From Candidatus Sungiibacteriota bacterium (GTDB lineage Bacteria > Patescibacteriota > Minisyncoccia > Sungbacterales > HO2-52-23), in the NCBI GenBank assembly GCA_016432465.1, contig CP066690.1, forward strand, positions 786,724 to 850,723: 64,000 nt of DNA, written 5' to 3'. The notes beneath the pieces were generated by a model that was not told the origin of the DNA, ran no database searches, and worked only from the letters and a program-made list of their open reading frames with translations. Within the stretch, counting starts at the first letter, position 1. Every line of letters starts with the position of its first letter. Below are positions 1-64,000 of this stretch, in pieces. The position numbers and the translations under genes were made by a program.

Positions 1-22
1 TAAAGAGAAAAACATCGTTATA

Positions 23-670
23 TTGCGGGTAAAGCACTTGACGCGCTTCAGTCTGGTTGCCCCTGCGGATACTACTCCTCCTGCTCCTCCAACCAAAGCC
101 GTAGCTTCTGCTCTGGGAGAAGGAAAGGTGAAAGTAAGCTGGCAGAATCCCGTTTCCGATTTTGCTTACGCCAAAGTATACCGGAGCGACAAACTGGGCG
201 AGCTTGGCAAGCTCGTTGCGCCGCAGCTGAAAGGCAGTCAATATATTGACGGTTCAATAGCCGATGGCGTGACTTACTACTATGCCGTACGCTCGGTTGA
301 TCCGGCAGGGAATGAATCCAATAACCAAGATCAGGTAAATGTTAAGGCCATAGGGACGTCAGCCCAAGTGTCAGCGCCCGTAAAGCCGGCTTCCGCCGCA
401 GTATCGGTAAAAAAAGGCGGACTCTCGCGAAACCTAAGTCAGGGTGCAAAGGGTGATGATGTAAAAACACTGCAGGAATTGTTAATCAAAGAAGGATTTT
501 TGTCCGCGGGTTCCTCAACCGGATTCTTTGGTAACCTGACTAAACAAGCGGTAATACGTTTTCAGGAAAAATACGCCTCCGAAGTTCTTACTCCGGTAGG
601 ACTTACCAAGGGTTCAGGATTTGTAGGAACAGGAACGCGAAAGAAAATCAACGAGCTGCTTGCAAAATAA
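23..670 (+). CDS. Cell-surface protein, C-terminal part (5' end outside window); C-terminal peptidoglycan-binding (PG_binding_1-like) domain
   Basis: ORF open to the window start. The C-terminal LSQGAKGDDVKTLQELL...FGNLTKQAVIRFQEKY fits the 3-helix peptidoglycan-binding domain pattern. A hairpin terminator follows. Confidence 0.45.
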   Translation: MRVKHLTRFSLVAPADTTPPAPPTKAVASALGEGKVKVSWQNPVSDFAYAKVYRSDKLGELGKLVAPQLKGSQYIDGSIADGVTYYYAVRSVDPAGNESNNQDQVNVKAIGTSAQVSAPVKPASAAVSVKKGGLSRNLSQGAKGDDVKTLQELLIKEGFLSAGSSTGFFGNLTKQAVIRFQEKYASEVLTPVGLTKGSGFVGTGTRKKINELLAK

Positions 671-702
671 ACAAAATCCCCGCCGAACGGCGGGGATTTT
701 GT
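671..702 (+). terminator. Rho-independent terminator AAAATCCCCGCCGAACGGCGGGGATTTTGTTT
   Basis: Perfect GC hairpin plus T-run directly after the stop codon. Confidence 0.8.
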
Positions 703-734
703 TTATAAAGAGTTTGGAGATGACCCCAAAGAAA

Positions 735-1448
735 TTAGGCAGCAACGTTTCCCCACAAAGTTATAAAGATGGATTTCATCATGGTGGCGTAAGGACGATC
801 GGTAATAAGCATACCCCGCACTGGTTTCTCAAACGGAATAATACCCACCGAATTACCAAAGATAAAAACATAACCCGGAAAGTTGAAGGATTCGGGAAGG
901 ATTCTGTTTTCGTGCAGCTTAATGCCGGAGTCGCTTTTCTCGTCATCAGGAAAACGGAGAGAATTGAGAAAAATACCCCTTTCTCGTCTTCGTTCCCCAA
1001 AACCATATTTTCCACCGATAAGCTCCAGCAGTTTTTTAGTTGATCCGATTGATTGTATCAGCTTTTCTTTAGACCTTAGGGCTTCTTCGGTCATGCTTCT
1101 TACTGCATCCTGTCCTTCAAAAAAGCGGATGTGGGGAGTGGTGGGAAGTCTGCGCAGTTCTTTCTCCAGTTCCGGTATTAGTCTTTCTGCTAAAATGGCT
1201 TGACGTTCAAAAAAGGTTTTAAGCTTGGTCGGGTGTTCAGCCACAAATCGTCTTACCCCTCGCTCTTGGTAGGAACTCACCAGCCCCATAGAAATCAAAT
1301 TCTCCAGGATATGATAGGCGCTGGTCCGTTTAATTCCGGCTCTACGCGCAATATGGCCGGCCGGAGCGTCAGCCAAACTCAAGAGGGCCCTGTACAGAGC
1401 TTCTGTTTTTTTATCTAAACCAAGAGGTTGCAATAGTATTTTTCGCAT
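735..1448 (-). CDS. TrmB-family HTH transcriptional regulator
   Basis: N-terminal winged HTH (GHIARRAGIKRTSAYHILENLISMGLV) and overall TrmB-like layout. Length 237 aa. Confidence 0.5.
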   Translation of the reverse strand: MRKILLQPLGLDKKTEALYRALLSLADAPAGHIARRAGIKRTSAYHILENLISMGLVSSYQERGVRRFVAEHPTKLKTFFERQAILAERLIPELEKELRRLPTTPHIRFFEGQDAVRSMTEEALRSKEKLIQSIGSTKKLLELIGGKYGFGERRRERGIFLNSLRFPDDEKSDSGIKLHENRILPESFNFPGYVFIFGNSVGIIPFEKPVRGMLITDRPYATMMKSIFITLWGNVAA

Positions 1449-1638
1449 AAGTGACGATTACTTTCGTCAACTCTATCTTAGCACACCCCACCAGAAATTA
1501 CAAGCATCTAAGCCAAATTATAGAGGAAAGGTTTTTGTCAGGCATATTATGCCCTGATTTTATGACAATATTATGTCAATAATATACAGTGAAGGTGCGG
1601 AATGGTTCCGTGGCTGTTCTTTGAGAAAGGAGATCAAG

Positions 1639-2022
1639 ATGGCGGAGAACAAGGTTTATAGAGTAGTGTGTCAGAAGTGGCTGGAATCTGAACGAGGTTG
1701 GGGTACACGTCCTGATGGGTACTCACTGCATCTCACCGATAAGGAAAGAGAGCAATTTATTAAGGAATATTGGGATCGGATGCCTGATCAGGCCCCTGAC
1801 GAGTATTCTCGAGATGACGGTGATCCGTATGTGTGTGAGGTAAGCGAAGCAATTTTTAAGAAAATTAAGGAAAGTAGGAACGGAATCCGTTGTTGGGGGA
1901 CAGCCCCTTATCCGGGGGGAACTGATGGGTGGATCCCGCTTCCGTCTACATCTACAAAATTAGATCGGGCCACAATAGAAGATCTTAATAAAAAAACAAC
2001 CGGCCGTCATGGTCTAAAATAA
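1639..2022 (+). CDS. Hypothetical protein (start MAENK preferred over upstream alternative at 1573)
   Basis: Clean ORF, first gene of a tightly spaced 3-gene co-directional unit. No recognisable motif. Confidence 0.35.
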   Translation: MAENKVYRVVCQKWLESERGWGTRPDGYSLHLTDKEREQFIKEYWDRMPDQAPDEYSRDDGDPYVCEVSEAIFKKIKESRNGIRCWGTAPYPGGTDGWIPLPSTSTKLDRATIEDLNKKTTGRHGLK

Positions 2023-2027
2023 GCGGG

Positions 2028-2333
2028 TTGCCAGTGGAGAACTACAAAGTTATATATTACGACAAACCCATCAGTGAAGGACGGTTTGGTCGTATAATAG
2101 AAGGTGAAAAGTTAAGCGTACCCTTTAAGGCATCCGATTTCAACTATCTGGCAAAGGCAGCTGAAATATTAGCTGAAATAGCAACTAGAAAGAAAATTCA
2201 CTTCCATGATGTGTTGGTAGAAGAAGATGGTGAATATCCTCATGGTCGTGGATGGTCTGGATTAGTTGACGTGGGCACGCAGGATGCAATTAACGTACTA
2301 TTGAAGAAGATTTCTGCTTTAGCTATCAGTTGA
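2028..2333 (+). CDS. Hypothetical protein
   Basis: ORF 6 bp after the preceding gene. No motif recognised. Confidence 0.35.
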   Translation: MPVENYKVIYYDKPISEGRFGRIIEGEKLSVPFKASDFNYLAKAAEILAEIATRKKIHFHDVLVEEDGEYPHGRGWSGLVDVGTQDAINVLLKKISALAIS

Positions 2334-2368
2334 CCCCGCTAGAGACTACTTAAAAACGGAGGTAAACA

Positions 2369-2959
2369 GTGAATCGTCACGAATTTTTCCAGAAACTCAA
2401 TGGTGTGGTTAAGCAGCAGGATGACGGCACTAAAATTTCTTGGGCCTACTGGTTGGCTAAATCTACACATCGTACACAATTGCGTATTAACGGTGAAAGA
2501 TATTTTGAACATTGCCGTAGGGTAGCCTTAAACCTTGTGCATTATGGGCCAACGGACGCGGATGAAATTATAACGGCACTTTTGCACGATTGTCTGGAGG
2601 ATGGATTTTTACCGCAGGATTTCATCAAAGCTCTTTTTGGAGACTTTATCGCTAAAGGCGTGGAGGTCTTGAGTAAGTATCGGCCCAGGTTCAATGGAGC
2701 AGGTATAATTACAGAAAAAATAAGAATAAGCGACGATGATTATTACCGGGATATTTCCTGCGCTCCGTCTTGGATACGACGAATCAAACTTGCTGACCGT
2801 CTGGATAACATAAGAGATTTGGGGGTTCGTACTCCGGAACGACGACAACAATACATCCAAGAAACGAAAACATATCTCATGCCTCTGGCGCGTATAACTG
2901 ATGAGCGATTCCTTAAGGCACTGGAAGAACGCTGTGAAATTCATGCCGGTAAAGTTTAA
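2369..2959 (+). CDS. HD-domain (p)ppGpp hydrolase-like protein (RelA/SpoT hydrolase domain only; small alarmone hydrolase type)
   Basis: GERYFEHCRRVA...ALLHDCLED matches the RelA/SpoT HD hydrolase signature (H...HD). 196 aa with no synthetase domain. Confidence 0.6.
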   Translation: MNRHEFFQKLNGVVKQQDDGTKISWAYWLAKSTHRTQLRINGERYFEHCRRVALNLVHYGPTDADEIITALLHDCLEDGFLPQDFIKALFGDFIAKGVEVLSKYRPRFNGAGIITEKIRISDDDYYRDISCAPSWIRRIKLADRLDNIRDLGVRTPERRQQYIQETKTYLMPLARITDERFLKALEERCEIHAGKV

Positions 2960-2960
2960 G

Positions 2961-2992
2961 GGGCTATTCTGCTTGAGCAGCCCCTTTTTGAT
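2961..2992 (+). terminator. Rho-independent terminator (GGGGCTATTCTGCTTGAGCAGCCCCTTTTTG)
   Basis: Hairpin plus T-run right after the 2959 stop. Confidence 0.75.
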
Positions 2993-3007
2993 TCATAAAT
3001 TTTTGCT

Positions 3008-3041
3008 TGACTTTTCATGTTGGTTATGCTATCATATAATT
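3008..3041 (+). promoter_or_regulatory. Sigma-70-like promoter (TTGACT-17-TATCAT/TATAAT) for the 3114 gene
   Basis: Good -35/-10 spacing, followed by an AAAGGAG ribosome-binding site and a GTG start. Confidence 0.5.
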
Positions 3042-3113
3042 AAAGTTCGGGGATACGGCATAGTGCCGTTTTCCTTTTGAAATCAAACATAAGAGAAAGA
3101 AAGGAGTAAGACA

Positions 3114-4259
3114 GTGGAATTCAAGTATCCCACATCAAGGCAGTTCCCCTTTGACGAGGTGTGCGAGAAGATCGTGCACGCTCTCGAGGTGAGAAACTGG
3201 AAAGTTCCGGGCATCAAGATTGAGTTCAACCAGTGGGGGACCGGCGAGGAGAAGTATCGCTTCGTATCAGTGATCGAAGGAGCGAACTTCCAACTCCAGT
3301 TCAGTCTCATCAGAATCGAGAGCGTTTCCCAGATCAACATTCCGGGGATGGAGCTCAACGTCTATTCCGACGAATCAGGTCCTGGCTTCTATCTCTACGT
3401 CGGCGACGACTGGAATCGTGATCGTAAGATGTTCGAGCTGGGCAGCAAGTGCAACAGTAAGCTAAGGGGTGAGCCGCGGATTTACCTTAGGTATGAAGGT
3501 ATCTGTCATTGCGATAACACGATGAACCTCCCGCAGAGCCTCCCGCACCTTCATCGGGGCAAGCGGTCACCACTGCTCAGGCACACGAACGACCTGGATC
3601 GTGAGTACGATCCGGTCGGTCACGAACCGAAGGAGTTCGTGACAAGCGAGATTTTTACCAAGTTCACCGACTGGCTTTCGGAAAATGTGCTTCGAGTCAT
3701 CGAAGTGCAACCTCTGCCCGAGAGACGGATCGACATCTTCCACGAGGAAGTGATTCCGTTTCCGGTTTCGATCGGCCCGCTCTTCACGTTCGGAACACTG
3801 GACGAGGTTGAGCGGATCACACAGGGCAAGCAGGATCCAAGCAAGCTCGAGCCAAGGCGCCGTTACGGGCTCCGGGGAAATGAGTTCGGAGTGGGAGAAG
3901 TGACGCAACACACTCCGATCGATGCCCTGCGGATTCCGGGGTATTACCGGCGCACTGGCAGTTTTTCGTACAACGAGGAGTTCGTGATCCGTGTGGCGCC
4001 GAGGTCAGCCAATCATATCTTCGTCGTTGATCACGGAGCTTTCGAGAGAGCGGCGGAGAAAACCCTTTCTCGGCATCACAGGGGGTATTGGGTGACAGAC
4101 AAGGATTTGGACGGGTGGAGGCAGGCCAAGCAGCACACGCGAATCCCGATCGCACAGTATGACGGCAAGTTCAAGCAGCCGGTCGTCCTGATCGATCGGG
4201 AACTCTCCTTCGACGAGGTCGAGGTCGTGAGCGGTCCCCACAAGGATCGTTCCGCCTGA
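3114..4259 (+). CDS. Hypothetical protein, compositionally atypical (high GC) gene with own promoter and terminator
   Basis: 381-aa ORF starting at GTG with an RBS. GC visibly higher than its neighbours, which produces spurious overlapping ORFs in other frames. Confidence 0.5.
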   Translation: MEFKYPTSRQFPFDEVCEKIVHALEVRNWKVPGIKIEFNQWGTGEEKYRFVSVIEGANFQLQFSLIRIESVSQINIPGMELNVYSDESGPGFYLYVGDDWNRDRKMFELGSKCNSKLRGEPRIYLRYEGICHCDNTMNLPQSLPHLHRGKRSPLLRHTNDLDREYDPVGHEPKEFVTSEIFTKFTDWLSENVLRVIEVQPLPERRIDIFHEEVIPFPVSIGPLFTFGTLDEVERITQGKQDPSKLEPRRRYGLRGNEFGVGEVTQHTPIDALRIPGYYRRTGSFSYNEEFVIRVAPRSANHIFVVDHGAFERAAEKTLSRHHRGYWVTDKDLDGWRQAKQHTRIPIAQYDGKFKQPVVLIDRELSFDEVEVVSGPHKDRSA

Positions 4260-4341
4260 TCCCCAAGTAGTACAAAGGGGGTGTGCGTGAGGCAACTTGC
4301 GTACACCCTGTTTTTTTCGGCGCAACGAACTTTACTATTTA

Positions 4342-4446
4342 TCCCCCCACCCTCCCAGAATACCCCGCAGCTTGCTGCGGGGATGAATGGGCGCCGTAGA
4401 AATCCTTCCCGCGGGGTCCACTACCCCGCTGGGAAGGTGGGGGGAT
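4342..4446. repeat. TIR element family copy 1 (TCCCCCCACCCTCCCAG ... CTGGGAAGGTGGGGGGA; ~105 bp)
   Basis: 17-bp terminal inverted repeats enclosing a GC-rich core. Near-identical inverted copy at 5820-5925, related copies at 14232, 44094 and 51346. Confidence 0.8.
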
Positions 4447-4476
4447 TTATTCAAACCTTTAAGTGTGCTATAGTAA

Positions 4477-4495
4477 TAGTGTATACAATACACTA
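4477..4495. promoter_or_regulatory. 19-bp perfect palindrome TAGTGTATACAATACACTA upstream of nadD-nrtR (candidate NrtR operator)
   Basis: Exact inverted repeat. The same half-sites recur at 15299, 16774 and 18319. Confidence 0.55.
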
Positions 4496-4523
4496 TATTT
4501 GCGTTATACTATTAAATACCAAC

Positions 4524-5108
4524 ATGAAGATTGGAATTTTGGGCGGGACGTTTGACCCGCCTCATAAGGGCCATAAATTAGTCGCGGGAATAGTTAAAAA
4601 AGAACTGGGGCTAGACCGGATTATTTTTATTCCCACCAAAGATCCGCCCCATAAAGTAAGGCCCAAAGTATCGCCGCAACATCGCTTTTTTCTGACCCGT
4701 CTTTTGGTAAGGGGTAAAAAGGGGTTCCTTGTTTCTGACTTGGAATTTAAACGTCCCGGGAAATCGTATACCGCCGACACCGTTCAGGAGCTTAGAAAAC
4801 TCTACCCCCAAGATAAGCTTTTTTGGATTATTGGCGCCGACGCCCTGCTTTATATGCCGCGCGGCTGGAAAGAGGGCTACAAGATTTTAGATAAGTGCCA
4901 ATTTGTAGTAGTAGTAAGGCCCGGCTATTCTTTGAAAAGCGTGCCCGGCCGCATCCTTCAGAAAGTTATTATTGTAAAAAATAGGGCGCGAGACGATATT
5001 TCAAGTACCGAGATACGCAGATACCTTAAGAGTGGGAAGAGTATTAAGGGTCTTCTCACGCCCCAACAAGAAATTTATATAAAACGTAAGCATCTGTATA
5101 AAACATGA
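4524..5108 (+). CDS. nadD: Nicotinate-nucleotide adenylyltransferase
   Basis: MKIGILGGTFDPPHKGH...PTKDPPHK (HxGH-type nucleotidyltransferase, NadD pattern). The longer ORF from 4281 is a read-through of the upstream repeat. Confidence 0.85.
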   Translation: MKIGILGGTFDPPHKGHKLVAGIVKKELGLDRIIFIPTKDPPHKVRPKVSPQHRFFLTRLLVRGKKGFLVSDLEFKRPGKSYTADTVQELRKLYPQDKLFWIIGADALLYMPRGWKEGYKILDKCQFVVVVRPGYSLKSVPGRILQKVIIVKNRARDDISSTEIRRYLKSGKSIKGLLTPQQEIYIKRKHLYKT

Positions 5109-5788
5109 TAAAACGACAATTTCTCAAAAAATTTGAAAAACCCATGATGACAGTTGATGTTGTCTTTTTTACTATTGATCAAAATAAGTTAAAAGTTCTT
5201 CTCGTAAAAAGGAAATACGATCCCTATGGGGGTTTCTGGGCCCTGCCCGGGGGGTTTATTAGAAAAAACGAAGAGATGTATGAAGCGGCCGCAAGAGAGT
5301 TAAAAGAGGAAACAGGGGTGCGTGGAGTGTATTTGGAGCAGCTTTATACCCTTGGAGCTTTAGGCCGTGATCCTCGGGGCCGGGTGGTTACCGTGGCCTA
5401 TTTTGCGCTGGCACCGCGCCCGACTAAGAAACTTAAGCCCTCTTATGATGCGGCAGAAGCCGGATGGTTTTTGGTGGACAAATTGCCGAGGCTCGCCTTT
5501 GATCATAAGAAAATTATTGTTTATGCTTTGAGACGGGTGCGTAATAAAATTCAATATACCAATGCGGCTTGGAGTTTGCTTCCCGCAACTTTTAGTCTGG
5601 GTGAGGGTCAAAAAGTTTACGAAAGTATCTTGGGCCACCGGCTGGATAAAAGAAATTTTCGCAAAAAGTTTCTATCCCTCGGATTGCTGCAAAAAATATC
5701 TAAGGTTCGCCGCGGGCTTCGTCAGCGTCCGGCCCAACTATATAAATTTAAAACAAAAAAATACGTGGAACTTAAAAGGTTTTTCTAA
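5105..5788 (+). CDS. Nudix hydrolase with C-terminal winged-helix region; NrtR-like NAD-metabolism regulator / ADP-ribose pyrophosphatase
   Basis: Intact Nudix box GFIRKNEEMYEAAARELKEETGV, C-terminal ~90-aa helix-rich extension, ATGA overlap with nadD, and NAD-gene context. Confidence 0.55.
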   Translation: MIKRQFLKKFEKPMMTVDVVFFTIDQNKLKVLLVKRKYDPYGGFWALPGGFIRKNEEMYEAAARELKEETGVRGVYLEQLYTLGALGRDPRGRVVTVAYFALAPRPTKKLKPSYDAAEAGWFLVDKLPRLAFDHKKIIVYALRRVRNKIQYTNAAWSLLPATFSLGEGQKVYESILGHRLDKRNFRKKFLSLGLLQKISKVRRGLRQRPAQLYKFKTKKYVELKRFF

Positions 5789-5819
5789 CCCTCAATATAA
5801 ATATGGCAGTCAAAAATAA

Positions 5820-5925
5820 ATCCCCCCACCTTCCCAGTGGGGTAGTGGACCCCGCGGGAAGGATTTCTACGGCGTCTATTCATCCTCGCAGCAAGCTACG
5901 GGGTATTCTAGGAAGGTGGGGGGAT
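5820..5925. repeat. TIR element copy 2 (inverted relative to copy 1)
   Basis: Reverse complement of 4342-4446 with a few substitutions. Confidence 0.8.
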
Positions 5926-5943
5926 AAACAATATCTTGGGTTT

Positions 5944-7860
5944 TTGCGCCTAGCAGCAGCGTCACCTCCTCTTAGAATTGGTGACGTAGACTATAATGTT
6001 AAAAAAATTTTGGAATTTGCCAAACGCGCTGATAAAGAGTCGGTTGATATCCTCGTATTTCCCGAGCTTTCCATTACTGCCTATACTGCGTCGGATTTAT
6101 TCTTTAACCGCACACTTCTTGCGCAGGCCCTTAACGGCCTTGCTAGAATTCGTCTGGCTTCCCGCGCTCTGGGCAGCGTACTTGTTGTGGGCGTTCCTAT
6201 TGCGCAGGAAGGAAAGCTTTTTAACACCGCGGCCGTGGTTTTTAAAGGAAAAGTTTATGGTCTCGTTCCGAAAACCTACGTTCCCGGATACAAAGAGTTT
6301 TATGAAGAGCGCTGGTTTGCTTCGGCCCGGGATTTGGTAGTCAAAGAAATTATGCTGGGTGGCCAGATGATTCCCTTTGGCACTGATATTTTGTTTCGTA
6401 TGCCCAAAATTTCCGGCGCGGTTCTGGGCGTGGAAATCTGCGAAGATCTTTGGATGCCTATGCCTCCCAGCTCTTTTCAGGTCCTCCGCGGCGCAACTAT
6501 TATTGCCAATCTTTCTGCATCCAACGATTTGGTGGGAAAGGCGGACTATCGCAGAGCGCTTGTTACCCAGCAGTCTGCCCGTGGAGTTTGTGCCTATGTT
6601 TATAGTTCCTGCGGCGTGCATGAATCAACTACGGATGTTGTTTTTGGGGGACATGCCTTGATTGCCGAAAACGGTGCGCTTCTTGCCGAGTCCAAACGAT
6701 TTATAAGAGAGGGCGAGATGACCCTCGCCGATATTGATGTAGAACATATGCTAGTGGATCGCGAACGCATGACGAGTTTCGGCGAATCAATACACGAGTC
6801 GCCGCAAAAAGAATTTCGTATAATTGATATTCCTTTACCAATACCTTTTCATCCGATTCCCAGACGTTTTATTGACCCTAATCCCTTTGTTCCTTCCAAT
6901 CCGGAGGAACGAGACCTTCGCGCCAAAGAAATTTTCTCCATTCAGGTGGCGGGGCTGGCCAAGCGTCTGGAGGCGGCCAAAATAAATAAAATGATTTTGG
7001 GTCTTTCTGGGGGACTGGATTCTACTTTGGCGCTGCTTGTAGCAGTTAAGACAGCCGAAACCCTTAACCTGCCTCATAAAAATATTTTTACCTATACCAT
7101 GCCCGGATTCGGAACTTCGCATCGTACTAAAAATAATGCTGTAAAACTGGCTCGGGCTTTAGGGGTAAACATAGAAACTATTGATATAATCAAAGGCGTA
7201 CTTCAGCAGTTCAAAGACATTAAACATAGTCCTAACGAAGAGAATACTGTCTTTGAAAATGCGCAGGCAAGATACCGCACCTATACTCTTATGGATAAGG
7301 CCAATCAAATTCATGGCTTGGTGATTGGCACCGGCGATCTTTCGGAAATTGCTCTGGGCTGGAATACTTACACCGGAGATCATATTGCGCATTACAACGT
7401 AAACTGCAGTGTACCTAAAACTTTGGTAAGATATCTGGTGCAATGGGCGGCTGAAACCCAAGTGGATAAAAAAACGCGGCGCATTCTTGAGGATATTTTG
7501 GCCACACCCATCTCACCCGAGCTTAGGAAAAATCATAAACCCGGCGAAATTTCTCATCGGACCGAAAAGCTTATCGGGCCTTACGAGTTGCATGACTTTT
7601 TCCTGTATCACTTTATCCGTTGGGTCTCTTCTCCTAAAAAGATTCTTTTCTTGGCGGAGCACTCATGGGGCAAAAAATACAAAACCCCAGAACTTAAAAA
7701 ATGGCTTAAGGTATTTTTGCAAAGATTTTTTGGCTCTCAATGGAAAAGGTCTGTGGCCACTGACGGCCCCAAGGTTGGATCGGTTTCTCTCTCTCCCCGC
7801 GGGGACTGGCGAATGCCGTCCGATGCCGAGGTTAAAATGTGGAGTGAGGAATTAAAATGA
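5944..7860 (+). CDS. nadE: Glutamine-dependent NAD+ synthetase (N-terminal nitrilase-like + C-terminal NAD synthase domains)
   Basis: VDILVFPELSITAYT (CN-hydrolase) and LGLSGGLDSTLAL (PP-loop). The start is proposed at TTG 5944 (LRLAAASPPLRIGDVDYN...), because the 5' extension of the ORF back to 5803 only translates the repeat. Confidence 0.8.
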   Translation: MRLAAASPPLRIGDVDYNVKKILEFAKRADKESVDILVFPELSITAYTASDLFFNRTLLAQALNGLARIRLASRALGSVLVVGVPIAQEGKLFNTAAVVFKGKVYGLVPKTYVPGYKEFYEERWFASARDLVVKEIMLGGQMIPFGTDILFRMPKISGAVLGVEICEDLWMPMPPSSFQVLRGATIIANLSASNDLVGKADYRRALVTQQSARGVCAYVYSSCGVHESTTDVVFGGHALIAENGALLAESKRFIREGEMTLADIDVEHMLVDRERMTSFGESIHESPQKEFRIIDIPLPIPFHPIPRRFIDPNPFVPSNPEERDLRAKEIFSIQVAGLAKRLEAAKINKMILGLSGGLDSTLALLVAVKTAETLNLPHKNIFTYTMPGFGTSHRTKNNAVKLARALGVNIETIDIIKGVLQQFKDIKHSPNEENTVFENAQARYRTYTLMDKANQIHGLVIGTGDLSEIALGWNTYTGDHIAHYNVNCSVPKTLVRYLVQWAAETQVDKKTRRILEDILATPISPELRKNHKPGEISHRTEKLIGPYELHDFFLYHFIRWVSSPKKILFLAEHSWGKKYKTPELKKWLKVFLQRFFGSQWKRSVATDGPKVGSVSLSPRGDWRMPSDAEVKMWSEELK

Positions 7861-7869
7861 TACCCGAAG

Positions 7870-8060
7870 CAGAGCCTAAAGAATTTAAAAAGTGGAGCCC
7901 CACGCGCAGAGCGCGTGGCACCCTGTGTTGCGGGGTTCCTCCCACGCTCGCGCGTGGGGCGGAACCCCGCACCGAGGGTCATTTCATCCACGGGAAGTAA
8001 GACTTCCCACGGGCAAAGCCCGTGGCCCTCTGGTGCGCGGGTAGCTATGGGGTGGCCACC
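7870..8060. repeat. Cluster of GC-rich palindromes (REP-like), including GGGAAGTAAGACTTCCC at ~7992-8008
   Basis: CCACGCGCAGAGCGCGTGG, CCCACGCTCGCGCGTGGG, GGGAAGTAAGACTTCCC and CACGGGCAAAGCCCGTG hairpins in ~190 bp of noncoding DNA. Confidence 0.6.
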
Positions 8061-8317
8061 CGCCGGAGGATTTATATGATGACGACTACAATACTGCTAA
8101 GAAAGCTTTAAGATATTTAGTGGAGTCAATAAACAGGAATTTTAAGGCTGCTTTATCTTTGGAAGAAATAGTCAAGCTATATCAAAAGTCCTATGAAGAT
8201 GTTTTGAGTAAAAAAAGACAGCGTAGGACAAGGTGATTAAATTTTATACCTGCTCGGTTAGGTGGTCTTCTCATCTTAATCATAACAACAGGCGGCCTTA
8301 AGGCCGCCTTGCTGGGT

Positions 8318-8590
8318 TTACTGGGCTTTGGTTTTTGCTTCTTGTTTTGCCCGGGCTCGGGCCAAAGCTATAGGAAGGAAGTATTTTTGCCAAATATTAT
8401 TGGCAACATTTAGCAGTGTCGCGCCTACCATCCAACAGCCAAAATATAATCCTATTCCAAATACTACTCCCTTAGAATTCCCACTCTCGAAATATCCATC
8501 CGGCCCAATAACTCCTAAAAGGTAAAATAGGTTCCACGCCAGAGGTGTAAGCATAAAAACAGTTCCCAAAAGCGCATAAAAAATATACAT
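8318..8590 (-). CDS. Small membrane protein (2 predicted TM helices)
   Basis: Hydrophobic 90-aa ORF with a basic C-terminal tail. A hairpin GGCGGCCTTAAGGCCGCC lies just downstream at ~8292-8309. Confidence 0.35.
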   Translation of the reverse strand: MYIFYALLGTVFMLTPLAWNLFYLLGVIGPDGYFESGNSKGVVFGIGLYFGCWMVGATLLNVANNIWQKYFLPIALARARAKQEAKTKAQ

Positions 8591-8682
8591 TTTCTCTCCT
8601 TTCGGGTCGGCCCTAGGTTACCCTAAGCCAGCCACCTTTTCTATTATAGAATTTATAATGATATACGTCAAGTACAAAAGCT

Positions 8683-8716
8683 TGACAATTACGCTAGAGT
8701 TTGTTATTCTTTATAG
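8683..8716 (+). promoter_or_regulatory. Sigma-70-like promoter (TTGACA-17-TATTCT) plus GGGAGG RBS for pncA
   Basis: Consensus -35 and an acceptable -10, about 30 bp upstream of ATG 8743. Confidence 0.45.
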
Positions 8717-8742
8717 AGGGCCTACAAAGGGAGGCTAGAACA

Positions 8743-9336
8743 ATGTCTAAAGATGCGCTGATTATTGTTGATGTTCAGAACGATTTTTGTCTGGGTGGAT
8801 CCTTGCCTGTGCCGAACGGCGATAAAGTGGTAGAGCCGTTGAACAGAATGATTGGTAAGGCGGCAAAAAAAGATGGAGGGCTTATAATCGCTTCGCGCGA
8901 TTGGCATCCAAGAGAAACAAACCATTTTGCCGAGTTTGGGGGACGCTGGCCCGTACATTGCGTACAGGGAACCAAGGGTGCTGAATTTCACCCCGGACTT
9001 TTACTGCCAGCCGACAAAGCCATTATAGTTTCCAAGGGCATGGCAAAAGATGAAGATGCCTACTCTGCTTTTCAGGGTTCCGCAGTGCTTACGACCGCAG
9101 ATGATATAACTACTGTAACTATGTATTTGCGCGATATTCTGGGCGGCTGCGGGGTTGATACTCTTTATATCGGGGGTCTAGCCACTGATTATTGTGTAAA
9201 AGCAACTGCGCTTGATGCGCGCAGATTCGGATACGAAGTATATTTGCTGATTGATGCTTGCCGGGGGGTGGCCGCAGAAACCACCTCGGACGCCTTGATA
9301 GAAATGGCCCGGGCAGGGGTGAAGTTTATTTTATAG
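8743..9336 (+). CDS. pncA: Nicotinamidase/pyrazinamidase (isochorismatase family)
   Basis: MSKDALIIVDVQNDF... catalytic Cys in IGGLATDYCV, metal-binding DWHP. Confidence 0.8.
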   Translation: MSKDALIIVDVQNDFCLGGSLPVPNGDKVVEPLNRMIGKAAKKDGGLIIASRDWHPRETNHFAEFGGRWPVHCVQGTKGAEFHPGLLLPADKAIIVSKGMAKDEDAYSAFQGSAVLTTADDITTVTMYLRDILGGCGVDTLYIGGLATDYCVKATALDARRFGYEVYLLIDACRGVAAETTSDALIEMARAGVKFIL

Positions 9337-9397
9337 ATGACATCATAATTAAGTTTTTGGAGCCGCCTGTTGGCGGCCTTTAGATTATACATTTTAG

Positions 9398-9426
9398 ATC
9401 GTTAGATTTGCCTTTAAAACATAAAT
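9398..9426 (+). promoter_or_regulatory. Sigma-70-like promoter TTGCCT-17-TATAAT for pncB (preceded by hairpin terminator ~9364-9380)
   Basis: Spacing and hexamers are good, with a GCGGAGGA RBS before ATG 9486. Confidence 0.5.
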
Positions 9427-9485
9427 CTTGTATAATAAATTTAGAGTTTCCAAGGGGTCTTTGACTGCCAGCGGAGGATACAACA

Positions 9486-10955
9486 ATGCTGGAGGCGCAG
9501 CTTATTTTTGACCGTTACCATGCAACAATGGATCAGTTTGCTTCGGGAGAGCACGCCCTGATTGGTGGTAAACCTTTAGCCGACCTGCCGGCCACATTTT
9601 ACGTATCGCAGCGCAAACTTTCTTTTGCTCCTTGTGTTGGTCATGAGCGTCTGCTGGAGGGTTTGATGAGACGAAACATTGATGTACCCAGAGCGCGGTT
9701 TCTTCGTGAGGATAAGGCAGGACTTTCTCGAACCGCCGAGCGTCTTGCTTCAACCTCTAACCCTTTCTTGATTCGTTGTGTAAAGCCCGGAACTATTATG
9801 TTCGCCCGGGAGCCTTTTGCAGATATCACAGGTCCTTTTGCCGAGACGCAGATGATGGAAGTAAGGTTTGAGCACGCATTTGACGAACCCATGACGGTTG
9901 CGGGCAGGGCTTTAGCCATACGGCTTGATGCGGGAGAACGCTGGATTTCTGATTTTTCCTTACGTCGGGATGGAAGTCTTGGTAGAGCGGTGGACATTGC
10001 CAAGTACTCTTATATCGGAGGTTTTGACGATACCTCCAACATGGAAGCCGCGTTTCTTTTGGACATTAATGCCGTGGGCACCATGGCTCATTATCTGGTG
10101 CAGGCGTTTCTGGTGTCTAGTCGCTATCCCCAGCGTTCGGAAAAAGGAGTACGCAAACACTTTCAACAAGCATGTTTTGAACAATGGTTAGATGCGCACC
10201 CCAAAGGCACAACCCTGCTGTTGGACACTATTACCTTAAGGCTTGGAGTAATCCACACTATTCGTGCTGCTAAAAGTTCGGAAGGCAGACGCGGGGCTTT
10301 AAGGGCAGTACGTATTGACTCTGGTAATTTGATTAAAAACGCGCTTTGGGTGCGTGCGATGCTGGATGCCAATGCCCTTGAAGACGTTAAGATTATTCTC
10401 ACATCTGACCTTGACAGGAATCTGATTGCCGAGATTGTTAAACGCTGTCCGGCAGTATACGGATTTGGCGTAGGCACAAAACTTGCCGCCGAGGTGGAAA
10501 ACGTCGCCGGTGTTATATTTAAGCTTTCCCAGATTGATGACCTGCCGACCCTCAAGTGTTCCGAAACTCCCGGGAAAGAAACTCTCCCCGGTCGCCTGCA
10601 GGTATGGCGGTGTATTGATCATGAGGGATTTTTCGTCAAAGATGTAATTGGTACTGATGGTTGGGCGGCAAGCGAACAAGATAGAAAAGAATTTTCTTCT
10701 GCCTTTCCGCTGTTGCAGCCGTGGTGGGGCAATGCTTTCAAGACTGACTTTCTGCCTTATGAACAGCCGCGTATGCCGACCATTCAGGAACAGCGCGTGT
10801 TTGTACAGCAACAGGTTAAAAGATTTCGTGATATCCATAACTATCCGGTAGAACTCTCCAGTCTGACCAAAGAACGGATTAGGTATCTTACAGAAATGAT
10901 GACCCGTGATGAGATGGGAGAGAGTGGGGTCGTCATGGTTGACTATCCATCGTAG
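9486..10955 (+). CDS. pncB: Nicotinate phosphoribosyltransferase
   Basis: 489 aa with the GFGVGTKL motif and a NAPRTase-like N-terminus. Adjacent to pncA. Confidence 0.65.
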   Translation: MLEAQLIFDRYHATMDQFASGEHALIGGKPLADLPATFYVSQRKLSFAPCVGHERLLEGLMRRNIDVPRARFLREDKAGLSRTAERLASTSNPFLIRCVKPGTIMFAREPFADITGPFAETQMMEVRFEHAFDEPMTVAGRALAIRLDAGERWISDFSLRRDGSLGRAVDIAKYSYIGGFDDTSNMEAAFLLDINAVGTMAHYLVQAFLVSSRYPQRSEKGVRKHFQQACFEQWLDAHPKGTTLLLDTITLRLGVIHTIRAAKSSEGRRGALRAVRIDSGNLIKNALWVRAMLDANALEDVKIILTSDLDRNLIAEIVKRCPAVYGFGVGTKLAAEVENVAGVIFKLSQIDDLPTLKCSETPGKETLPGRLQVWRCIDHEGFFVKDVIGTDGWAASEQDRKEFSSAFPLLQPWWGNAFKTDFLPYEQPRMPTIQEQRVFVQQQVKRFRDIHNYPVELSSLTKERIRYLTEMMTRDEMGESGVVMVDYPS

Positions 10956-10961
10956 TTTTTG

Positions 10962-10998
10962 AAGCCGAAACGCAACCGCGTTTCGGATTTTAGTTTTT
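10962..10998 (+). terminator. Rho-independent terminator (GCCGAAACGCAACCGCGTTTCGGATTTT)
   Basis: Hairpin plus T-run after the pncB stop. A second hairpin CCGAGAGTTCACGCTCTCGG at ~11013-11032 serves the convergent minus-strand gene. Confidence 0.7.
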
Positions 10999-11047
10999 TG
11001 AAAATGATAAAGCCGAGAGTTCACGCTCTCGGTCTTTGACTTAACTG

Positions 11048-11872
11048 TTAACTGCAGGGCAAGGCGTTTAAGGTTTGTAGCATCAACTTGCCTTCGCCGG
11101 ACTCGCCCTGCTCCGGATCGCCAACAAAAATAGTATAAGAGCAGTTTTTGATGGGGTTTTCGTCATCTTTTCTGGTGAAGTCTTGAGACTCCCAACGTTC
11201 TTGTGTGGAAATAAAGGCGGTGATAGTTATATGGTGGCTCACCAAAAGAACTTCTCTTTCGGAGAACTCACGGATAAGTTTTCCCGAAAGAAGCCGCATC
11301 CGTCCCTCTACCCCCAGAACATTTTCTCCCTGCGGATAGCAATAGTCATATTTGCCGTCTCTCAAGTAAATGTACCTTTGTTCTGGGTGGAAGGTTTCCA
11401 TTACTCTCCAGTTATTGTAGAGACCGGCAAGCCCGATGTCTATTTCTCTAATAAGCGGTTCAGTCTCCTGTTTTATTCCAGCAAGTTCCGGCCATCCGCG
11501 GGTCATTCCTTCCAGTGTCTGTTTGGTGCGAAGATACGGCGAGACCAGAATAACGTCGGGAAGCCGTGCATCAGGAAGAATTTTCAGGGTTCGCCCCAGA
11601 CGTTCTGCCTGCAGCCAGCCGGTATCAGTTAGGGGTGTTAGTCGGTTACTGTAAGGCAGGAAATACTTTCTATACATTTTTACTGCCAACCCACGCAGTT
11701 CCTTTGAGGCTTTTACATACGGCCAATGTCTTTGGAACTTATCTAGATTAAATTCCTGCTCAAAGAGCTTTACAAAACGCTGATATTCCGGATCTTTCCT
11801 TTGCTGTTCTTTGACTCTGTTAAATTCTGATTCTCCGTGGCGCACTAAGATGACTTTACGCGGCCATTTCAT
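11048..11872 (-). CDS. Histidine phosphatase superfamily protein (phosphoglycerate-mutase-like)
   Basis: N-terminal ILVRHGESEFN (RHG catalytic motif) and C-terminal LLVSHH second histidine. Confidence 0.6.
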   Translation of the reverse strand: MKWPRKVILVRHGESEFNRVKEQQRKDPEYQRFVKLFEQEFNLDKFQRHWPYVKASKELRGLAVKMYRKYFLPYSNRLTPLTDTGWLQAERLGRTLKILPDARLPDVILVSPYLRTKQTLEGMTRGWPELAGIKQETEPLIREIDIGLAGLYNNWRVMETFHPEQRYIYLRDGKYDYCYPQGENVLGVEGRMRLLSGKLIREFSEREVLLVSHHITITAFISTQERWESQDFTRKDDENPIKNCSYTIFVGDPEQGESGEGKLMLQTLNALPCS

Positions 11873-11957
11873 TCGTTAGTCCCCCCGCAAGGTTTCTTTA
11901 ATCGTACCACGATTTCTCTGATTTTGCAAACTAAAACCGAAGCATGAGCTTCGGTTG

Positions 11958-13145
11958 CTATCTTCCCTCCAAAATGGTCTGCATAATCATTCCGACAGTT
12001 GACCAGTCAAGCAGTCGTGTCTCAATAATTTCGCCCAATGTTTTTACTTCAAGTGAGGTTTGTTCTCCTTCAGCGATATTTCCAAAGACCGTGCGGTTTC
12101 GAGCATTAGTCTCAAAATACTCAATTTCTTCGGGTTTAAGTCGGATAGAAAAAAGGTGGGTGTGATGCGCAGAAAAAGTTCCGGCAACCTGACGCGAACC
12201 ATGGGCAACCAGGCGGCATTTTTCAAATTCTTTTCCGGTTTCTTCCTTAATCTCCTCCAGGGCAATTTCTTCCGGTGTCAGCCACCATTGGGGTGAGGAG
12301 CCGCTGGGCAGCTCGTGGATAAATCCATCCGGAGTTCTCCCCGAAGGCCGGAACTCTTTTACCAAAACAATTTTTGTATTCAGCGGGTTGAAAGCTTCCT
12401 GCCATAGCACTGTGGCCGAGGTATCGGTTCTGGACAGGGCAAAATCAAACTCGCTTGTTTTGAATCTATTTTCCGAGGCAATAAAGATCCGTGCCTGTAG
12501 TATCCATCTGTAAACAAATGACCCCTTAGCATTCTTGCGGGAGCACCAAAGTACCTCGGCCCCTTCCAGTATATTTCCTGCTGTCTTTAGACCTTCATAC
12601 CACAATTGGAATGATTTCGCGTTCCAGATGTGAAGCGGTATGTCGCATTCACCGCCATTTCTCTCGGCGCCGCCTCCAATGTAGGAGACCGCAAAATCAA
12701 GGGTGTCTTTCAGCGTTTGAAAGCGCGGGACGTCTTGCCTGTCTGCCGTCAGTTCAAGATATTTATTTCTAGGAAGATCAGGTGGAGCGCCATAAACTAT
12801 TTTGCCCGAGCGTACCCAAAGACCAAATTCCACGTTGGTGGTAAAGGCAGGCATGGTAGTAAGGTTTCTTGGCACCCAAAACACAATAAGATCCGCCCTG
12901 TTAAGGCCTATTCGCTCCCAAGCAATCTGGTGTTTGTATTCTTGATTGTTTATATCTTCTTCTCTTGGTCCGTCGCGATTTTCCGGTATAAATACATGCC
13001 CGTCATAGCCAAGTTCCTCCAGAATTTTGATTGCCCCGGGAATGCGCCAAGAGGGAGTAGTGCGTTTCCTCGGCGTCGGCCCTGCAAGAAATATAGATTT
13101 TTTAACGTGCGTAGGAAAAGGTTCTCTGGTATAAATCAGTTCCAT
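11958..13145 (-). CDS. Two-domain protein: N-terminal Rcl/DNPH1-like nucleoside 2-deoxyribosyltransferase-fold domain fused to C-terminal Nudix hydrolase
   Basis: N-terminal IFLAGP...ADLIVFWVP...TTNVEFGLWVRSGK fits the Rcl/NDT pattern. The C-terminal half has the Nudix box LPSGSSPQWWLTPEEIALEEIKEETG. Confidence 0.5.
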   Translation of the reverse strand: MELIYTREPFPTHVKKSIFLAGPTPRKRTTPSWRIPGAIKILEELGYDGHVFIPENRDGPREEDINNQEYKHQIAWERIGLNRADLIVFWVPRNLTTMPAFTTNVEFGLWVRSGKIVYGAPPDLPRNKYLELTADRQDVPRFQTLKDTLDFAVSYIGGGAERNGGECDIPLHIWNAKSFQLWYEGLKTAGNILEGAEVLWCSRKNAKGSFVYRWILQARIFIASENRFKTSEFDFALSRTDTSATVLWQEAFNPLNTKIVLVKEFRPSGRTPDGFIHELPSGSSPQWWLTPEEIALEEIKEETGKEFEKCRLVAHGSRQVAGTFSAHHTHLFSIRLKPEEIEYFETNARNRTVFGNIAEGEQTSLEVKTLGEIIETRLLDWSTVGMIMQTILEGR

Positions 13146-13260
13146 GACGTCCTCCCCCTGCTGGCAATGTTTAAAGTTTAAACTTTTTTGTTAAAAAAAA
13201 CAAGCGAAAACCCACACCGAATTTTGGTGTGGGAAGTCTGACTTTCTGTGGGTGATTGGG

Positions 13261-14142
13261 CTATAGTATTACTGCTCCTTCATATTGCCAGTAGGGCCGG
13301 ATACGTCCGTTAGGAGAAAAAATTATATTTCTCAATTCTTCCGAGTCTGGCTGGATAGAAAGACAGTTATTAAGACAGAAATTCTGGCCGTTGACGTCAA
13401 AAACTACTGCACCATGGGTTAGGGTATACAGTCTCCTTCCTTGTGTAAAAAGAAATTGCTGGATATCCCCAAACTGTTCAGTGGTTAGCTGGTGCTCACT
13501 GGTCCACTCCCATACTTTTTTGTCTCTGGCCAGTCTTTCCTCTGGTTTTTCGACCGGCGTTCCGGTAAGTTGTTCCACCCTGTTTGTTTTGGCAAATTCA
13601 ATAAGACGTGTCAGCTCTTTGCTGTTATCAATAAACCCCCCGGTCAGAACGCAAGTTAGTCGCACCGAGAAAAGCATGTCGTGCAATGTTTGGATAAGAC
13701 GCGGCAGGTCAAAATAACTTTTGGGAGAGTGAAAAAAGAATTCTCCATTTTTCCCCGGATCGTAGTGGGCAATAGATATGGCAATAGTAGTCATACCAAG
13801 TTCGTACCACATTTTGAGGTGGGAAGCGTATACTTCCGGTTTTCGAGCAAGCAGACTGCCGTTGGTTTGCAGTTCAATAAGAGGAAATTCAAAGGGCTCA
13901 AGCTCTTGTAGAAATCGCGTAATTTGTTTTGGAAAGATCGTAGGTTCACCCTTGCCGGTCAGCATGACTGTGGTACATCCGCATTGTTTGGCTAGTCGGC
14001 AGGCAATTTTGAAGTTCCGCCAATTTACCTCCGGCTCCTTAGTCTCTATCCCCTCAGGTAGTGTCATTTTGGAAACACAGGGCGAGCAACAGGCATTACA
14101 GGCCTCACTTCCGGCGATAATGCTGAAGGTCTGGATGCGCAT
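13261..14142 (-). CDS. Radical SAM enzyme (small activase/QueE-like fold, family unassigned)
   Basis: CNACCSPC equals CX3CX2C, plus the glycine-rich TVMLTGKGEPT SAM-binding motif. 293 aa. Confidence 0.6.
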   Translation of the reverse strand: MRIQTFSIIAGSEACNACCSPCVSKMTLPEGIETKEPEVNWRNFKIACRLAKQCGCTTVMLTGKGEPTIFPKQITRFLQELEPFEFPLIELQTNGSLLARKPEVYASHLKMWYELGMTTIAISIAHYDPGKNGEFFFHSPKSYFDLPRLIQTLHDMLFSVRLTCVLTGGFIDNSKELTRLIEFAKTNRVEQLTGTPVEKPEERLARDKKVWEWTSEHQLTTEQFGDIQQFLFTQGRRLYTLTHGAVVFDVNGQNFCLNNCLSIQPDSEELRNIIFSPNGRIRPYWQYEGAVIL

Positions 14143-14231
14143 CTTCTACCCTCCGGTCCTGCGGTCTCTTTAAGGGTAACATAGAAATATTACTTTGTCC
14201 AGCCAAAAAGGAAGCCGCCCGCGGGGTTTCA

Positions 14232-14331
14232 TCCCCCCACCCAGGGAACCGCGGCTGGAAGGCCGCGGAGGAATGGCATAGTCTCTCGCGAAACGAGAAA
14301 CACAAGATAACCCACCCGGGAGGGTGGGGGG
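14232..14331. repeat. TIR element copy 3 (variant termini CCCCCCACCC/GGGTGGGGGG, different core)
   Basis: Inverted G/C-run termini enclosing the CCGCGGCTGGAAGGCCGCGG hairpin. Confidence 0.6.
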
Positions 14332-14333
14332 AC

Positions 14334-15206
14334 TCATCTAAACGCGAATTTTTCCTGCAGGCTTTTGAAAAAATAGTTTTTTTCAAGTTCCAAAAAGCGC
14401 ACCAATCTCTCGGATTTTTTAATAATTATGCGGTCTCCCGGGCGCAGCGCGAGAGCCCGTTCCGTGTCAGTCGAGAGCATGACGTCCACCGGCTCTTTTG
14501 TATCCTGCAGTAGAAATCGGCCACTTTTTCTAAAACCCCCAATCTTCACGGTGATGGTTCTGTCCCTTTTAATAACGAGGCTCGGCGTAGGCAGACTATG
14601 GTCCATTAATTCTGTGATGATAAAACATTTGATGTCGGGCATAACAATGGGGCCGTGGGCGGATAGATTGTAGGCAGTAGAGCCGGTTGCCGTAGAAACC
14701 AAAACCCCGCTGCCGTGGATTTTTTGTACACAATGCTCGTCCACATACACTTCAATATCAACAACCCCCGAAAGATTCTGGACCGCAATCTCATTCAAGG
14801 CGTATCCGGACAAAATTCTTTTGCCTCTACGTTCAACCACTGCTCGCATCATCATATGCGGTACCACGCGGTATTTACGGCGCAAAACACTAAAGAGTCC
14901 CGCTACGAAGTTTTTGGGGTTTCTGACGGAGGCAAGAAATCCTACATGACCAAGGTTCAGGCCCAAAATACGCGGATTCCAACGCTGAAATTTTTGAGCA
15001 GCTTCCAGTATGGTTCCATCCCCGCCCAGTACAATCAAAAGTTCCGGGGCTGATTTTTTTTGCCGCGGAACCGCATTGGATGCCAGAATTTGAATTTTGG
15101 TAAAACGTTTTTTTAGGAGTCGGGCAAGTTTGTTTTCCCAAAATTTGGCAGCTTTAACTTCCGTCCGAAAATAAAAAGCTACTTTTTTAAATGCTAAGCC
15201 GGACAT
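14334..15206 (-). CDS. nadK: NAD+ kinase
   Basis: GGDGT motif (LIVLGGDGTILEAA) and NE/D motifs; 290 aa. Confidence 0.8.
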   Translation of the reverse strand: MSGLAFKKVAFYFRTEVKAAKFWENKLARLLKKRFTKIQILASNAVPRQKKSAPELLIVLGGDGTILEAAQKFQRWNPRILGLNLGHVGFLASVRNPKNFVAGLFSVLRRKYRVVPHMMMRAVVERRGKRILSGYALNEIAVQNLSGVVDIEVYVDEHCVQKIHGSGVLVSTATGSTAYNLSAHGPIVMPDIKCFIITELMDHSLPTPSLVIKRDRTITVKIGGFRKSGRFLLQDTKEPVDVMLSTDTERALALRPGDRIIIKKSERLVRFLELEKNYFFKSLQEKFAFR

Positions 15207-15261
15207 GCGGTAATTTTATCACGTTTAGCCCTTTTTTGCCAAGTAGACTCCGGTTAACACC

Positions 15262-15290
15262 TTGACTTATTTTCACCGGCGTACTATACT
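15262..15290 (+). promoter_or_regulatory. Sigma-70-like promoter TTGACT-17-TATACT
   Basis: The -10 ends 8 bp before the palindrome at 15299. Confidence 0.5.
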
Positions 15291-15298
15291 AATACTGG

Positions 15299-15317
15299 TA
15301 GTGTAGCGTGTACACTA
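15299..15317. promoter_or_regulatory. 19-bp perfect palindrome TAGTGTAGCGTGTACACTA (candidate NrtR operator) in the nadK/15342 divergent region
   Basis: Exact inverted repeat, same family as 4477. Confidence 0.55.
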
Positions 15318-15341
15318 TTTGGTTCTTTTGGGGAGGATGTT

Positions 15342-15803
15342 GTGAGGACGGTTGAGATTGTGGTACGCAACAAAGACGGGAAATTATTTTTCTACGGTGA
15401 TGGGATTTATTTTAATTTTCTTAGTGCCTTTCCTTTTTGGGGAGGAGAGCTGTGTTTACTACGAGATGGCAAGATCATTGATCGCGCTCGCATTGATGAA
15501 CACGGCACACATGCGCCTACTGTATGCTTTTTGGGGCTAAAGAGTGTGGGCACGTATGCAACAACAGATCTTTTTGTCGTTCAGTTCCAAGAGGGTGATC
15601 TGCTAAAAATTGAGTTTCTGGACACGGTCGGCGAATTACGGCAATGGGTTATTAATGACTTTATTGATACGGAGGTTTGGAAGCGGGTAAAAGAGAGTGG
15701 TCATACCACCCCATCCTATGCGGTTCTGGAGTTATATGCGGAAGAATGGGAGCGTTTATGTAAAGAGATTAAGGATAAAAACATAGATACATTTGAAATT
15801 TAA
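15342..15803 (+). CDS. Hypothetical protein (GTG start, RBS GGGAGGA)
   Basis: 153-aa ORF immediately downstream of the operator-bearing promoter. Confidence 0.4.
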   Translation: MRTVEIVVRNKDGKLFFYGDGIYFNFLSAFPFWGGELCLLRDGKIIDRARIDEHGTHAPTVCFLGLKSVGTYATTDLFVVQFQEGDLLKIEFLDTVGELRQWVINDFIDTEVWKRVKESGHTTPSYAVLELYAEEWERLCKEIKDKNIDTFEI

Positions 15804-15911
15804 GAAACAAGGCACCCGTCTAAGGGTGCTTTAATGCAAAATTTTTTGATTGACTGTTGTATTTAAAGGGGGTACTATTGTTTAGGTTTGGATACAAGGG
15901 ACTCTTAAATA

Positions 15912-16718
15912 ATGCGGCAGCCGCTTCATAAAAAGGCGCGTCTGGAAAAGCCGTCTGTATATCCCGAAAGATTTTCTGTCCCCGACGACAAAGTAGACTG
16001 GTGTAGCTATTTTGGAGAATACCGCCCGCCTTATTTTGTGGCACCAGAAATTTTGGAGCGGTTTTATCAAAATCCGTCAGAAGTAGATCCAGAAGATTGC
16101 TGTAAGATTAAAAGGCCGTTTTACAGTTTTGAAAATAAGGTGGAGCTTGATAGTTCTAATCGGCCGAGAAATCCCAGAGGCAGAACCGGTCTTGCGGGTA
16201 GGGGCATACTTTGGAGGTGGGGAGCTAACCTAGCAGTTGATACGGTTTTAAGCAGGCTTAATGCAGAAACGGACGAGTTGGAGTTGCTTCTTATAAATAG
16301 AAAAGACACCGGAGAGCTCGCTCTTCCTGGGGGTATGGTGAATAAAGGTGAAAAGATTCGGGAGGCACAAGAGCGGGAATTTGAAGAAGAAACAGGTCTC
16401 AAGATTTCTATGGAAGACTCCGAAACGGTTTATTGCGGTTATGTGGATGATCAAAGAAACACAGATAACGCTTGGATGGAAACCGTGGCCTCGCATAAGC
16501 ACATGGGTAGTAATCAGGCAAGTACTTTAAGTTTTCGGGCTGGCGATGACGCCGAGAATGTTCTTTGGCATTCTTTGAAACCCGAGCTCATCACTAATCT
16601 TTATGCCAGTCATGACGAAATTGTTAGGCTGGCTATGTATAGGTTTTACGATCGCTGTGGCGGTTGGTTGACTGCAAAAACAAAGGAACAAATTGAGGCA
16701 GTGATAGTCCGTCAGTAG
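15912..16718 (+). CDS. NUDT9-like ADP-ribose pyrophosphatase (Nudix)
   Basis: RNPRGRTGLAGRGILWRWGAN, Nudix box GGMVNKGEKIREAQEREFEEETGL and RNTDNAW resemble the NUDT9/ADPRase family. Confidence 0.6.
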   Translation: MRQPLHKKARLEKPSVYPERFSVPDDKVDWCSYFGEYRPPYFVAPEILERFYQNPSEVDPEDCCKIKRPFYSFENKVELDSSNRPRNPRGRTGLAGRGILWRWGANLAVDTVLSRLNAETDELELLLINRKDTGELALPGGMVNKGEKIREAQEREFEEETGLKISMEDSETVYCGYVDDQRNTDNAWMETVASHKHMGSNQASTLSFRAGDDAENVLWHSLKPELITNLYASHDEIVRLAMYRFYDRCGGWLTAKTKEQIEAVIVRQ

Positions 16719-16773
16719 TACGGACTTTTTTCATTGACATATTGGCTATTACAGGCTATAATTTAAATAGCAG

Positions 16774-16792
16774 TAGTGTGCTATGCACACTA
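16774..16792. promoter_or_regulatory. 19-bp perfect palindrome TAGTGTGCTATGCACACTA just downstream of TTGACA-17-TATAAT promoter (candidate NrtR operator)
   Basis: Exact inverted repeat overlapping the predicted transcription start of the 16834 gene. Confidence 0.55.
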
Positions 16793-16833
16793 TTTGATCC
16801 TTGAGTAATTGGTGCCTGTAGAGGAGAAAGAAA

Positions 16834-18168
16834 ATGTATGAGAAAGTCTACGACGTCGCCATTATTGGCGGAGGGGTTACTGGCACAGCCCAAGCGTATA
16901 TCTTTTCTTATTTTGTGGAGGGGGTTTCCCGGATTTTGCTCGTTGAGAAAAATAATAATGTGGCGCTGGTAAATTCGCACACAGTCAGCAACGCCCAAAC
17001 ACTGCATGGCGGCGATACAGAAACAAATTTTGGTTTAGAGAAGGCGTTGAAGATGAGAGACGCGGAGCGAATGCTCTCGGCGTTTCTTGAGAAATTTAGT
17101 CACGGTCAGGGCGCATTCCGCCGGCTCTATAAAATGGCTTTTGGAGTAGGGGAGAAAGAGGTTCGGATTCTCTCCGAGCGCTTTGCCATGATTAGGAGCT
17201 ATTATCCTACTTTGCAGTTTCTGGGACGCGAGGAGCTGGTGCGCATTGAACCGAAGCTCTTGGAAGGACGTGATCCCAGCATACCCGTAGCAGCGCTTTA
17301 TCGTCCCAATGGTTATGCGGTGGATTATCGAAAACTGGCAGAGTGTTTTGTGGCTGAAGCCAAAAAAACAGGCAAAGTGGAAATTTTACTTGGCACAAAA
17401 ACGAATGAGATCATAAGGCGGGGCAATCTCTTTGAGATACGCACATCCAAAGGCAATTATCTTGCTAAAGCCGTGATGGTGGCAGCAGGACCCTATAGTC
17501 TTCTTTTTGCTCACGCCTTGGGTTATGCCGGGGATTATACAATTCTTCCGGTTGCCGGAAATTTCTACCACACTAAGGCTGTCTGTTTTCCTGGAAAGGT
17601 ATATGGTGTTCAAGATCCTGTATTACAGTTTACCGCAGCGCATATTGATTCTTCCGTGGATAATCCTGGAAAGATGCGTCTTGGTCCTACGGCTGACGTT
17701 GTTCCTCTTCTTGAAAAACACCACTGGATGACTTTTATAGACTTCTTGCGTACGGGGATCATTGGGTTACGCGGTGCCCGCGCTATTGCCAAGATTTTTT
17801 GCAACTGGAAGGTTGTGAAATTTGCAGCGCGTAACATCGTCTACAAGCTTCCTGTTGTTGGTAAATGGTACTTTTTGAAAAAGGCAGCGCAGAAACTCGT
17901 ACCCACCCTTCGTTATCGTGATATCCAGTTTGCCAAAGGAGAGGGTGGTATCAGGCCGCAGTTGGTGAACGTAGAAGAGGGGCGACTGGAAATGGGTACA
18001 GGGAAGATTTTGGGCGATAGTATTATTTTTGATATCACCCCTTCGCCCGGGGCTTCGGACTGTTTGAGGAATGCTGTGGTAAACGCTAAGCACGTCGTCC
18101 AACTTTCAGGCGGTGCATACGTTTTTGACGAAGAAAGTTTTCAGAAGGAGTTCGGCCTCCACACCTAG
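16834..18168 (+). CDS. FAD-dependent oxidoreductase (DAO/L-2-hydroxyglutarate-oxidase-like); candidate functional substitute for L-aspartate oxidase
   Basis: N-terminal dinucleotide-binding motif YDVAIIGGGVTGTA, 444 aa. It sits immediately upstream of nadA-nadC and carries the shared operator. Confidence 0.5.
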   Translation: MYEKVYDVAIIGGGVTGTAQAYIFSYFVEGVSRILLVEKNNNVALVNSHTVSNAQTLHGGDTETNFGLEKALKMRDAERMLSAFLEKFSHGQGAFRRLYKMAFGVGEKEVRILSERFAMIRSYYPTLQFLGREELVRIEPKLLEGRDPSIPVAALYRPNGYAVDYRKLAECFVAEAKKTGKVEILLGTKTNEIIRRGNLFEIRTSKGNYLAKAVMVAAGPYSLLFAHALGYAGDYTILPVAGNFYHTKAVCFPGKVYGVQDPVLQFTAAHIDSSVDNPGKMRLGPTADVVPLLEKHHWMTFIDFLRTGIIGLRGARAIAKIFCNWKVVKFAARNIVYKLPVVGKWYFLKKAAQKLVPTLRYRDIQFAKGEGGIRPQLVNVEEGRLEMGTGKILGDSIIFDITPSPGASDCLRNAVVNAKHVVQLSGGAYVFDEESFQKEFGLHT

Positions 18169-18318
18169 CGGTGGAGGTTTTTCTTTTATCTTTCGTCCTC
18201 CAGAAAACGCGGCAGCTTGGGAAGTCAGACTTCCCTTGCTGCCGAGTAGTTCATCACCTTTATCATTGAGCGGTTGATGCCCTCTTGACTTTTTTTGAAG
18301 AGCGCGTTACACCTTACT

Positions 18319-18337
18319 TAGTGTACAGGTTACACTA
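18319..18337. promoter_or_regulatory. 19-bp perfect palindrome TAGTGTACAGGTTACACTA upstream of nadA (candidate NrtR operator)
   Basis: Exact inverted repeat. Confidence 0.55.
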
Positions 18338-18358
18338 ATTGGACCCTTGAAAAAGGAG

Positions 18359-19474
18359 ATGGCCGTGCAAGAAATAGTATCCGGCGATATCCTACCGGCG
18401 CGGGAGGCCATTGAAGCCATTGATGAGACTGACCTTGGGCCGCCGATTGAAATACCAGCAATATCCCCGGACGCTTTCCCGGAAAATATCACGGATGAGG
18501 AGCGGAAGTTTTTAAGATCCGAAATTCAACGCCTCAAAGAGGAGCGTAATGCCCTAATTTTGGCCCACAATTATATGCCCAAAGACGTGCAGGATATTGC
18601 CGATGTGGTGGGGGACTCGCTTTATCTTGCCCAGCGGGGTACGGCATCCAATGCGGATATTCTTTGTGAGGCCGCAGTGCTTTTTATGAATCAGATTTTG
18701 GCAATCATGAAAAAGCCGCACCAGAGGGTTTTGGCGCCGAGTATGTCGGCCTTATGTTCTTTGGCAGCGCATGCGGACGCGGAAAAAATCCGGGCGTGGA
18801 GGCAAGAGCATCCGGACGGCATTGTCATAAGTTATGTAAATACCTACGTGGACGTAAAAGCCGAAAGTGATTATTGCTGTGCGTCCGCGAACTCCCCCAG
18901 GGTTATTCTTCATGTTCTCGCGCATCATCCCGGAAAACCTATTCTTTTTCTCCCCGATGTTTATCTTGGTTTTTATGCGGCAAAACTTCTGCAGCAGCAA
19001 GGCGAGTCTTTGGATCGGCTGTGGCTTATGATGGGCGTATGTCACGTGCACGATCGCATACGGCCTCATCATGTAGAAGCGGCACGCAAACTCTATCCCG
19101 GAGCGGCAGCCGTGGTGCATCCGGAATGCGGTTGCACCAGCGCCTGTATGCGTCAGATCAGTGATGGTTTGGTGCCTTCCAGCATGATGCAGTTTCGTTC
19201 CACTCAAGGCATGATTGATTTTGTAAAACAATCACCCCAAAGGGTTGTGATTGTGGCGACGGAAGTCGGGAACCTAGTTCCTATGTCCAAGGCCGCACCA
19301 GATAAAGTTCTGATTCCTGCCAACCGCGAGGCAGTCTGCGCTTTCATGAAGCAAAATACACTGCGCGGCGTTTATGGGTCGTTGCGCGATCTCAAATATG
19401 AAATTTCGATTGATGATCCGGAACTTGCTAAGCGCGCCCGCATCCCCATTGAGCGGATGCTCGCGATTGTGTAA
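18359..19474 (+). CDS. nadA: Quinolinate synthase
   Basis: ILAHNYMPKDVQDIADVVGDSLYLAQ and the three-Cys cluster context. ATG 18359 with AAAAGGAG RBS is preferred over TTG 18347. Confidence 0.85.
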   Translation: MAVQEIVSGDILPAREAIEAIDETDLGPPIEIPAISPDAFPENITDEERKFLRSEIQRLKEERNALILAHNYMPKDVQDIADVVGDSLYLAQRGTASNADILCEAAVLFMNQILAIMKKPHQRVLAPSMSALCSLAAHADAEKIRAWRQEHPDGIVISYVNTYVDVKAESDYCCASANSPRVILHVLAHHPGKPILFLPDVYLGFYAAKLLQQQGESLDRLWLMMGVCHVHDRIRPHHVEAARKLYPGAAAVVHPECGCTSACMRQISDGLVPSSMMQFRSTQGMIDFVKQSPQRVVIVATEVGNLVPMSKAAPDKVLIPANREAVCAFMKQNTLRGVYGSLRDLKYEISIDDPELAKRARIPIERMLAIV

Positions 19475-19485
19475 GGAGACAAGAG

Positions 19486-20322
19486 ATGAATGAACTCTGG
19501 CTTGAACCGGAACTTAAGCGTTTTTTGCTGGAGGATATAGGGTATCTAGAAATTGATTTTGGGGTTCCAGCGCGTTACATTACTGCCGAAATTGTTGCTG
19601 GAGGCGAAGGAGTATTTTGCGGTGGTCGTTTTATAGCAAAACTTTTTAATCTTTTGGTTCCGCCGGAGATTAGACCGCTGCAGATGATTCATTGCGAACC
19701 GGAAGGCGCAGAATTTAAAAAAGGAACAATACTGGCCAGTTTCAGAGTCAACGCCGAAGCCCTGCGGCACGGCACTCGTACGGTACTCAACCTACTGACG
19801 CACCTTACGGCGATTGCCACGCGTACTCGCGAAGTAGTAAAAGAGCTGCAGAATTTTTCAGTTACCTTGCTTGATACTAGAAAAACAACTCCGGGATTGA
19901 GGATTTTTGAGAAATATGCAGTTCGCGTGGGCGGCGCATCCAACCATCGCATGGGCAGGTTTGACGGCATACTTATTAAAAAAGAAGACATTAAAATTGA
20001 TGGCGGGATCAGGAATGCCGTGGAGAAGGCATGCCGCAAGAAAGCGTACCTTGTCGCTGTGTCGGTGGAAATAGAAACACTGGAGGAATTGGGGGAGGCG
20101 CTGGGAGACAAGCGCGTGACGCATCTTTTGGTTGATAACCCCAGTATTGAACTTCTCCAAAGAACAGTAGAGCGTTGCGCCAGCACCCATATAATAGAAG
20201 CATCAGGGGTGGGAAAGTTGGACCTTCGCGAGGTAGCGGCCACCGGTGTGCATTATATCTCTCTAAGTTCGTTGATTCTCGGCGCAAAAACAATTAAGAT
20301 GAAGATGAGAATAGTCTCCTAA
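19486..20322 (+). CDS. nadC: Nicotinate-nucleotide pyrophosphorylase (quinolinate phosphoribosyltransferase)
   Basis: LLDTRKTTPGLRIFEKYAVRVGGASNHRMGRFDGILIK matches the NadC signature. Confidence 0.85.
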   Translation: MNELWLEPELKRFLLEDIGYLEIDFGVPARYITAEIVAGGEGVFCGGRFIAKLFNLLVPPEIRPLQMIHCEPEGAEFKKGTILASFRVNAEALRHGTRTVLNLLTHLTAIATRTREVVKELQNFSVTLLDTRKTTPGLRIFEKYAVRVGGASNHRMGRFDGILIKKEDIKIDGGIRNAVEKACRKKAYLVAVSVEIETLEELGEALGDKRVTHLLVDNPSIELLQRTVERCASTHIIEASGVGKLDLREVAATGVHYISLSSLILGAKTIKMKMRIVS

Positions 20323-20323
20323 A

Positions 20324-20348
20324 AAGGCGGCCTCGGCCGCCTTTTAAA
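20324..20348 (+). terminator. Rho-independent terminator (AAAGGCGGCCTCGGCCGCCTTTT)
   Basis: Hairpin plus T-run after the nadC stop. Confidence 0.8.
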
Positions 20349-20381
20349 ATTGATAACTTTGGTATAAAATACGTTTTAGAC

Positions 20382-22673
20382 ATGGCAACTAACGATAAAA
20401 AAAGGCAAATTCCCATTACCCTAAGTCGCACCTTGGGCGTCTGGGAAGTAACTCTTCTTGGGGTGGGGGCGCTTTTAGGTGGCGGGATTTTCACCCTTTT
20501 AGGGCATGCGGCTGGACTGGCCGGAGGCGGTCTTATTTTTGCCATGATGCTGGGTGCGGCGATTTCTTTTTTAAACCTTAATTCTTATGTTTCGCTTGCC
20601 ACTACCTTTCCCGAAGCTGGCGGAGGGTATCTTTGGGTTAAGGAAGGATTAGGGGACTTGCAAGGATTTATGTCCGGCTGGATTTCTTGGATGGCGCACT
20701 CGGTTGCCTGTTCTCTTTATGCCGTAAGCTTTGGTATTTTTGCCGCAGAATTTGCTTTTTCGCTTCTTGGTGTACCCATGTTTGGAATTTCGCTTTTTAC
20801 TTGGAGGCTGCTTTTTACAACTGCAGTGGTGGTTTTTTTCGGATTGGTTAACTATCGCGGTGTAGCCCTTACGGGTAAAGCGGGCGGCTACATTTCACTT
20901 ACGCTTATTGCTATACTACTTTTTTATATCTTTTTTGGAGTGAAGCGGATGACTGGTCTCCCCGATCTTTTAAATATTAATTTCTTGCCCTTGCTTCCTT
21001 TTGGACTTGTGGGGGTACTGCAGGCAGCATCGCTTTTTTATATTGCTTTTGAGGGGTCCGAAATTCAGGCGCAAACCGGCGAGGAAGCCAAAGACCCCGC
21101 ACGGACGCTAAAAATTTCGCTTTTTTCTTCTTGGGCTATTATTTCAGTCCTCTATCTTTTAATTGCGTTTGTCATTGTCGGCGCGACCAGTAATTTGGGC
21201 GAACCTTCCTGGAAAGTTCTTATGGGACATTCGGACCGCGCCATTATTGAGTCAGCCAAACAGTTTATGCCTGTGGGCTATATTCTTATGGTGTTGGGGG
21301 GGTTGCTAGCCAACATTGCTGCGCTCAATGCCACTATTTATTCTTCTTCACGGGTCCTTTTTGCTATGGCGCGGGACAAATTTGTCTGGCCCAAACTCGC
21401 CGATATGCATGAACTTAATCTCACGCCCTACCGCGCTGTACTGCTTTCGGTGGCCGCAATTATTTTTGTGGCCGTTTTCCTGCCCCTGAAAGATATCGCG
21501 GGGGCTGCTGACATTCTATTTATACTGCTTTTCTCACAGCTTAATCTTGCCTACATAGAACTTCGGCGCAAAAAGCCGGAAGCGCGCTGGTATTACGTGG
21601 TTCCTTTTGGGCCGGTGCTGCCGCTTACGGCAGTAGTGCTTTACTTCGTCCTCGGAGTTTCGCTTTTTCACGTAAGTCCTATTGCTATTTATTTTACTGC
21701 CATCTGGTTTCTTTTGGGCCTCGTGAATTATTTTGCTTTTACCAAAACACAGGAGCGCGAGGATCTGGAACGGGAAGTTATGTATGAGCATACTACGCGA
21801 TTCCGTGAGAAGTTAGGATATCGCATAATTCTGCCGGTAGCTAATGAAGAACACTGGAATATGTTTTCGCAGATCGCCCTTGCTGTGGCGCGCGAGGAAC
21901 AGGGAGAACTTTTGGTCTTGAGAATTCACGAGGTTCCTCCAACTCTTCCCTTGGCTGCGGGTTTTAACACCGACCACGAAAGAAGGGTGCTGGACAAAAT
22001 AGAAAAATCGTCTATTGAGAAAAAAACGAATATAGATACGAGATTGCTTGCGGCGCGCTCCGTCCCGGAGACTATTTTAGAAACAGTAGCGGTGGAGAAT
22101 GGAGACCTGCTGATTATGGGTTGGGACGGCTATGTTGATACCAAGGGTTTTATCTTTGGCCGCAAGGTAGATACGGTATTGCATCGCGCCAAAAGCGACT
22201 TGCTAGTGGTTAAATTGCAGGACCCGGAACACATAAAAAGAATCTTGGTTCCGGTGCCCTTAGATGAAAATCCCAATCTTCGTTTTGCCGGAAAGGTTGC
22301 AACCGCTTTGGCCAACTGGTTTGACGGGGAAGTTACTGTGGTTATGATCATACCGGATTACACCTCAAACATCAGTTATGCTCGTTATCACGTGTTGTTG
22401 GAGGATAGGATTCGAGAACTAAAGTTTAAAACTACCAAAGAAATAAAATTAAAACTAATTCGTTCCAACCATATTGCCTCTGCTATTATCAAGGAGGCTA
22501 ATCATCACGATGTGGTGCTTTTGCCAGCGGCCCGCGGCCGCATTACCAAGGTTATTGGGATGGGATCAATTCCGGAACAAATCGCTAAGCATTGCCGCAA
22601 AACTATAATCATGGCCAAGGGGCATCGTGGTATTATTCAGCCGTTTTTTGACTACGTCAAATCGCGCTTTTGA
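20382..22673 (+). CDS. APC-family amino-acid permease fused to tandem universal stress protein (UspA-like) domains
   Basis: About 12 TM helices with GGGIFTLLG/APC pattern. The C-terminal ~300 aa shows two Usp-like alpha/beta repeats (RIILPVANEEHW..., KRILVPVPLDENP...). Confidence 0.65.
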   Translation: MATNDKKRQIPITLSRTLGVWEVTLLGVGALLGGGIFTLLGHAAGLAGGGLIFAMMLGAAISFLNLNSYVSLATTFPEAGGGYLWVKEGLGDLQGFMSGWISWMAHSVACSLYAVSFGIFAAEFAFSLLGVPMFGISLFTWRLLFTTAVVVFFGLVNYRGVALTGKAGGYISLTLIAILLFYIFFGVKRMTGLPDLLNINFLPLLPFGLVGVLQAASLFYIAFEGSEIQAQTGEEAKDPARTLKISLFSSWAIISVLYLLIAFVIVGATSNLGEPSWKVLMGHSDRAIIESAKQFMPVGYILMVLGGLLANIAALNATIYSSSRVLFAMARDKFVWPKLADMHELNLTPYRAVLLSVAAIIFVAVFLPLKDIAGAADILFILLFSQLNLAYIELRRKKPEARWYYVVPFGPVLPLTAVVLYFVLGVSLFHVSPIAIYFTAIWFLLGLVNYFAFTKTQEREDLEREVMYEHTTRFREKLGYRIILPVANEEHWNMFSQIALAVAREEQGELLVLRIHEVPPTLPLAAGFNTDHERRVLDKIEKSSIEKKTNIDTRLLAARSVPETILETVAVENGDLLIMGWDGYVDTKGFIFGRKVDTVLHRAKSDLLVVKLQDPEHIKRILVPVPLDENPNLRFAGKVATALANWFDGEVTVVMIIPDYTSNISYARYHVLLEDRIRELKFKTTKEIKLKLIRSNHIASAIIKEANHHDVVLLPAARGRITKVIGMGSIPEQIAKHCRKTIIMAKGHRGIIQPFFDYVKSRF

Positions 22674-22750
22674 AATTTTTTGTTAGTTGTGGTATACTTA
22701 AAATATGAGGTTCTTCGAAAATCTTTGAGGCTGGAAAAAGGAGGGAGTCG

Positions 22751-23701
22751 GTGGTCAGGAAGCCATTATCTTTGGGGCTTTTTCTACTGCTTTGGGTAGC
22801 ATTTGTGACGGCCTGCGGATCTTCCGGAGGCGGGGGTTCTGGCAGTCAGGGGGGCGGACCATCTTTTAATCTGCCTTCGGATCTATCTGCGTTTTTGGTT
22901 AAAAAAGTATGTATTGATAATCCACAGCAGGATCCTTACACCTGTACGAACCGCAGGGAATTAATGCCCGGGGAGTCGCTTCATATAAGTAATGTTGATA
23001 TGGAAGATAGTCAGGTAAGTGACGCCCTGCCGTTAGCAGACGGTCGAGTGGTGGCTACATTTGATTTTCCGCCTTTTCATATATTTAATAATGATATTGA
23101 CGGGTATGATTTGGCCGGAAAGTCCTTGCTTTTCTACGGCATCCAGGTCACGCGTGATCCGGTCAGTAAGGGAGTGACTTGGTTTAGGCGTGAAAACGGC
23201 GTCTGTAGCCAGTTTGATAGCTGGATTCTTTTCCCAAGATTTCATTCAGGAAATGGTATGTTGTCCGGACACATTGTTGCGTTATTGCACGGCGAACCTT
23301 GGGAGAAAAAGGGTCTGCCTTATCCAGGACTATGCACGGGCACAGATGTGCCGGCGCTTACCAAGTGGAGTTCACAGATTGTAGTGTATACGTCACACGG
23401 CACTCCACCGGTTGCCAAAGTGATGCTGACCATTGTTTCGGAACACTACAATAGCGCTTCGGAAGAGACCGCGACCATGATTGAAATTTTCTATTCAACC
23501 GATGTCTATGGTTTCCGAACCCGTTGGGAGCTTTGGGTGAGACAAGAAATCGGCGAGTCCCCGGTTTCCGACCAAAAGTGTAATGGCCCCAAGAGAAAAG
23601 GCCCTTGGCTTATGGTAGACTGCCGTGATTTTTCAAAAGTTCGTGTAAATTCTCCGCCTTTTGATTCAGTGGTCTGGCTTGTGCATGTGCCCGTGCCCTA
23701 A
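22751..23701 (+). CDS. Putative lipoprotein (signal peptide with lipobox FVTAC, Gly/Ser-rich linker)
   Basis: N-terminal hydrophobic segment ending in VTAC followed by GSSGGGGSG. Confidence 0.45.
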   Translation: MVRKPLSLGLFLLLWVAFVTACGSSGGGGSGSQGGGPSFNLPSDLSAFLVKKVCIDNPQQDPYTCTNRRELMPGESLHISNVDMEDSQVSDALPLADGRVVATFDFPPFHIFNNDIDGYDLAGKSLLFYGIQVTRDPVSKGVTWFRRENGVCSQFDSWILFPRFHSGNGMLSGHIVALLHGEPWEKKGLPYPGLCTGTDVPALTKWSSQIVVYTSHGTPPVAKVMLTIVSEHYNSASEETATMIEIFYSTDVYGFRTRWELWVRQEIGESPVSDQKCNGPKRKGPWLMVDCRDFSKVRVNSPPFDSVVWLVHVPVP

Positions 23702-23770
23702 TTGGGACGGGCTTTTACATTAAGGTTGCCGTTATAACCTAAAATAGTATATAATAAAGGCCATCTGATT

Positions 23771-24688
23771 ATGAGTGTCTGGACCGAGAAAACAAAAAAT
23801 ATCAGAAAAACTTGGCTTCTTATGTCCGTATTTTTTGGCGTGGTTATTGCGATTGGCTGGCTATTCAGCCGTCTTTACGGAAACTCCAGTATTCTTTATA
23901 TTGCCGTATTTTTTAGCATCTTTATGAATGTGTTGAGTTATTGGTTTTCGGATAAAATCGTGCTGATGTTGCATCGGGCGCGCCCCCTAGACGCCAAATC
24001 TCACCCGGAACTTTACCAAATAGTGGCCAGACTTGTTTCTTTGGCTGGTTTGCCCATGCCCAAACTTTATATTATTGATGATCCGGCTCCGAATGCTTTT
24101 GCAACCGGCCGTAATTCCAAACACGCCGTAGTGGCTGTAACCTCCGGGATTTTGGAGCGTTTGAGCCCTGCGGAACTGGAAGGGGTCCTAAGCCACGAGC
24201 TCTCCCACATTGGTAATCGCGATATGCTGGTGTCCACGGTTGCTGTAGTACTCGTAGGATTTGTTTCTATACTCTCTGATATTTTTATGCGATCTATGCT
24301 TTTTGGGGGTTGGGCTGGTAGAGATGATGATCGAGACAGGGGAGCGGGCGGGTTTATACTTGTTATCGGTATTATTTTTTCTATTCTTGCGTCCCTGATT
24401 GCTTCTTTGATTCATCTTGCTATTTCGCGTAGGCGCGAGCTTTTGGCGGATTCTTCCGGGGCGCTGCTTACTCGTGCTCCGCAGAATTTGGCTTCTGCTC
24501 TTGGAAAAATTGCATCGTATTCGCGGCCGCTATCAAGCGCCAAAAACGCTACGGCCCACCTTTTTTTCGGCAACCCGTTTGGTGCGGACCGAAGTGGTTT
24601 GCACAAAACATCTTGGATTATAAAGATGTTTTCCACACACCCGCCAATTGAGGAACGGATTGCGGCGCTTGAACAAATAAAAGTATAA
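23771..24688 (+). CDS. htpX: Zinc metalloprotease HtpX (M48 family)
   Basis: N-terminal TM helices and HELSHIGNRD (HExxH); typical HtpX length. Confidence 0.8.
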   Translation: MSVWTEKTKNIRKTWLLMSVFFGVVIAIGWLFSRLYGNSSILYIAVFFSIFMNVLSYWFSDKIVLMLHRARPLDAKSHPELYQIVARLVSLAGLPMPKLYIIDDPAPNAFATGRNSKHAVVAVTSGILERLSPAELEGVLSHELSHIGNRDMLVSTVAVVLVGFVSILSDIFMRSMLFGGWAGRDDDRDRGAGGFILVIGIIFSILASLIASLIHLAISRRRELLADSSGALLTRAPQNLASALGKIASYSRPLSSAKNATAHLFFGNPFGADRSGLHKTSWIIKMFSTHPPIEERIAALEQIKV

Positions 24689-24691
24689 GCC

Positions 24692-25285
24692 ATGCGTATA
24701 GTTGTTGCTACCACTAACCCTGCGAAGTTTAAAGAAGCCAAAGAGGTACTGCAGGGAGAAGACTTAGAAATTTTGAGTCTGGGTGATTTTCCAAATATAA
24801 ATCCGGTGGAAGAGTCCGGCGATACATTTGAAGAAAATGCGGTTTTAAAAGCCAAAGGGTATTTTTTACAGACTCAAATTTCATGTATTGCTGATGATGG
24901 GGGATTGGAGGTAGAGTACTTAGGCGGCGCGCCGGGGGTGCATAGTAAACGTTGGCTGGGATATGAAGCAACTGATTGGGAGCTGGCGCAGGCCATACTT
25001 AAGAAACTTGAGGGTGTATCGTGGGAGCAGAGAAAAGCGCGCCTCGGCGGATTTATTTCTTTTTTTGACGGCAAAAATCTTTTAACCCGTGAGGATTGGA
25101 TTGATGGGTACATAATGGACGAGTTAAAAGAAGAAATTTGTCCCGGATTTCCGTACCGCCCCCTTCTTTATATTCCGCAATTTCGTAAAACCTACGCCGA
25201 GCTTACAGAAGAAGAGCACAATAAAGTAAATTTCCGAAGAAAAAATTTAAGGGCATTAAAATCAAAAATTTTGGAATTATTATAA
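24692..25285 (+). CDS. rdgB: Non-canonical purine NTP pyrophosphatase (Ham1/RdgB ITPase family)
   Basis: MRIVVATTNPAKFKEAKEVL N-terminus and length 197 aa fit the Ham1 family. Confidence 0.7.
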   Translation: MRIVVATTNPAKFKEAKEVLQGEDLEILSLGDFPNINPVEESGDTFEENAVLKAKGYFLQTQISCIADDGGLEVEYLGGAPGVHSKRWLGYEATDWELAQAILKKLEGVSWEQRKARLGGFISFFDGKNLLTREDWIDGYIMDELKEEICPGFPYRPLLYIPQFRKTYAELTEEEHNKVNFRRKNLRALKSKILELL

Positions 25286-25289
25286 TATC

Positions 25290-25562
25290 ATGGAGTCACC
25301 AGAAATTACGCCCAAAAAAGAAGAGTCGCCACAACGCAGAAGGTCTCCGGAAGAACCGGGCGAAGTTAAATATGCCCCCAAAGATTACAATATTCCGGAA
25401 GGAGAACGAAAGAGACAAAAATCAATCGTAGAACGTAAAGTGGACGGCCAAACCCACCGCATAGAAATTTGGTATGAAGAAATACGGTCTGGCGATTGGC
25501 AGAAACTTCCCGGAGAAAAAGATTTGGGCATAGCGGAGCAAGAGTTTAAAAATGCGGCATAG
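25290..25562 (+). CDS. Small highly charged hypothetical protein
   Basis: 90-aa ORF 4 bp after rdgB; no motif. Confidence 0.3.
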   Translation: MESPEITPKKEESPQRRRSPEEPGEVKYAPKDYNIPEGERKRQKSIVERKVDGQTHRIEIWYEEIRSGDWQKLPGEKDLGIAEQEFKNAA

Positions 25563-25596
25563 GGAGGCGTCGCAAATCGCAATCCCATTTATAAAT

Positions 25597-25680
25597 GGAG
25601 GGTTGGCCGAGCGGTTTAAGGCGCACGCTTGGAAAGCGTGTGGGAGAAATCCCTCACAGGTTCGAATCCTGTACCCTCCG
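25597..25680 (+). tRNA. tRNA-Ser (anticodon GGA), long variable arm
   Basis: GGAGGGT acceptor, GGTTCGAATCC T-loop, anticodon loop TTGGAAA, 84 nt. A hairpin terminator follows at ~25688-25720. Confidence 0.85.
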
Positions 25681-25788
25681 ATAGATTGTGCGCCCGTTCG
25701 AGAGACCGGGCGCCCTTTTTATAAAAAAACAACCTACTCGGCTAAAAGCCTTTCGGTTGGTGATCTTTGTGGGATACGGTTATCCCTA

Positions 25789-25983
25789 TTACTCCTCGCG
25801 TGAATACGATTGAGCTTGCCACATACTAACGCGCCGACCGCTCTCGGTTACAACTCCGAACCCACCCTCTGATGGTTTCGCAAGCTGACCCTTATCATTG
25901 ATGCCCCATTTGGAGACAATCTTTTCAAGCTGGCCGTTTACCTTGACGTGTGTAGCTTCTGTCACATCGACTCCGTGCTTCAT
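25789..25983 (-). CDS. Small hypothetical protein (64 aa)
   Basis: ORF with plausible spacing; weak. Confidence 0.25.
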   Translation of the reverse strand: MKHGVDVTEATHVKVNGQLEKIVSKWGINDKGQLAKPSEGGFGVVTESGRRVSMWQAQSYSREE

Positions 25984-26144
25984 TTTGTTCCCTCCTTAAG
26001 ACTGCGGTTGAAAGAACTCTTAAAGATTATCAAAGATAGGTTCTGTTTGTCAACCAACAGACTTAGAATACCCCCCCGAGGAAGGTTGACGAAATGTAAT
26101 AAAAAATGTTATTCTAGAGTTATGCCTTTTGAAAGGATACTACT

Positions 26145-27230
26145 ATGGAAACAGGTGCGACTCAAAAAATTCGACAGGCCGTAGGGGTTATTGAAACTTG
26201 CATCGGCCTCAAGGGCGTATGGGCAAGCCCTATTCGTTACAAATATCAGTGCTGGACACGTGATTTTGCTCTAGCCACTGAAGAAGCGCTTCTGGACCTT
26301 GGTAGACCAGAAGTTGTTAAACTTCATTTAAACGAACTTTCTAGGCGCCAATACAGTGATGGGCGTATACCCATTATGTTTCTGGACAAGCCGTTGCGAT
26401 GGCTTCTGCTCAAGGCGTGGCACGCCATTAAGAATCGACGAATGTCATTTCTTCTTCGCCAATATTTCAGTAAAGATGGCATCGGCCAGCTTTCGCCCTG
26501 GACGCGGGATTCAGAACTGCTTTATGCGCTTGCTGTCGCCAGCTTTGTACGTCGAACACACGATGACACTTTTCTTATGAGGCATACTTCGCACATTCGG
26601 GCGGCTCTTGGTTACGTCGAGTCATCACTTATGAAGGGCGGACTTATTTTCGGAGGCGACTGGCGAGACACACGCCCCGACCTTACTGATAAATTTCTTC
26701 TGACAAACAACTGCTTGCTATATCAGGCATATGCGCTACTGGGCGAGACAAAAAAGGCAGAAGCCATCAAGGCCGCTATCAACGAGCGATTTTGGACCGG
26801 TTCTTATTATCGTGACTATATCGGTATTGATGATTTTGATACCTTGGGCAATTCCCTGGCCATTCTTTTTGATGTAGCGCCACAGGATCGTTGGCCATCC
26901 ATTATTGAGAGCGCAGAGGCGCTGGATACACCATACGGATATAAAATAAATAAGGTGACCTTGCCCCCAAAGTCGAAAGAAGAAACCGCAGTCATGTTGA
27001 GAACAAATCAGTTCGGCGTGATCTGGCCATTCATTCATGGGTTTATGATCTTGGCCGCCCTGAAAGGAGGCAGGACCGATATAGCAAAAAGACAGCTCCA
27101 AAAGTGGACTACACTTGACGGGTTCTATGAGTTTTATGATCCAACCACTGGAAGGGGTTATGGTAGCGTTGATCAGGTTTGGAGTGCCGCACTCTATTTC
27201 CGGACTGCGCATGCGTTAGGTGTAACGTAA
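26145..27230 (+). CDS. (alpha/alpha)6-barrel glycoside hydrolase-like protein (GH15/GH63/GDE-type)
   Basis: YKYQCWTRDFALA (Y..W.RD motif of glucoamylase-like hydrolases); 361 aa. Confidence 0.4.
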   Translation: METGATQKIRQAVGVIETCIGLKGVWASPIRYKYQCWTRDFALATEEALLDLGRPEVVKLHLNELSRRQYSDGRIPIMFLDKPLRWLLLKAWHAIKNRRMSFLLRQYFSKDGIGQLSPWTRDSELLYALAVASFVRRTHDDTFLMRHTSHIRAALGYVESSLMKGGLIFGGDWRDTRPDLTDKFLLTNNCLLYQAYALLGETKKAEAIKAAINERFWTGSYYRDYIGIDDFDTLGNSLAILFDVAPQDRWPSIIESAEALDTPYGYKINKVTLPPKSKEETAVMLRTNQFGVIWPFIHGFMILAALKGGRTDIAKRQLQKWTTLDGFYEFYDPTTGRGYGSVDQVWSAALYFRTAHALGVT

Positions 27231-27281
27231 GACATACACGGAGAATGTACAAAAATGTAACGCCGCTTTTTGAGCGGCGCT

Positions 27282-28484
27282 TTAATGTTTAAGGGCGCGC
27301 AGGACCGCCCTCCAAGAGTGTAAAGAAGTCCGTGGAGTGGCAAGAAACACAATCACTGCGAGTCCAAGGTATATATATGTAAAGACGTTTCGTGCCTCGC
27401 TCCAGGGCATGACAAGCTGGGTGCAAAATAAAATGGCAAGCGCAAAGGCCTCCTTGAGAGAAAGACTTAAATTGGCAAGCAGTACTACTGCGAATAGTGA
27501 CTGTGCGGCGGTAAGAAAAATTTCCTGACTCTGGCGTGCGTCCAGAGGAAAATAGGTAAGTCCGGCCGAACCGTGCCACTTTTCCGAAAGCCAAAAGACG
27601 AGAGGAAGAGTGCCGATAAGAAGCGTCCATTGGTTTATTTTGGAGGAAACAAGAACCCCGAGGCCCTTGGTAGCTTTTAGTCTCCAGGCAAAAAGGAGTG
27701 CTATGACAAATTCCGGAGTTTCGGAAGCAAGTGGGGCAAGCCATTGTACCAAGATGAACTCGTCAATTTGCAGCGCTTTCCCTGTCGTAATCAGACTATG
27801 GGCGAATGGTTCTGCGGAGATGGCAATAGCCAAAGCCGCATAGGCCATGAGGCCCACCCAGACAGCTACCCGACACTTTTTGGGTTCAATTTCAGAAATT
27901 GCCTTGGCCGGTCCAATGATTTCAAGTTCCACTCTGGGGAAACGCAGAATCTTAACAAGATAAAATATAAACAACCCGCCAAGAAGCAATCCGTCAAACC
28001 AGGCCAGAAACCCTTTCAGCGGTATGGTAAAAGCATAAAGAGTCGCAATAGCAAGAATTCCGCAATCCAGACGCTGGATGGGATGAATCTGCACACTGGT
28101 TTTATGGCCTTTGGTTTTTAGGGCCGACAAAAAGACCAGCGAGGCCCAGCCGATGCCAATCAGCAGACGGTTGGCGCCGGTCATATTGGCAATGGCATAA
28201 GGCGCAAACGATATGTCTTTTCCTGCGGACCAAGCCAGAGTACTATCCACTGCATATTCGGGGAGAACGGCGATCAAAGCAATTAAGGCGATAATCAAAG
28301 ATCCGGTAACGTCACGTTCCGCAGCTTCCGAAGCCCAAGTTAGCAGAAAAGCTGCTGCAAATATAGTTAACCCAGTAATTAGAGAAATAAGAATGGGACT
28401 CGGTTCGGCACCGAAAATTTTCAGTGCAATCCAGGGGATTGGCACAAGACTCATAGAGATAGCCCATCCGAATTTCCCAGCCAT
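27282..28484 (-). CDS. Polytopic membrane protein, possibly Ca2+/cation antiporter (CaCA) family
   Basis: About 10 TM helices; LAPLASETPEF resembles the GxSxPE alpha-repeat of Na/Ca exchangers. Confidence 0.4.
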   Translation of the reverse strand: MAGKFGWAISMSLVPIPWIALKIFGAEPSPILISLITGLTIFAAAFLLTWASEAAERDVTGSLIIALIALIAVLPEYAVDSTLAWSAGKDISFAPYAIANMTGANRLLIGIGWASLVFLSALKTKGHKTSVQIHPIQRLDCGILAIATLYAFTIPLKGFLAWFDGLLLGGLFIFYLVKILRFPRVELEIIGPAKAISEIEPKKCRVAVWVGLMAYAALAIAISAEPFAHSLITTGKALQIDEFILVQWLAPLASETPEFVIALLFAWRLKATKGLGVLVSSKINQWTLLIGTLPLVFWLSEKWHGSAGLTYFPLDARQSQEIFLTAAQSLFAVVLLANLSLSLKEAFALAILFCTQLVMPWSEARNVFTYIYLGLAVIVFLATPRTSLHSWRAVLRALKH

Positions 28485-28609
28485 TTATCCTCCAGTTTTT
28501 CCGTTGCGGCGCAAATTTTTTCAGTGAACTATTAGTCAAATTGTAACATTTCATTAGATTTAAGTCAAGCCAATTTGCAATTCGTTTATTTACCCCATAT
28601 CATTTAATT

Positions 28610-30370
28610 ATGACTCTTACCCCGATTGACGATATTAAAGGGCGTTTGGATATCGTGGATGTAATCCAGGGCTATGTCCGGCTTCAGAAGGCCGGGATAA
28701 ACTATAAGGCCCTGTGCCCATTTCACATGGAGAAGACACCGTCATTTTTTGTATCGCCTTCTCGTCAAATCTGGCACTGTTTTGGCGGATGCGGCAAAGG
28801 GGGGGACATTTTTAAATTTATAATGGAGATTGAAGGACTGGAATTTCCGGAGGCATTGCGGACGCTGGCGACTCGCGCGGGCGTGGTTTTAAAACGGGAA
28901 GACCCAGCCATACGCTCGGAGAAAAATAGATTACACGATCTCAACGAAGAAGCAACTAAAATTTTTGAAAGGAACCTTGTTCTTACTCCGGCAGTAAAGT
29001 TGTATCTCAAAAAGCGAGGGGTTGCCGACGAGACAATTCAAGGATTTCGTATTGGATTTGCGCCGCAGAGTTGGGATTTTTTACTGAAAGCCTTAACCGT
29101 TGGGGGATTTAAAAAAGAAGAAATTGAAAAAGCGGGCCTCGCCATAAGGTCAGAAGATGGGACTTCGTGGTACGACCGTTTTCGCTCACGGGTCATGTTT
29201 CCGATTAGTGATGCCAATGGCCGTGTGGTAGGTTTTAGCGGGAGAGTGTTTTCCGCCGAAGGCGGATCCGCCTCTGGCGGAGAGGCATCCAAAGCCGCGC
29301 AGATAGAGGCCAAATACGTAAACACGCCGCAAACCCTTCTTTACGATAAATCTCGTGTCCTCTATGGCTTTGAAAAGGCCAAAAACGAAATCCGCGCTAA
29401 AAATCAGGTGATCGTAGTTGAGGGCCAGATGGACTGTATCATGTCGCATCAGGCTGGAGTTAAAAACACTGTGGCTGTTTCCGGCACCGCCCTTACTCCT
29501 TACCAGTTAAAAATTTTACGTAGGCTTTGTGAGACCCTGATTAGCTCTTTTGACACAGATGCCGCGGGCGAGTCCGCTACTAAACGGTCGCTGGCTCTGG
29601 CTTCGCAATTTGAATTTGAAAGGAAAATTGCAGTGATACCTTCGGGCAAGGACCCGGCCGACACGGTGGCAGAAGATGCGGCCCTATGGAGAAGCGCCGT
29701 GGATGGGGCACGACCGGTAGTAGACTTTTATTTTGATAAAATGTTGCGGGAGCACGATCCTCGCACGGTTGACGGAAAAAAGAAAATTTCGGCGACGCTT
29801 CTGCCGTTGCTCTCGGAACTTGCTGGCGAAATAGAAAAAGCACATTGGGTAGGAGAACTTGCTAAACGCTTTGGGATCCGTGACGATGCTGTCTGGAACG
29901 AATTAAATAGGGTAAAAAGCGGACCACAGGAATACAGTGTTGATACCGCTCCCCGCAGTCGTATTCCAACGAGACGTGAACTTCTGGAGGAGAGATTGCT
30001 TACTCTTCTGACGCTTGTTAGTCAGGAGGTCCGCGATCGGGAATTGAGCGGCGGGAATGATTTCGTCTTTACCTCCGCTTTAAACGAGAGATTATTTGAA
30101 AACCTTAAGGAGAAGGCGACGGCCGTCAGCGATCTCTCCGGGCACCTAAACCTCTTACGGTTTAAGGGAGAAGTACTTGTCCAGATGACAAGCAATATTG
30201 AGGAAGAATTTGTGGTTTGCAAAAGAGAACTTGAAAAAGAGTGCATTAAGGAAAAACTCCTTAAGATAGGAGAGGAAATTGAGCGAAGTGAAAAAAGGGG
30301 GGATCACGTTGATGTTGTCTCGCTTCTGCAGGACTTTCAGGCCCTTTCCGGAAAGCTCAAAACTTTATAA
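28610..30370 (+). CDS. dnaG: DNA primase
   Basis: [11 protein letters not shown]...WHCFGCGKGGD zinc-binding motif, Toprim region EGQMD; 586 aa. Confidence 0.9.
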
Positions 30371-30375
30371 TTTCT

Positions 30376-31599
30376 ATGAATACAAAAAAATCAATAAAAA
30401 AGAAAGCAGCAGTTAAGGGTTATGAAAGAAAAAAGAACCGCGCTTCTATTTTGGTTAAGCAGGCGAAGATTAAAAGTCCGATTCCAACAAAAATCCAGCC
30501 AGGCCTAAAAAAAGTTGCCAAGGAGGTTGAGCAGAAAATCAAGGCGTTAATGGAACGGGGCAGGGGGCGCGGCTTCGTGACTTATGCTGAAATTCTTTAC
30601 TATTTCCCTACGATTGAGGAAGATATTTTGCTGCTGGAAGATCTTTATCAAAGGCTGGAACAGGGAAATATTGAAATTCTGGAGTCGCGGGAACTTCTGG
30701 GAGAAGCGGGTGAAGAAAAAGCCGTCGCTAAAAAAAGAAAGCGGGAGGAGGCCATTGACTTTGAGCAGTTATCGCAGGACTCGGTGCAGATGTATCTGCG
30801 CGAAATCGGCCGGATCACCCTACTTACCGGTGACGAGGAAAAAGACCTTGCCAAGCGTATTGAAAGGGGAGATGAGGAAGCGCGAAAAAAACTCACTCAA
30901 GCCAATTTGAGGTTGGTGGTTTCTATTGCCAAGCGCTACGTTGGCCGCTCGCCTCACCTGACGCTGCTTGATTTGATTCAGGAGGGAAATATCGGCCTTT
31001 TCAAGGCAGTAGAAAAATTTGATTACCGCCGCGGCTATAAGTTTTCTACTTATGCTACGTGGTGGATTAGACAGGCAATTACGCGTGCCTTGGCGGATCA
31101 GGCGCGAACCATACGGATCCCGGTGCACATGGTGGAAACAATTTCTAAATACCAGCAGGTCAAGCGCCGCCTTATTCAGGATTTGGGACGCGAGCCTTTA
31201 CCGGAAGAAATTGCGGCGGAGATGGGACTGGAATTGGAAAAGGTGCACCACATTGAAAGGATTGCGCAGGAAACGGTGTCTTTGGAAGCTCCGGTGGGAG
31301 ACGACGAGGAAGACTCGGTCTTGGGAGAGTTTATTGTTGATGAAAAAACGCTTTCCCCCGCGCAGTTTGCCGCGCGTCGTCTCCTTAAAGACCAGCTGAT
31401 TACGATTATCAAAGAGTTGACCCCACGCGAGCAGAAAATTTTGAGTATGCGTTTTGGTTTGGAGGATGGCATCACGCATACCCTTGAGGAAGTCGGTAGT
31501 GAGTTTGGTGTAACCCGCGAGCGCATCCGCCAAATTGAGGCCAAGTCCCTGGAGCGTATCAGACTACACGAGGCCTCCAGAAAACTTGAAGAATATTAA
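30376..31599 (+). CDS. rpoD: RNA polymerase sigma factor, primary (sigma-70 family)
   Basis: Region 2.4 [14 protein letters not shown], region 4 [22 protein letters not shown]; conserved dnaG-rpoD arrangement. Confidence 0.9.
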
Positions 31600-31671
31600 A
31601 ATTTTGTATAGAATTTAAAACATTCCGGCGTAGCCCCGACGTTAAGGTTGGGGCCCCGCACCAAATTCTCT

Positions 31672-31800
31672 CTCTGCAGTAGTTCAACGGTAGAGCGGCG
31701 CGCTGTTTCAGCCTGAGGCTGATCCGCCTCTGGCGGAAAGGAGACGGTCGCAGGTTCTCAGCCAAAGGCTGATTCGCCTCGGGCGAAGAATCCTGCAGCA
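31672..31800 (+). pseudogene. tRNA-Asn-derived sequence carrying two ~30-nt insertions (anticodon loop and T-loop) and a degenerate acceptor/anticodon stem
   Basis: D-arm TAGTTCAACGGTAGAGC, CTGTT...AAGGAGACGGTCGCAGGTTC...GAATCCTGC are collinear with the downstream tRNA-Asn. Insertions lie at 31708-31737 and 31758-31787. Confidence 0.5.
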
Positions 31801-31827
31801 AATATATTTACAAATAAAATCCTCTGC

Positions 31828-31900
31828 TCCGGTGTAGCTCAGTGGTAGAGCGGCTCCCTGTTAAGGAGACGGTCGCAGGTTCGAATCCTGCCACCGGAGC
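31828..31900 (+). tRNA. tRNA-Asn (anticodon GTT)
   Basis: TCCGGTG/CACCGGA acceptor, anticodon loop CTGTTAA, T-loop GGTTCGAATCC. Confidence 0.8.
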
Positions 31901-32306
31901 AAAGGGCGTGATTTGGGGTAGAAATCCCCGAATCGTGCCTTCACTGGGGGCTTTTCCGAGGTTCGAATATTATTTCGAGGTTCGGAGAGCTCCAACGCAT
32001 GATGAGAAAGTGTCATGAGCAATGCACCGCTAGGAATGGCGGTGTTTTGCTTTTGTTCGAATTTTTTCCATGCGGGGGTAAACTTTGCGAGTATTTCGAA
32101 GGCTTTGCTGTACTACAGTTCACAGTATTACGATGGCATAAACCTCACGCAGTTGAGGCCGCGAGTTGTTGCTTTCAAAACATATAAAACACACGACGGC
32201 ACTCTAATAGAGTTGTTTCAAGGAAACCGTGGGATGAGACCGGATCTCGATTTTGTTATAAAGATTTTTATCCCCGGGATATGGGAATAGATGAAAATTA
32301 GCAACC

Positions 32307-32828
32307 TTATCGAGGCACCGGTAATCCTATTTTTTGCAGCGGTAAGTAATTGAAGTAATATTGACACCCAACTGAAATAACATAATCGAGCGTATCTTTA
32401 TATGCGGGATTTTTGAACCAATCGTTGAGAATATAGACATATTCAACCTCGATATTCAGCGGTGCCATAAGTTTGCGATATTGTTTTTTCTTAAAGTCGC
32501 AAGTTTGTAGCTTCTCATCAACCGATCCCGCGACTTTCTGAAATTTCATCTCAATAATAAAGAGTGTGTTATTTACGATTACATATAAGGCCTCGTCTGG
32601 AAAAAGACGCTTCGAAACTAATTTATGCCAATTGATCTTCCTTTCCAATAACAACTTATATAGCCCCTGCTTGCGGTAACTGCGAGCTACTTCTTTGCCA
32701 CGATAATAAATTACACTGCCTTTCACAGAATAATCCTTAGCCTTTTTGAGAATTTCTAAAATATCGCGCTCTTTCTCAAAATTTAATCCCGTAATTGTAT
32801 TTCCCCCTCCTACACCTTTTGCCTTCAT
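32307..32828 (-). CDS. Putative type II restriction endonuclease (PD-(D/E)xK)
   Basis: FPDEALYVIVNNTLFIIEMK (PD...ExK spacing), 173 aa, 5 bp downstream of and co-directional with a DNA methyltransferase. Confidence 0.4.
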   Translation of the reverse strand: MKAKGVGGGNTITGLNFEKERDILEILKKAKDYSVKGSVIYYRGKEVARSYRKQGLYKLLLERKINWHKLVSKRLFPDEALYVIVNNTLFIIEMKFQKVAGSVDEKLQTCDFKKKQYRKLMAPLNIEVEYVYILNDWFKNPAYKDTLDYVISVGCQYYFNYLPLQKIGLPVPR

Positions 32829-32833
32829 AATTT

Positions 32834-34315
32834 TTATATTTTATTAAATTTTAGTGATAGATTTCGATTCAATTCTTCAAAGCGTTTAACGGATAAATCT
32901 AAAAATTTTGGTTCGGTATCGATGCCTATAAATTTTCTACCATGAAGATAGGCCGCGATGCCAGTAGTGGAACTCCCGGTGAATGGGTCAATAACTAAAT
33001 CACCTTTATTTGTGCTTGCGAGTACTATTCTTTTTAACAAATCTTCTGGTTTTTGTGTAGGATGTTTCCCAAACCTTTTTTCTATCGGTCTTGGCGTGCC
33101 CATTGACCAAACCGAGCGCATTTGGAGACCTGGTTTTTTTAAATTATCCTCTGCCCAATGGCCATTTTTCATTAGATCATAATTGAATGTATGTTTCGCC
33201 TTTCTTTCTTTTCTCGCCCAAATTAAGGTTTCGTGACTTGCGGTAAAATATCGGCAACTAAGATTCGGTGACGCGTTTGGTTTAAACCACGCAATATCGT
33301 TTAAGATATGATAACCGAGGGCCTGTAGGGCGTGACCACACTGATAAATTGAATGGTAAGTACCACTGACCCAAAGAGTGCCGTGCGGCTTCAAAACTCT
33401 CCGACACGCCTCCATCCATTTGTAATGAAAATCATAGTCATCTTTGAACCCCTTGCTTTTGTCCCAATCTCCCTTATTCACGCTAACCATTCGCCCTGCG
33501 TGAACCGTAAAGCCGCCATTGGAAAGGTTGTAAGGTGGATCGGCAAAAATCATATCAACTGAGTTTTCTGGAAGTTTTGCCAGTACATTGAGACAATTCG
33601 CTTGGTAAAGTTTAAACCCTGGCTTTTCATAATATGGTTTTGATGTAGTTACTTTCTGTTCTCTGTTGTAGAATTTTATTTCTGGAGAAATTTCTAATGG
33701 GGTAGTGTTGATGTTCTCACGAATAACATCGAGAACTATTCCTTGTATTGAAACATCCCGGCCATTTCTAAAAATAAGCGGCTCCATGCTTCTATTTGCT
33801 GGCTGTAAACGGATATGACCGCGCTCTCTATAAAATTTCTTTAGCGTCGCTTCGTGATTGTCTATAAGCGCAACTACTTTTTGGCCATTGTCAGCAACGG
33901 CTTGTTGTTTCACTAAAACGACATCGCCGTCGTTAATATTCTCGTCAATCATACTGTTGCCAACTACGCGGAGGGCATAGAATTCACCACCTCGAGGCAA
34001 CTTACTTTGAGGGACCGCGATGGTTTCCTTTTCTTGTATCGCTTCAATCGGCTGGCCCGCGGCAATAGTCCCGAGTAGCGGGATTTTCACCAGCCTGGCG
34101 GCTTTTTCCACTAAACTAATACCACGCGTCGAATTATCATCTTTAGTAATAAATCCCTTATCTGCCAAAGTTCCGATATGCTGGTGGATCGTAGAAAGTG
34201 ATGCGAGTCGGAAGTGTTTTTTAATTTCTTCCAAAATTGGTGAAAGGCCCTTCTTGTTGATATAGGACTTGGTATAGTCGTAGATTTGTTTTTGTCGCTT
34301 GGTTAGAGTAGCCAT
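32834..34315 (-). CDS. LexA (complete wHTH + S24 autopeptidase) fused to C-terminal beta-class N6-adenine/N4-cytosine DNA methyltransferase
   Basis: Residues 1-200 align with LexA: LTKRQKQIYDY, cleavage-site IPLLGTIAAGQP, catalytic VVGNSM Ser and LKKF Lys. Residues ~270-490 carry IFADPPYN (motif IV) then DPFTGSSTTGIAA (motif I). Confidence 0.75.
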   Translation of the reverse strand: MATLTKRQKQIYDYTKSYINKKGLSPILEEIKKHFRLASLSTIHQHIGTLADKGFITKDDNSTRGISLVEKAARLVKIPLLGTIAAGQPIEAIQEKETIAVPQSKLPRGGEFYALRVVGNSMIDENINDGDVVLVKQQAVADNGQKVVALIDNHEATLKKFYRERGHIRLQPANRSMEPLIFRNGRDVSIQGIVLDVIRENINTTPLEISPEIKFYNREQKVTTSKPYYEKPGFKLYQANCLNVLAKLPENSVDMIFADPPYNLSNGGFTVHAGRMVSVNKGDWDKSKGFKDDYDFHYKWMEACRRVLKPHGTLWVSGTYHSIYQCGHALQALGYHILNDIAWFKPNASPNLSCRYFTASHETLIWARKERKAKHTFNYDLMKNGHWAEDNLKKPGLQMRSVWSMGTPRPIEKRFGKHPTQKPEDLLKRIVLASTNKGDLVIDPFTGSSTTGIAAYLHGRKFIGIDTEPKFLDLSVKRFEELNRNLSLKFNKI

Positions 34316-34402
34316 AAACGATTGACTCAGCGTACTTATTTTCTTACACTATCAGTATACCGAAGATTTGCCGAAGATGTAACAAGTGAGTTATCCACAG
34401 AC

Positions 34403-35347
34403 ATGGGAACAAAAACATCAAATCCAAAAAGACAGCATTATGTACCGGCCTGCTATTTAAGAGAATTTACTGATCCGCGAGACGGATTGCTTTGGATATT
34501 TAATAAAGACGGGAAAAATGTTCGTAGACAGAAACCAGAAAAAACTTTTACATCAAATCATCTCTACACGATAAAAATAAGTGGCACCAAGGACTACCGC
34601 ATCGAACAAACACTTTCGAATATTGAAGGTAACTACGCCGGTATATTTCAAAGTAAAATCAAGAAGAAACTCCTTCTAACAGACTACGAACACATTATTT
34701 TATGTGTTTTTGTTGCAGCCCAACTTCAAAGGACATTGCGCATGAAGAAGAATCATGAAAATTTCATCCAACAGATTATAGATCACGGCAAACAGCTATT
34801 AATGGTTCACGGTAAGAATACTAATTCTAAGCAAATACAAGAATGGGAATCGTATAAAAATGACATCCATAAACTTCAGTTGTTAGATGGGTTGCCCTTT
34901 TTAACTAAAATTTTGCATCAGATGAGTGTTGCGTTTGTATGCTCGGCAAATCCTCAAAAACACTGGTTCATTACATCTGATGATCCATGCACTCTTTTCA
35001 ACCCAGATTTACAATGGCAGCGTTTTTATGGCCCGGGTTTTGGACAGAAGAATGTGCAACTAACGATGCCTCTATCGCCGGAAATAACTGTTTTCTTTTG
35101 CTGGGCTAATTATCATGGCTATTCACTTGCTGACGGCTATACGGTGGAAGAAATGATGAATAGGATGACGCGCGGGCACTGTCACAAAGAATTTGTATCT
35201 CCATTTGGCAATAAAAAATGGATATGGTTTAGTAGGATTCCTTTGGACCCGATATTTCTAATCAAAGTGTTAAAAACACGGCTTCGCTTTTTCTTGCATG
35301 ATGTAAAAATAAAGTGGAGGCGGCGTAAGTGCAAACGATATGAATGA
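34403..35347 (+). CDS. DUF4238-like protein
   Basis: N-terminal QHYVPACYLREF and C-terminal WFITSDDPCTLF match the two DUF4238 signature blocks as I recall them. Start MGTKTSN is preferred over the upstream alternative at 34322. Confidence 0.5.
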   Translation: MGTKTSNPKRQHYVPACYLREFTDPRDGLLWIFNKDGKNVRRQKPEKTFTSNHLYTIKISGTKDYRIEQTLSNIEGNYAGIFQSKIKKKLLLTDYEHIILCVFVAAQLQRTLRMKKNHENFIQQIIDHGKQLLMVHGKNTNSKQIQEWESYKNDIHKLQLLDGLPFLTKILHQMSVAFVCSANPQKHWFITSDDPCTLFNPDLQWQRFYGPGFGQKNVQLTMPLSPEITVFFCWANYHGYSLADGYTVEEMMNRMTRGHCHKEFVSPFGNKKWIWFSRIPLDPIFLIKVLKTRLRFFLHDVKIKWRRRKCKRYE

Positions 35348-37082
35348 TCTAGTCGAAAAAATTAAAGAAGTAGAGGCATCTTCGTTATCTGACGCAGAAA
35401 AGCTACAGCAGTTTGTAAATTTCATGGTCTCGCTTAAACCCGTTGATAATTCAGCGGCTTTAGTATTAGCTTGCACCTACGGAATATCTTCTGCGCAGAG
35501 ATTAGGTAGGTCAGAGATGGAAGCGCAATTTTATATAACTAGGGCTAAAGTATTCATTATGCAAACTGGTACTCTGATCCATGAGATGAAAAATATTACT
35601 TTAGCACCGCACTGGTTTCAGTTTGCTCTTGAGTCAGAAAAGAAAAGGTATGCCGAACTGGATATGCAAGTCAAAAAAATCTGGAGCGATGTTCAAGCTG
35701 ATATAGAAAAAGCATTTGAGGCGATCAATAAAAATCGTATCGCTGGTGCCGTTGCCTTCGTCTTAAAAACTACTGGTGAAGTTTATGGTCAATACTATTT
35801 ACAACTCAGGTTGTACTGTTTTAAATCAAAGTCGCCGTTTCATGCTCGGTTAGCAAACATGAAAATTTTTCGATGGATTGGGGCCGATGATTTTTTCGTT
35901 CTCAGTAAGGAGGCTAGAGGTAAACTTAAAACTGTGAAAAATGATTGTTTAACAAACCTATATAAAGCGATTGCTCTTTTTAAGCAACATAAGAATTACG
36001 ACTACCTGGCTGACGCCCTGCTTGCTCTTTCAACAGAATATCGTTCTTTCCAAAGTCCAATAAGGTCAAGATTTTATCTTACTCAAGCGGAAAGACTGAT
36101 AAAAAAGCATAAACTAACAGAACTTGAAGGCAACTTAGCTCTTATGAAGCGATGGGAGCCATTTAGTAACTATAATCCTAAAAATTTTATGGACATTAAC
36201 AGACTTGTAGAAGCTAATACTGCGTTTAGGAGGTTTGAAAAGGAGCTCTCTGGGTTTAGCGTCTCCGACAATAAAGCAAATAAATTTATGTCTTTGCTGT
36301 TAAGCTCTCTTGAATCTTTTGAGCTTGTTTCTACCCGTTACGCAAATATTAGAAACAAAATACAAGATATACACAAAGAAGAATGGGCGCAGAGAAAAGC
36401 AAATCCAGAAAGAAAATCATGGCCCGCACATCCTGATGAAAAATACTCCTACGCCGCCGTACGAGTAGATGCTGAATCTCTTTTTATATTTGGAATAATC
36501 ATGGTTCGCAGGACCCTCCCATTGATAGAATTGTTTATTCTCGATAAGCCACCGGCTAAAACATTCGAAGATTTGAGCAATTTCTATAGTTGGATTTCAA
36601 CTACCCCGAACCCATCAAAACTAACTGCTGATTTAAGAAATGATTTCGGTCATCATTTCAGATGGCTTTATGCGGTACTAAGATTTTACAGAAATAGATT
36701 TGTTGAGCATCTCAGTGAACCGCGACAACAAGGAATGAACTTTGATTTGGGAGGGAAAAAATTTGCATTACACTCCTATAAGTGGAATTTTAATGCGAAT
36801 GACGAAAAAGCTATTTTGGATTTTAAGAATAAACTGGAAAAAAGAGGTATAACGATACCAAATGAACATAATCCACGACATTATGTACAACTGGTTTTTG
36901 ATAACTTGGATCAGGTTCCCGAAGATTTTCTGCAGGACGCACTAAGATTAATTGATGATATCGGGATAGATTCGCCGTCACCAACAACTTTAATAAATCA
37001 CATTGAGGCGTATCTTCGGGATTTATTTAATTTTATGAGTGATCGTATTGGAGACAGCCACTTGGCTCAATACCGCAAATAA
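35340..37082 (+). CDS. Large hypothetical protein (580 aa, predicted helical)
   Basis: 8-bp overlap with the preceding gene (operon); no motif recognised. Confidence 0.4.
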   Translation: MNDLVEKIKEVEASSLSDAEKLQQFVNFMVSLKPVDNSAALVLACTYGISSAQRLGRSEMEAQFYITRAKVFIMQTGTLIHEMKNITLAPHWFQFALESEKKRYAELDMQVKKIWSDVQADIEKAFEAINKNRIAGAVAFVLKTTGEVYGQYYLQLRLYCFKSKSPFHARLANMKIFRWIGADDFFVLSKEARGKLKTVKNDCLTNLYKAIALFKQHKNYDYLADALLALSTEYRSFQSPIRSRFYLTQAERLIKKHKLTELEGNLALMKRWEPFSNYNPKNFMDINRLVEANTAFRRFEKELSGFSVSDNKANKFMSLLLSSLESFELVSTRYANIRNKIQDIHKEEWAQRKANPERKSWPAHPDEKYSYAAVRVDAESLFIFGIIMVRRTLPLIELFILDKPPAKTFEDLSNFYSWISTTPNPSKLTADLRNDFGHHFRWLYAVLRFYRNRFVEHLSEPRQQGMNFDLGGKKFALHSYKWNFNANDEKAILDFKNKLEKRGITIPNEHNPRHYVQLVFDNLDQVPEDFLQDALRLIDDIGIDSPSPTTLINHIEAYLRDLFNFMSDRIGDSHLAQYRK

Positions 37083-37103
37083 TCTTTTTTAATTACAAAT
37101 ATT

Positions 37104-37589
37104 ATGGCCGCAGGATGGGTACATGCATCGATGGATTTAATGGCGTTTGGACGCAGTTATTTTGATTTGCATAAATACAAAGATCATCCTTGGAGAGAGT
37201 TGGGATATAAGCATAGGCAAATAAATCACGATTGGTATAAAGAATTCGGTAAAAGCTGGAATTTCAATGAACCATTCCCCCCAATAATTCACATGAGAAC
37301 TGATGCTATAGAGAATCCAGATGAGGCGGAACAATTTCAATCGTGGACTTCACACGATTATTTGGATCGTATCTGGGATACTCTTGATTTTGAACGGCGG
37401 AGAAGTTTTGAGCTGGCTTGCAAATGGTTTTTGGAAAACCCCGAAGAACTGAATCGAGTTTACGAAATCGATGTTTTTAGAGGTTTAATTTTCCGTGTTA
37501 TTGACGGAAAAGAAGTAACTGAGAATTGTCCTGAACTCGTCAAAGAATATCAGCGTCTCCGTAGCTATGTGGCAAGGATTAATTTGTAA
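37104..37589 (+). CDS. Hypothetical protein (161 aa), third gene of DUF4238 operon
   Basis: Co-directional, 21 bp after the preceding gene. Confidence 0.35.
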   Translation: MAAGWVHASMDLMAFGRSYFDLHKYKDHPWRELGYKHRQINHDWYKEFGKSWNFNEPFPPIIHMRTDAIENPDEAEQFQSWTSHDYLDRIWDTLDFERRRSFELACKWFLENPEELNRVYEIDVFRGLIFRVIDGKEVTENCPELVKEYQRLRSYVARINL

Positions 37590-37855
37590 ACTTCTTAAGC
37601 TCGTCTAATTCGGGTCAATCTGGTGCCAGTGGTACAAAGCTCTGACCCGGGGTTAATCGCTCGCCACAGGGGCACACAGCTCGTAATTCGCGGTGTTTCT
37701 ACCAGTAGTTCACGATCTTAAACGGAGAAATGTTGCCGGGAATCTGCCAAATAGCGGTTCTAAATGCGTGAAGCGCGCGGAGCAAGATATAGGTAGCGGA
37801 TGGCAAATAAATCTGTTTCTGTGTACAACTCTGGATTTTTCTTGGGATAATTGAT

Positions 37856-39100
37856 ATGGTAACAGTAATGAGGTTTACGCCTAAAAAAATTACACTATTG
37901 ATTGCGGGAGCAGTGTTTACTGCCGGACTTGCAGTGGGCTTTGTTATTCCTGTTTTTGCGGCTGATGATTACAACAGCTCAAGGTCAAATACCTCAATAT
38001 CAGTAGTAAACATACCAATAGCAAACAAACACGTTGGAGATATTCTTTTGCGCTACGGCGCGGGCGGCGCGGAGATCAACGAGGTGACGGACGCTCTTGC
38101 TCGAGGTATTAGCACAGCTGACCTCAAGGCAATGCTGGTTAAGTTTGGTGTAAGCGATACGGGCATTGAGGCGGTCTTTACAAAACTTGATGAGCTTGGG
38201 GCTGGAGCTGATTCTCCCGAAAAAGAATTTACAACAGGAGGGGCGGTTTCTGCTCCTGCCGCGGGGAAAACACCGCAACCAGCAGCAGTAAATCGAGAAG
38301 TTAAGCGAATGAGTGGCAAAGTTTCTGCTCCTAATACACAAGACGATCCAAGACGAGGCAAGGGAAGCGTCAATTTTATAAATAAACCAGACAGAGGCGC
38401 ATTTCACGATACGCAGCAGGAAATTCTTGCAGAGTTTGATAGGTACGAAGAAGGCAAAAGCGTAAGAGAAAAAACAGATAAAATAGAAAAACTCCGAGCC
38501 AACCGCGAAGCATTTCAAACAGAAATAATATCTGTGAATTTAACTATTCGCGAAAACGCAAAAGCGCTTCGCGATAATTTCCGAGAAAATGTAAAAACAA
38601 CAATAGGCCACGTGGACCACGGAAAGACGGCGCGCATTGCCGTTGCCCACGGCAAAGGACTGCGCATGCTCAATCGTTACCGTTCAGCCATGGTCCGGTT
38701 TGACCATATTTTAAGCCGGCTGGAATCGCGTATTGAAAAAATGAGAATTGAATTTGAAGCTGAAGAGCGAGCAAAAACCGGCTCTGTAAATAATACATTT
38801 CCGCCACGCAACATGGCTATTCTTATTGAGAAAGCCAAAAATATGAGCGTTGAAAACGAGGCAAAGATGGAAGAACTTAAGGCAAAATATGAATCCCTGC
38901 TTTTGGGCGAAAATGCAAAGGGAGTCTTAGCCAAATTGACCATCGTTCCTGAAAAAGGGGAGGAAGCCCGCGCGCTCGCCGCAGAACTGAAAACAGACAT
39001 AGAAAACCTCCGCGCCATAATTATTGAGATATATACGCAAGGAGCCGGCTACCGCGGCGGCGTCGATTTCAACAGTTCCAGATCAAATACCAGTATATAA
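37856..39100 (+). CDS. Membrane-anchored/secreted coiled-coil protein with NSSRSNTSI motif at both termini
   Basis: N-terminal TM/signal (LLIAGAVFTAGLAVGFVIPVFA), a long charged helical middle, and the nonapeptide NSSRSNTSI at residues ~40 and at the extreme C-terminus. Confidence 0.4.
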   Translation: MVTVMRFTPKKITLLIAGAVFTAGLAVGFVIPVFAADDYNSSRSNTSISVVNIPIANKHVGDILLRYGAGGAEINEVTDALARGISTADLKAMLVKFGVSDTGIEAVFTKLDELGAGADSPEKEFTTGGAVSAPAAGKTPQPAAVNREVKRMSGKVSAPNTQDDPRRGKGSVNFINKPDRGAFHDTQQEILAEFDRYEEGKSVREKTDKIEKLRANREAFQTEIISVNLTIRENAKALRDNFRENVKTTIGHVDHGKTARIAVAHGKGLRMLNRYRSAMVRFDHILSRLESRIEKMRIEFEAEERAKTGSVNNTFPPRNMAILIEKAKNMSVENEAKMEELKAKYESLLLGENAKGVLAKLTIVPEKGEEARALAAELKTDIENLRAIIIEIYTQGAGYRGGVDFNSSRSNTSI

Positions 39101-39194
39101 TCATGGCTATTTACCCCGTTAGAAGTTCTTGGCAGAAAAATTTTTATAAAAATTTTTCTGCGCTGAATTAACGGGGATATAGTAAAAACAAAGT

Positions 39195-39575
39195 ATGTCA
39201 GAAACAAATTATAATAATCGCATGGAGCAGACTTATAACGGGGCAAGAAAAAACACACTTATCATTGCAATTATTATTCTCGCTGTTGTCGCGGGAGGAG
39301 TATTATTTTTCTTGAATCGGGGCCCTTCGTATCAAAAAGAGTCGCTTACGATTGAGCAGGGTTTGACGCCTATTGAACTTTCTCCAGAAGAACAGCAGGC
39401 GCTTCAAGCCGAAGGACTCGCCATTCCTTCTGGAGAAGACACAGCCGCAAAAAATTTGCAAACCGTGCGAACTTCCGACGAACTTGACGCTATTGGATCC
39501 GATCTCAACGAAACCAATCTATCAGGACTTGATGCCGAATCAGAAGCAATAGAAAGCGACCTCTCTGGGCTATAA
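39195..39575 (+). CDS. Small single-TM protein with acidic C-terminal tail
   Basis: TM LIIAIIILAVVAGGVLFFL; 126 aa. Confidence 0.3.
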   Translation: MSETNYNNRMEQTYNGARKNTLIIAIIILAVVAGGVLFFLNRGPSYQKESLTIEQGLTPIELSPEEQQALQAEGLAIPSGEDTAAKNLQTVRTSDELDAIGSDLNETNLSGLDAESEAIESDLSGL

Positions 39576-39798
39576 ACCTTGATAGGAGTAAAACAGAGGG
39601 CCGAGGGGCGCAACGGGGATTTATTCTTTCCCGCTCGCCACGTTAGAGATCCGCATTGTAAATGCGGCAGATACCATTGGCATCTCATCTCTAACGGGGC
39701 GAGCTGTTCCCGCAAAAAACTCCCGTGCTGGGAGTTTTTTGTTTCCAAACAATAGTGGGTTGAGGCGTGGGGGTAAAATGTTGTAAGATATAAAAAAT

Positions 39799-40146
39799 AT
39801 GCAATTTTTAATTAAAGTCCTAATCTCGGCGTTGATAATTGCTCTGGTGTCTGAGGCGGCACGACGGTTTACTTTGGTCGCCGCTCTTATTGCCTCGTTG
39901 CCTCTTACATCAATTTTGGCTATCATGTGGCTTTATCGTGATACAAATGATGCACAAAAGATTATAGATTTATCATCAAATATCTTTTGGGCAGTATTAC
40001 CCTCGTTGCTATTCTTTATTGTCCTACCAACACTTTTAAAAATGGGGTTTAAGTTTGGTTCGGCTATGGTTATATCATCAATAGTCATGTTCTTTGGGTA
40101 TACCATCTATGCCGTTTTACTCAATAAGCTTGGAATAAAGATATAG
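39799..40146 (+). CDS. Small membrane protein (3-4 TM helices)
   Basis: Hydrophobic 115-aa ORF lying between the two halves (B and A) of the left repeat. Confidence 0.35.
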   Translation: MQFLIKVLISALIIALVSEAARRFTLVAALIASLPLTSILAIMWLYRDTNDAQKIIDLSSNIFWAVLPSLLFFIVLPTLLKMGFKFGSAMVISSIVMFFGYTIYAVLLNKLGIKI

Positions 40147-40252
40147 AAATAGCGGTGGGGGTAAGTTTATAAGTTCGCATATTCCCTCAAATCTGGGATG
40201 TAAATATATTCATTTTGTCTCTTAAAAATGGTTCTAACATTGTTCACGGTGC

Positions 40253-40289
40253 GGAGCATCTCCGAAAGGCCAGATAAAACTGGCTTCAT
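40253..40289. repeat. Direct repeat A (GGAGCATCTCCGAAAGGCCAGATAAAACTGGCTTCAT); second copy 43695-43731
   Basis: 34/37 identical to the copy at the right end of the 3.4-kb module. Companion repeat B: TTGTTTCCAAACAATAGTG(G/A)GTTGAGGCGT at 39739-39768 and 43732-43761. Confidence 0.75.
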
Positions 40290-40324
40290 GGTTAGTAATA
40301 AAAAAGATGCCCAAGATACGGGCA

Positions 40325-41440
40325 TCAGCTTTTGATTCGCTCTCTGTCTTTGCGGAATGCGTCAAATGCGCCTATGGCAATATCAAGAAGATCTTCGCGA
40401 AGGCACAGTTCATCGCAGAGCATCATGGTGCGGTAGCCTATGTCGTACAACCACGTTAGATCGCAGAAGTCTGCACAGGAGGGAATATCCCTATTGATAA
40501 GTGATAGAAGCGTCGTCTCTACCAGTCTCGCTGGATCCTGTTTGTTTAAGTCAAGGGCACGAACCAGTTTAATTGCTTCAGAGATTTTGCGGTTTCTAAT
40601 ATCGTTGACTACCGAAAGAAGAATTCTTGAGCCAACACACGCTTCGGGGTCTTTTCCAACAATCAGTCTTAGGGCGTCCACTATCATGTGTGGCCACTCC
40701 AATTCTATAAAAAGATCGCCGCGGGCAGCCACCAGAATAAGGTTGTCTGATTTTCGGAATCCTCGCGCCACGAAATTAAGACCGCGCCGGTTTTCTATTT
40801 TGAGCATTACGACTGTATCTCTGCCAATCAATTCTTGAAACTCGTCAATATCTCTTTGGTCTTCCACGTAGGACAGGAAGTAGTTCTTAAATCCTGCCCT
40901 TTGAACTTTTTCCAGTTTGCTTTTCTCTTCATCGGTAAACAGTGGGCCGCTGGTTTTTAAGGATGGGTCTAGGATGTGAATAGACTCTCCGGGGTAAACC
41001 ATGTACGCAGGTCCACCGCGAAAAACAAGACGCCGGCCGTCCTCCTCAAGTTTTTCCAACATGGCGCTATCGGCGCCGGCCTTGAATAAAACCATCACCG
41101 GCGTTTTTACAGAAATTGGGTGATTGAGTCTCAAGTCTAAGTGGGTGGTGTTTTCCTTGTCTACCCACGCAACACGCAATTGTCTGCCCTTGGCGTCAAA
41201 GTACAGAGGCACTGCGGGCTTAAGGTCGTGCAGGGCTGTAAGTTCTTTTTCCAGTTCCGGATTATTTATCATGGCGCTATTCAGTCGTATTCCTGCAATT
41301 CTTTTGTCATCCATAAATTTAGTGAAATGCGGGAAGCTTGACCACAGTGTTACCATAAGCTTGAGGGGTTTAAATAAAAGAGCCTCTGGAGACTTGACTC
41401 GCGAGAGGCTCGGGAAAAATCTACGCAGTCCTGTGACCAT
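40325..41440 (-). CDS. Pyruvate-kinase-like TIM-barrel domain protein (PK/HpcH-type KIEN...ARGDL motif)
   Basis: VMLKIENRRGLNFVARGFRKSDNLILVAARGDLFIE resembles the PK barrel active-site stretch; the rest is unassigned. Confidence 0.35.
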   Translation of the reverse strand: MVTGLRRFFPSLSRVKSPEALLFKPLKLMVTLWSSFPHFTKFMDDKRIAGIRLNSAMINNPELEKELTALHDLKPAVPLYFDAKGRQLRVAWVDKENTTHLDLRLNHPISVKTPVMVLFKAGADSAMLEKLEEDGRRLVFRGGPAYMVYPGESIHILDPSLKTSGPLFTDEEKSKLEKVQRAGFKNYFLSYVEDQRDIDEFQELIGRDTVVMLKIENRRGLNFVARGFRKSDNLILVAARGDLFIELEWPHMIVDALRLIVGKDPEACVGSRILLSVVNDIRNRKISEAIKLVRALDLNKQDPARLVETTLLSLINRDIPSCADFCDLTWLYDIGYRTMMLCDELCLREDLLDIAIGAFDAFRKDRERIKS

Positions 41441-41450
41441 CTCTGACTCC

Positions 41451-42416
41451 TTAGTTTTTTCTGATCGTTACAGATCGTCCTTCGCCCAAAGACTTCTTTG
41501 ACTGTTCGCCGCTCGGCAAAGCATGTATGGTGTGCAAAGACGTCATTACAGTTTTGACCTGCTCCGGTGTTTGACGACCACTAAGCTCTTTCCGGAAATA
41601 ACCTATTTTCCCGGCTTCTCGGGCCATGATGCCGAAAATTACGTCAACCACGCGGCCGGGGTCAGCCAGAAGTGCAATGTGGTCTTCACCGACCAAAGCA
41701 GCCCAATTTTCATGAACTCTCTTGGTAGTGCCGGTTAGCGGACCATCAGAAAGCACCTCGCGGCCATAGGGCTTTTGAATAAAGTAGACCGAGAATTTCT
41801 GTTTCAATTCGTCAAAGATCTGACTGGTTCTTACCTTCTGGGGAAGCTTTACACGAGCGATCAATTCTGCTTCTTCCGGATCAACGAAGTCATAGGGCGA
41901 TTCGTCGCCAATGACGATCAGAAGCGGCCTCACGGCATTGGGCATAACAACGTTTCGTGCACAATAGAGAGCCGCAAGTTCATAGCTCTCCTGGGTTGTG
42001 CCGCCGCCTTCACCCTCAATCACCAGTTCCTTAAGTCTTTGAGCGTGGTCTGTTCCTTTGGCAAAGGGTCGCATCTGGAGCGGATACTTCTCGTTGTTGC
42101 GGGCATCGCCTATAGCACCCCAGCTAATTTCTACGTCTGTCCCCATGTATTCTGTCTTTGCCTCGTGTTCCAGATATGGCATTTTTGAGAACATGGTTGC
42201 TGGCCACTCACCCATTGAGCCTGACTGATCCGTAACAATAGCCATTGGGTTTTCGCTTTCAGTAGAGATACTTGCTGGAACCAAATCTTTAACGGTAGTC
42301 CCGCGGCTGAGGGCCTTATCCATGCTAGTTGCGGCAAAGTCTCGGTAATTCCTGCGTGCGCTCGCAAAGTCGTGACCAGCCCAGACGCCCGGACTATAAT
42401 CGCCAGCCTCTGACAT
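41451..42416 (-). CDS. von Willebrand factor A (VWA) domain protein
   Basis: MIDAS motif VTDQSGSMGEW. The start is moved to the internal Met (MSEAGDY...) to leave a 160-bp divergent promoter region. Confidence 0.55.
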   Translation of the reverse strand: MSEAGDYSPGVWAGHDFASARRNYRDFAATSMDKALSRGTTVKDLVPASISTESENPMAIVTDQSGSMGEWPATMFSKMPYLEHEAKTEYMGTDVEISWGAIGDARNNEKYPLQMRPFAKGTDHAQRLKELVIEGEGGGTTQESYELAALYCARNVVMPNAVRPLLIVIGDESPYDFVDPEEAELIARVKLPQKVRTSQIFDELKQKFSVYFIQKPYGREVLSDGPLTGTTKRVHENWAALVGEDHIALLADPGRVVDVIFGIMAREAGKIGYFRKELSGRQTPEQVKTVMTSLHTIHALPSGEQSKKSLGEGRSVTIRKN

Positions 42417-42580
42417 ACTGCCTCCTGTTGTTTTGGGATTTTCGGAGTGGTACCCATCCTGTCCACTCCGACCCACCAGTGATTGTACAGCTAAGTCACC
42501 TATTCTGTCAATGGCTTGACAAAAATGACACTTCTGGGTAGCATATAAGCAGCTCCCCAATTTTTATTATAGGTGGTTTG

Positions 42581-43636
42581 ATGGCTCACGCTAGGTCCAT
42601 TGAAGAACTTTACGAAGTGCTGGAAGTTAGTCTAAAGGCTTCTCCGGAGGTTTTGCATGCAGCCTTCAGGGCTCTTATGGCTAAACATCATCCAGATCCG
42701 CCCAACAGAACGGAAGCAGATGAGGAGCGTGCTAAAGAAGTCAGCGAGGCGTATGCCGTTCTTTCCGATCCCAGGGCCCGAGCGAGGTATGAACATAGGT
42801 TTAGAGACTTGACCGGCAAGATTGTTGGAGAATACCGCATACTGGCAAAAATTGCCGAGGGCGGATTTGGATGCACTTACAAGGCCGAGCACATGACTAT
42901 TGGCGAACCGGTGTGTATTAAGCACTGTCATAATCTGGATCCTTTTGATGAAGCAATTCTGATTGAGGAAGCTAAGGCCATGTGGGATCTTAGACATTAT
43001 TCAGTTCCGGCAGTTCGTGGTTTGTTAAGAATGCCGGACGGAAAGCTGGCTTTAGTGATGAGTTATATTCCCGGTCCAACGCTGACTCAACTCGTTGAGA
43101 AGTTATCAGAAAACAGCAGGAGATTGGATCCGGAACATGTAGCTTGGGTCACGGAGAGGGTTTTAAATGCTTTGCGTTACATCCACTATCAAGGTATAGT
43201 GCACGGTGATTTAAAACCGCACAATATCATTGTTGAGCCGGACAAACATTTAGCCTCTGTTGTTGACTTTGGGCTGTCCAAGATTAAACCTAAAGCCAAG
43301 TCCGGAAGTAAGGGTTACACTGAGTTTTTTTCGGCCCCCGAAGTTATAGCCGGCGGAACGATATTGCCGGAGGCTGACATGTATAGTTTGGGCATGACAA
43401 TGATTTATGCCTTATCCGGCGATCCGGACTGTTTGTTACGAAAAGAGGTACCAACCAATACACCCCTGCCCATGCAGAAGTTCATCAAGAAATTGATTGT
43501 CCGTGATCCTTTGTCTAGACCAAAATGGCCGAGTAGCCCGAATGAGATGGATCTTTGGGACGAGTTTTTGGAGATTCGCAGAGAATCTTTTGGCAGGAGT
43601 CGTTCTAGTCTGAAACCAATTCCGGGATTTAACTAA
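42581..43636 (+). CDS. J-domain (DnaJ-like, HPD) fused to Ser/Thr protein kinase
   Basis: N-terminal LYEVLEVSLKASPEVLHAAFRALMAKHHPD...AYAVLSDPRARARYE (J domain). The kinase part has GGFGCTYKA (Gly loop), HGDLKPHN (catalytic loop) and DFG. AGGTGG RBS and ATG 42581; hairpin terminator ~43645-43682. Confidence 0.75.
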   Translation: MAHARSIEELYEVLEVSLKASPEVLHAAFRALMAKHHPDPPNRTEADEERAKEVSEAYAVLSDPRARARYEHRFRDLTGKIVGEYRILAKIAEGGFGCTYKAEHMTIGEPVCIKHCHNLDPFDEAILIEEAKAMWDLRHYSVPAVRGLLRMPDGKLALVMSYIPGPTLTQLVEKLSENSRRLDPEHVAWVTERVLNALRYIHYQGIVHGDLKPHNIIVEPDKHLASVVDFGLSKIKPKAKSGSKGYTEFFSAPEVIAGGTILPEADMYSLGMTMIYALSGDPDCLLRKEVPTNTPLPMQKFIKKLIVRDPLSRPKWPSSPNEMDLWDEFLEIRRESFGRSRSSLKPIPGFN

Positions 43637-44093
43637 TCTGTTTTGGGGTTTCCCCGCACGGAATAAACCGTGCGGTGTTTTTATCTGGCCTTTTGGAGAT
43701 GCTCCAAAAGGCCAGATAAAACTGGCTTCATTTGTTTCCAAACAATAGTGAGTTGAGGCGTAGTGAAAACAGGATTATCCACAATTTGAATTTTGTATAA
43801 TTAAAAACGCCCTTCTCTTGGCGAGTTGGGCGAGGATGTAACTCGTAGCGTTGTGGACCGATATACGTCGGGAGCAGGGCCGCCAGCGCGGTGACCTTCC
43901 GATTTCATCGGGCAACTGCTACGGGGCTAAAACTCTCTGCGTTGTTGACTGGGTCAGCCGCTGGCACTGCCCAGGCAACGCAGAGGGATTATAACAACCT
44001 AAGCATAGCATAATCAGTCATGACCTGTCAACCACAAGTAACCCCTCATAAAAAGCATCGGTGTCTGTTACGGAGGCGTGTCAAGCGCAATAA

Positions 44094-44274
44094 ATCCCCC
44101 CACCTTCCCAGCGTGGTATTGGACCCCGTGGGAAGGATTTCTACAGCGCCCATTCATCCCCGCAGTCCAGCCTTCGTCCCGCTTCTAGCGGGACTACAGT
44201 CGCACGCCGCCATAGCTTTGGCGACGGCGCGCGGAGTAGGCCAAGCTACGAGGTATTCTGGGAAGGTGGGGGGA
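44094..44274. repeat. TIR element copy 4 (~180 bp, with ~75-bp internal insertion)
   Basis: Termini TCCCCCACCTTCCCAG / CTGGGAAGGTGGGGGGA, core collinear with copy 2 plus extra GC-rich segment. Confidence 0.75.
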
Positions 44275-44282
44275 TAAAAGCG

Positions 44283-45719
44283 TTATGGGGTTGGGTGCTT
44301 CTTTAGAAATTTAACCCTGCCCAGCGAAAAGAGGCCGTAGCTTGCCAGCAAAAATATAAAGGTATTGACCGGATAGCGGTGCCGGCCGTAGTCGCTGAAG
44401 CCCGCAACAATGGAGGTGGTTGCGTAATATATAATAAGTAGAGCAAGGAGGAGAGCAATCACTCTCCCAGCGCCCCCCCTTTTAACTGCCAAAAAAGCGC
44501 CGAGAGCCCCCAAGATGGTCAGAAATATCCAGAAAATTCTACCCGCTAATGGTATTAAAAAAAGTACTCCGAGTCTTTGCCAGACGAGCTTGGCAAGCGC
44601 CCCGGGCCCTTCTTTGATAAGCGTCACGGATGGGGAAAAGTCCATGGCAAAGCGCGGAATTACCCTGTATTGCCGTAAATAAGTGGCATATAAATCTTGG
44701 GTAAAGAAAGAATTTATGCTTATCGCAAAAACAGCCAGCGTTTCTTTGGGATTTTCAAGCATAATTTTAATTCCTTCACGCGCCAACAAAGATCCGTAAG
44801 CCGGATTTTCTTTTAAATCCTTAATAGTAAGGCCTTCCCGTAAAGCCAGGGTTTTATAAAGTTTTTCCTGCACTTCGCCATAAGGCTGGTCTGTTTTATA
44901 GTTCATTACCGAGGTGCCAAGAGACGAATAAATGTTGCGAACTCCGGTGGTGGACACGCTTATTGTGCCAAAGCGAATGTAGTTGCGGAGCAGCCAAGGC
45001 GAGAGGGTGAGGAGAAAGAAGACGGTAAACACTAACAGGATTAAGGCCCTCTGTTTAGCCGCCAGCACGATTCTTTCTTCGGGGGCGGGATCCGACCGCA
45101 CTCTTTTTAGGGATCCTTTAAGAAGAAGAATGAAAAGAAAAACGGCGGCCGGTATAAAAAGAAATTGAGCGTGAGGGCGAGTAAGAGTAGAAAGGCCAAG
45201 AAGTAAACCGGAAAAGAGAGCCGAACGGACTGAAAAATCTCCCAGCAGTTTTATAAAGAAAAAAACAGCCAGAAGCAAAAAGAAAACAGCAACCACGTCG
45301 CTCATTACGGTAATACTCCATAAAACCCCCAAGGGCTCAAACGCCGTGAGTCCGGCGGCCACTCCGGAGACGAAAGGGCGTACAGATAAACGCTCGCCAA
45401 TTCGGAAGACCACCAACGGCATTAACGAAGCAAGAATAATTTGTAAAATCAAAACCGGAAGTATGGAACTGGCTATAAGTTTTGATCCGGCAATTAAAAG
45501 CGGATAAAGAGGCGGGAAAAAGGCGGTCGGTAAAAAAGGCGGTTCGGGTTCCCGGGAGAATCCGTGTCCTGCCAGAAGATTATTGGCAGTTCGCAAAAAT
45601 ATTCTGGAGTCAGTAAGTTCCAGCCCCGTTTCTCCAAAATTGAGAAGCAGCGCAGAAAGGAGCAGCAAGCGAACAACCAAAGCAAGAAGGATAATTATAA
45701 TAAGTTTTTTTGGAATCAC
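44283..45719 (-). CDS. ArnT/PMT-like (GT39/GT83-type) polytopic glycosyltransferase
   Basis: About 12 TM helices and an N-terminal loop with conserved acidic/aromatic pattern typical of lipid-linked-sugar glycosyltransferases. Confidence 0.55.
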
Positions 45720-46342
45720 AGCGATTCTTTTTTTGCGACAACGATAAAAGTTGGTGATAAGTAATGCGTCAAAAGCGGATGTGAAAGGGTAAACTTTAGA
45801 AGTGCGTAAGGGAAGAACCCAAAAATTTTGGCGTGAGGGAAAAGTTGCATGACATCTTTAAGACTAAAAAACTTTTTGTGGTCAGGATTTTGCAGATCCT
45901 TAGGAGTATAGCCGAAAATTTTAAAAAAGGTATAAAGCCAAAAATAGGAATTAGGCGTAGTAAGCAGCAGTAGGCCGCCTGGCCCCAAAACCCGTTTGAT
46001 CTCCCGGATCAGATGATTGGGCGTATATAAATGTTCCAGCACGTCACTTGACCAAACAAGGTCAAATGACAGATCAGGGAAGGGGAGTCCTTTTTCCAGA
46101 TCCACAATTCTAGTTTTGGAGTACTGCATTTCATGATCAACCGAAGTTACGTTATAGCCAAGACCGGTCAACTTCTGTGACCAAAAGCCGTCTCCGCAAC
46201 CCATGTCCAGCGCTGTTTTTCCGGTAACAGCAAATTTCTTAGCAAATCGGAAACAAACCTTTTTGCTTTTAGCCCAGTGCCGCGCGTGTCCGGTGCCAAG
46301 GTCAATCAAGGGTAAATTTTTAAGAAATTGTAAAAAGCCCAT
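45716..46342 (-). CDS. Class I SAM-dependent methyltransferase
   Basis: [15 protein letters not shown] (motif I). Confidence 0.6.
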
Positions 46343-46415
46343 TTTAATGATTTTACTAATGAAACTAGCAGTAGACCTGTTAGGTTATATATACAGTGTA
46401 TACTAGGGAAAATTT

Positions 46416-47597
46416 ATGGTCTCGACAAGTAAGGCACCAGAAAAATGGGCCGCCAAAGTTCCGCAGCTTGATTTGGGGCGCTACGCCAGATTAGTAAGTG
46501 AGAAATGGCTGCGGTGTCTGAAAAACATTACCGACTCCGGGAAAGTTCTTAACGGACCGCATAAAAAAGCATTTGAGGAGGAGTGGGCGGCGTATCTCGG
46601 AGTAAAACACGTATTGGGGGTTGCTTCGGGTACCGATGCCCTTGTTCTTTCTTTGGAAGCGTTGGGTGTTGGTCGGGGGGATGAAGTAATTATTCATGCT
46701 AACGCCTTTATTGCGGACGTAGAGGCCATCATTGCTTTAGGGGCACAGCCGGTATTGGTTGATATGTCTTCTGAAGATTTGGGGCCGGACTATGAGGCGT
46801 TACCCAATGTTGTTTCCGAAAGGACCAAAACCATAATTGCTGTTCATATGCTTGGTTTGCCATGCAATGTCGGAAAGTTAATAAGATTTTCCGAAAAGTA
46901 CAACATTCCCCTGATTGAAGATGCTTCCCATGCTCACGGGGCCGCGGTTCAAGAATTGCACGGAGTTGAAGGGACGGGCGGCAGAGGAAAAAAAGTCGGA
47001 AGTTTCGGCAAAATTAATGCCTTTAGCTGCGGTCCTGTAAAAAATCTTGCCGCTTTGGGTGATGCTGGTTGTATTGCTACTGACGATACCGCTCTTTATG
47101 AAAAAGTAAAACTCTTAGCGGACCACGGACAGGCGAAAAAATATGAGCATGTGGTTTACGGATGGAATAGCCGGCTGGATGAGGTGCAGGCAGCTTGGTT
47201 AAGACTGGGGCTTACCACTCTTGATGAACGAAATCTCCGGCGGGCCGCAATTTACTTGCGCTACGTTAAGGCCTTACGCGACCTTGAACCAATGATAGAT
47301 CGCAAAGAAGGTCCTCCCAGCGATAAGTTTCCTGTTTTTCACCGCGCCGTATTTTTTAGCAAAAGACGGGATGAACTGCAGGGGTTCCTGCGCGCGCGCG
47401 GAGTTGAGACCGGAATTTACTATCCCCATGCTTTGCATGAGCAGGAAGCGTGGAAGAGAGCAGGGCTTCCCGCGGGATCTTTTCCTGTCGCCGAGAGATA
47501 TGCGCGTCAAAACATTGCCCTACCGCTTTTCCCCGAGATGACCGAGGAGGAAATAGAGTATGTCATAAGTTCCGTACGCGAGTTTTTCAGACGGTAG
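46416..47597 (+). CDS. DegT/DnrJ/EryC1/StrS-family PLP-dependent sugar aminotransferase
   Basis: GPHKKAFEEEWAAYLGVKHVLGVASGTDAL, Lys-containing segment SFGKINAFSCG; 393 aa. Confidence 0.8.
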   Translation: MVSTSKAPEKWAAKVPQLDLGRYARLVSEKWLRCLKNITDSGKVLNGPHKKAFEEEWAAYLGVKHVLGVASGTDALVLSLEALGVGRGDEVIIHANAFIADVEAIIALGAQPVLVDMSSEDLGPDYEALPNVVSERTKTIIAVHMLGLPCNVGKLIRFSEKYNIPLIEDASHAHGAAVQELHGVEGTGGRGKKVGSFGKINAFSCGPVKNLAALGDAGCIATDDTALYEKVKLLADHGQAKKYEHVVYGWNSRLDEVQAAWLRLGLTTLDERNLRRAAIYLRYVKALRDLEPMIDRKEGPPSDKFPVFHRAVFFSKRRDELQGFLRARGVETGIYYPHALHEQEAWKRAGLPAGSFPVAERYARQNIALPLFPEMTEEEIEYVISSVREFFRR

Positions 47598-47645
47598 AAA
47601 TTTTTAACTTTTGCCCGAGGAGGTTTTGATTCCCGGGCTTTTCTT

Positions 47646-48551
47646 ATGCCGCCAGAAATTTCCATTGTTGCTCCGATGCATAATGAAGAGGGTAATGCCC
47701 GGCCGCTTTACAATGCAATTAAGCAGACTATGGATAATCTTGGCCGCAGTTACGAGATAATTTTTGTTAATGATTTTTCCCGAGACAACACATTAAATAT
47801 TTTTAAAGAGATAAAGTCTCGTGATCCCAACTTTCATTACTGCGATCTTGAAGAAAATGCAGGAGAAAATTGGGCCATGCTGGCCGGTGTTTCCCGGGCG
47901 CAGGGAAAGATGGTAGTTACGATTGACGGCGATTTTCAAAATGATCCGCGCTACATACCTCTACTTTTAGATAAATTGAGTCAGGGCTACCGCGTAGTGA
48001 GCGGTTGGCGCAGAAATAGAATAGGAGGATTTTTTAGCAGAATCGCGCCTTCCGTAGCGGCCAACTTTCTTATTTCACTTATTTCCGGGGTGAGGGTGCA
48101 TGACTGCGGCTGTGGTCTTAAGGTCTATCGTAGGGAGGTTCTGGCGGGAAAGTTTGTGCCCAAGGGCTTTATGAATCGTTTTTCACCCGTTGTTTTCGGA
48201 GTAAAAAATCAGGAGTTTGCGGAGGTTGAAATTGAGGATCGGGTCAGGATCTATGGCCGGTCGCATTACGGCGCCAAGAGGATCTTGATAGTCTTTAACG
48301 ATCTTTTTGCCCTTCTTTTTATACTCCGCGGCTTCCGCAAGATGCGTCCTGTGGTTCTGACTCTGGCGTTGATATTTCCTGTTTTGGGACTTTTGGCCGC
48401 AACTTTGCTGCCTCCGCGTTCGTTACAATTTATAGTTCTTGTAGGCGCGGTCTTGCTCATGGAGACGGTTTTGGTAAGTATCTACTGGAATCTGGGCCGT
48501 TTTCTTGAAGCCGAAGTCCGCCCTCGTTTTAAAATTAAGGAGTTTGTATAA
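47646..48551 (+). CDS. GT2 polyprenol-phosphate sugar transferase (DPM1/ArnC/GtrB-like) with C-terminal TM helices
   Basis: ISIVAPMHNEEGN...IIFVNDFSRDNT, DGD motif, 2 C-terminal TM segments. Confidence 0.75.
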   Translation: MPPEISIVAPMHNEEGNARPLYNAIKQTMDNLGRSYEIIFVNDFSRDNTLNIFKEIKSRDPNFHYCDLEENAGENWAMLAGVSRAQGKMVVTIDGDFQNDPRYIPLLLDKLSQGYRVVSGWRRNRIGGFFSRIAPSVAANFLISLISGVRVHDCGCGLKVYRREVLAGKFVPKGFMNRFSPVVFGVKNQEFAEVEIEDRVRIYGRSHYGAKRILIVFNDLFALLFILRGFRKMRPVVLTLALIFPVLGLLAATLLPPRSLQFIVLVGAVLLMETVLVSIYWNLGRFLEAEVRPRFKIKEFV

Positions 48552-49579
48552 TGTCCGATCCACGGCATAAAATACGGCTGGGTCTGGTGGGACTTGGGTA
48601 TTGGGGGCCAAAACTTCTGCAGAAATTTTCCCGAATTGAGGCAGCGGAAGTAGTGCGGTTTTGCGAGAAGTCAGAAGATCTGCTGCGCGATTTTGCGGAG
48701 CGCTACCCCCTGCGCTACCCGCCCACCGTCTCTTTTGAGGAGTTAATTTCTAACGAATCATACCCGCTCGATGCCGTTATTGTTGTAACCCCGCCGGAAA
48801 CCCATGCTGCGCTTGTAGCACAGGCAATGCTACGGGGCTTGGACGTATTTGTGGAAAAGCCGCTGGCCACTAATTTGCAGGACGCGTTGTATCTCGCCAA
48901 GTTGGCACGGGAAAAGAACCGGGTACTTATGGTTGATCATACTTTTTGTTACGACCACGCCCTTCTTTATGTAAGAAATTTATTGTCAGATCGGAAGTTT
49001 GGTACTGCCGACTTTCAAGGAAGCGCGTTTGAATGGCTGGGCGCGCGGAAAAAGCCTCAAGGCCCCAGTATTCTTTGGGACTCCGGACCTCACGCCGTTG
49101 CCGCCATGTTATTTTTACTGAAGAAAACACCAGAGCGGATTAGCATGCGTGTCGTAGAAAATCTCTCCGAAAACATACCAGCAACGATGACCGGATATGC
49201 AGAGTTTACCGACGGGCATAAGGCAGAAATTCGTCTTGCTTGGCAAGACGGTGTATTGGATGGCAAGATCGTAGAAAAAGCAGCTCGGGTTGCCATTTTT
49301 GGGGATAGAAGAAAGGTTTTGTACGAAGGCACTTTTGGAAAGCGGGAGGTGCTGCTGCATCATGATTGGGACGGAGCAATACTCGCACCCGGACTCACCT
49401 ATGAGGATGAACCACTGCAGACCGTATGTGAAGAGTTTATTCGCGCCGTGGCTGAGGGCGGCTCCGCTTTTACGGACGGAGACTTTGGTGCCAAGGTCGT
49501 GGCCATTCTTGAGGCGGCAGAACGTTCCTGTATGCGGGAAGGAGAACCGATACCAATAGTTTTGCCCCAACTTTCTTAA
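48551..49579 (+). CDS. Gfo/Idh/MocA-family NAD(P)-dependent oxidoreductase
   Basis: IRLGLVGLGYWGPKLL Rossmann N-terminus; 342 aa. Confidence 0.7.
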   Translation: MSDPRHKIRLGLVGLGYWGPKLLQKFSRIEAAEVVRFCEKSEDLLRDFAERYPLRYPPTVSFEELISNESYPLDAVIVVTPPETHAALVAQAMLRGLDVFVEKPLATNLQDALYLAKLAREKNRVLMVDHTFCYDHALLYVRNLLSDRKFGTADFQGSAFEWLGARKKPQGPSILWDSGPHAVAAMLFLLKKTPERISMRVVENLSENIPATMTGYAEFTDGHKAEIRLAWQDGVLDGKIVEKAARVAIFGDRRKVLYEGTFGKREVLLHHDWDGAILAPGLTYEDEPLQTVCEEFIRAVAEGGSAFTDGDFGAKVVAILEAAERSCMREGEPIPIVLPQLS

Positions 49580-49614
49580 GCTACCGCCAGAAAAATTTTG
49601 GCGGTATTCTTTAA

Positions 49615-51330
49615 ATGATTCCTTTGTTGCGTAACAACTATATCCGATTTTTTATTTCCGCCGCTGTTGCAGCGGGCGTCTTTTATTTTTTATGGAAAGT
49701 GGTTTTACGTGAAGATTTATCGCTCCTTTCTTTTAATTTTGCTGTACGTTGGGGAATGGCGGCGCTGGTTCTAAACTTTGTACCGCTTCTGGTAAAAAGT
49801 ATACGATTTCATTATTTTTTACGCGGTCAAGTTCCCAAGGGGACAATTTTAGGCACGGCCGCGATCCATAGTTTTTGGAACTATCTGCTTCCCTTCCGGG
49901 TAGGTGAACTTTCCTACGTTTATCTCATAAAAAAAACCGGTAGAGTCAGTACCGCAGAAACCATAACTTCTCTGGTGGCCGGACGCATTTTTGATGTTTT
50001 TGTGGTCATGCTTTTATTAAGTATCGCATCTTTTTTACTGTTCACGCCGAACGTAGTAGGATCTTTAGCTATCCAGTTTTTGTGGGGAGGAGTTTTGGTT
50101 GGTCTGGTGGGAGCCCTGATTTTGGGTAAACAGGCGGATAAGCTGACGGCTTTTTTGGGGCGTAGATCCTTAAGGTTTCAGGAGAAAGGATTAAAAGTTT
50201 TTGCTAAAATTTTTACCAACTTCCGGGGGATAGTTACGGCCTTGGGAAGGCTCAATACTACCTCAAGCCTTGCCGTCTTTTTTATCCTTTCTATTTTTGT
50301 TTGGGTTAGCGACTTTATTTTTGTTTGGACGGCTTTGCGCGCTGCCGGGCTTGTACTGTCTCCCGCGTCAGCGATTTTTATTGCGGCTTTTCCGGTGATT
50401 GCCGGTCTTCTGCCCCTGCAAACACCCGTGGGAATTGGTACTTTTGAAGGAACAATGCTCGCGGGGTTTGCGCTACTGGGCATTACCGGCCCCCAAGCAG
50501 TTTCCGCCAGCATTATTCTGCACGCCGAGTTGGTTTTTTTCTCTTTTATTTATGCATTGCTGGGTTACTGGTTTTATGTGCGTCCGATACTGGCAAAAAA
50601 AATAAGCGATTCTCCTGAAAGCCACACCGAGTTTTATCAGGCCCTCCAGAGTCCGGCTGGTGATTTTAGAAACCGCAATTTAGCAGAGCTTCTTGTTTCT
50701 TATGCCAAAGGAAGTTCTTTGCTTGACGTCGGGTGCGGCTATGGACTTTTGTTGTTGTTGGCCAAGCAGCGTGGTTATCAGGCCGTAGGAATTGAGCCTG
50801 ATCCGAAAATACGGTTAGTAGGGGAAGAGGCGTTTGGTCGGTTAGAAATTTACCCGTCTGCTATTCGTGATTTTAATCCGCCCAAACTTTTTGATACGGT
50901 AACAATGATTGACGTTTTGGAGTGTTTGGAGCAGGACAAAGAAGCGCTGGCGCGCGTTGTTTCCTGGGTGAGTCCGGGGGGGCGTCTTGTCCTAGCCGTA
51001 CCCGCGCACCCCTTGCTTTTCGGGACACGGGATAAGATGTTGAAATATTTCAGACGTTATAGCAAAAAAGACCTCGTGCCAGTTTTGCAAAACCTCGGTT
51101 TTAATAAAATTTATACACGCCACTGGAACGTACTGGGAGTGTTACCCTACGCCGTTCTTTATAAATTGTTATCTTTTCGCTCGCACTTTGAAGGTTGGCG
51201 CGGAGGCGGCGCCAACGGCGTAGTCAGGACTCGGCTCTCGTCACTTCTGAACTTCTGGTTCAGACACGTAGAAAATCGTCTTAATGCGGGATTGGGCCTG
51301 ACGCTGATTGTGGTGGCAGAGAAGGAATAG
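49615..51330 (+). CDS. Fusion: N-terminal polytopic membrane domain (flippase-like/UPF0104-type) + C-terminal class I SAM methyltransferase
   Basis: About 8 TM helices, then LDVGCGYGLLLLLAKQRGYQAVGIEPD (motif I) and a VSPGGRLVL post-I motif. Confidence 0.5.
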   Translation: MIPLLRNNYIRFFISAAVAAGVFYFLWKVVLREDLSLLSFNFAVRWGMAALVLNFVPLLVKSIRFHYFLRGQVPKGTILGTAAIHSFWNYLLPFRVGELSYVYLIKKTGRVSTAETITSLVAGRIFDVFVVMLLLSIASFLLFTPNVVGSLAIQFLWGGVLVGLVGALILGKQADKLTAFLGRRSLRFQEKGLKVFAKIFTNFRGIVTALGRLNTTSSLAVFFILSIFVWVSDFIFVWTALRAAGLVLSPASAIFIAAFPVIAGLLPLQTPVGIGTFEGTMLAGFALLGITGPQAVSASIILHAELVFFSFIYALLGYWFYVRPILAKKISDSPESHTEFYQALQSPAGDFRNRNLAELLVSYAKGSSLLDVGCGYGLLLLLAKQRGYQAVGIEPDPKIRLVGEEAFGRLEIYPSAIRDFNPPKLFDTVTMIDVLECLEQDKEALARVVSWVSPGGRLVLAVPAHPLLFGTRDKMLKYFRRYSKKDLVPVLQNLGFNKIYTRHWNVLGVLPYAVLYKLLSFRSHFEGWRGGGANGVVRTRLSSLLNFWFRHVENRLNAGLGLTLIVVAEKE

Positions 51331-51345
51331 ACGTATTCCGGATTT

Positions 51346-51389
51346 ATCCCCCCACCTTCCCAGAATACTCCGCTGGGAAGGTGAGGGGA
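51346..51389. repeat. TIR element copy 5 (minimal: termini only, 44 bp)
   Basis: TCCCCCCACCTTCCCAG-AATACTCCG-CTGGGAAGGTGAGGGGA. Confidence 0.75.
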
Positions 51390-51428
51390 TTCATTGTCAC
51401 AGAACTACCGTCGTGTTAATCTTTAAAA

Positions 51429-53654
51429 ATGCAGCGAAACACTCTTGAGCGTACCGTAGTTTGGGTAGTCAAAATCGGGCTTTGGTTATTGCCGTTTTTG
51501 CCTCTTTATATTTCTTCAACCATGCTCTTCCCGTTTATTACCGGGAAGAATTTTGCTTTCAGGATTTTGGTTGAGGTCCTTTTTGCTTTTTGGGTTGGGC
51601 TGATGGTTGCCTGGCCTAAGTATCGTCCTCGGCTCACCCCGCTTTTAAAAGCGTCCACCATTTTTATTCTGATTGTTTTTTTAGCCGATCTTTTCAGCCC
51701 CAGCCCCTACCGAGCTTTCTTTTCTAACTACGAAAGGATGGAAGGGTTTATGATGGTTTTTCATCTCTGGCTTTATTTCCTGATGCTCTCCAACGTCTTT
51801 CGGACAAAGAAGGATTGGTTAGTTTTTTGGCACTCAACACTGGCCGCAAGCATTGTAGTCGGTTTTGTCGCGCTTATGCAAAAACTGGGATATCGCGTCT
51901 CTATCCAAGGGGGTTATCGCGTGGATTCCACCATTGGTAACCCGGCCTATCTTGCGGCGTATCTCTCCTTGAATGTCTGGATTATTTTTATGATGCTCCG
52001 GAGATTTTGGAGCAGGTGGTGGCTTCGTATTGTCTACACCGCGGCTTTGCTTTTTGAACTCATCATAATTTATTTCACCGCCACTCGCGGGGCGGCCGTT
52101 GCTTTTGCGCTAATAACGCCGTTGATGGCGCTGGCGGTAGTTATTTTCTGGCCGCGGCTTTTTCCTAATCGTATTTCTTGGCGTCCCTTGGCCGTTGCTG
52201 CTGTCCTGGTTTTCTTTGCTATTCCCGTTATATTCTGGCAGCTGCGTAACACCCACCTTATCCGTTCCAACCAAATTCTTAACCGCTTTGGTTCGATTTC
52301 CCTGCAGGATACAACTACGCAGGCCCGTTTTTCTATCTGGAAGATGTCACTTAGAGGAGTATTAGAGAGGCCGCTTTTTGGTTGGGGACAGGAAAATTAT
52401 TATCTTGTGTTTCAGAAATATTTTGATCCCAAGCTTTATTCCAGCGAGCCCTGGTTTGATCGTTCGCACAATGTGGTGCTGGATTGGCTAGTACATACAG
52501 GCGTCTTTGGTTTTGTTGCATTTTTTTCAATGCTGGGCGCGGCTTTCTGGGGTGTGGGGAGAGCTATACGAAGAGGCAGGATTGATGCCGGAGAAGGGAT
52601 ATTTTTGGGGGCTGCCTTGGGGAGTTACTTTATCCAAAACCTATTTGTTTTTGACAACCTAAATACCTATCTTCTTCTTTTCGCATTTTTTGCCTACACC
52701 AACTCTTTATATGAAGGTGAGCCAGAAGGGCGCCCCTCTTCTATACCCAACCCAAATTATGGACTGGCTATGGGCGGGGCGGCTTTGCTGCTGGTGTTAC
52801 TGCTTTTTTACCCGCTTCACTTCAAGCCCATTCGTCAGGCGCAGGCCCTCATTAGTGCCTTGAGGCTAAGTTACAGTAACGGCAATGCCGTTCAAATCAG
52901 GACCGCTTTTGAACAGGCGCTTTCCTATCAATCTTTTGGCACCACCGAGGTCAGGGAGCAGTTGGGAACTTTTGCGCGCGGAGTCCCCAATATCCAGCGT
53001 TTTACCGAGGATGAACAAAGAGGGTTTGTTAATTTTGCCGTGGAGGAACTTAAAAAAGAAATTTTAAAACCCAGCCGCGATGCTAAACACATGATTTTTA
53101 TCGCCTCTATACTAAATCAGGCGGCCCGCCTTAACCCCGCTTACGTTGATGAGGCAGTAACGATTATGCGGGAGGCCATCCGTCTTGCGCCCGCCAAACA
53201 AATTTTTTACTTTGAACTGGCCCAAGCGTATATTCTGCGCAAGGAATATGATCAAGCAATTGAAGTATTGCGTCAGGCCGTTCAGCTGGAACCCAATTAC
53301 GGGAAAGCAACCGGTAATCTCTTTGTTGTTGGTGCTCTGGCCGGACGTGCAGATATAATGAATGAGGCCTTCGGCAAGATTAATTTAAAAACTGCAGGAG
53401 AAGAAACGCTTAATACGGTTGGAAAAATTTATCGGAATTCCGGGGCGTATGAGCAGGCGAGGAAAGTTTATGAGCAGTTGGTAGAAATATCACCCGAAAA
53501 AGCTTCGTATCACGCAACACTGGCAGCTCTTTTGGGGGAGTTGGGAGAATATGAGTTGGCGAAAAAAGAAATTGGGCAGACCGTAGCGCTTGATCCCGCC
53601 GCCGGGGAAGAGGCCCGGGTGTTTCTCGAAATGTTGAAACAAAAAATGAGATAA
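51429..53654 (+). CDS. O-antigen ligase/Wzy-like polytopic membrane protein with C-terminal TPR repeats
   Basis: About 12 TM helices with a Wzy_C-like loop (FTATRGAAVAF), C-terminal ~250 aa of TPR-like repeats. Confidence 0.55.
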   Translation: MQRNTLERTVVWVVKIGLWLLPFLPLYISSTMLFPFITGKNFAFRILVEVLFAFWVGLMVAWPKYRPRLTPLLKASTIFILIVFLADLFSPSPYRAFFSNYERMEGFMMVFHLWLYFLMLSNVFRTKKDWLVFWHSTLAASIVVGFVALMQKLGYRVSIQGGYRVDSTIGNPAYLAAYLSLNVWIIFMMLRRFWSRWWLRIVYTAALLFELIIIYFTATRGAAVAFALITPLMALAVVIFWPRLFPNRISWRPLAVAAVLVFFAIPVIFWQLRNTHLIRSNQILNRFGSISLQDTTTQARFSIWKMSLRGVLERPLFGWGQENYYLVFQKYFDPKLYSSEPWFDRSHNVVLDWLVHTGVFGFVAFFSMLGAAFWGVGRAIRRGRIDAGEGIFLGAALGSYFIQNLFVFDNLNTYLLLFAFFAYTNSLYEGEPEGRPSSIPNPNYGLAMGGAALLLVLLLFYPLHFKPIRQAQALISALRLSYSNGNAVQIRTAFEQALSYQSFGTTEVREQLGTFARGVPNIQRFTEDEQRGFVNFAVEELKKEILKPSRDAKHMIFIASILNQAARLNPAYVDEAVTIMREAIRLAPAKQIFYFELAQAYILRKEYDQAIEVLRQAVQLEPNYGKATGNLFVVGALAGRADIMNEAFGKINLKTAGEETLNTVGKIYRNSGAYEQARKVYEQLVEISPEKASYHATLAALLGELGEYELAKKEIGQTVALDPAAGEEARVFLEMLKQKMR

Positions 53655-53693
53655 TTGGTAACCACCAGCGCCCCTAGCTCGTTTTATTATGTG

Positions 53694-54620
53694 ATGGCAC
53701 AGGAAAGACTTAAAATTGGGATTATAGGGGTGGGAATGGTGGGGACACCGCTTAAACGCTATTTTGAAGAACGACAGGGTTACCAGAGGGGCGAGACCAT
53801 TTTTCTTTACGACATAGACCCCAAGAAGGGCTATTTTGATGACATCAACAGGGCTGATGTTATTTTTATTTCTGTTCCTACACCCCGTTCCCCGGATGGA
53901 TCGGCCAATGTTTCGGCCGTTGCCTCTGCCTTGGAGATGATTCAGGGAAATAAAATCGCAGTGATTAAATCAACGGTGCCTCCCGGCACCACCGAGTTTT
54001 TTCAAAAAAAATATCCACAGCACAAAGTTTTATTTAACCCGGAATTTCTTACCGAGAAGCACGCTTGGGAAGATTTTATAAAACCGGATCGCCAGATTGT
54101 GGGTTTTACGGATCAGAGTCTTGATGCCGCGCATTTTGTGCTTTCGCTTCTCCCCAAGGCCCCTTTTATGTCGCCGTGGGGCCTTAATACTTACCGCCCC
54201 ATCAAGATTACCGCCACCGAAGCGGAGATTATTAAATACGGCGGCAACATTCATTTTGCCCGCAAGGTCAATTTGGCTAACGTCCTGGCTTTGTTTACCG
54301 AAAAACTCGGAGCAAATTATGAAAATGTGCGGGTGGGGTTGGCTGCAGATTTTAGAATAGGGGATTCGCATCTTGACGTGATCCATGGCGGCTATAAGGG
54401 GTTCGGGGGTTTTTGTTTCCCAAAGGATCTAGATGCTTTTGTGGCGCATTTGGGATCTCATGGTCTTAAGGAAGCGGCGGAACTTTTGCGTAGTGATCGC
54501 GCCTTTAACGAAAAACTTTTGGCGGGGCAGGGGCTGACACTGGAAGATGTATCAGTGCACGACCATGAATGGATACATAACAAATTAAAAACGAAAAGTG
54601 AAAAAGGCAAAACGGAGTAG
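53694..54620 (+). CDS. UDP-glucose/GDP-mannose dehydrogenase-family nucleotide-sugar dehydrogenase (short form)
   Basis: LKIGIIGVGMVGTP N-terminus, NPEFLTEKHAWEDFIKPDRQIVG family motif, catalytic Cys in GGFCFPKD. Confidence 0.6.
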   Translation: MAQERLKIGIIGVGMVGTPLKRYFEERQGYQRGETIFLYDIDPKKGYFDDINRADVIFISVPTPRSPDGSANVSAVASALEMIQGNKIAVIKSTVPPGTTEFFQKKYPQHKVLFNPEFLTEKHAWEDFIKPDRQIVGFTDQSLDAAHFVLSLLPKAPFMSPWGLNTYRPIKITATEAEIIKYGGNIHFARKVNLANVLALFTEKLGANYENVRVGLAADFRIGDSHLDVIHGGYKGFGGFCFPKDLDAFVAHLGSHGLKEAAELLRSDRAFNEKLLAGQGLTLEDVSVHDHEWIHNKLKTKSEKGKTE

Positions 54621-55512
54621 TAAGCCTAGAATACTTCTGACCGGGGGTTCGGGCTACATTGGATCAGAAATTAGAAAGCGCTTGGGTGAGCGTTTTCATT
54701 TTATCAATATGGATATTAAGTCAGGCCGCCGGGATGACGTACGAAATTTTAAACGTCTTCGGCGTGCCGTACGCAGTGTAGACGGTGTTTTGCACTTGGC
54801 GGCCGTTTCCCGCCCCAAATGGGGGTACCAGGATCCCTACCATTGTCTTATCACCAACGTGGTGGGCACCATTAATGTTTTGGAAGCAGTACGGTTGATA
54901 AACCCCCGTGCTTGGATCATTTTAGCTTCCAGTCGGGAGGTTTTTGGAAATTTGGCCAAATTTCCCGCAACCGAAAAAAGCCCGCGCAACCCTCTTAATG
55001 CTTATGCTGTCTCTAAAGTTTGCGGTGAAGACCTGCAGCGGCAATACGCAAAAAATTATGGACTGCGGTGCCTTACGCTGCGTTTTTGCGGAGTATATAC
55101 CGGACGCAGAGATATTCTGGACCGCGTTATCCCGCACTTTATTTTGCAGGCGTTAAAGAGTCGTCCCCTTATTATTGAAGGCAGCGGCAGACAAAAGGGT
55201 GACTATGTTTATATAGATGATGCCGTAGAAGGAGTGAGACGCGCGATTCACCACGTTTCTTCCAAGCGGACCGGATTTTATGATCATATTACTCTAGCCG
55301 CCCAAAACCCGATTACTCTCACCGATCTTGCCCGGATGATCATAAAGCTCGCGGGCAGCAAAAGTTCTGTTATCCATGCTCCACCCAGAAGTTATGATCA
55401 GCAGGGATTTTGGGGCACGTTCAAAAAAGCATATCGTCTTCTGGGCTGGAGGCCGCGGGTTTCTCTCCCTGCGGGATTGCGCCGCTCTATTAAGGAACTA
55501 CGAAAATTATGA
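54598..55512 (+). CDS. NAD-dependent epimerase/dehydratase (SDR extended family)
   Basis: ILLTGGSGYIGSEI, YAVSK catalytic motif. Confidence 0.7.
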   Translation: MKKAKRSSKPRILLTGGSGYIGSEIRKRLGERFHFINMDIKSGRRDDVRNFKRLRRAVRSVDGVLHLAAVSRPKWGYQDPYHCLITNVVGTINVLEAVRLINPRAWIILASSREVFGNLAKFPATEKSPRNPLNAYAVSKVCGEDLQRQYAKNYGLRCLTLRFCGVYTGRRDILDRVIPHFILQALKSRPLIIEGSGRQKGDYVYIDDAVEGVRRAIHHVSSKRTGFYDHITLAAQNPITLTDLARMIIKLAGSKSSVIHAPPRSYDQQGFWGTFKKAYRLLGWRPRVSLPAGLRRSIKELRKL

Positions 55513-56420
55513 GTACAATAAAAGTAATAGTAACCGGAGGGGCGGGCTTTATTGGTTCGCATCTGGTTGATGCTCTGATTGAGAAAGGATATGAAGTTTA
55601 TGCTCTGGACACGTTTCTAGCGGGGAAACGTGAACACTTAAATCCGGCTGCGATATTGCACGAGGCCGATATTCGTGATTTTGATAATTTGGTAAAAATT
55701 TTTCAGGGCGCGCGCTATGTTTTTCATACTGCAGCTCTGCCTCGGGTACAGCCTTCAATTCAGGATCCGCGCACCACCCATGATATAAATGTAAACGGGA
55801 CCTTAAATGTTTTGGTGGCAGCGCGGGATGCGGGGATAAAGAGGGTGATTTATTCTGCTTCTTCTTCCGCCTACGGCAATCAGGAAAAACTTCCGCTGCG
55901 GGAAGACATGGGGGCCTGTCCCTTAAGTCCTTACGGAATGCAAAAATATATAGGGGAGCTTTATTGTAGGCTTTTTTCGGAAATCTATGCTTTGGAGACT
56001 GTGGCTCTTCGTTATTTTAATGTTTATGGTCCTCGTGCTTCCACCCAAGGGGCTTATGCCTTAGTGATTGGAAGATTTTTGGAGCAAAGAAAACAGGGAG
56101 AGTCCCTGACTATAGTTCCAGATGGCATGCAGTCGCGAGATTTTACACATGTACGGGATGTGGTGCGTGCGAATATCTTGGCTGCCGAATCCCCAAAGGT
56201 CGGCAGGGGCGAAACCATTAACATTGGGGGAGGAAAAGATCGAACAGTACTTGAGATCGCAGACCTCATAGGGGGTCCGAGAGTTTTTATTGAGCCCCGG
56301 CTTGAGCCCAAACACACGTTAGCAGATATTACTAAAGCCCGGGAACTTCTGGGTTGGAGTCCGGAGGTAAACTTTGAAGATGGAATTCAGGAGCTGAAGA
56401 ATTTATACGGCATTAGATAA
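55509..56420 (+). CDS. NAD-dependent nucleotide-sugar epimerase/dehydratase
   Basis: IVTGGAGFIGSHL, YGMQKY catalytic YxxxK. Confidence 0.75.
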   Translation: MSTIKVIVTGGAGFIGSHLVDALIEKGYEVYALDTFLAGKREHLNPAAILHEADIRDFDNLVKIFQGARYVFHTAALPRVQPSIQDPRTTHDINVNGTLNVLVAARDAGIKRVIYSASSSAYGNQEKLPLREDMGACPLSPYGMQKYIGELYCRLFSEIYALETVALRYFNVYGPRASTQGAYALVIGRFLEQRKQGESLTIVPDGMQSRDFTHVRDVVRANILAAESPKVGRGETINIGGGKDRTVLEIADLIGGPRVFIEPRLEPKHTLADITKARELLGWSPEVNFEDGIQELKNLYGIR

Positions 56421-56454
56421 CTAAAATCCCCCGATGGTAATCGGGGGATTTTAG

Positions 56455-57831
56455 TTATCTTCCCGTCCGATGCAGAAGGGCAAATAGAGTTTTTATAATT
56501 ATAAGAAAATCAAGCAGAGCCGATCGATTTTTAGTATAATAAAGGTCATACTGCATCTTTTCCGGCGCATCTTCCACCGAAGCGTCATTCTCCATATTAA
56601 CCTGCGCCCAGCCGGTAAGCCCCGGTGGGATCAGAAGTCTCATCTCGTAGAATGGGATTTTTTGTTTAAGCTCGGCAACGTAATGGGGGCGTTCCGGCCG
56701 CGGCCCCACAAAGGACATCTCACCCTTTAGGATATTTATAATTTGGGGAAGTTCATCCAGATAACTTTTTCTAAGAAACCTGCCGGTACGGGTGTGGCGC
56801 GGGTCACGACCGGCCTCTTTTTGACCGCTAAGGTTTTCCGCGTCTTTTACCATAGAGCGGTATTTTATCAGCCAGAAGTCTTTTCCGTGCCGTCCCACCC
56901 TCTTTTGACGGTAAAAAGTCGGTCCCTCCGAATCAAGCTTTATGGCCAGGGCAATAAATGGTAAGAGGAGTAGAGTCGGAATGCCGAGCAGAGTGGCCAG
57001 CGCCACGTCCCCGATTCTTTTGAAAAATTCGTAAAACTTTTTTCGGATGCCGATAAGGTTTTCCAAAAACCAAACCTCTCCGATTAAGGAAAGAGGAATT
57101 TTCCCGGTAAGCATTTCATGATACTGGGGAAATTCAGCCACCGATATCCCCAGCGGTATTACCTGAAAGAGAAGTCTAACCAAGGTTTTATTTCCTTTAA
57201 GATCGCTGGTTATGACAATGGTATCAGCGCCGGTATCACGCAGAATATGATCCAGATTTTGATTAAATTGATAGTGGGGAAGGGGAAGGATATCTGGATC
57301 GTTTCGGGACTCACCGTTAGAGACAAAAGCCACTGGCCGCTGTCCCAATTGAGGGTTTTTAAGAAGGAAGTCCGCCAGTTCCACCATTTCCCGGTTTACT
57401 CCAAAAAAAATAACGCGCGGAGCATGGGTACGGATGATGATGAGATTAAAAAGATAGCGCCAAAGGAAAATATAGATGGTGGCAATTCCCGTGATAAGAA
57501 AGAGATTACGCCGCGGTTCTATTTCAAATATGGGGATAAGATAAAGCACTAGAATCGTGACTACGGCGTTGGTGGCCATGACGCGCAGCAGCCGGTACAA
57601 AAAGACCTTACTATTTTTCATAAAGCGCAGGTCATAGAATCCGAATGCCCCGAATATTACGAGCCAGAGGAGAAAAATTATAGAGAAGGGAAGGAGATGT
57701 CGCTTAACCAATAGGGTATCAAGTTCATAATATTGCCGTAAAAAAAGAGCGCCGAACAGCGCGGCATAAAAAAGGATCAGGTCGCCCAAGATGAGTAAGG
57801 AGACTTTTAAAGAGTGTCCCCGTTTAAGCAT
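56455..57831 (-). CDS. Polyprenyl-phosphate hexose-1-phosphate transferase (WbaP/bacterial sugar transferase family), initiating glycosyltransferase
   Basis: C-terminal FKRIGDVALATLLGIPTLLLLPFIALAIKLDSEGPTFYRQKRVGRHGKDFWLIKYRSM signature, N-terminal TM helices. Confidence 0.75.
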   Translation of the reverse strand: MLKRGHSLKVSLLILGDLILFYAALFGALFLRQYYELDTLLVKRHLLPFSIIFLLWLVIFGAFGFYDLRFMKNSKVFLYRLLRVMATNAVVTILVLYLIPIFEIEPRRNLFLITGIATIYIFLWRYLFNLIIIRTHAPRVIFFGVNREMVELADFLLKNPQLGQRPVAFVSNGESRNDPDILPLPHYQFNQNLDHILRDTGADTIVITSDLKGNKTLVRLLFQVIPLGISVAEFPQYHEMLTGKIPLSLIGEVWFLENLIGIRKKFYEFFKRIGDVALATLLGIPTLLLLPFIALAIKLDSEGPTFYRQKRVGRHGKDFWLIKYRSMVKDAENLSGQKEAGRDPRHTRTGRFLRKSYLDELPQIINILKGEMSFVGPRPERPHYVAELKQKIPFYEMRLLIPPGLTGWAQVNMENDASVEDAPEKMQYDLYYTKNRSALLDFLIIIKTLFALLHRTGR

Positions 57832-58981
57832 AAATTTTAATCATGTTCTCAATCATATCACGGAGCCGAAACCTTGTCTCGGATTTTTTTCTGGCATTTT
57901 CGCCAAGGGTTTTGCGTAGTCGGACATCTCTCAAGAGAAGGTCTAGGGTCTGGGTAAGCCTTAGGGGGTCTTGGGGCGGTATCAGGAGACCGTCGTGCTG
58001 GTGCGTAATCATATCCGGTATGCCGCCTACGGAAGTTGCGACAATCGGCAGACCCGCTTGCATAGCTTCCATTATGGTGTAGGGTAGTCCCTCTTTGAGC
58101 GAAGGCAAAATAAAAATATCAAAGCCCTTAAGATAGTGCGCCGCTTCAGGAAGAAAATCAACAAGAAATACTGAACCATGCAGTCCAAATTCCTGAATAA
58201 GGTTTTGAAGTTTGGAACGTTCTTCCCCCCAGCCAATGAGCAATGTCAAACATCGAATGTTTGACATTGCGTAGTTGGGGTTGTGCAGGGCCTGTAGGAG
58301 ACCGGTTAGTCCTTTATTAGGAGTAAACTCGGCTATAGTTCCTATGATAATAGTGTCAGTTTCAAGTTTTTTGGATAATTTTTCCGCAAAAAAATTACGG
58401 GCAGCGGCGCGTTCCATAAAATTAACCGGCCCGATTCCGTTATAGATTAAGGCGAGTTTTCTGCTGGGTATAAATTGTTTTGCCGCGTTAAGGTCGGCGG
58501 TATTTATTAGAATTATTTTGTCCTGAAATAGCGCCCCCAACCAACTTAAAAATCTGATAAATTTTTTCTGCCACCACGGGCGTTTCTCGTTAAAGGGCCA
58601 GCCGTGGACGGTGAAAATAGTTGTAAGTTGTAAGTTGTAAGTTGTAAGTTTGGCGGCGAAAGCCGCAATAGCGCCGAGGCCGCCGACTTTGCTGCTGTTT
58701 AAATGTATAATATCCGGTTTCTCGCGCACAAAAATTTTAAAGAGGTACCAAAGAGACACCAACTCTTTCCATAAATTTATGTCGCGCTGGAGTCCGGGAA
58801 TAGTAATGGTGCGGACTCCCGCTTTTTGTAATTTATCAAAAAGCGGACCGGAACCACCGGTTGCTACCACCACCTCGAATTGACCCCCGGGGAGATTTGT
58901 CGCCAAGTCAAAAATGTACCGCTGGGCTCCTCCCCAAACGGATTTGGTGATTACATATAATACTTTTTGGTGGTAGGCCAT
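57824..58981 (-). CDS. GT4-family glycosyltransferase; contains heptanucleotide tandem repeat (candidate phase-variable)
   Basis: EGLPYTIMEAMQAGLPIVATSVGGIPDMI (GT4 EX7E region). The repeat tract at 58619-58651 encodes KLTTYNLQLTT. Confidence 0.75.
   Translation of the reverse strand: MAYHQKVLYVITKSVWGGAQRYIFDLATNLPGGQFEVVVATGGSGPLFDKLQKAGVRTITIPGLQRDINLWKELVSLWYLFKIFVREKPDIIHLNSSKVGGLGAIAAFAAKLTTYNLQLTTIFTVHGWPFNEKRPWWQKKFIRFLSWLGALFQDKIILINTADLNAAKQFIPSRKLALIYNGIGPVNFMERAAARNFFAEKLSKKLETDTIIIGTIAEFTPNKGLTGLLQALHNPNYAMSNIRCLTLLIGWGEERSKLQNLIQEFGLHGSVFLVDFLPEAAHYLKGFDIFILPSLKEGLPYTIMEAMQAGLPIVATSVGGIPDMITHQHDGLLIPPQDPLRLTQTLDLLLRDVRLRKTLGENARKKSETRFRLRDMIENMIKIYA
58619..58651. repeat. Tandem heptamer (AGTTGTA/GTTGTAA) x ~4.6 inside GT4 coding sequence
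   Basis: AGTTGTAAGTTGTAAGTTGTAAGTTGTAAGTT; the unit length is not a multiple of 3. Confidence 0.9.
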
Positions 58982-59057
58982 ACAGGTAATATAACGTAAT
59001 TTGACTTTATTTGGTCAACATGATAAATTGTCGTAAGAGCATTGCGGAGGCTAAAAC

Positions 59058-59519
59058 ATGAGGATTTTCTTTATCTGCAAGGTGAGGGGAGTAACTGAAG
59101 ATAGTGAAGAGTATCAAAGGCAAAAGGCATATGTTGAGGAATGGGAACGCCAAGGGCATGAAGTGCATTGGCCGCATCGAAACACAGAGCAGAAGGATCC
59201 TAAACACGGCACTGGAATATGCCGCACGACCTTTTGGGCTATTTTTTGGTCAGATGAGGTGCGCGTGTTATTTGATCCTACAAGTGAAGGTTTTATTGCG
59301 GATATGATGATGACTTTTGCTCTGAAAGAGCTGGGTAACAATAACCTCTTTAAACGGTTTGTTGGGAGGAGAAAAGTTGTTGTCATGAATCCAGAGGCGC
59401 TGGAGAGAAAAATCGCAGAAGAAATAGAACAACAGATTATAAAAGGAGCAGATCCGCTTTTTGTAAAAAGTTATGCTATGGTTCTTCAGGATTTTGCCCG
59501 TGAGACGGCGAGTTTCTAG
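59058..59519 (+). CDS. Hypothetical protein (153 aa)
   Basis: Clean ORF followed by terminator hairpin GTCCAACATTTAACGTTGGAC plus T-run at ~59533-59560. Confidence 0.35.
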   Translation: MRIFFICKVRGVTEDSEEYQRQKAYVEEWERQGHEVHWPHRNTEQKDPKHGTGICRTTFWAIFWSDEVRVLFDPTSEGFIADMMMTFALKELGNNNLFKRFVGRRKVVVMNPEALERKIAEEIEQQIIKGADPLFVKSYAMVLQDFARETASF

Positions 59520-59597
59520 TTATGTCCAACGCGGTCCAACATTTAACGTTGGACATTTTTTATAATCCGGCAGACTAATTATTGTGGATAAATCCCC

Positions 59598-59727
59598 TTG
59601 ACTTTTTAAATAGGAGGATTATAATATAGGTGTGAGTGTCTTTTAGGAGGTGTTCCGCTTACAGCGGAGTATTCCTAAAACTCCAATTTGTCCGCGTAAA
59701 ACCCCCTTTCGGGGGTTTTACGTTTTG
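59598..59727 (+). ncRNA. Candidate small RNA: promoter TTGACT-16-TATAAT, ~95-nt transcribed region ending in intrinsic terminator GTAAAACCCCCTTTCGGGGGTTTTAC+T-run
   Basis: Promoter-to-terminator unit with no convincing ORF, 400 bp upstream of murB. Confidence 0.3.
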
Positions 59728-60123
59728 GATGGGTCTCATCCACACCAAGCAGATAAAATATGAAGCTCCACGGGCAAGCCTGTGGTATCCACGGTTTCAT
59801 GGTTAAGCCTGTGGTCTTCTGGTGCGTGGATAAAAGTCTAGGGGGGTCACAGAGGGTTTAACTCCAATACACTTGTCCTTCGTCCCCCACCCAACTTTGA
59901 CCGGAGATTTACTTACAAGGCGCCAGAAGGGTTTAACTCCAAAACTTTGTCCTTATGTGAGTGCCGGCTTCTGACGCCGTGAAAATAAAATGTCAAAGTT
60001 GGGTGGGGAATAAATGAGTGCCTGCTCCATAGCCCATCAAGAAAAAGGTGGGAGGATGAATGAGTGTCTCTAGTAAACCTTCTTGCTTAAACCCCTCATT
60101 ATTATATAACATAGATCTGTAGC

Positions 60124-61161
60124 ATGCCAGTAACTATAAAAGAAAATATCTCCCTCGCGCCCCACACTATATATAAAATAGGGGGGCCTGCGCGATATTT
60201 TGTGGAGACGAAAAATTCAGATGAGCTTAAACAGGCGCTTGATTTTGTAGCAACAAAAAAAGTTCCTATTTTTGTTTTGGGAGCAGGCTCAAATATATTA
60301 GTGAGCGATAAGGGGTTTGATGGTTTGGTAATTCGTATGGCCGGCGGGGAAGTTAAGGTTGAGGGCGAGAGATTGACTGCGGATGCCGGAGTTATGATGG
60401 CGCAAGCGGTATTGAAATCAGCGCAGGCTGCTTTAAGCGGTTTTGAATGGGCCATCGGAGTTCCCGGAACTATTGGCGGATCGGTGCGGGGCAATGCCGG
60501 GTGTTTCGGCGCAGAGATGAAAGATGTCGTTGAATCGGTGAAAATTCTTGACTTGGGGAAGTCGGACTTCCCAAGGAAGTCCGACTTCCTGATATTGAAA
60601 AATACACAGTGTGAGTTCTCGTATCGCGATTCAATTTTCAAAAAACATCCGGAGTGGATTATTCTTTCCGCGACCCTAAAACTTCAAAAAGGAGATCCTG
60701 CTAAAATTCAGGAGAAAATAAAACGCATTACTGCCGAGCGCGCACAAAAACAGGACATTGGCACCAAATCCTGCGGGTGTATTTTTAAAAATATTTCTTG
60801 GGCCCCGTTAGAGGTAAGCCGCCCCTTGGCGGCTGCCGCCGTGCCGTCCGGGCAGGGCGGACCTCTAACGGGGTGGGCAAGAAAAGATATAAATAAGGAA
60901 AAGATTCTTTCACAATTTCCCGAGCTTGAACAATTTAAGGATCAACCCAATGTCCCGGCCTCGTTTCTTATTGATAGGGCAGGACTTAAAGGAAAAAGTG
61001 TTGGACATGTTTTTATCTCCCCAAAACACGCCAATTATTTTGTAAATGAGGGCGGTGCAACGGCTGAAGGGGTTGTCACGCTTATTGGGATTGCCAAAGA
61101 CACCGTGCGACATAAGTATGAATTGTCGCTTGAGGAAGAAATACAGTATGTGGGATTTTAA
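60124..61161 (+). CDS. murB: UDP-N-acetylenolpyruvoylglucosamine reductase, with two in-frame palindromic insertions
   Basis: N-terminal FAD-binding domain (IYKIGGPARYFVE...VPIFVLGAGSNILV), and a C-terminal domain ending EEEIQYVGF. About 45 extra residues relative to typical MurB, located at the palindromes. Confidence 0.8.
   Translation: MPVTIKENISLAPHTIYKIGGPARYFVETKNSDELKQALDFVATKKVPIFVLGAGSNILVSDKGFDGLVIRMAGGEVKVEGERLTADAGVMMAQAVLKSAQAALSGFEWAIGVPGTIGGSVRGNAGCFGAEMKDVVESVKILDLGKSDFPRKSDFLILKNTQCEFSYRDSIFKKHPEWIILSATLKLQKGDPAKIQEKIKRITAERAQKQDIGTKSCGCIFKNISWAPLEVSRPLAAAAVPSGQGGPLTGWARKDINKEKILSQFPELEQFKDQPNVPASFLIDRAGLKGKSVGHVFISPKHANYFVNEGGATAEGVVTLIGIAKDTVRHKYELSLEEEIQYVGF
60555..60589. 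repeat. GGGAAGTCGGACTTCCC palindrome (1.9 copies) in-frame inside murB (encodes GKSDFPRKSDF)
   Basis: Same palindrome family as 7992, 13231 and 18219, which are otherwise intergenic. Confidence 0.8.
60804..60873. repeat. GC-rich palindromic insertion inside murB (CCCCGTTAGAGGT ... ACCTCTAACGGGG arms)
   Basis: 13-bp inverted arms around a GC-rich core, translated in-frame as an Ala/Gly/Pro-rich loop. Confidence 0.6.
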
Positions 61162-61223
61162 GGGCTTGGCCTAAATTTTCAATCCCGACTGGTCGGGAGA
61201 AGAAAATTTAGCTGCCAAACCTT

Positions 61224-61375
61224 AACCCCGCACTAATTTTGCCGCGTAAATCTGGGCAGTGCACCATTGAAACCTGAAATGGAATACATTTGCAGCCCGC
61301 GCGTGCCGAATAGGCACACACCGTTATGGGTGAGGCGGGCTGCCCCGTTTCATGTTGCAAAATTAGTGCGGGGTT
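61224..61375. repeat. 19-bp inverted repeat pair (AACCCCGCACTAATTTTGC ... GCAAAATTAGTGCGGGGTT) enclosing ~115 bp
   Basis: Perfect inverted repeats immediately after the murB stop, at the edge of the high-GC insert. Confidence 0.7.
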
Positions 61376-61581
61376 GATGACTATTGCAAGATTTAAATGG
61401 ATATGGTATTATGAAATTATAAAAAAGCTAAGCTCTTTTGATTAAGTTTGCGAGTTCGCCATAGCGTTTGGCGTGTTTGGAAAGCACTTCAAACGCTGTG
61501 GCGAATGGGAGGGTTAAATCGGTGCTCGCATGGTGCGACTGCCGACAAAACCGCGCTACGGCTCGTGCAAGGAGGCCCATC

Positions 61582-62190
61582 ATGGGCGACCATACCAATC
61601 TCATCATTACTGCAGTGAACACGCTGACTGCGAACGCGGACCTGGGGTCATTAGATCCCGAACGGTTCCAGGTCCAGGACCGGATCATTCGCGATGGGCA
61701 GCGCGCCGGTCGCGAGTTCCGGAAGTTTCTCGAGCTCGGCGCCGAAATCCAAATTGTGGTGCCTGAGCTCCATGTCATCGACTGTCGTATCGCCTCGATG
61801 CCACGAGAGTGGCGAGAGACTGGGTGGAAAGTCGAGTGGCACCGCAACCTCGGGCATCAGGTCTTCACGCCTGATGCCATCCGTCTGCACCTCGCCGAGG
61901 AGCAGAAGGATGGCAGGATCGTGCGCGGCGACAAGCTGCGCAAGATCATCGAGACCGAGCCGGTCCTCACGGACAACTGGCTTGACTTTCTCCTCGAGCA
62001 TCCGGAGTTCATACCGGAGTCGTGGAAGGGGAAGGCCATCTTCTTCTGGGGGACTGGCTACCGCCACCCCGACGGCGGCCTCTACGTCCGTTTCCTCTCT
62101 TTTAGTGTTGGGCTGTGGTACTGGCGCTGCTACTGGCTCGGCATCGACTGGTCTCAGTCGTACCCGGCTGCGGTGCTCGCAAGCTCCTGA
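61582..62190 (+). CDS. Hypothetical protein within high-GC insert (start at MGDHTNL assumed)
   Basis: Longest ORF in a ~0.9-kb GC-rich segment that also yields overlapping ORFs in all frames. Coding status uncertain. Confidence 0.3.
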   Translation: MGDHTNLIITAVNTLTANADLGSLDPERFQVQDRIIRDGQRAGREFRKFLELGAEIQIVVPELHVIDCRIASMPREWRETGWKVEWHRNLGHQVFTPDAIRLHLAEEQKDGRIVRGDKLRKIIETEPVLTDNWLDFLLEHPEFIPESWKGKAIFFWGTGYRHPDGGLYVRFLSFSVGLWYWRCYWLGIDWSQSYPAAVLASS

Positions 62191-62351
62191 TCGCTTGGTC
62201 GCTGGGTCACTTGTGCGCAAGGCACTTTGACCCTCTGACCCTTACCTGCCATCAGGCAGGCAAAGAGTCGGTTCACCCCTGGTGGACCGACTCTTAAATT
62301 AACTATGATTGAAGTCGAACTTCAATCATTAAAACTTCAATCATTAACTGC

Positions 62352-62449
62352 CACGGCGGAGGAAGTGGCGACTCTTGTTGAAACTGCAAAAGATACTGTG
62401 CGGAGAAAGTACGGCTTGCTACTTGAGGAGGAGATACAGTATGTTGGGT
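62352..62449 (+). pseudogene. Orphan divergent duplicate of the murB 3' end (encodes ...EEVATLVETAKDTVRRKYGLLLEEEIQYVGFV*)
   Basis: About 75% nt identity to 61065-61161 (EGVVTLIGIAKDTVRHKYELSLEEEIQYVGF*), with no upstream murB body. Confidence 0.7.
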
Positions 62450-62513
62450 TCGTTTGATACCCCTAAAAAGCTATGCTAAACTGTTTTTGTGGTTCTTTTT
62501 GGGGGCGTAAATA

Positions 62514-63011
62514 ATGCGGAAACTAGGCAAGTTCTTTCGTGCTGGTATTATTTTAGTGGCTATTTGGGTTTTTGGATTCTATGCGGGGTATCAGTACAGC
62601 TGGCGAGAGAGTGCTTGGCTCAAGGCAGGAGATTTTTATATGGCAGATTTTGATTTACACGGTTGGACAATAGCCGAGGTTAATACCGCAGGACGTCTGA
62701 GAGCTATCTTATGGGAAGAGATGCGGAAATTGGAAGAGGGCAAAAAACTGCCATATGCGAAGTGGGAAGTCAAACTCGGAACTCACAAGAAGACAAAGAG
62801 GCCGGCACTTCTTGTTATTAAACATCGTACTCTTTATTGGTCACCTGTCGTTATATATTCAGTAAATATGAAAGATATGGATTTGGTGAATGGCCCGAGG
62901 TTGCGTCCCATAATGGAGTCTGTGAAGAGTAGTAACCCAGAAGTTGTATACAAAGAATTTATAAGATCGGATGTCGTACCGGTAGTTTATCGACGACTTT
63001 ATCAAGATTGA
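62514..63011 (+). CDS. Hypothetical membrane-anchored protein (N-terminal TM)
   Basis: TM helix GIILVAIWVFGFYAGY; 165 aa. Confidence 0.35.
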   Translation: MRKLGKFFRAGIILVAIWVFGFYAGYQYSWRESAWLKAGDFYMADFDLHGWTIAEVNTAGRLRAILWEEMRKLEEGKKLPYAKWEVKLGTHKKTKRPALLVIKHRTLYWSPVVIYSVNMKDMDLVNGPRLRPIMESVKSSNPEVVYKEFIRSDVVPVVYRRLYQD

Positions 63012-63099
63012 GACAGTGGTGCACCGCACCACTTTTATTTATAAAAGAAAGTTATCCACACTTGATTATAAATAAATTTTTGTTGATTATTAAACTATA

Positions 63100-64000
63100 A
63101 TGACTAACGGAAACGGAGCATCAAGCGAAATAAAAACTCCATTAAAATTTTTATTTGTGTCGCTGGAAAGTCTAAGCGGTGATTTGGCTTGGACCCTGAA
63201 AAAAGAAGGACATGAAGTTAAAGCATACATCAAAGCTAAAGGCGACCAAGATGTCTACAACGGATTTATTGATAAAATAGATAGATGGGAAGACCATACG
63301 GATTGGGCAGACATTATTTTATTTGATGACGTATCGTTTGGTGAGACCGCGGAAAAACTGCGTAAAAAGGGTAAGCTGGTGATTGGAGGGTCGGTGTACA
63401 CCGACCGGCTTGAGATTGACCGCGAATTTGGCCAGCAGGAGCTGAAAAAGCACGGCATCAGTATTCTTCATAGCTGGAACTTCAATGGTTACGATGATGC
63501 GATTGCTTTTCTAAAGGCCAACCCGGACCGCTATGTATTTAAACCGAGCGGCAATACACCTTCGGTCGGCAAAGGGCTTTTATTTATTGCTCAAGAAGAA
63601 GACGGAAAAGATCTTCTGGAGCTTCTGGAGAGGAACAAAAATGTGTGGCAGAAAAAAGCGCCGTGGTTTCAGCTGCAGAAGTATGTTTCGGGTGTGGAGA
63701 TTGCAGTGGGCGCCTTTTTCAATGGCCACGAATTTATTTATCCGATTAATGTAAATTTTGAACACAAGCGTGTATTCCCGGGAGACATCGGTCCCTTCAC
63801 CGGTGACATGGGTGCATTGATGTTTTGGGATACGCCCAATGTTCTTTTTAACGCTACACTGGGTAAAATGCTGCCCGCCCTGCAGACTTCGGGCTACATT
63901 GGGTATATTGACATTAATTGTATTGTTAACGGACGCGGTATTTATCCTTTGGAGTGGACTTGTAGATTCGGGTTTCCCACGATTTACGTACAACTTGAAG
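63100..64000 (+). CDS. purD: PurD-family ATP-grasp enzyme (phosphoribosylamine--glycine ligase-like), 3' end beyond window
   Basis: HKRVFPGDIGPFTGDMGA and LEWTCRFGFP match PurD B/C-domain motifs. The ORF is open to the window end, which is why it is absent from the stop-delimited ORF track. Confidence 0.6.
   Translation, partial: MTNGNGASSEIKTPLKFLFVSLESLSGDLAWTLKKEGHEVKAYIKAKGDQDVYNGFIDKIDRWEDHTDWADIILFDDVSFGETAEKLRKKGKLVIGGSVYTDRLEIDREFGQQELKKHGISILHSWNFNGYDDAIAFLKANPDRYVFKPSGNTPSVGKGLLFIAQEEDGKDLLELLERNKNVWQKKAPWFQLQKYVSGVEIAVGAFFNGHEFIYPINVNFEHKRVFPGDIGPFTGDMGALMFWDTPNVLFNATLGKMLPALQTSGYIGYIDINCIVNGRGIYPLEWTCRFGFPTIYVQLE

Follow-up and report, generated by a model that had tools for sequence, protein, structure and literature searches.

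A putative mobile, palindromic MITE-like element of Sungbacteria-type Parcubacteria with copies in frame inside coding genes

The window analysed here is a 64,000-nt stretch of the 923-kb contig (923,469 bp) of a Candidatus Sungiibacteriota MAG (CPR/Parcubacteria). It contains five copies (c1 to c5) of a short repeat bounded by terminal inverted repeats (TIRs), whose coordinates are listed in Table 1. Copy c1 is intergenic: on one side the preceding gene ends in a terminator (4278-4309 plus a T-run), and on the other lies the nadD promoter/NrtR box. The right flank of c3 overlaps the nadK stop codon (minus strand, ORF end 14334). c4 is located between a kinase/DnaJ gene and a PMT_2 glycosyltransferase gene, and c5 between an LPG_synthase_TM/methyltransferase gene and a Wzy_C/TPR gene. 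All five copies had been proposed in a sequence-only reading of the window, and all are present: a search for the 17-mer termini with up to three mismatches found nine, against 0.23 expected, and none of 100 shuffles reached nine. A covariance model trained on 14 members of the family and run without filters returned the same five copies in the window and nothing else above noise. The earlier coordinates were right overall, with one extra A or T at some ends.

Table 1. Copies of the element in the window and in four further host proteins (nucleotide positions are those of the window; aa, residues of the host protein).
Feature	Position	Strand	Description
c1	4342-4445	+	104 bp, orientation A (TIR then AGAATAC); covariance-model score 115 bits
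c1 flanks	4338-4341 and 4446-4449		TTTA and TTTA
nadE	5803-7860	+	glutamine-dependent NAD synthetase, 685 aa, host of c2; 100% identical to P0010
c2	5821-5924	-	104 bp, orientation opposite to c1
c2 flanks	5817-5820 and 5925-5928		TAAA and TAAA
c3	14232-14332	+	101 bp, diverged subfamily, different two-hairpin core
c3 flanks	14228-14231 and 14333-14336		TTCA and CTCA
c4	44095-44274	-	180 bp, c2 type with structured expansion
c4 expansion	about 44165-44240		~76 nt, in the loop of hairpin 1
c5	51347-51389	+	minimal 43-bp form: both TIRs plus AATACTCCG
DnaE copy	aa 315-350		in frame
LigA copy	aa 167-202		in frame, splits the adenylation domain; variable loop
MurD copy	aa 118-137		59-bp form without the whole core; interdomain linker
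MiaA copy	aa 179-213		in frame

The copies in the window share the termini TCCCCCCACC(TTCCCAG)/(CTGGGAAG)GGTGGGGGGA. The individual forms described earlier were all recognized: the two near-identical copies in opposite orientation are c1 and c2 (93% identity), the copy with an internal insertion is c4, the copy with a different core is c3 and the minimal copy is c5. c3 shares just the outer 11 nt of its termini with the family (TCCCCCCACCC/GGGTGGGGGGA), and c5 looks like the product of a deletion between short direct repeats ACCCCGC. With lengths of 43-180 bp, the copies fall within the size range of MITEs (under about 500 bp). Their GC content is 57-67%. The TIRs are G/C-run repeats of 15-17 bp (TCCCCCCACCTTCCCAG), and paired arms of 17-18 nt are 94-100% complementary. 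Along the element, the TIR is followed by hairpin 1, whose loop varies, then by the conserved spacer GATGAATGG...AAATCCTTCCC and finally by hairpin 2, nested into the right TIR. The whole element folds as one long hairpin. Every copy in the window folds far better than its shuffles (z = -3.4 to -7.7), and 92% of the cells are paired across copies. The covariation check proposed earlier gave six pairs altered on both sides, compared with 2.8 in shuffles, and TIR variants are matched on both arms, as in ATCCAGCACC/GGTGCTGGAT of the copy in L088b. These compensatory changes indicate that the palindromic structure has been kept.

Short direct repeats, not mentioned in the sequence-only reading, border all five window copies; those of c4 are TAAA/TAAA and those of c5 TTTA/TTCA. 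In 19 of 22 copies, N-TTTA precedes the element and TTTA-TT follows it, and the orientation of the core is strongly tied to this asymmetric target. Such a tie would not normally be expected of a DDE transposase whose two TIRs are identical. The flanking TTTA pair could equally be a 4-bp duplication or a 3-bp TNA duplication plus one base of the element. Instead of DDE cut-and-paste, the same family might use an HUH/Y1-type enzyme and move as hairpin DNA in single-stranded form; it would then insert 3' of TTTA in fixed orientation, and the right TTTA would belong to the element. The fixed orientation relative to the TTTA...TTTATT flanks, the subterminal hairpins at both ends and the single long hairpin overall agree with this, and the element would simply be counted as 108 nt, with its frame arithmetic unchanged (see below). 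However, perfect 17-bp TIRs are foreign to IS200/IS605 ends, neither Y1 nor RAYT genes were seen in the window, and both flanks of c3 are changed while still sharing TCA, which fits a target duplication better than an element-borne cleavage site. We therefore consider this route unlikely.

The intergenic position that the earlier reading gave for the copies other than c1 and c2 holds for c4 and c5. c2 is not intergenic but lies within nadE, in frame after codon 6, where it is read as SPHLPSGVVDPAGRISTASIHPRSKLRGILGRWGD. NadE homologues have about 629-693 aa and lack these 36 residues; those listed cover only 90-98% of the query. When the 36 residues are removed, the N-terminus becomes MAVKNK|QYLGFLRLAAA, which fits the 8-12 residue leader and conserved GF of the homologues. 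The earlier view that the N-terminal part of ORF 5803 is spurious is not supported. Two related loci, L105 and L106, have nadD-nrtR-nadE synteny and the NrtR box without the element; the three genes are adjacent in L105, while two genes intervene in L106. Orthologous loci in relatives are therefore empty, and the pattern expected of ancient conserved structures, i.e., only these copies, at identical positions in relatives, is not what we found. The relatives with empty sites are only about 64-69% identical in NadE, and no presence/absence polymorphism was found between near-identical genomes. A difference between L097 and L098 was considered as a case of this family and rejected, because it consists of a scaffold gap and a different MITE. 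The short-read contigs L095 and L096 break off inside c1 and c2. It had also been suggested that c1 and c2 form a composite transposon, which would have brought nadD-nrtR to this locus. The two inverted copies do bracket nadD-nrtR, but the gene order exists without the element in L105 and L106, c2 is part of the nadE coding sequence, and the two copies are each bordered by a separate TTTA pair. We give this proposal almost no weight.

Related copies occur at unrelated loci on at least 14 other groundwater contigs, and the neighbouring genes differ at every locus. A 22-nt diagnostic pattern found copies on 10 metagenome contigs, one copy was found in Parcubacteria bacterium Gr01-1014_33, and the covariance model added the copies in L088b and L104. 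A scan of genome contigs with the 17-nt TIR gave 84 matches, nearly all chance singletons in unrelated phyla; only one, in L050, was a true paired copy. The copies are 60-96% identical to each other, which gives no hint of a recent burst. Extrapolated from the window, the full assembly would carry about 70 copies. Among proteins, the translated element was found in a LigT-like phosphodiesterase, a hypothetical protein, a prepilin-type protein and an NTP transferase (P0001-P0004, HYW89_ tags). Because P0010 is identical to NadE of the window, these four proteins come from the same genome as the window, and they lie on the same 923-kb contig. A concatenated six-frame peptide query matched only 9 proteins, and an exhaustive search through 1.84 billion cluster representatives with an HMMER profile gave 15 matches at E <= 1e-3, several of them low-complexity, which indicates that the family is narrow and rare in public data. 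No copies were found in viral contigs and GenBank phages.

In-frame insertion in coding genes is the main feature that goes beyond the earlier reading. The hosts of in-frame, stop-free copies include DnaE, LigA, MurD, MiaA, a LigT-like phosphodiesterase and NTP transferases, among others. In alignments with PDB entries, the solved homologues are gapped exactly at the insert positions of DnaE, LigA, MurD and MiaA. The arithmetic is simple: 104 bp plus the 4-bp duplication makes 108 bp, i.e., 36 codons. In all genic copies (104, 59, 101, 113 and 122 bp), the length plus 4 is divisible by three, which is not the case for the intergenic copies c4 (180), c5 (43), L090 (105) and L094 (103). Five genic copies came from a DNA search, which is unbiased. 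Of the six frames of each element, three or four are stop-free, and genic copies are read only in frames open in the respective subfamily. Where the loops of genic copies are expanded, they have gained 9, 18, 21 or 24 nt, all multiples of three. The C-run and G-run ends translate as Pro-Pro and Gly-Gly. In P0001, the 36 residues are absent from 50 homologues; F(I), encoded by TTTAT, is doubled around the insert here and in MurD and occurs once in the homologues. In P0001 as modelled by AF2, the pLDDT exceeds 90 in the host fold and is about 45-51 in the insert (101-135), which forms a coil between strand 89-94 and helix 136-149; a disordered surface loop is thus predicted for the insert.

The genic inserts are probably translated. 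Alternatively, they could be very small intron-like elements that are excised at the base of the terminal hairpin and re-ligated, leaving the proteins unaltered. Insertions in rRNA genes are a known feature of CPR bacteria, the precise long hairpin would bring both ends together, and the copies sit in essential genes. However, splicing needs no constraint on frame or length, and such constraints are evident here: the five genic copies from the DNA search are all in open frames with a length plus 4 divisible by three, the loops of genic copies expand in multiples of three, and several intergenic copies break the length rule. The MurD copy lacks the whole core, and Rfam gave no intron match. The chance that the genic copies are introns of this kind is therefore very slight.

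The sequence-only reading had left open whether the elements are a MITE family or structured RNA hairpins. A functional structured RNA or cis-regulatory hairpin (a terminator, an mRNA stabiliser or an NAD-related riboswitch) would agree with the very stable folds and the compensatory changes, with the proximity of c1, c2 and c3 to nadD, nadE and nadK, and with the weakly terminator-like 3' end of orientation A (GGAUUUAUU). However, c1 and c2 are opposite in orientation relative to co-directional genes, copies are found inside DnaE, LigA, MurD, MiaA and other genes with no NAD link, and relatives have the NrtR box without the element. By hand count, G-U and A-C mismatches are about equally frequent on the two strands. 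No Rfam family was matched at gathering or E-value thresholds: with Rfam 15, only tRNAs reached the gathering score in the window, and three element-bearing loci searched at E <= 1 gave only chance hairpin matches and no riboswitch or intron. An NAD riboswitch was rejected on the basis of orientation, the genic copies elsewhere and the empty sites that retain the NrtR box. A terminator was rejected as well, because the 3' end gives only weak consensus matches and the canonical terminator of the upstream gene already precedes c1. A functional RNA is thus highly improbable, and of the two earlier possibilities the dispersed MITE-like family is the one that stands.

The TIRs, the direct repeats and the non-homologous loci in the same and in other genomes support this view. 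We conclude that the copies most probably represent a non-autonomous, TIR-bounded palindromic MITE-like mobile element of Sungbacteria-type Parcubacteria (probability about 0.8). A transposase supplied in trans would move the element, and insertion at N-TTTA|TT sites would leave TTTA on both sides. Neither a transposase nor a full-length IS bounded by these TIRs turned up in the window, where about 50 ORFs were searched with Pfam, or in related loci, and no locus has a wide-spaced TIR pair. Considering the length of 36 codons, the Pro-Pro/Gly-Gly ends and the open frames, a coding insertion may often add just a flexible loop of 36 residues. Insertions that persist would be those in tolerant loops or linkers with an open frame, as for the Rickettsia palindromic elements, and the copies are probably neutral or nearly neutral rather than functional. 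We see only a small chance of a more unusual system, in which the element is excised from mRNA at the base of the terminal hairpin in an ultra-small, protein-assisted, intron-like manner, or moves by an undescribed orientation-specific hairpin-DNA mobility targeting TTTA|TT.

The closest counterparts of this MITE-like element are the palindromic elements of Rickettsia, RPE-1 to RPE-10 (Ogata et al. 2000 Science, cited after PMC10969869 and PMC3767692). These are palindromic, 100-150 bp long and found both between genes and in frame in unrelated housekeeping genes, and the encoded peptide lies at the protein surface (PMC10969869, PMC3767692). Both systems consist of palindromic repeats in a reduced genome with in-frame genic and intergenic copies, and each has DNA polymerase III alpha among its hosts. 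The inserts would also lie outside the host fold here, i.e., in a predicted coil in P0001, an interdomain linker in MurD and a variable loop in LigA. The CPR element differs in sequence family and phylum (Patescibacteria/CPR versus Alphaproteobacteria), in its sharp 17-bp G/C-run TIRs and constant TTTA flank, in being read in at least four frame/orientation combinations rather than as one conserved peptide, and in its occurrence in free groundwater CPR rather than in intracellular pathogens. Because of the different host phylum and base composition (57-67% GC versus 32% for the Rickettsia genome; PMC3767692), homology to the RPE families of Rickettsia/Wolbachia is very unlikely. The CPR element thus appears to be new and unrelated, in a second lineage with reduced genomes.

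The element resembles MITEs such as Correia/NEMIS, ERIC, Nezha and the Tourist-like MITEs of the IS5/Harbinger type, which have a TNA/TWA duplication. Like them, it is small, encodes nothing itself, has TIRs and is bordered by short direct repeats, and it forms hairpins and has multiple dispersed copies with deletion and expansion derivatives. It differs from MITEs in its missing parent IS (window and related loci), its core orientation, its total length tuned to 36 codons and its many copies inside essential genes. Hairpins, a fixed adjoining tetranucleotide and orientation-specific placement are also known from REP/REPIN sequences (RAYT) and the IS200/IS605-derived PATEs. However, REPs are extragenic with a GTAG head and a RAYT gene, and REP/REPIN palindromes have 20-40 nt, whereas copies of the CPR element occur in genes and lack a GTAG head, and the window contains no Y1 transposase. 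PATEs lack long TIRs, and neither REPs nor PATEs are known for systematic in-frame genic insertion.

For the annotation of CPR MAGs, the element explains 36-residue "CPR-specific insertions" in DnaE, LigA, MurD, MiaA and NadE, as well as spurious N-terminal extensions and assembly breaks. It also offers a natural means of finding sites in conserved enzymes that tolerate insertions. The strict TTTA|TT targeting and the orientation bias point to a CPR transposition system yet to be identified. If our reading is correct, the element would be a second, independent palindromic selfish DNA inside essential genes, again in a tiny streamlined genome (CPR, about 0.9 Mb), which suggests that the phenomenon known from Rickettsia is a general outcome of scarce intergenic space.

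The five copies in the window lie, to within one base, where the sequence-only reading had placed them, and its account of their forms held. Once oriented alike, the oppositely oriented c1 and c2 are 93% identical; c3 has the outer 11 nt and the general two-hairpin layout in common with them, but its core differs; c4 is a standard element with a structured expansion of ~76 nt in the hairpin-1 loop; and c5 consists of two termini with 9 nt between them. The 17-nt terminus (≤3 mismatches) occurs 9 times in the window against 0.23 expected, a count reached by no shuffle, and every window copy folds much more stably than shuffled controls. A covariance model built on 14 family members recovered c1-c5, and an unfiltered scan of the whole window with it found no sixth copy above noise. 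The check for target-site duplication found short direct repeats flanking all five copies. In short-read assemblies of the same organism, Logan contigs L095 and L096 carry nadD-nrtR and terminate within c1 and c2, as contigs usually do at multi-copy repeats. A terminator reading of the element was rejected because the sequence ahead of c1 already contains a canonical terminator (4278-4309).

Copies of the palindromic family in the window and proteins carrying the translated element
Copy or carrier	Position	Form or host	Flanks or remarks
c1	4342-4445	family copy, same type as c2	TTTA (TAAA on other strand)
c2	5821-5924	family copy, within nadE	TTTA (TAAA on other strand)
c3	14232-14332	diverged copy, on nadK stop codon	TTCA/CTCA
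c4	44095-44274	copy with expanded hairpin-1 loop	TTTA (TAAA on other strand)
c5	51347-51389	minimal copy	TTTA/TTCA
L050	aa 315-350	DnaE	
L089	aa 167-202	NAD-dependent DNA ligase (LigA)	adenylation domain split into two matches
L086	aa 118-137	MurD	59-bp form, linker before P-loop strand
L092	aa 179-213	MiaA	
P0001		LigT-like 2',3'-cyclic phosphodiesterase	window's genome
P0002			window's genome
P0003		prepilin-type protein	window's genome
P0004		NTP transferase	window's genome
P0006		NTP transferase	other genome
P0007		methyltransferase-like protein	other genome
P0008		POR gamma subunit	other genome
P0009		GT4 glycosyltransferase	other genome

The family is rare: among 1.84 billion protein-cluster representatives, a profile of one of the element's reading frames yielded no more than 15 matches in an exhaustive search. 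Scanning 185,579 species genomes with the 17-mer returned chance singletons; the single genuine copy, of 104 bp, belongs to Parcubacteria bacterium Gr01-1014_33. A 22-nt diagnostic pattern matched 10 metagenome contigs, mostly from groundwater, and further copies were gained by protein-space searches and the covariance model; viral contigs and phages yielded none. The ~22 copies examined share 60-96% identity and have different gene neighbours at each locus. Most are 101-105 bp long, with mini forms of 43, 59 and 89 bp and hairpin-1-loop-expanded forms of 113, 122 and 180 bp. On contig L085 (724-870), a degenerate second copy abuts a 104-bp copy in opposite orientation; its hairpin-1 loop expansion opens TCCATCCTTCGT..., like the TCCAGCCTTCGT... 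of c4, indicating that a long (~180 bp) subfamily is present in other genomes too. The nrtR-nadE spacer of a related Sungbacteria MAG (L105, 5660-5990) is crowded with GC-rich hairpins. One of them (5672-5707) looks like hairpin 1 together with the GATGAATGG motif but lacks TIRs, and could be a relic or belong to a related family.

The sequence-only reading took the N-terminal part of ORF 5803 to be a spurious translation of the repeat, but c2 proved to be genic, in NadE. The window protein reads MAVKNK-[36 aa]-QYLGFLRLAAAS, and the NCBI annotation likewise starts nadE at the ATG at 5803. Minus the insert, NadE fits the 8-12 residue leader and conserved GF-x-R-[VL]-AAA of 10 aligned homologues. 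Among the matches listed, 119 other NadE homologues are 629-693 aa long (query 685 aa), with query coverage of 90-98%. The NadE homologue P0026 (682 aa) has its own N-terminal insertion of ~35 aa, unrelated to the element; it is bracketed by a duplicated NFGF/WGF motif and occupies the position that c2 has in the window's NadE, where another element may have inserted independently.

Pfam scans showed that the long ORFs running through copies are intact housekeeping proteins with the element mid-protein, and in alignments to solved structures the PDB homologues of DnaE, LigA, MurD and MiaA are gapped exactly at the element positions. Four further proteins of the window's own genome (P0001-P0004) carry the translated element. 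In P0001 it is a clean 36-residue insertion, absent from all 50 aligned homologues and bracketed by a duplicated Phe(-Ile), the TTTAT target. The AlphaFold2 model of P0001 (mean pLDDT 86.9) has the host 2H-phosphoesterase fold at pLDDT >90 and the insert (residues 101-135) at ~45-51, as a coil separating a strand from a helix. In the LigA of L089, an extra segment of ~34 aa (residues 203-236, NEKIEELAEKHREIKGIFEKYPRVKTAVLRLVLPN) directly follows the 36-aa element where E. coli LigA has 6 residues; from the sequence, this region looks like an insertion-tolerant hotspot.

The element (104 nt) and its flank duplication (4 nt) make 108 nt, or 36 codons. In all genic copies (lengths 104, 59, 101, 113 and 122), length plus 4 is divisible by three; in the intergenic c4 (180), c5 (43), L090 (105) and L094 (103) it is not. 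When all copies were translated in six frames, one sense frame always met a conserved TGA in GATGAATGG and one antisense frame a TAA in the flank; every other frame is open in at least one of the two subfamilies. It is to these open frames that genic copies are confined (phases 0 and 1 in sense, 0 and 2 in antisense), and the C-run and G-run termini translate as Pro-Pro and Gly-Gly. If genic copies were spliced out as intron-like elements, such constraints on frame and length would be unnecessary, which is the main argument against that reading. We propose instead that coding insertions would be tolerated through the 36-codon length, open frames, Pro-Pro/Gly-Gly ends and coil-like insert.

The left flank reads N-TTTA and the right TTTA-TT, with a single core orientation in 19 of 22 copies; the core is flipped in L092 and L088b, and the flanks are TTTA/TAAA in L102. 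The orientation bias resembles that of single-strand hairpin transposition (IS200/IS605, REPIN type), with which the 17-bp TIRs are at odds. In c3 both flanks are altered jointly, with TCA common to both, favouring a true target duplication. Such a duplication is possibly a 3-bp TNA plus one element base; TNA would presumably point to IS5/Harbinger-type DDE enzymes, a lead. No transposase was found among the ~50 window ORFs. Several insertions coincide with stop or start codons, as for c3 and for L097b on a TAA stop. TIR variants match across both arms, internal hairpins carry compensatory changes, and in the covariation check 92% of cells were paired, with 6 both-sided pair changes against 2.8 in shuffles (9/500). 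By hand count, G-U and A-C mismatches occur at similar frequencies, so nothing suggests that one RNA strand is under selection.

The structured-RNA alternative of the sequence-only reading, as a riboswitch or sRNA, was rejected: there is no Rfam match, c1 and c2 are oppositely oriented upstream of co-directional genes, and copies at other loci are unconnected with NAD. Its composite transposon around nadD-nrtR was likewise rejected on the empty sites sought in relatives, since nadD-nrtR-nadE and the probable NrtR operator are retained in L105 and L106, where the element is missing both from nadE and from the region upstream of nadD. Just upstream of nadD, a perfect 8-3-8 palindrome (4477-4495, TAGTGTAT-ACA-ATACACTA) overlaps a promoter-like site (4482-4510), and L105 has a near-identical box there (4473-4491, TAGTGTAC-TAA-GTACACTA); judged by sequence, the palindrome is probably the NrtR operator. 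The dense cluster at 4521-20322 (nadD, nrtR, nadE, PncA-like isochorismatase, NAPRTase, nadK, a NUDIX protein, a NadB-like DAO/Mqo-type oxidase, nadA and nadC) constitutes an almost complete NAD regulon within a CPR genome.

Other repeats were also observed. A second palindromic family (termini CCCCGTTAGAG.../...CTCTAACGGGG) occurs at 39633-39704 and 60803-60873, the latter within murB (60124-61161) in a ~50-aa segment (aa 224-278) absent from type II MurB structures, possibly a further case of a palindrome inserted in frame. Two more MITE-like units lie either side of murB (59876-60017 and 61224-61375), one of ~125 bp with TIR TCCCCCACCCAACTTTGAC/GTCAAAGTTGGGTGGGGA and a G/C-run end as in the main family, the other of 152 bp with 36-nt arms (AACCCCGCACTAATTTTGC...). 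A different MITE on L098 (~3000-3126, ~127 bp, TIR TCCCTCACCCTTGGAGGAT/ATCCTCCAAGGGTGAGGGA, TGA at either side) lies precisely over the ATG of an NTP-transferase gene and leaves the start codon region duplicated; the matching region of L097, 92% identical, is without it. Right after tRNA-Asn (31828-31900) comes a low-GC island (32000-39100; 39-40% vs 46-48%), probably an integrated element or defence island. On the minus strand (32834-34315) it encodes an N6/N4 DNA methylase with a fused LexA-DNA-binding/S24 peptidase; it also carries a gene for a DUF4238 protein and several ORFs that match nothing in Pfam.

Structurally the window family is a textbook MITE, save for the missing parent IS. Its behaviour is the same as that of the Rickettsia palindromic elements, palindromes of 100-150 bp in ORFs "without destroying the frames", whose hosts include DNA polymerase III alpha (PMC3767692; review PMC10969869). 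Full-text searches of open-access literature turned up no mention of MITEs in Parcubacteria, nor of in-frame palindromic elements in CPR. The family would represent a second, independent occurrence of Rickettsia-type palindromic elements in a reduced-genome lineage, with a practical bearing on the annotation of CPR MAGs.

Follow-up and report, generated by a model that had tools for sequence, protein, structure and literature searches.

A candidate NrtR regulon for NAD synthesis in the genome of an uncultured Sungbacteria bacterium

Regulators of the NrtR type have been known since 2008, and the NAD genes described here would be a further case of their control, in Sungbacteria. The operators that NrtR binds are palindromes of 21 bp, each with a GT-N7-AC core; they are located over or after promoters (PMC2330246), and ADP-ribose (ADPR) frees the protein from them in gel-shift assays (PMC2330246; PMC6800001). 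In cyanobacteria (Nostoc/Anabaena) one operator precedes pncB-nadD-nrtR-nadE and another nadA (Rodionov et al. 2008, PMC2330246). NAD kinase is absent from the NrtR regulons of 2008 (PMC2330246).

We analysed a single stretch of 64 kb ('the window') from the 923-kb genome of an uncultured member of the Candidate Phyla Radiation (CPR), Sungbacteria. The locus resembles the cyanobacterial regulon in its nadD-nrtR-nadE order, in a predicted operator before this operon and a separate one before nadA, and in the GT-N7-AC core; three cyanobacterial loci (L022, L023 and L031) carry exactly the TAGTGT-N7-ACACTA found here. An intact Nudix box is shared with NuhA of Synechococcus PCC 7002. Unlike the cyanobacterial case, the host is a CPR bacterium, pncB is outside the operon and has no site, nadK is divergent to an operator, and additional predicted operators precede genes for a flavoprotein of DAO/Mqo type and for a 153-aa protein.

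Other described members of the family provide further points of comparison. NrtR of Shewanella oneidensis (SO1979; PDB 3GZ5/3GZ6/3GZ8) has the same two-domain architecture, and its anti-repressor in vitro, ADPR, is the effector that we propose here. It controls a single operon, prs-nadV, through tandem sites, whereas four single sites occur here, and its Nudix box is degenerate and without hydrolase activity. AraR of Bacteroides thetaiotaomicron (BtAraR; BT0354; PDB 5BS6/5DD4), a sugar regulator of the NrtR family, is the closest solved structure and has the operator core GTGT-N7-ACAC, but it senses L-arabinose, controls arabinose genes rather than NAD genes and has a degenerate Nudix box. The Mycobacterium smegmatis protein (MSMEG_3198) is an auto-repressor of the de novo genes nadA/B/C, is freed by ADPR and can be likened to the NrtR described here; it differs in its palindrome (GTTTTCGA-N7-TCGAAAAC), in having an inactive Nudix box and in the divergent orientation of its gene relative to nadABC (PMC6800001). 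NadR (Enterobacteria), NiaR (Bacillus/Clostridium) and NadQ are also repressors of NAD synthesis acting on promoter palindromes, but differ in protein family, effector (NAD, niacin) and operator. The NadR operator, for example, is TGTTTA-N6-TAAACA (PMC2330246). The winged helix of NadQ is weakly similar to that of the present protein (7q91, 4e-10).

The sequence TAGTGT-N7-ACACTA has four exact matches in the window (Table 1) and none in 100 dinucleotide-preserving shuffles. An earlier note on this DNA had described four exact inverted repeats, and both their positions and their sequences were found as quoted. If up to three mismatches are allowed, the window contains 17 matches compared with 13.2 expected, so that the excess is confined to the four exact copies; the sole match with two mismatches (23382) is inside an ORF.

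Table 1. Predicted operators, promoter elements and genes of the NAD island, in window coordinates
Feature	Position	Strand	Basis
Extended -10 TGcTATAGT, nadD-nrtR(-nadE) operon	4466..4474	+	read from sequence
NrtR operator 1 (predicted), TAGTGTATACAATACACTA	4477..4495	.	exact match; foreign-site matrix score 25.6
nadD, nicotinate-nucleotide adenylyltransferase	4524..5108	+	Pfam CTP_transf_like 9.6e-26
nrtR, Nudix + winged-helix repressor (predicted), 227 aa	5105..5788	+	Pfam NrtR_WHD + NUDIX
nadE, glutamine-dependent NAD synthetase	5944..7860	+	Pfam CN_hydrolase + NAD_synthase
nadK, NAD kinase, divergent from operator 2	14334..15206	-	Pfam NAD_kinase
Promoter TTGACT-17-TATACT	15262..15290	+	promoter scan
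NrtR operator 2 (predicted), TAGTGTAGCGTGTACACTA	15299..15317	.	exact match; matrix score 17.6
153-aa protein, undescribed small family, motif EYGTHAAxxCFxG	15342..15803	+	gene-like codon usage
NUDT9-like Nudix protein, 268 aa	15912..16718	+	PDB 1q33
Promoter TTGACA-17-TATAAT, 12/12 consensus	16734..16762	+	promoter scan
NrtR operator 3 (predicted), TAGTGTGCTATGCACACTA	16774..16792	.	exact match; matrix score 16.1
FAD-dependent oxidoreductase, DAO/Mqo/L-2-hydroxyglutarate-oxidase group, 444 aa	16834..18168	+	Pfam DAO, Mqo
Promoter-like TTGACT-17-TACACC	18285..18313	+	read from sequence
NrtR operator 4 (predicted), TAGTGTACAGGTTACACTA	18319..18337	.	exact match; matrix score 26.9, best in window
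nadA, quinolinate synthase	18347..19474	+	Pfam NadA 1.2e-85
nadC, quinolinate phosphoribosyltransferase	19486..20322	+	Pfam QRPTase_C/N

A start codon follows each palindrome at a distance of 21-41 nt, and three of the four palindromes begin 2-11 nt past a good -10 element. The window includes a sigma-70 (RpoD) gene, which warrants the search for sigma-70-type promoters, and all promoters given here are predictions by that type. The two consensus promoters that the earlier note placed just 5' of palindromes are both present: operator 2 begins 8 nt past the -10 hexamer, leaving 24 nt to the GTG of the 153-aa gene, and operator 3 begins 11 nt past the -10 hexamer, leaving 41 nt to an ATG. Relatives in the CPR keep the -35/-10/palindrome layout of the 15262-15317 region. 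A third promoter, the extended -10 before operator 1, was added by reading the sequence. The operator begins 2 nt past it, leaving 28 nt to the ATG of nadD; the promoter scan also offers TATACA-17-TATACT (4482-4510) as an alternative, overlapping operator 1. At operator 4 a consensus -35 (18285-18290) is combined with a weak -10, below the threshold of the promoter scan. This operator ends 21 nt before ATG 18359, which, with GTG 18365, is one of two likely starts of nadA.

The gene coupled to nadD (its start overlaps the nadD stop in the tetranucleotide ATGA) encodes a protein that, judged from domains and alignments, is clearly an NrtR, as had been claimed. A Nudix fold is N-terminal (residues 17-138, Pfam NUDIX 6.8e-20) and a winged helix C-terminal (residues 157-215, Pfam NrtR_WHD 1.4e-20), the layout of the family. 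Similarity to solved structures extends over the full length: BtAraR (5bs6, 1.1e-41), S. oneidensis NrtR (3gz5, 1.4e-32 over residues 8-217) and EF2700 (2fml, 1.3e-32). NCBIfam NF050029 (ADPR-responsive repressor) is matched at 1.1e-51, but the score of 176 bits is under the 400-bit equivalog cut-off of the model and the protein is therefore not an equivalog of that clade. In the BtAraR-DNA crystal structure, K179, R180, N181, K184 and R205 define GTGT-N7-ACAC (PMC4666351); the aligned residues here, K182, R183, N184, K187 and R208, are identical. Five of six DNA-reading residues are thus kept, K204 being replaced by Q, and the helix DKRNFRKK is invariant among 28 relatives. The family assignment is also consistent with the operator core and with the linkage to NAD genes and conserved sites. 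In the genome annotation the protein is named no more precisely than 'NUDIX hydrolase'.

The association between sites and genes was examined in 80 loci encoding NrtR relatives (45-58% identity; many bacterial phyla and DPANN archaea). These were gathered via the recognition-helix peptide and so are a sample of one NrtR specificity class. The exact palindrome is present in 35 of them. Over the 1.12 Mb covered there are 37 exact sites (0.07 expected) and 36 with one mismatch (2.4 expected), nearly all directly 5' of nrtR, pncB, nadA, nadE, pncA-like, NAMPT-like, nadK or FAD-oxidoreductase genes. Closer relatives within the CPR (63-65% identity) keep sites before nadD, within the nadK-divergent region, and before the FAD oxidoreductase gene and nadA. 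A scoring matrix built from 81 foreign sites only, with those of the window excluded, ranks the four window sites first to fourth (Table 1); the next match scores 9.7, and the maxima over 30 mononucleotide shuffles have a mean of 8.3 and a highest value of 15.7. In a motif-first scan, 22 of 120 palindrome-bearing metagenome stretches also contained homologues of NAD-island genes, for the most part with the site 5-80 nt before them; about 80% of the matches are not beside a recognisable NAD gene, many chance matches being expected of a pattern with 14 bases specified in so much sequence. The palindrome is kept upstream of orthologous NAD genes in related genomes, and it agrees with the published core.

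From the protein domains, the similarity to solved NrtR-family proteins, the contact residues, the published core, the co-occurrence across phyla and the motif-first scan, we consider it very probable that the four palindromes are operators of the NrtR encoded at 5105-5788, as the earlier note proposed, and that this protein would act as a dimer, repress the NAD genes and be relieved by ADPR. We infer that a dimer would bind each palindrome: the winged-helix domain would recognise each (TA)GTGT half-site by placing the recognition helix DKRNFRKK in the major groove and the wing arginine in the minor groove. With NrtR bound, the transcription start region of the four promoters would be covered, and nadD-nrtR(-nadE), the 153-aa gene, the FAD oxidoreductase gene and nadA-nadC would be repressed. 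As nrtR would lie within a repressed unit, the system would be autoregulated. When NAD is consumed, ADPR or a close relative would bind the Nudix domain, take NrtR off the DNA and derepress NAD synthesis. Given its intact Nudix box, this NrtR may in addition be a hydrolase of its own effector.

The intact box would also suit a purely enzymatic protein; NrtR might alternatively bind other DNA, with the palindromes in either case serving another regulator (NiaR-, NadR- or NadQ-like) encoded elsewhere. Regulators were sought in the 64-kb window of the 923-kb genome. Profile matches, however, reveal no other regulator gene in the NAD island, the palindrome accompanies nrtR across phyla, often directly 5' of the gene, and both its geometry and the contact residues fit the BtAraR-DNA structure. 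We regard this explanation as very unlikely. Just as improbable is an action of the palindromes as RNA, with 5' hairpins influencing how stable the transcripts are, where they terminate or how they are translated. Transcription from the predicted promoters would include three of the four; they can form hairpins of 8-10 bp (-6.9 to -12.1 kcal/mol, z-scores -2.3 to -3.8), and on the minus strand one was marked as resembling a terminator. Such folding is nevertheless expected of any palindromic operator, and no Rfam family is matched. Moreover, in the 80 loci the arms are kept as sequence and not as pairing: a pair is lost in 34 of the 36 sites with one mismatch, no compensation is seen in 33 of the 35 with two, and the 3-5 nt hairpin loops vary freely. 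Least probable is that the copies recur by chance or descend from a dispersed repeat or a mobile element, and have no regulatory role. This view could draw on a 119-nt repeat that is dispersed in the genome and found on the flanks of nadD-nrtR, and on the IS transposases adjoining two motif-first matches, but the palindrome is missing from this repeat, the four site regions share no similarity beyond promoter hexamers and palindrome, the shuffles gave no copies, and site position relative to orthologous genes is constant in distant genomes.

With NrtR control as the preferred reading, the list of regulon members in the earlier note can be refined. Sites do accompany nadD, nrtR, the hypothetical 153-aa gene, the FAD oxidoreductase gene and nadA-nadC, but nadE was omitted. 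This gene is probably the third of the nadD-nrtR operon and a member of the regulon, as suggested by the same gene order in two other loci; its ORF is open from 5803, and a copy of the 119-nt repeat (5815-5933) lies between nrtR and nadE. The inclusion of nadK is possible but doubtful. Sites adjoin nadK in eight other loci, but operator 2 has a position suited to blocking the rightward promoter. In the leftward direction the closest -35-like hexamer is 57 nt away from it, and the closest promoter-like site (15242-15213) is clear of it. No palindrome was found here at pncA or pncB, although pncB is the commonest target in other genomes. The same palindrome precedes nadA in five other loci, and nadC starts 11 nt past nadA.

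The 153-aa protein has 48 remote homologues, and the gene for one of these is likewise preceded by an exact NrtR site. It matched no Pfam family, and its AF2 model (pLDDT 91) has no structural neighbour in the PDB. The adjacent 268-aa protein is likely to be an ADPR pyrophosphatase, as had been suggested: it is similar to human NUDT9 across the N-terminal and Nudix domains (1q33, 2.6e-39, in two stretches) and to the NUDT9-homology domains of TRPM2 (1e-16 to 1e-32). Its membership of the regulon is, on the other hand, doubtful because a hairpin and its own promoter-like site (TTGACT-17-TACTAT, 15850-15878) separate it from the 153-aa gene; the scan of the 64-kb window found no operator upstream of it.

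The 444-aa flavoprotein, previously designated a 'NadB substitute', is a conserved predicted target of NrtR. It was rejected as NadB itself since it is outside the succinate dehydrogenase/fumarate reductase flavoprotein family; at most it may be a functional replacement, hypothetically supplying NadA with iminoaspartate. It matches Pfam DAO, Mqo and Pyr_redox_3, the best NCBIfam model is L-2-hydroxyglutarate oxidase (5e-24), and PDB matches are 8w75 (5.7e-12) and 4x9m (2.3e-10). The nearest named models and structures are L-2-hydroxyglutarate oxidase/dehydrogenase, glycerol-3-phosphate oxidase and malate:quinone oxidoreductase. Homologues with an NrtR site upstream occur in L085, L087, L214, L215, L008 and L036, and the gene is counted with such a site in seven loci. 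The gene adjoins nadA in the window and in L087, L214 and L008, has no nadA nearby in L088, L036 and L015, and is found in unrelated contexts in three further loci (L089, L090, L213).

The region is a compact NAD island (see the table), and the four palindromes that an earlier note had reported at its promoters are all present. Exact copies of TAGTGT-N7-ACACTA lie at 4477, 15299, 16774 and 18319 (operators 1 to 4), while 100 dinucleotide-preserving shuffles yielded none. If up to three mismatches are allowed, the 64-kb window contains 17 matches against 13.2 expected, so that only the exact copies stand out. All four are intergenic, with a start codon 21-41 nt downstream, and the four operator regions are unrelated except for the promoter hexamers and the palindrome itself. 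Weaker matches at 23382 and 40017 were rejected as operators since both fall inside ORFs.

Genes of the NAD island (window coordinates)
Feature	Coordinates	Remark
nadD	4524-5108	next gene overlapped by ATGA
Nudix/winged-helix gene (NrtR)	5105-5788	
nadE	ORF from 5803	start probably about 5944
pncA-like isochorismatase	8701-9336	
pncB	9486-10955	
histidine phosphatase		minus strand
deoxyribosyltransferase-like protein, 395 aa	within 11048-14142, with the radical-SAM-like gene	minus strand
radical-SAM-like protein, 293 aa	within 11048-14142, with the deoxyribosyltransferase-like gene	minus strand
nadK		minus strand; divergent from 153-aa gene
153-aa gene	15342-15803	
Nudix protein, 268 aa	15912-16718	
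FAD oxidoreductase, 444 aa	16834-18168	
nadA	18347-19474	
nadC	19486-20322	

A promoter scan recovered both consensus promoters claimed earlier, TTGACA-17-TATAAT (16734-16762, 12/12) and TTGACT-17-TATACT (15262-15290), in which the gap from the -10 hexamer to the palindrome is 11 and 8 nt, respectively. An extended -10 (TGcTATAGT, 4466-4474), read from the sequence, lies 2 nt ahead of the first palindrome, and the fourth has a consensus -35 with a weak -10. A gene for an RpoD-type sigma factor is present in the window. The palindromes could also be folded as RNA hairpins. Across the comparison loci, arm pairing is broken in 34/36 one-mismatch sites and left uncompensated in 33/35 two-mismatch sites, which favours recognition of two DNA half-sites, with the arms kept as sequence and not as pairing. 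The only Rfam matches in the window at gathering thresholds were two tRNAs.

The 227-aa protein encoded next to nadD has the domain layout proposed for it (Pfam NUDIX and NrtR_WHD). It matches the solved NrtR-family proteins BtAraR, a sugar regulator (1.1e-41), Shewanella oneidensis NrtR (1.4e-32) and EF2700 (1.3e-32), and an alignment of 28 relatives shows an intact Nudix box (G-x5-E-x7-REUxEExGU) and an invariant helix, DKRNFRKK. In the BtAraR-DNA crystal, residues K179, R180, N181 and K184 of the helix and R205 of the wing read GTGT-N7-ACAC (PMC4666351). When aligned to BtAraR, the 227-aa protein has identical residues at these positions and only K204 differs. The palindrome is therefore the predicted target of this protein, in both sequence and spacing. 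A 100% identical entry from a Candidatus Sungiibacteriota metagenome-assembled genome is annotated only as 'NUDIX hydrolase'; this identity assigns the window to the Parcubacteria branch of the Candidate Phyla Radiation.

Published NrtR operators are palindromes of about 21 bp with a GT-N7-AC core, which either overlap promoters or lie between a promoter and the start codon; cyanobacterial units include #pncB-nadD-nrtR-nadE and #nadA (# marking the operator), and two NrtR proteins are released from DNA by ADP-ribose (PMC2330246, Rodionov et al. 2008). Mycobacterial NrtR behaves in the same way but uses a different palindrome (PMC6800001). Our comparison with the cyanobacterial logo is based on cyanobacterial loci collected here and not on the site tables of Rodionov et al. 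The proposal that the palindromes are NrtR operators is supported by the protein domains, the contact residues, the published core and the conserved pairing of site and gene. The evidence best fits a classical NrtR repressor circuit, in which binding, direction of control and effector are taken from knowledge of the family. At four promoters, one of them that of nrtR itself, an NrtR dimer would occupy the start region. NAD consumption would generate ADP-ribose, whose binding to the Nudix domain would release NrtR and, the Nudix box being intact, NrtR may also degrade its effector, as reported for NuhA.

Conservation of the sites in related genomes, suggested earlier as a check, was observed. 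Scanning one genome per species, we collected 80 loci with NrtR relatives (45-58% identity) from Planctomycetes, Chloroflexi, Cyanobacteria, Proteobacteria, Acidobacteria, bacteria of the Candidate Phyla Radiation (CPR) and DPANN archaea; having been found with the recognition-helix peptide, they sample one NrtR specificity class. The exact palindrome occurs in 35 of the 80. The 1.12 Mb of loci contain 37 exact sites (0.07 expected) and 36 with one mismatch (2.4 expected), nearly all directly upstream of nrtR, pncB, nadA, nadE, pncA-like, NAMPT-like, nadK-divergent or flavoprotein genes. With a matrix built from 81 foreign sites, the window operators are the top four matches (26.9, 25.6, 17.6 and 16.1) and the next scores 9.7; in 30 mononucleotide shuffles the maxima averaged 8.3, the highest being 15.7. 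In a Pseudanabaena locus (L022), a pair of sites at 8778-8822, about 1.2 kb away from nrtR, immediately precedes a PP2C phosphatase gene that is encoded on the opposite strand. The NAD cluster of a CPR locus (L083) likewise includes a PP2C gene paired with a kinase gene.

Close CPR relatives (63-65% identity) retain the layout. Sites occur upstream of nadD-nrtR-nadE (L081, L085), in the nadK-divergent region (L081, L083, L085, L087, L214), upstream of the flavoprotein gene and nadA (L087) and upstream of the flavoprotein gene (L214, L215). The order -35, -10, about 5 nt, palindrome is kept on the strand opposite nadK. Two of these CPR loci (L214 at 14227, L215 at 5565) carry an exact site ahead of an operon whose products are an unknown protein of 320-340 aa, a protein resembling adenylosuccinate synthetase and a NadE-NadD fusion; in L015, too, a PurA-like gene is found near nrtR. 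DPANN contigs (Woesearchaeota and Nanobdellati; L003, L008, L011, L030, L036) encode an NrtR 52-54% identical to the CPR protein, and in them an unchanged palindrome precedes nadA, pncB, a NAMPT-like gene and the flavoprotein gene. Judged from these sequences, a repressor and operator of bacterial type thus appear to be used in archaea.

Metagenome contigs were also scanned for TAGTGTA-N5-TACACTA, which returned 120 stretches. NAD-island homologues are present in 22, where the site usually precedes nrtR, nadA, nadC, nadD, nadE or pncB by 5-80 nt. Pfam analysis of 20 further stretches placed the site upstream of an NAPRTase, an isochorismatase and an MFS transporter gene (one each), the rest being unrelated. 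The remaining stretches are consistent with chance matches to 14 specified bases. On two separate contigs (L133 at 2218, L170 at 4254) the palindrome precedes an enolase gene by 30-40 nt, which may reflect chance or an additional target of the NrtR family.

The regulon list given in the earlier note requires some revision. nadE should probably be added because the order nadD-nrtR-nadE is conserved; in the window, a 119-nt repeat is inserted between nrtR and nadE. nadK is uncertain: operator 2 fits the promoter directed rightwards, and 57 nt separate it from the closest promoter-like site in the leftward direction (15242-15213). The 2008 NrtR paper (PMC2330246) makes no mention of NAD kinase. 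Across CPR and DPANN loci, nadK is repeatedly accompanied by NrtR sites, a suggestive link to the regulon. The likeness of the 268-aa protein to NUDT9 was confirmed (1q33, 2.6e-39); its assignment to the regulon was not, since its gene is preceded by a hairpin and its own promoter-like site and has no operator. Neither a search allowing up to three mismatches nor the matrix scan found an operator upstream of the pncA, pncB, NUDT9-like, radical-SAM, deoxyribosyltransferase-like or histidine-phosphatase genes. The pncA/pncB region (8701-10955) is without an NrtR site, yet pncB is the commonest NrtR target in the other phyla sampled.

The FAD oxidoreductase had been considered a NadB substitute. 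The protein is no NadB but a member of the DAO/Mqo group, with L-2-hydroxyglutarate oxidase/dehydrogenase and glycerol-3-phosphate oxidase as its nearest relatives. No NadB was found among ORFs of at least 450 aa in the 64-kb window (7% of the genome). Homologues with an NrtR site occur in the window, four CPR loci (L085, L087, L214, L215) and two DPANN loci (L008, L036), and the gene is beside nadA in the window, L087, L214 and L008. Elsewhere it accompanies salvage genes only (L088) or a methyltransferase gene (L015, L036). Three homologues are in unrelated contexts without sites (L089, from cyanobacteria; L090, from another Parcubacteria genome; L213), and L089 and L090 indicate that the family as a whole is not NAD-specific. 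It is plausible but unproven that the flavoprotein supplies NadA. Some close homologues (P0121, P0123, P0124, P0126 and P0130, the last at L087 4324-6138) are 590-620 aa long, with an N-terminal extension of about 160 aa resembling several membrane helices, which suggests a membrane-anchored form. The idea that the 153-aa protein corresponds to this extension was rejected, as there is no match.

Codon usage shows the 153-aa gene to be real, and its product is one of a small family for which Pfam has no model. A full HMMER search gave 48 relatives; a word-index search matched only the protein itself. Its AF2 model (pLDDT 91) has a beta-rich domain followed by two helices, and no PDB neighbour was better than E = 0.046. 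One homologue on an independent contig (L212, gene 211-717) has an exact site upstream at 96-114 and a NadD-like gene downstream. In L081 this position is taken by a 139-aa gene, which was examined as a possible relative and proved unrelated.

We tentatively propose, with the balance somewhat against it, that the CPR/DPANN NrtR regulon has members beyond the 2008 list. The main one would be the flavoprotein, which has an operator to itself in at least seven loci and adjoins nadA in four; it may stand in for L-aspartate oxidase as a non-orthologous enzyme not described before, or supply NadA in some other way, with a substrate such as oxaloacetate or dihydroxyacetone phosphate. The second would be the 150-170-aa family without a Pfam model or structural neighbour. 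If this is true, the flavoprotein would complete de novo NAD synthesis in organisms that are commonly held to make few cofactors.

What is new is a known type of system in a lineage of the Parcubacteria branch of the CPR, where it had not previously been named; a literature search for NrtR or NAD synthesis in CPR bacteria returned nothing relevant. Understanding of how NrtR works is unchanged. A gene annotated only as a hydrolase gains a function name, and a small transcriptional regulon is defined in a CPR genome of roughly 0.9 Mb, in a group where very few regulators have assigned targets. The regulator-operator pair recurs, with its palindrome nearly unchanged, in groups ranging from cyanobacteria to DPANN archaea, so that searches for this palindrome can reveal genes connected with NAD in uncultured lineages. 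Used in this way, it singles out three candidates for missing NAD functions: the DAO/Mqo-type flavoprotein, the uncharacterised small family and possibly the radical-SAM protein. The main value of the finding is the access that it offers to NAD-linked genes of CPR and DPANN genomes that still lack an assignment.

The radical-SAM-like and deoxyribosyltransferase-like genes recur beside nrtR in Woesearchaeota, Levybacteria, Saccharibacteria and Sungbacteria loci (L011, L053, L076, L085, L205), and the proteins gave no informative PDB matches. In the metagenome locus L205, the radical-SAM homologue (57% identical) has an exact NrtR site 5 nt upstream.

The 119-nt repeat is dispersed, GC-rich and forms a hairpin with 18-nt arms. 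Copies occur at 4333-4451 (+), 5815-5933 (-), 44089-44278 (-) and 51342-51395, with a partial copy at 14310-14332; none contains the NrtR palindrome. Two inverted copies, 92% complementary, flank nadD-nrtR, one just upstream of the nadD promoter and the other between nrtR and nadE. Translation of nadE from ATG 5803 would include the latter copy, and the CN_hydrolase match starts only at residue 50. The in-frame TTG 5944 yields a typical NadE N-terminus and is probably close to the true start. Between nadE and pncA, a GC-rich, strongly self-complementary segment (7890-8075) ends in GGAGGATTTAT, much as the repeat itself ends. No ORF in this segment is convincing, and Rfam gave no match to it at E < 0.1, nor a credible one across 7800-8750. 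Outside the island, a 493-aa ORF (32834-34315, minus strand) combines LexA DNA-binding, S24 peptidase and N6/N4 DNA methylase domains, an unusual fusion.

Follow-up and report, generated by a model that had tools for sequence, protein, structure and literature searches.

A radical SAM enzyme, an NDT/Rcl-Nudix fusion and a histidine phosphatase within the NAD supercluster of a Candidatus Sungiibacteriota bacterium

To our knowledge, bacterial NAD biosynthesis and salvage are regarded as fully mapped, and we know of no NAD route that includes a radical SAM enzyme; none was found in our literature searches. What, then, is the role of a radical SAM enzyme (rSAM), a two-domain protein that joins an NDT/Rcl-like N-glycosidase fold to a NudF-like Nudix module (FUS) and a histidine phosphatase (HP) in the middle of an NAD gene cluster? 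This arrangement occurs in a 64-kb stretch of DNA (the window) from a MAG of Candidatus Sungiibacteriota (CPR), in which HP, FUS (HYW89_04340) and rSAM (HYW89_04345) are each 100% identical to an NCBI record. A literature search on the three families found no paper. The trio points to possible additional steps in the cofactor maintenance of the tiny-genome CPR bacteria; even if its members should have ordinary house-cleaning activities, the annotation of more than 1,500 protein clusters would be improved.

Gene order and conservation of the trio

The NAD supercluster extends over ~16 kb and encloses the trio. Its upstream half (4281..10955, plus strand) consists of nadD (4281-5108), nrtR (5105-5788), nadE (5803-7860), pncA (8701-9336) and the NAPRTase gene (pncB, 9486-10955), which flanks the trio on the HP side. 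The downstream half (15342..20322, likewise plus strand) begins with a 153-aa ORF without assigned function (u153, 15342-15803), followed by genes for a NUDT9-type ADP-ribose pyrophosphatase (15912-16718; E 2.6e-39 to 1q33) and a DAO-family FAD oxidoreductase (16834-18168), nadA (18347-19474) and nadC (19486-20322). Between them lies a co-directional minus-strand run, nadK-rSAM-FUS-HP, whose first gene encodes NAD kinase (14334..15206; Pfam NAD_kinase and NAD_kinase_C; NCBIfam NAD kinase, E 1.8e-48). The original prediction had placed three co-directional minus-strand genes between pncB and nadK, and open reading frames for rSAM (13261..14142), FUS (11958..13145) and HP (11048..11872) were recovered exactly there.

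It had also treated these genes as one operon and one pathway by which a radical-modified pyridine nucleotide would be made or degraded; the steps envisaged were radical modification, hydrolysis of a pyrophosphate, cleavage of an N-glycosidic bond or exchange of the base, and removal of phosphate. The adjacency and common orientation of the trio in the window favour such a pathway, as do an operator common to family members (see below) and the fact that MoaA, viperin and BlsE, structural neighbours of rSAM, act on the riboses of nucleotides or nucleosides. The local signals argue against it. The gaps between nadK and rSAM (191 bp), rSAM and FUS (115 bp), and FUS and HP (85 bp) each contain a GC-rich hairpin with a T-rich tail, and a terminator-like hairpin, as judged from sequence, is found on the minus strand 3' of every gene: nadK (14311..14328), rSAM (13211..13233, with a long T-run and overlapping a dispersed REP-like palindrome), FUS (11935..11956) and HP (11013..11032, in the convergent region common to the NAPRTase gene). 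Each of the three genes has its own Shine-Dalgarno sequence. A sigma-70-like promoter candidate for nadK (TTGGCA-18-TAAAAT with TG; 15213..15242, minus strand) is a consensus match only.

Comparison with other genomes also speaks against a single pathway. Not one of 160 other loci (80 around FUS and 80 around rSAM) contains all three genes; rSAM and FUS are close to each other in 10 of the 80 FUS loci and 9 of the 80 rSAM loci, and HP is near in one locus of each set. Moreover, the commonest partner of rSAM, a HisC/CobD-like PLP-fold protein (PLP5), is absent from the window, and FUS is common in lineages as well as phages and plasmids that have no rSAM. The trio is thus not one conserved three-gene unit or pathway, and the expectation that its neighbourhood would be conserved was not borne out; we consider the single-pathway reading unlikely. 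Pairwise adjacencies nevertheless recur in shuffled order, namely rSAM-FUS in at least 10 loci, rSAM-HP with overlapping stop and start in one locus (L173) and divergently in another (L082), FUS-HP in four (L010, L161, L169, L170) and nadK-HP in one (L174), so that a looser functional link is plausible.

What the families do share is their association with NAD genes in related genomes. NAD genes are present in 36 of 49 rSAM loci of at least 5 kb, in orders that include NadE-NrtR-rSAM-FUS-PncA-PncB, and in 24 of 80 FUS loci, all 24 belonging to the ~42 FUS loci that are low-GC and CPR-like; in many loci pncA begins within 300 bp after FUS. The closest orthologues of HP adjoin rSAM (overlapping), nadK, FUS, Prs/NAPRTase or nadE-nadD. 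At a probability of roughly 0.55, we favour the reading that the three proteins are expressed separately and act as accessory enzymes in the kind of NrtR-type NAD-homeostasis supercluster that is typical of CPR bacteria, without a dedicated three-step pathway; in this reading FUS would be a bifunctional recycling enzyme, HP a phosphomonoesterase and rSAM the catalyst of a radical step.

A putative NrtR operator in CPR NAD clusters

The palindrome TAGTGT-N7-ACACTA occurs in four perfect copies in the 64-kb window, all inside the NAD cluster; with up to two mismatches six sites are observed, a number reached in 0 of 100 shuffles. One perfect copy, TAGTGTAGCGTGTACACTA, is situated in the promoter region between the divergent genes nadK and u153 (15299..15317), and further putative operators are located in the upstream half of the supercluster (4477-4495) and in its downstream half (16774-16792 and 18319-18337). 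In 177 related loci, 65 perfect and 43 one-mismatch sites were found, as against 0 and 3-7 in shuffles, and nearly all of them precede NAD genes by 5-150 bp. With the NrtR regulon the window has in common nrtR itself and a palindrome whose core is the GT-N7-AC core of published NrtR sites (PMC2330246). The effector reported to free NrtR from DNA is ADP-ribose (PMC2330246). Text matches for 'radical' and 'deoxyribosyltransferase' in the same paper revealed neither rSAM, PLP5 nor FUS as regulon members (PMC2330246).

Within the window, none of rSAM, FUS and HP has an operator directly upstream; the sole nearby site, that at 15299-15317, is placed for the opposite-strand promoter. In other loci, an operator directly precedes rSAM in seven cases (L020, L082, L089, L099, L109, L114, L146) and FUS in six (L010, L035, L043, L062, L115, L170), and in L170 a single operator is common to FUS and a divergent HP gene. 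From these genomes, rSAM and FUS of CPR bacteria are predicted to be members of the NrtR regulon, and the copies in the window may be regulated in the same way. Two large uncharacterised families are wired into CPR NAD operons behind a common NrtR-type operator, and the substrate tie to pyridine-nucleotide or ADP-ribose metabolism that had been proposed from gene placement is considerably strengthened.

The same observations bear on the idea that the placement is coincidental and that the trio consists of generic house-cleaning enzymes, i.e. a nucleotide-pool sanitiser, a broad phosphatase and an orphan radical SAM enzyme. Distant HP homologues and non-CPR copies of FUS without NAD context would fit this idea, as would the 'MutT' label that FUS carries at JGI, but proximity to NAD genes, repeated and in changing order across dozens of independent CPR contigs, and operators directly upstream of rSAM and FUS go far beyond chance, and a coincidence is already disfavoured as very improbable.

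The radical SAM enzyme

The 293-aa rSAM belongs to the radical SAM superfamily, as had been read from its motifs: the CX3CX2C cysteines C15, C19 and C22 ('CNACCSPC') and the GGE-like SAM motif 'GKGEPT' are invariant in 26 homologues and accompany a partial TIM barrel. It represents an unnamed CPR family of ~670 sequence clusters, all named members of which are CPR. Every NCBIfam model scored far from its cutoff and no named family was matched; searched by sequence against the PDB, rSAM gave E values of at least 0.04 for any entry, and in structure it comes nearest to GDGT-MAS, MoaA and viperin. Identity with MoaA was rejected (38.4 and 37.2 bits versus cutoffs of 325 and 284), and a conserved C-terminal three-Cys motif of the second, MoaA-type cluster was not found. 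Viperin/pVip was likewise rejected, on a score of 20.5 bits versus a cutoff of 180, a PADLOC pVip match of only E 1.4e-4 and the NAD gene context. MoaA (a GTP 3',8-cyclase) and viperin (a CTP dehydratase) occur in molybdopterin or defence contexts, whereas the context of rSAM is NAD. Nor is rSAM a housekeeping glycyl-radical activase such as PFL-AE or NrdG, to judge from family scores and the lack of a neighbouring glycyl-radical enzyme; this outcome is in keeping with the original prediction.

As one of the accessory enzymes of our preferred reading, rSAM would catalyse a radical reaction whose substrate is related to NAD and probably resembles a nucleotide, and in a sister subfamily, where PLP5 is translationally coupled to it, it would work with this PLP-fold partner. 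A different role would be the supply of a pyridine-ring precursor, with or without the PLP-fold partner, either in place of NadB as a source of iminoaspartate for NadA or by a novel route to nicotinate; in that case FUS and HP would be unrelated salvage enzymes. NadB is missing from the 64-kb window and was found in only one of 177 NAD-cluster loci, as judged with a NadB query sequence; NadA-rSAM-PLP5 with overlapping genes occurs in L130 and L132, and rSAM-NadA in L082. There is also an established precedent for such a replacement in the radical SAM enzyme ThiH and the FAD oxidase ThiO, either of which provides dehydroglycine. Yet rSAM-PLP5 is also found in clusters for salvage only, where no NadA lies within 8 kb (L158/L159), and by itself in four loci (L105, L109, L121, L128), the DAO-family oxidase beside nadA would be a simpler substitute for NadB in the window, and rSAM has no conserved auxiliary-cluster cysteines for dehydrogenase chemistry. 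Precursor supply by rSAM hence appears rather improbable.

The phosphatase and the fusion protein

The 274-aa HP is a branch-1 histidine phosphatase, in agreement with its earlier assignment as an RHG histidine phosphatase: the RHG motif occupies aa 10-12 and Pfam His_Phos_1 is matched with 74.5 bits (cutoff 21.7; E 1.1e-20). With CobC and PhoE-type branch-1 phosphatases it shares this motif and domain, but it differs from them in an insertion of ~60 aa after the RHG motif, in its NAD rather than cobalamin context and in scores far below the equivalog cutoffs. The NCBIfam equivalogs CobC, PspA and GpmB were all missed by far; CobC and the phosphatase domain of Rv2228c are among the best, though weak, matches, and an identity as CobC alpha-ribazole phosphatase was rejected at 35.9 bits versus a cutoff of 162.9. 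Among 400 homologues, the named ones are from CPR; in distant members (38-42% identity) the NAD context is absent. In the supercluster, HP may act as a phosphomonoesterase on a phosphorylated NAD metabolite, candidates being NADP(H), 2'-phospho-ADP-ribose and NMN/NaMN.

An AF2 model of the 395-aa FUS reaches a pLDDT of 90.2 and a pTM of 0.84. Its N-terminal domain (aa 15-123 by Pfam; 12777..13103, minus strand) matches PF15891 above the curated threshold and has the NDT/Rcl-like N-glycosidase fold, which upholds the fold assignment made earlier; we compared it with Rcl/DNPH1, nucleoside 2-deoxyribosyltransferases and the MilB/BlsM CMP hydrolases. Enzymes of this fold class include Rcl/DNPH1, MilB/BlsM and LOG/PpnN, all N-glycosidases that act on nucleoside 5'-monophosphates. 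The closest PF15891 structure, PDB 4mcj (BDI_0649), is uncharacterised; we know of no characterised member of PF15891, and a literature search found none. Conservation is centred on IFLAGPTPR, D85 and TTNVE106FG: E106 and D85 are present in 28 of 28 close homologues and in 16 and 18, respectively, of 18 distant ones. By their resemblance to known motifs, E106 and D85 may be equivalent to the NDT/Rcl nucleophile, and three conserved arginines (Arg26, Arg34 and Arg93) suggest that the substrate carries a phosphate and is not a nucleoside.

The C-terminal module (aa ~190-395; 11961..12578, minus strand) has the Nudix alpha/beta/alpha fold and includes an N-terminal beta subdomain typical of ADP-sugar pyrophosphatases such as NudF and NUDT5. 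A fold search aligned 176-210 residues with NudF (E. coli 1g0s/1viq, Klebsiella 9dtc) and human NUDT5, at ~14% sequence identity. The Nudix box had been described as intact, which holds in part. Measured against GX5EX7REUXEEXGU, the glutamates E298, E301 and E302 of the EE-x2-EE box (aa 297-302) are invariant and G304 fits; the Arg of 'RE', however, is Glu297 in FUS (E, A, D, N or H in relatives) and the upstream G/E spacing is non-canonical. Pfam NUDIX did not match the FUS of the window at E<=0.01, while PF00293 is precomputed for some homologues. ADPRases have a conserved proline ~16 residues after the Nudix box, and by eye this position is Ala321 in FUS ('RQVAGTFS'; family consensus 'RQLAGTFS'), so that FUS lacks this mark of the ADP-ribose/ADP-sugar pyrophosphatase subfamily. 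The replaced Arg, the altered spacing, Ala321 and the fusion to an N-glycosidase fold all set it apart from NudF and NUDT5. A precedent for its architecture is NadM-Nudix (Synechocystis slr0787; Francisella 2qjo, 2qjt), an NrtR-controlled protein in which an ADP-ribose-type Nudix domain is joined to a second NAD activity, the partner there being an adenylyltransferase and in FUS an N-glycosidase fold.

FUS most likely serves recycling. Its NudF-like module would split ADP-ribose, or a dinucleotide closely related to it and derived from NAD, at the pyrophosphate to give a nucleoside 5'-monophosphate and ribose-5-phosphate (or NMN). Hydrolysis of the N-ribosidic bond in this mononucleotide (AMP and/or NMN) would follow in the Rcl/NDT-like domain, and the resulting free base (adenine or nicotinamide) and ribose-5-phosphate could be passed on to PncA, PncB/NAPRTase and PRPP synthetase. 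This reading is supported by independent contexts with an ADP-ribose theme: one jumbo-phage copy is situated 1.6 kb from Macro-domain and metallophosphoesterase genes, copies on Streptomyces plasmids have a 2H (2'-5' RNA ligase family) gene nearby, and a stand-alone NDT-like domain was found in a Nudix-HIT-NDT-like gene row. With a bona fide NUDT9-type ADP-ribose pyrophosphatase present in the window as well, however, FUS may prefer another substrate here.

FUS is widely distributed. The family comprises more than 1,000 clusters and is found in 465 species genomes of four phyla as well as in jumbo phages and plasmids, and neither the Nudix glutamates nor many Arg/Lys residues vary between phyla and phages. 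FUS occurs without rSAM or HP in Myxococcota, Planctomycetota and Actinomycetota as well as in jumbo phages and Streptomyces plasmids, and 38 high-GC non-CPR loci have no NAD neighbours (in L070, nadE is ~1 kb off). A full-length homologue with 43% identity, gp334 of Bacillus phage G, lies amid replication genes, which together with the high-GC loci fits a more general nucleotide role.

Such a distribution raises the question whether FUS is primarily an enzyme of conflict or mobile elements that degrades ADP-ribose-derived immune signals or clears the products of NADase defence, its presence in CPR NAD clusters being secondary. Besides the phage G homologue, a full-length copy in a 485-kb uncultured phage adjoins Macro-domain and metallophosphoesterase genes, others reside on Streptomyces linear plasmids, and the patchy spread over distant phyla suggests horizontal transfer. 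On the other hand, FUS has no PADLOC match, no defence genes are conserved beside it in any lineage, and in CPR it stands behind an NrtR-type operator amid housekeeping NAD genes; a primary role in conflict therefore seems improbable.

A bolder extension of our preferred reading, which we put forward tentatively and regard as possible but less likely than not, is that CPR NAD metabolism uses enzymes unknown elsewhere. The NrtR-controlled rSAM (with the PLP enzyme in the sister clade) would perform a novel radical reaction, either in the supply of NAD precursors or in the conversion of NAD metabolites, and FUS would be the gene for the long-described, genetically unassigned NMN (or AMP) nucleosidase, combined with a dinucleotide pyrophosphatase, recycling the products of NAD consumption to nicotinamide or adenine and ribose-5-phosphate. 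Assigning rSAM and FUS could reveal how ultra-small symbiotic bacteria sustain their NAD and ribose-phosphate pools, could provide a gene for the mononucleotide-nucleosidase steps of the pyridine nucleotide cycle and could explain why some jumbo phages carry FUS.

Gene layout of the NAD cluster

The three open reading frames of the original prediction were recovered exactly as described, all on the minus strand: a histidine phosphatase (HP; 11048-11872, 274 aa), a two-domain fusion protein (FUS; 11958-13145, 395 aa) and a radical SAM enzyme (rSAM; 13261-14142, 293 aa). Each is 100% identical to the public record of a Candidatus Sungiibacteriota MAG, in which FUS carries the locus tag HYW89_04340 and rSAM HYW89_04345; the window is accordingly part of the chromosome of a CPR/Patescibacteria bacterium. 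Upstream on the same strand lies nadK (14334-15206, minus strand), and the plus-strand NAPRTase gene (9486-10955) converges with the trio from the other side. The surrounding NAD supercluster spans ~16 kb and consists of an upstream plus-strand part (nadD, nrtR at 5105-5788, nadE, pncA and NAPRTase), the central minus-strand part (HP, FUS, rSAM and nadK) and a downstream plus-strand part with a 153-aa ORF, a NUDT9-type ADP-ribose pyrophosphatase, a DAO-family FAD oxidoreductase, nadA and nadC. The window, with a GC content of ~46-48%, also holds tRNA genes, dnaG and rpoD. Right after tRNA-Asn (31828-31900), GC falls to 0.39-0.40 (32001-38000, against 0.45-0.49 elsewhere), and this stretch may be an integrated island.

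The NUDT9-type protein (15912-16718, plus strand) matches human NUDT9 at E 2.6e-39 and also resembles the NUDT9-H domain of TRPM2. It is preceded by the 153-aa ORF (15342-15803, plus strand), which had no match in Pfam, NCBIfam, PADLOC or PHROG; both genes lie downstream of an operator at 15299. Among the other CPR loci examined no unambiguous NUDT9-type gene was found, and the weak Nudix2 matches mostly overlap NrtR genes. The start of nadD as listed (4281-5108, plus strand) is probably ~250 bp too early, because homology sets in at ~4527 and the first residue of the cytidylyltransferase domain is aa 86, and an operator (4477-4495) falls within the ORF.

The DAO-family oxidoreductase gene (16834-18168, plus strand) has its own operator and lies directly upstream of nadA (18347-19474) and nadC (19486-20322). 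Its best matches are enzymes resembling L-2-hydroxyglutarate, glycerol-3-phosphate and glycine oxidases, and several other CPR loci have it adjoining nadA or nadK as well (L003, L004/L088, L028, L036). This gene bears on the rival idea that rSAM replaces NadB, the latter having been found neither in the window nor within +/-8 kb in 176 of the 177 related loci (L001-L177, from other genomes, metagenomes, phages and plasmids); the query was an E. coli sequence, and its match in L142 shows that it works. However, rSAM, paired with the PLP-fold protein PLP5, is present in salvage-only clusters too, and the oxidase adjoining nadA would be a simpler NadB substitute. It is a candidate for non-orthologous replacement of L-aspartate oxidase.

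Probable operator sites and transcription units

The palindrome TAGTGT-N7-ACACTA occurs in four perfect copies in the window (4477-4495, 15299-15317, 16774-16792 and 18319-18337), all of them in promoter regions within the NAD cluster. With up to two mismatches there are six sites, a count reached in 0 of 100 shuffles. NrtR operators are palindromic with a GT-N7-AC core (Rodionov et al., PMC2330246), and the motif agrees in both respects. NrtR of this lineage probably uses it as its operator. ADP-ribose is the reported effector that releases NrtR from DNA (PMC2330246). The site at 15299-15317 lies in the divergent region between nadK and the 153-aa ORF, a short way 3' of a promoter-like site on the plus strand, and nadK has a separate promoter-like site of its own (15242-15213, minus strand).

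The same motif is widespread in the related loci. A scan of all 177 (2.0 Mb, with some contigs present twice, in both locus sets) yielded 108 sites, 65 perfect and 43 with one mismatch, versus no perfect and 3-7 one-mismatch sites after shuffling. Most lie 5-150 bp upstream of NAD genes, namely the divergent nadE/nadK, pncA, nadA, pnuC, pncB, ARH, nrtR and a QRPT-like gene. Operators are likewise found directly upstream of rSAM (L020, L082, L089, L099, L109, L114, L146) and of FUS (L010, L035, L043, L062, L115, L170). In L109, rSAM and PLP5 are isolated from other NAD genes, yet stand behind an operator, and in L170 a single operator is common to FUS and a divergent HP gene. These directly upstream sites, recurring across loci, make the strongest case for placing rSAM and FUS in the NAD regulon of these bacteria, a membership that we regard as predicted from sequence; for HP the case is weaker. 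The link to NAD metabolism that had been proposed holds, with rSAM, FUS and the close HP orthologues lying among NAD genes and, in other genomes, operators directly preceding the first two.

The proposal that the trio forms one operon and one pathway is not supported. GC-rich hairpins with a T-rich tail follow each minus-strand gene (14328-14311, 13233-13211, 11956-11935 and 11032-11013), and nadK, rSAM, FUS and HP each have their own Shine-Dalgarno sequence, so that a single operon is not established. Moreover, all three trio genes occur together in none of the 80 FUS and 80 rSAM loci.

Other structured elements lie in the intergenic regions of the window. A short, dispersed palindrome, GGGAAGTCAGACTTCCC, is present at four intergenic places (7992-8008, 13231-13245, 18219-18235 and 60556-60590), with 9 strand-wise matches in the window where 0.11 would be expected. 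It is similar to REP-like elements, and one copy abuts the hairpin 3' of the rSAM gene. The 457-bp gap after nadE contains an array of very GC-rich hairpins (7880-8095, plus strand; MFE -111.7 kcal/mol, z -6.07 versus shuffles) that matched no Rfam family and could represent stacked REP-like elements or a structured RNA.

Families and genomic context of rSAM and FUS

The rSAM family comprises 669 clusters, of which the named ones are CPR. NAD genes were found in 36 of the 49 rSAM loci of at least 5 kb, and two or more of them in 33; many candidate neighbour ORFs in the loci devoid of NAD genes looked spurious. Gene orders are diverse, for example NadK<-NadE-NrtR-rSAM-FUS-PncA-PncB-NadA, rSAM-PnuC-NadR-FUS-PncA, QRPT-like-PncA-like-NadE-rSAM-PLP5-NrtR-NadK-like-NadA and PncB-PncA-like-rSAM-PLP5-NadE-NadD-NrtR. 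Among 80 metagenome loci, FUS accompanies rSAM in 9 and HP in 1, while PLP5 follows it in 21-24, mostly with overlapping or abutting stop and start codons (e.g. L130 7396-9308, L133 5939-7872, L158 8001-9778, L109 4145-5955). PLP5 (346 aa; ~320-350 aa across loci) has an aminotransferase fold nearest to HisC/CobD and is absent from the window. The rSAMs paired with it share 46-56% identity with the window rSAM and belong to a sister subfamily, and these pairs are usually located within NAD operons and sometimes alone behind an operator.

A housekeeping activase, a match to which would have counted against the original prediction, was rejected for rSAM (PFL-AE/NrdG type) on family scores, structural neighbours and gene context, and MoaA was rejected on NCBIfam family scores. 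A profile search of PDB sequences gave only artefactual alpha-Rep matches and viperin at E~0.04. rSAM shares a similar architecture with MoaA and viperin, an analogy which suggests that its substrate may be nucleotide-like.

The assignment of the FUS N-terminus stood, with a PF15891 match above threshold. For the whole protein, AlphaFold gave a confident model (pLDDT 90.2, pTM 0.84), and the Foldseek search agrees (E 1.7e-12 over ~210 columns). The Nudix box, described as intact, is so only in part: E298, E301 and E302 are invariant, but the Arg of the 'RE' is replaced (Glu297 in the window FUS; E, A, D, N or H among relatives) and the N-terminal half is spaced differently. Pfam NUDIX gave no match to the window FUS at E<=0.01. 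Across 18 FUS sequences (CPR, Myxococcota, Planctomycetota, Actinomycetota, two jumbo phages and two Streptomyces plasmids), R227, K229, R239, E264, R266, R311, R318 and Q319 of the Nudix module are invariant in addition to the three glutamates, as is D85 of the NDT-like domain. E106 (in TTNVEFG), R26, R34 and R93 are conserved in all but the plasmid copies (L175/L176, on Streptomyces linear plasmids), in which E106 is replaced by Trp and every Nudix residue is kept. Given this conservation, both domains seem to be enzymes that selection maintains.

Homologous clusters of FUS number more than 1,000, and 465 stretches from GTDB species genomes contain it. Within 8 kb in the best 80 FUS loci, tblastn found rSAM in 10, HP in 1, pncA in 18 and nadK in 14, and ORF clustering of the same 80 added pncB (16), nadD (10), nadE (9), the NrtR family (9), ADP-ribosylglycohydrolase (8) and nadA (8); in many loci pncA directly follows FUS. 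The 24 loci with NAD neighbours are all low-GC and CPR-like, out of ~42 such loci. The 38 high-GC loci (Myxococcota, Planctomycetota, Actinomycetota) had no NAD neighbours except nadE near L070, and ORF clustering of the non-CPR neighbourhoods, where calls at 65-75% GC are mostly spurious, gave no neighbour family common to phyla.

FUS also occurs on mobile elements. Bacillus phage G encodes a full-length copy among replication genes (gp334; L171 244460-245650, 43% identity), and the metallophosphoesterase gp341 lies 5.5 kb downstream. The 485-kb uncultured phage LR745208 has another full-length copy (L172 11989-13206; 42-43% identity, a range including the phage G copy), with Macro-domain and overlapping metallophosphoesterase genes (14853-16249) 1.6 kb downstream. 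The Streptomyces plasmid copies, 33% identical, are near a 2H '2'-5' RNA ligase family' gene, and on another plasmid, beside parAB, a Nudix, a HIT and an NDT-like gene follow one another as separate genes (L177 5078-6495). Macro, 2H, ARH and NUDT9 are ADP-ribose-handling families, and their proximity to FUS points to ADP-ribose or NAD-breakdown products as the recurring theme. A role in defence is not taken as the primary reading, since PADLOC had no match to FUS or HP and, for rSAM, just a weak one to pVip, and PHROGs only generic radical SAM and phosphatase families of unknown function; rSAM itself had no phage matches.

Proposed activities and the histidine phosphatase

We rate the trio as most likely NAD-salvage accessory enzymes. 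The NudF-like module of FUS would cleave ADP-ribose, or a related dinucleotide derived from NAD, at the pyrophosphate, and the Rcl/NDT-like domain would then strip the base from the resulting 5'-mononucleotide, a type of base removal carried out on other NMPs by Rcl/DNPH1, MilB and LOG/PpnN. The products, ribose-5-phosphate and adenine and/or nicotinamide, could be passed on to Prs, PncA and PncB. A route from ADP-ribose via AMP to adenine would fit the NudF fold and the ADP-ribose-responsive regulator; alternatively, a route from NAD via NMN to nicotinamide would fit the tight FUS-pncA adjacency and the NUDT9-type ADP-ribose pyrophosphatase already in the window. The chance that rSAM represents a new radical SAM step of NAD metabolism is realistic. 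Literature searches found no publication on the FUS, rSAM or HP families, and NCBIfam has no model naming them; a paper on the NARP3 phage concerns PnuC and NadR and is unrelated to the three.

The assignment of HP to the histidine phosphatases was likewise correct (His_Phos_1, 74.5 bits versus a cutoff of 21.7), and its N-terminus starts with VRHGES. Scores against NCBIfam equivalogs (CobC, PspA, GpmB and others) were all far below cutoffs, and a sequence search of the PDB returned nothing beyond an irrelevant RecA fragment. Every close orthologue is linked to NAD genes, with shuffled gene order: rSAM is followed by HP with overlapping stop and start codons in L173 (78% identity), nadK by HP in L174 (65%), and in L161 and L169 (both 56%) and L170 (43%) FUS and HP diverge in the vicinity of prs, NAPRTase and pncA. 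HP and rSAM are divergent in L082, and HP lies 4 kb from FUS in L010. HP would act as a phosphomonoesterase on a phosphorylated NAD metabolite; NADP(H) or 2'-phospho-ADP-ribose is our guess for the substrate, attractive because HP adjoins nadK in L174 and in the window. Among seven distant members (38-43% identity), one is beside a NadE-NadD fusion and one beside FUS, and five are without NAD pathway genes (one of these with only a Nudix gene nearby). In L161 (360-2795) and L162 (9342-11930), a single protein of 811-862 aa combines CN_hydrolase, NAD_synthase and cytidylyltransferase-like domains, apparently a NadE-NadD fusion of some CPR genomes.
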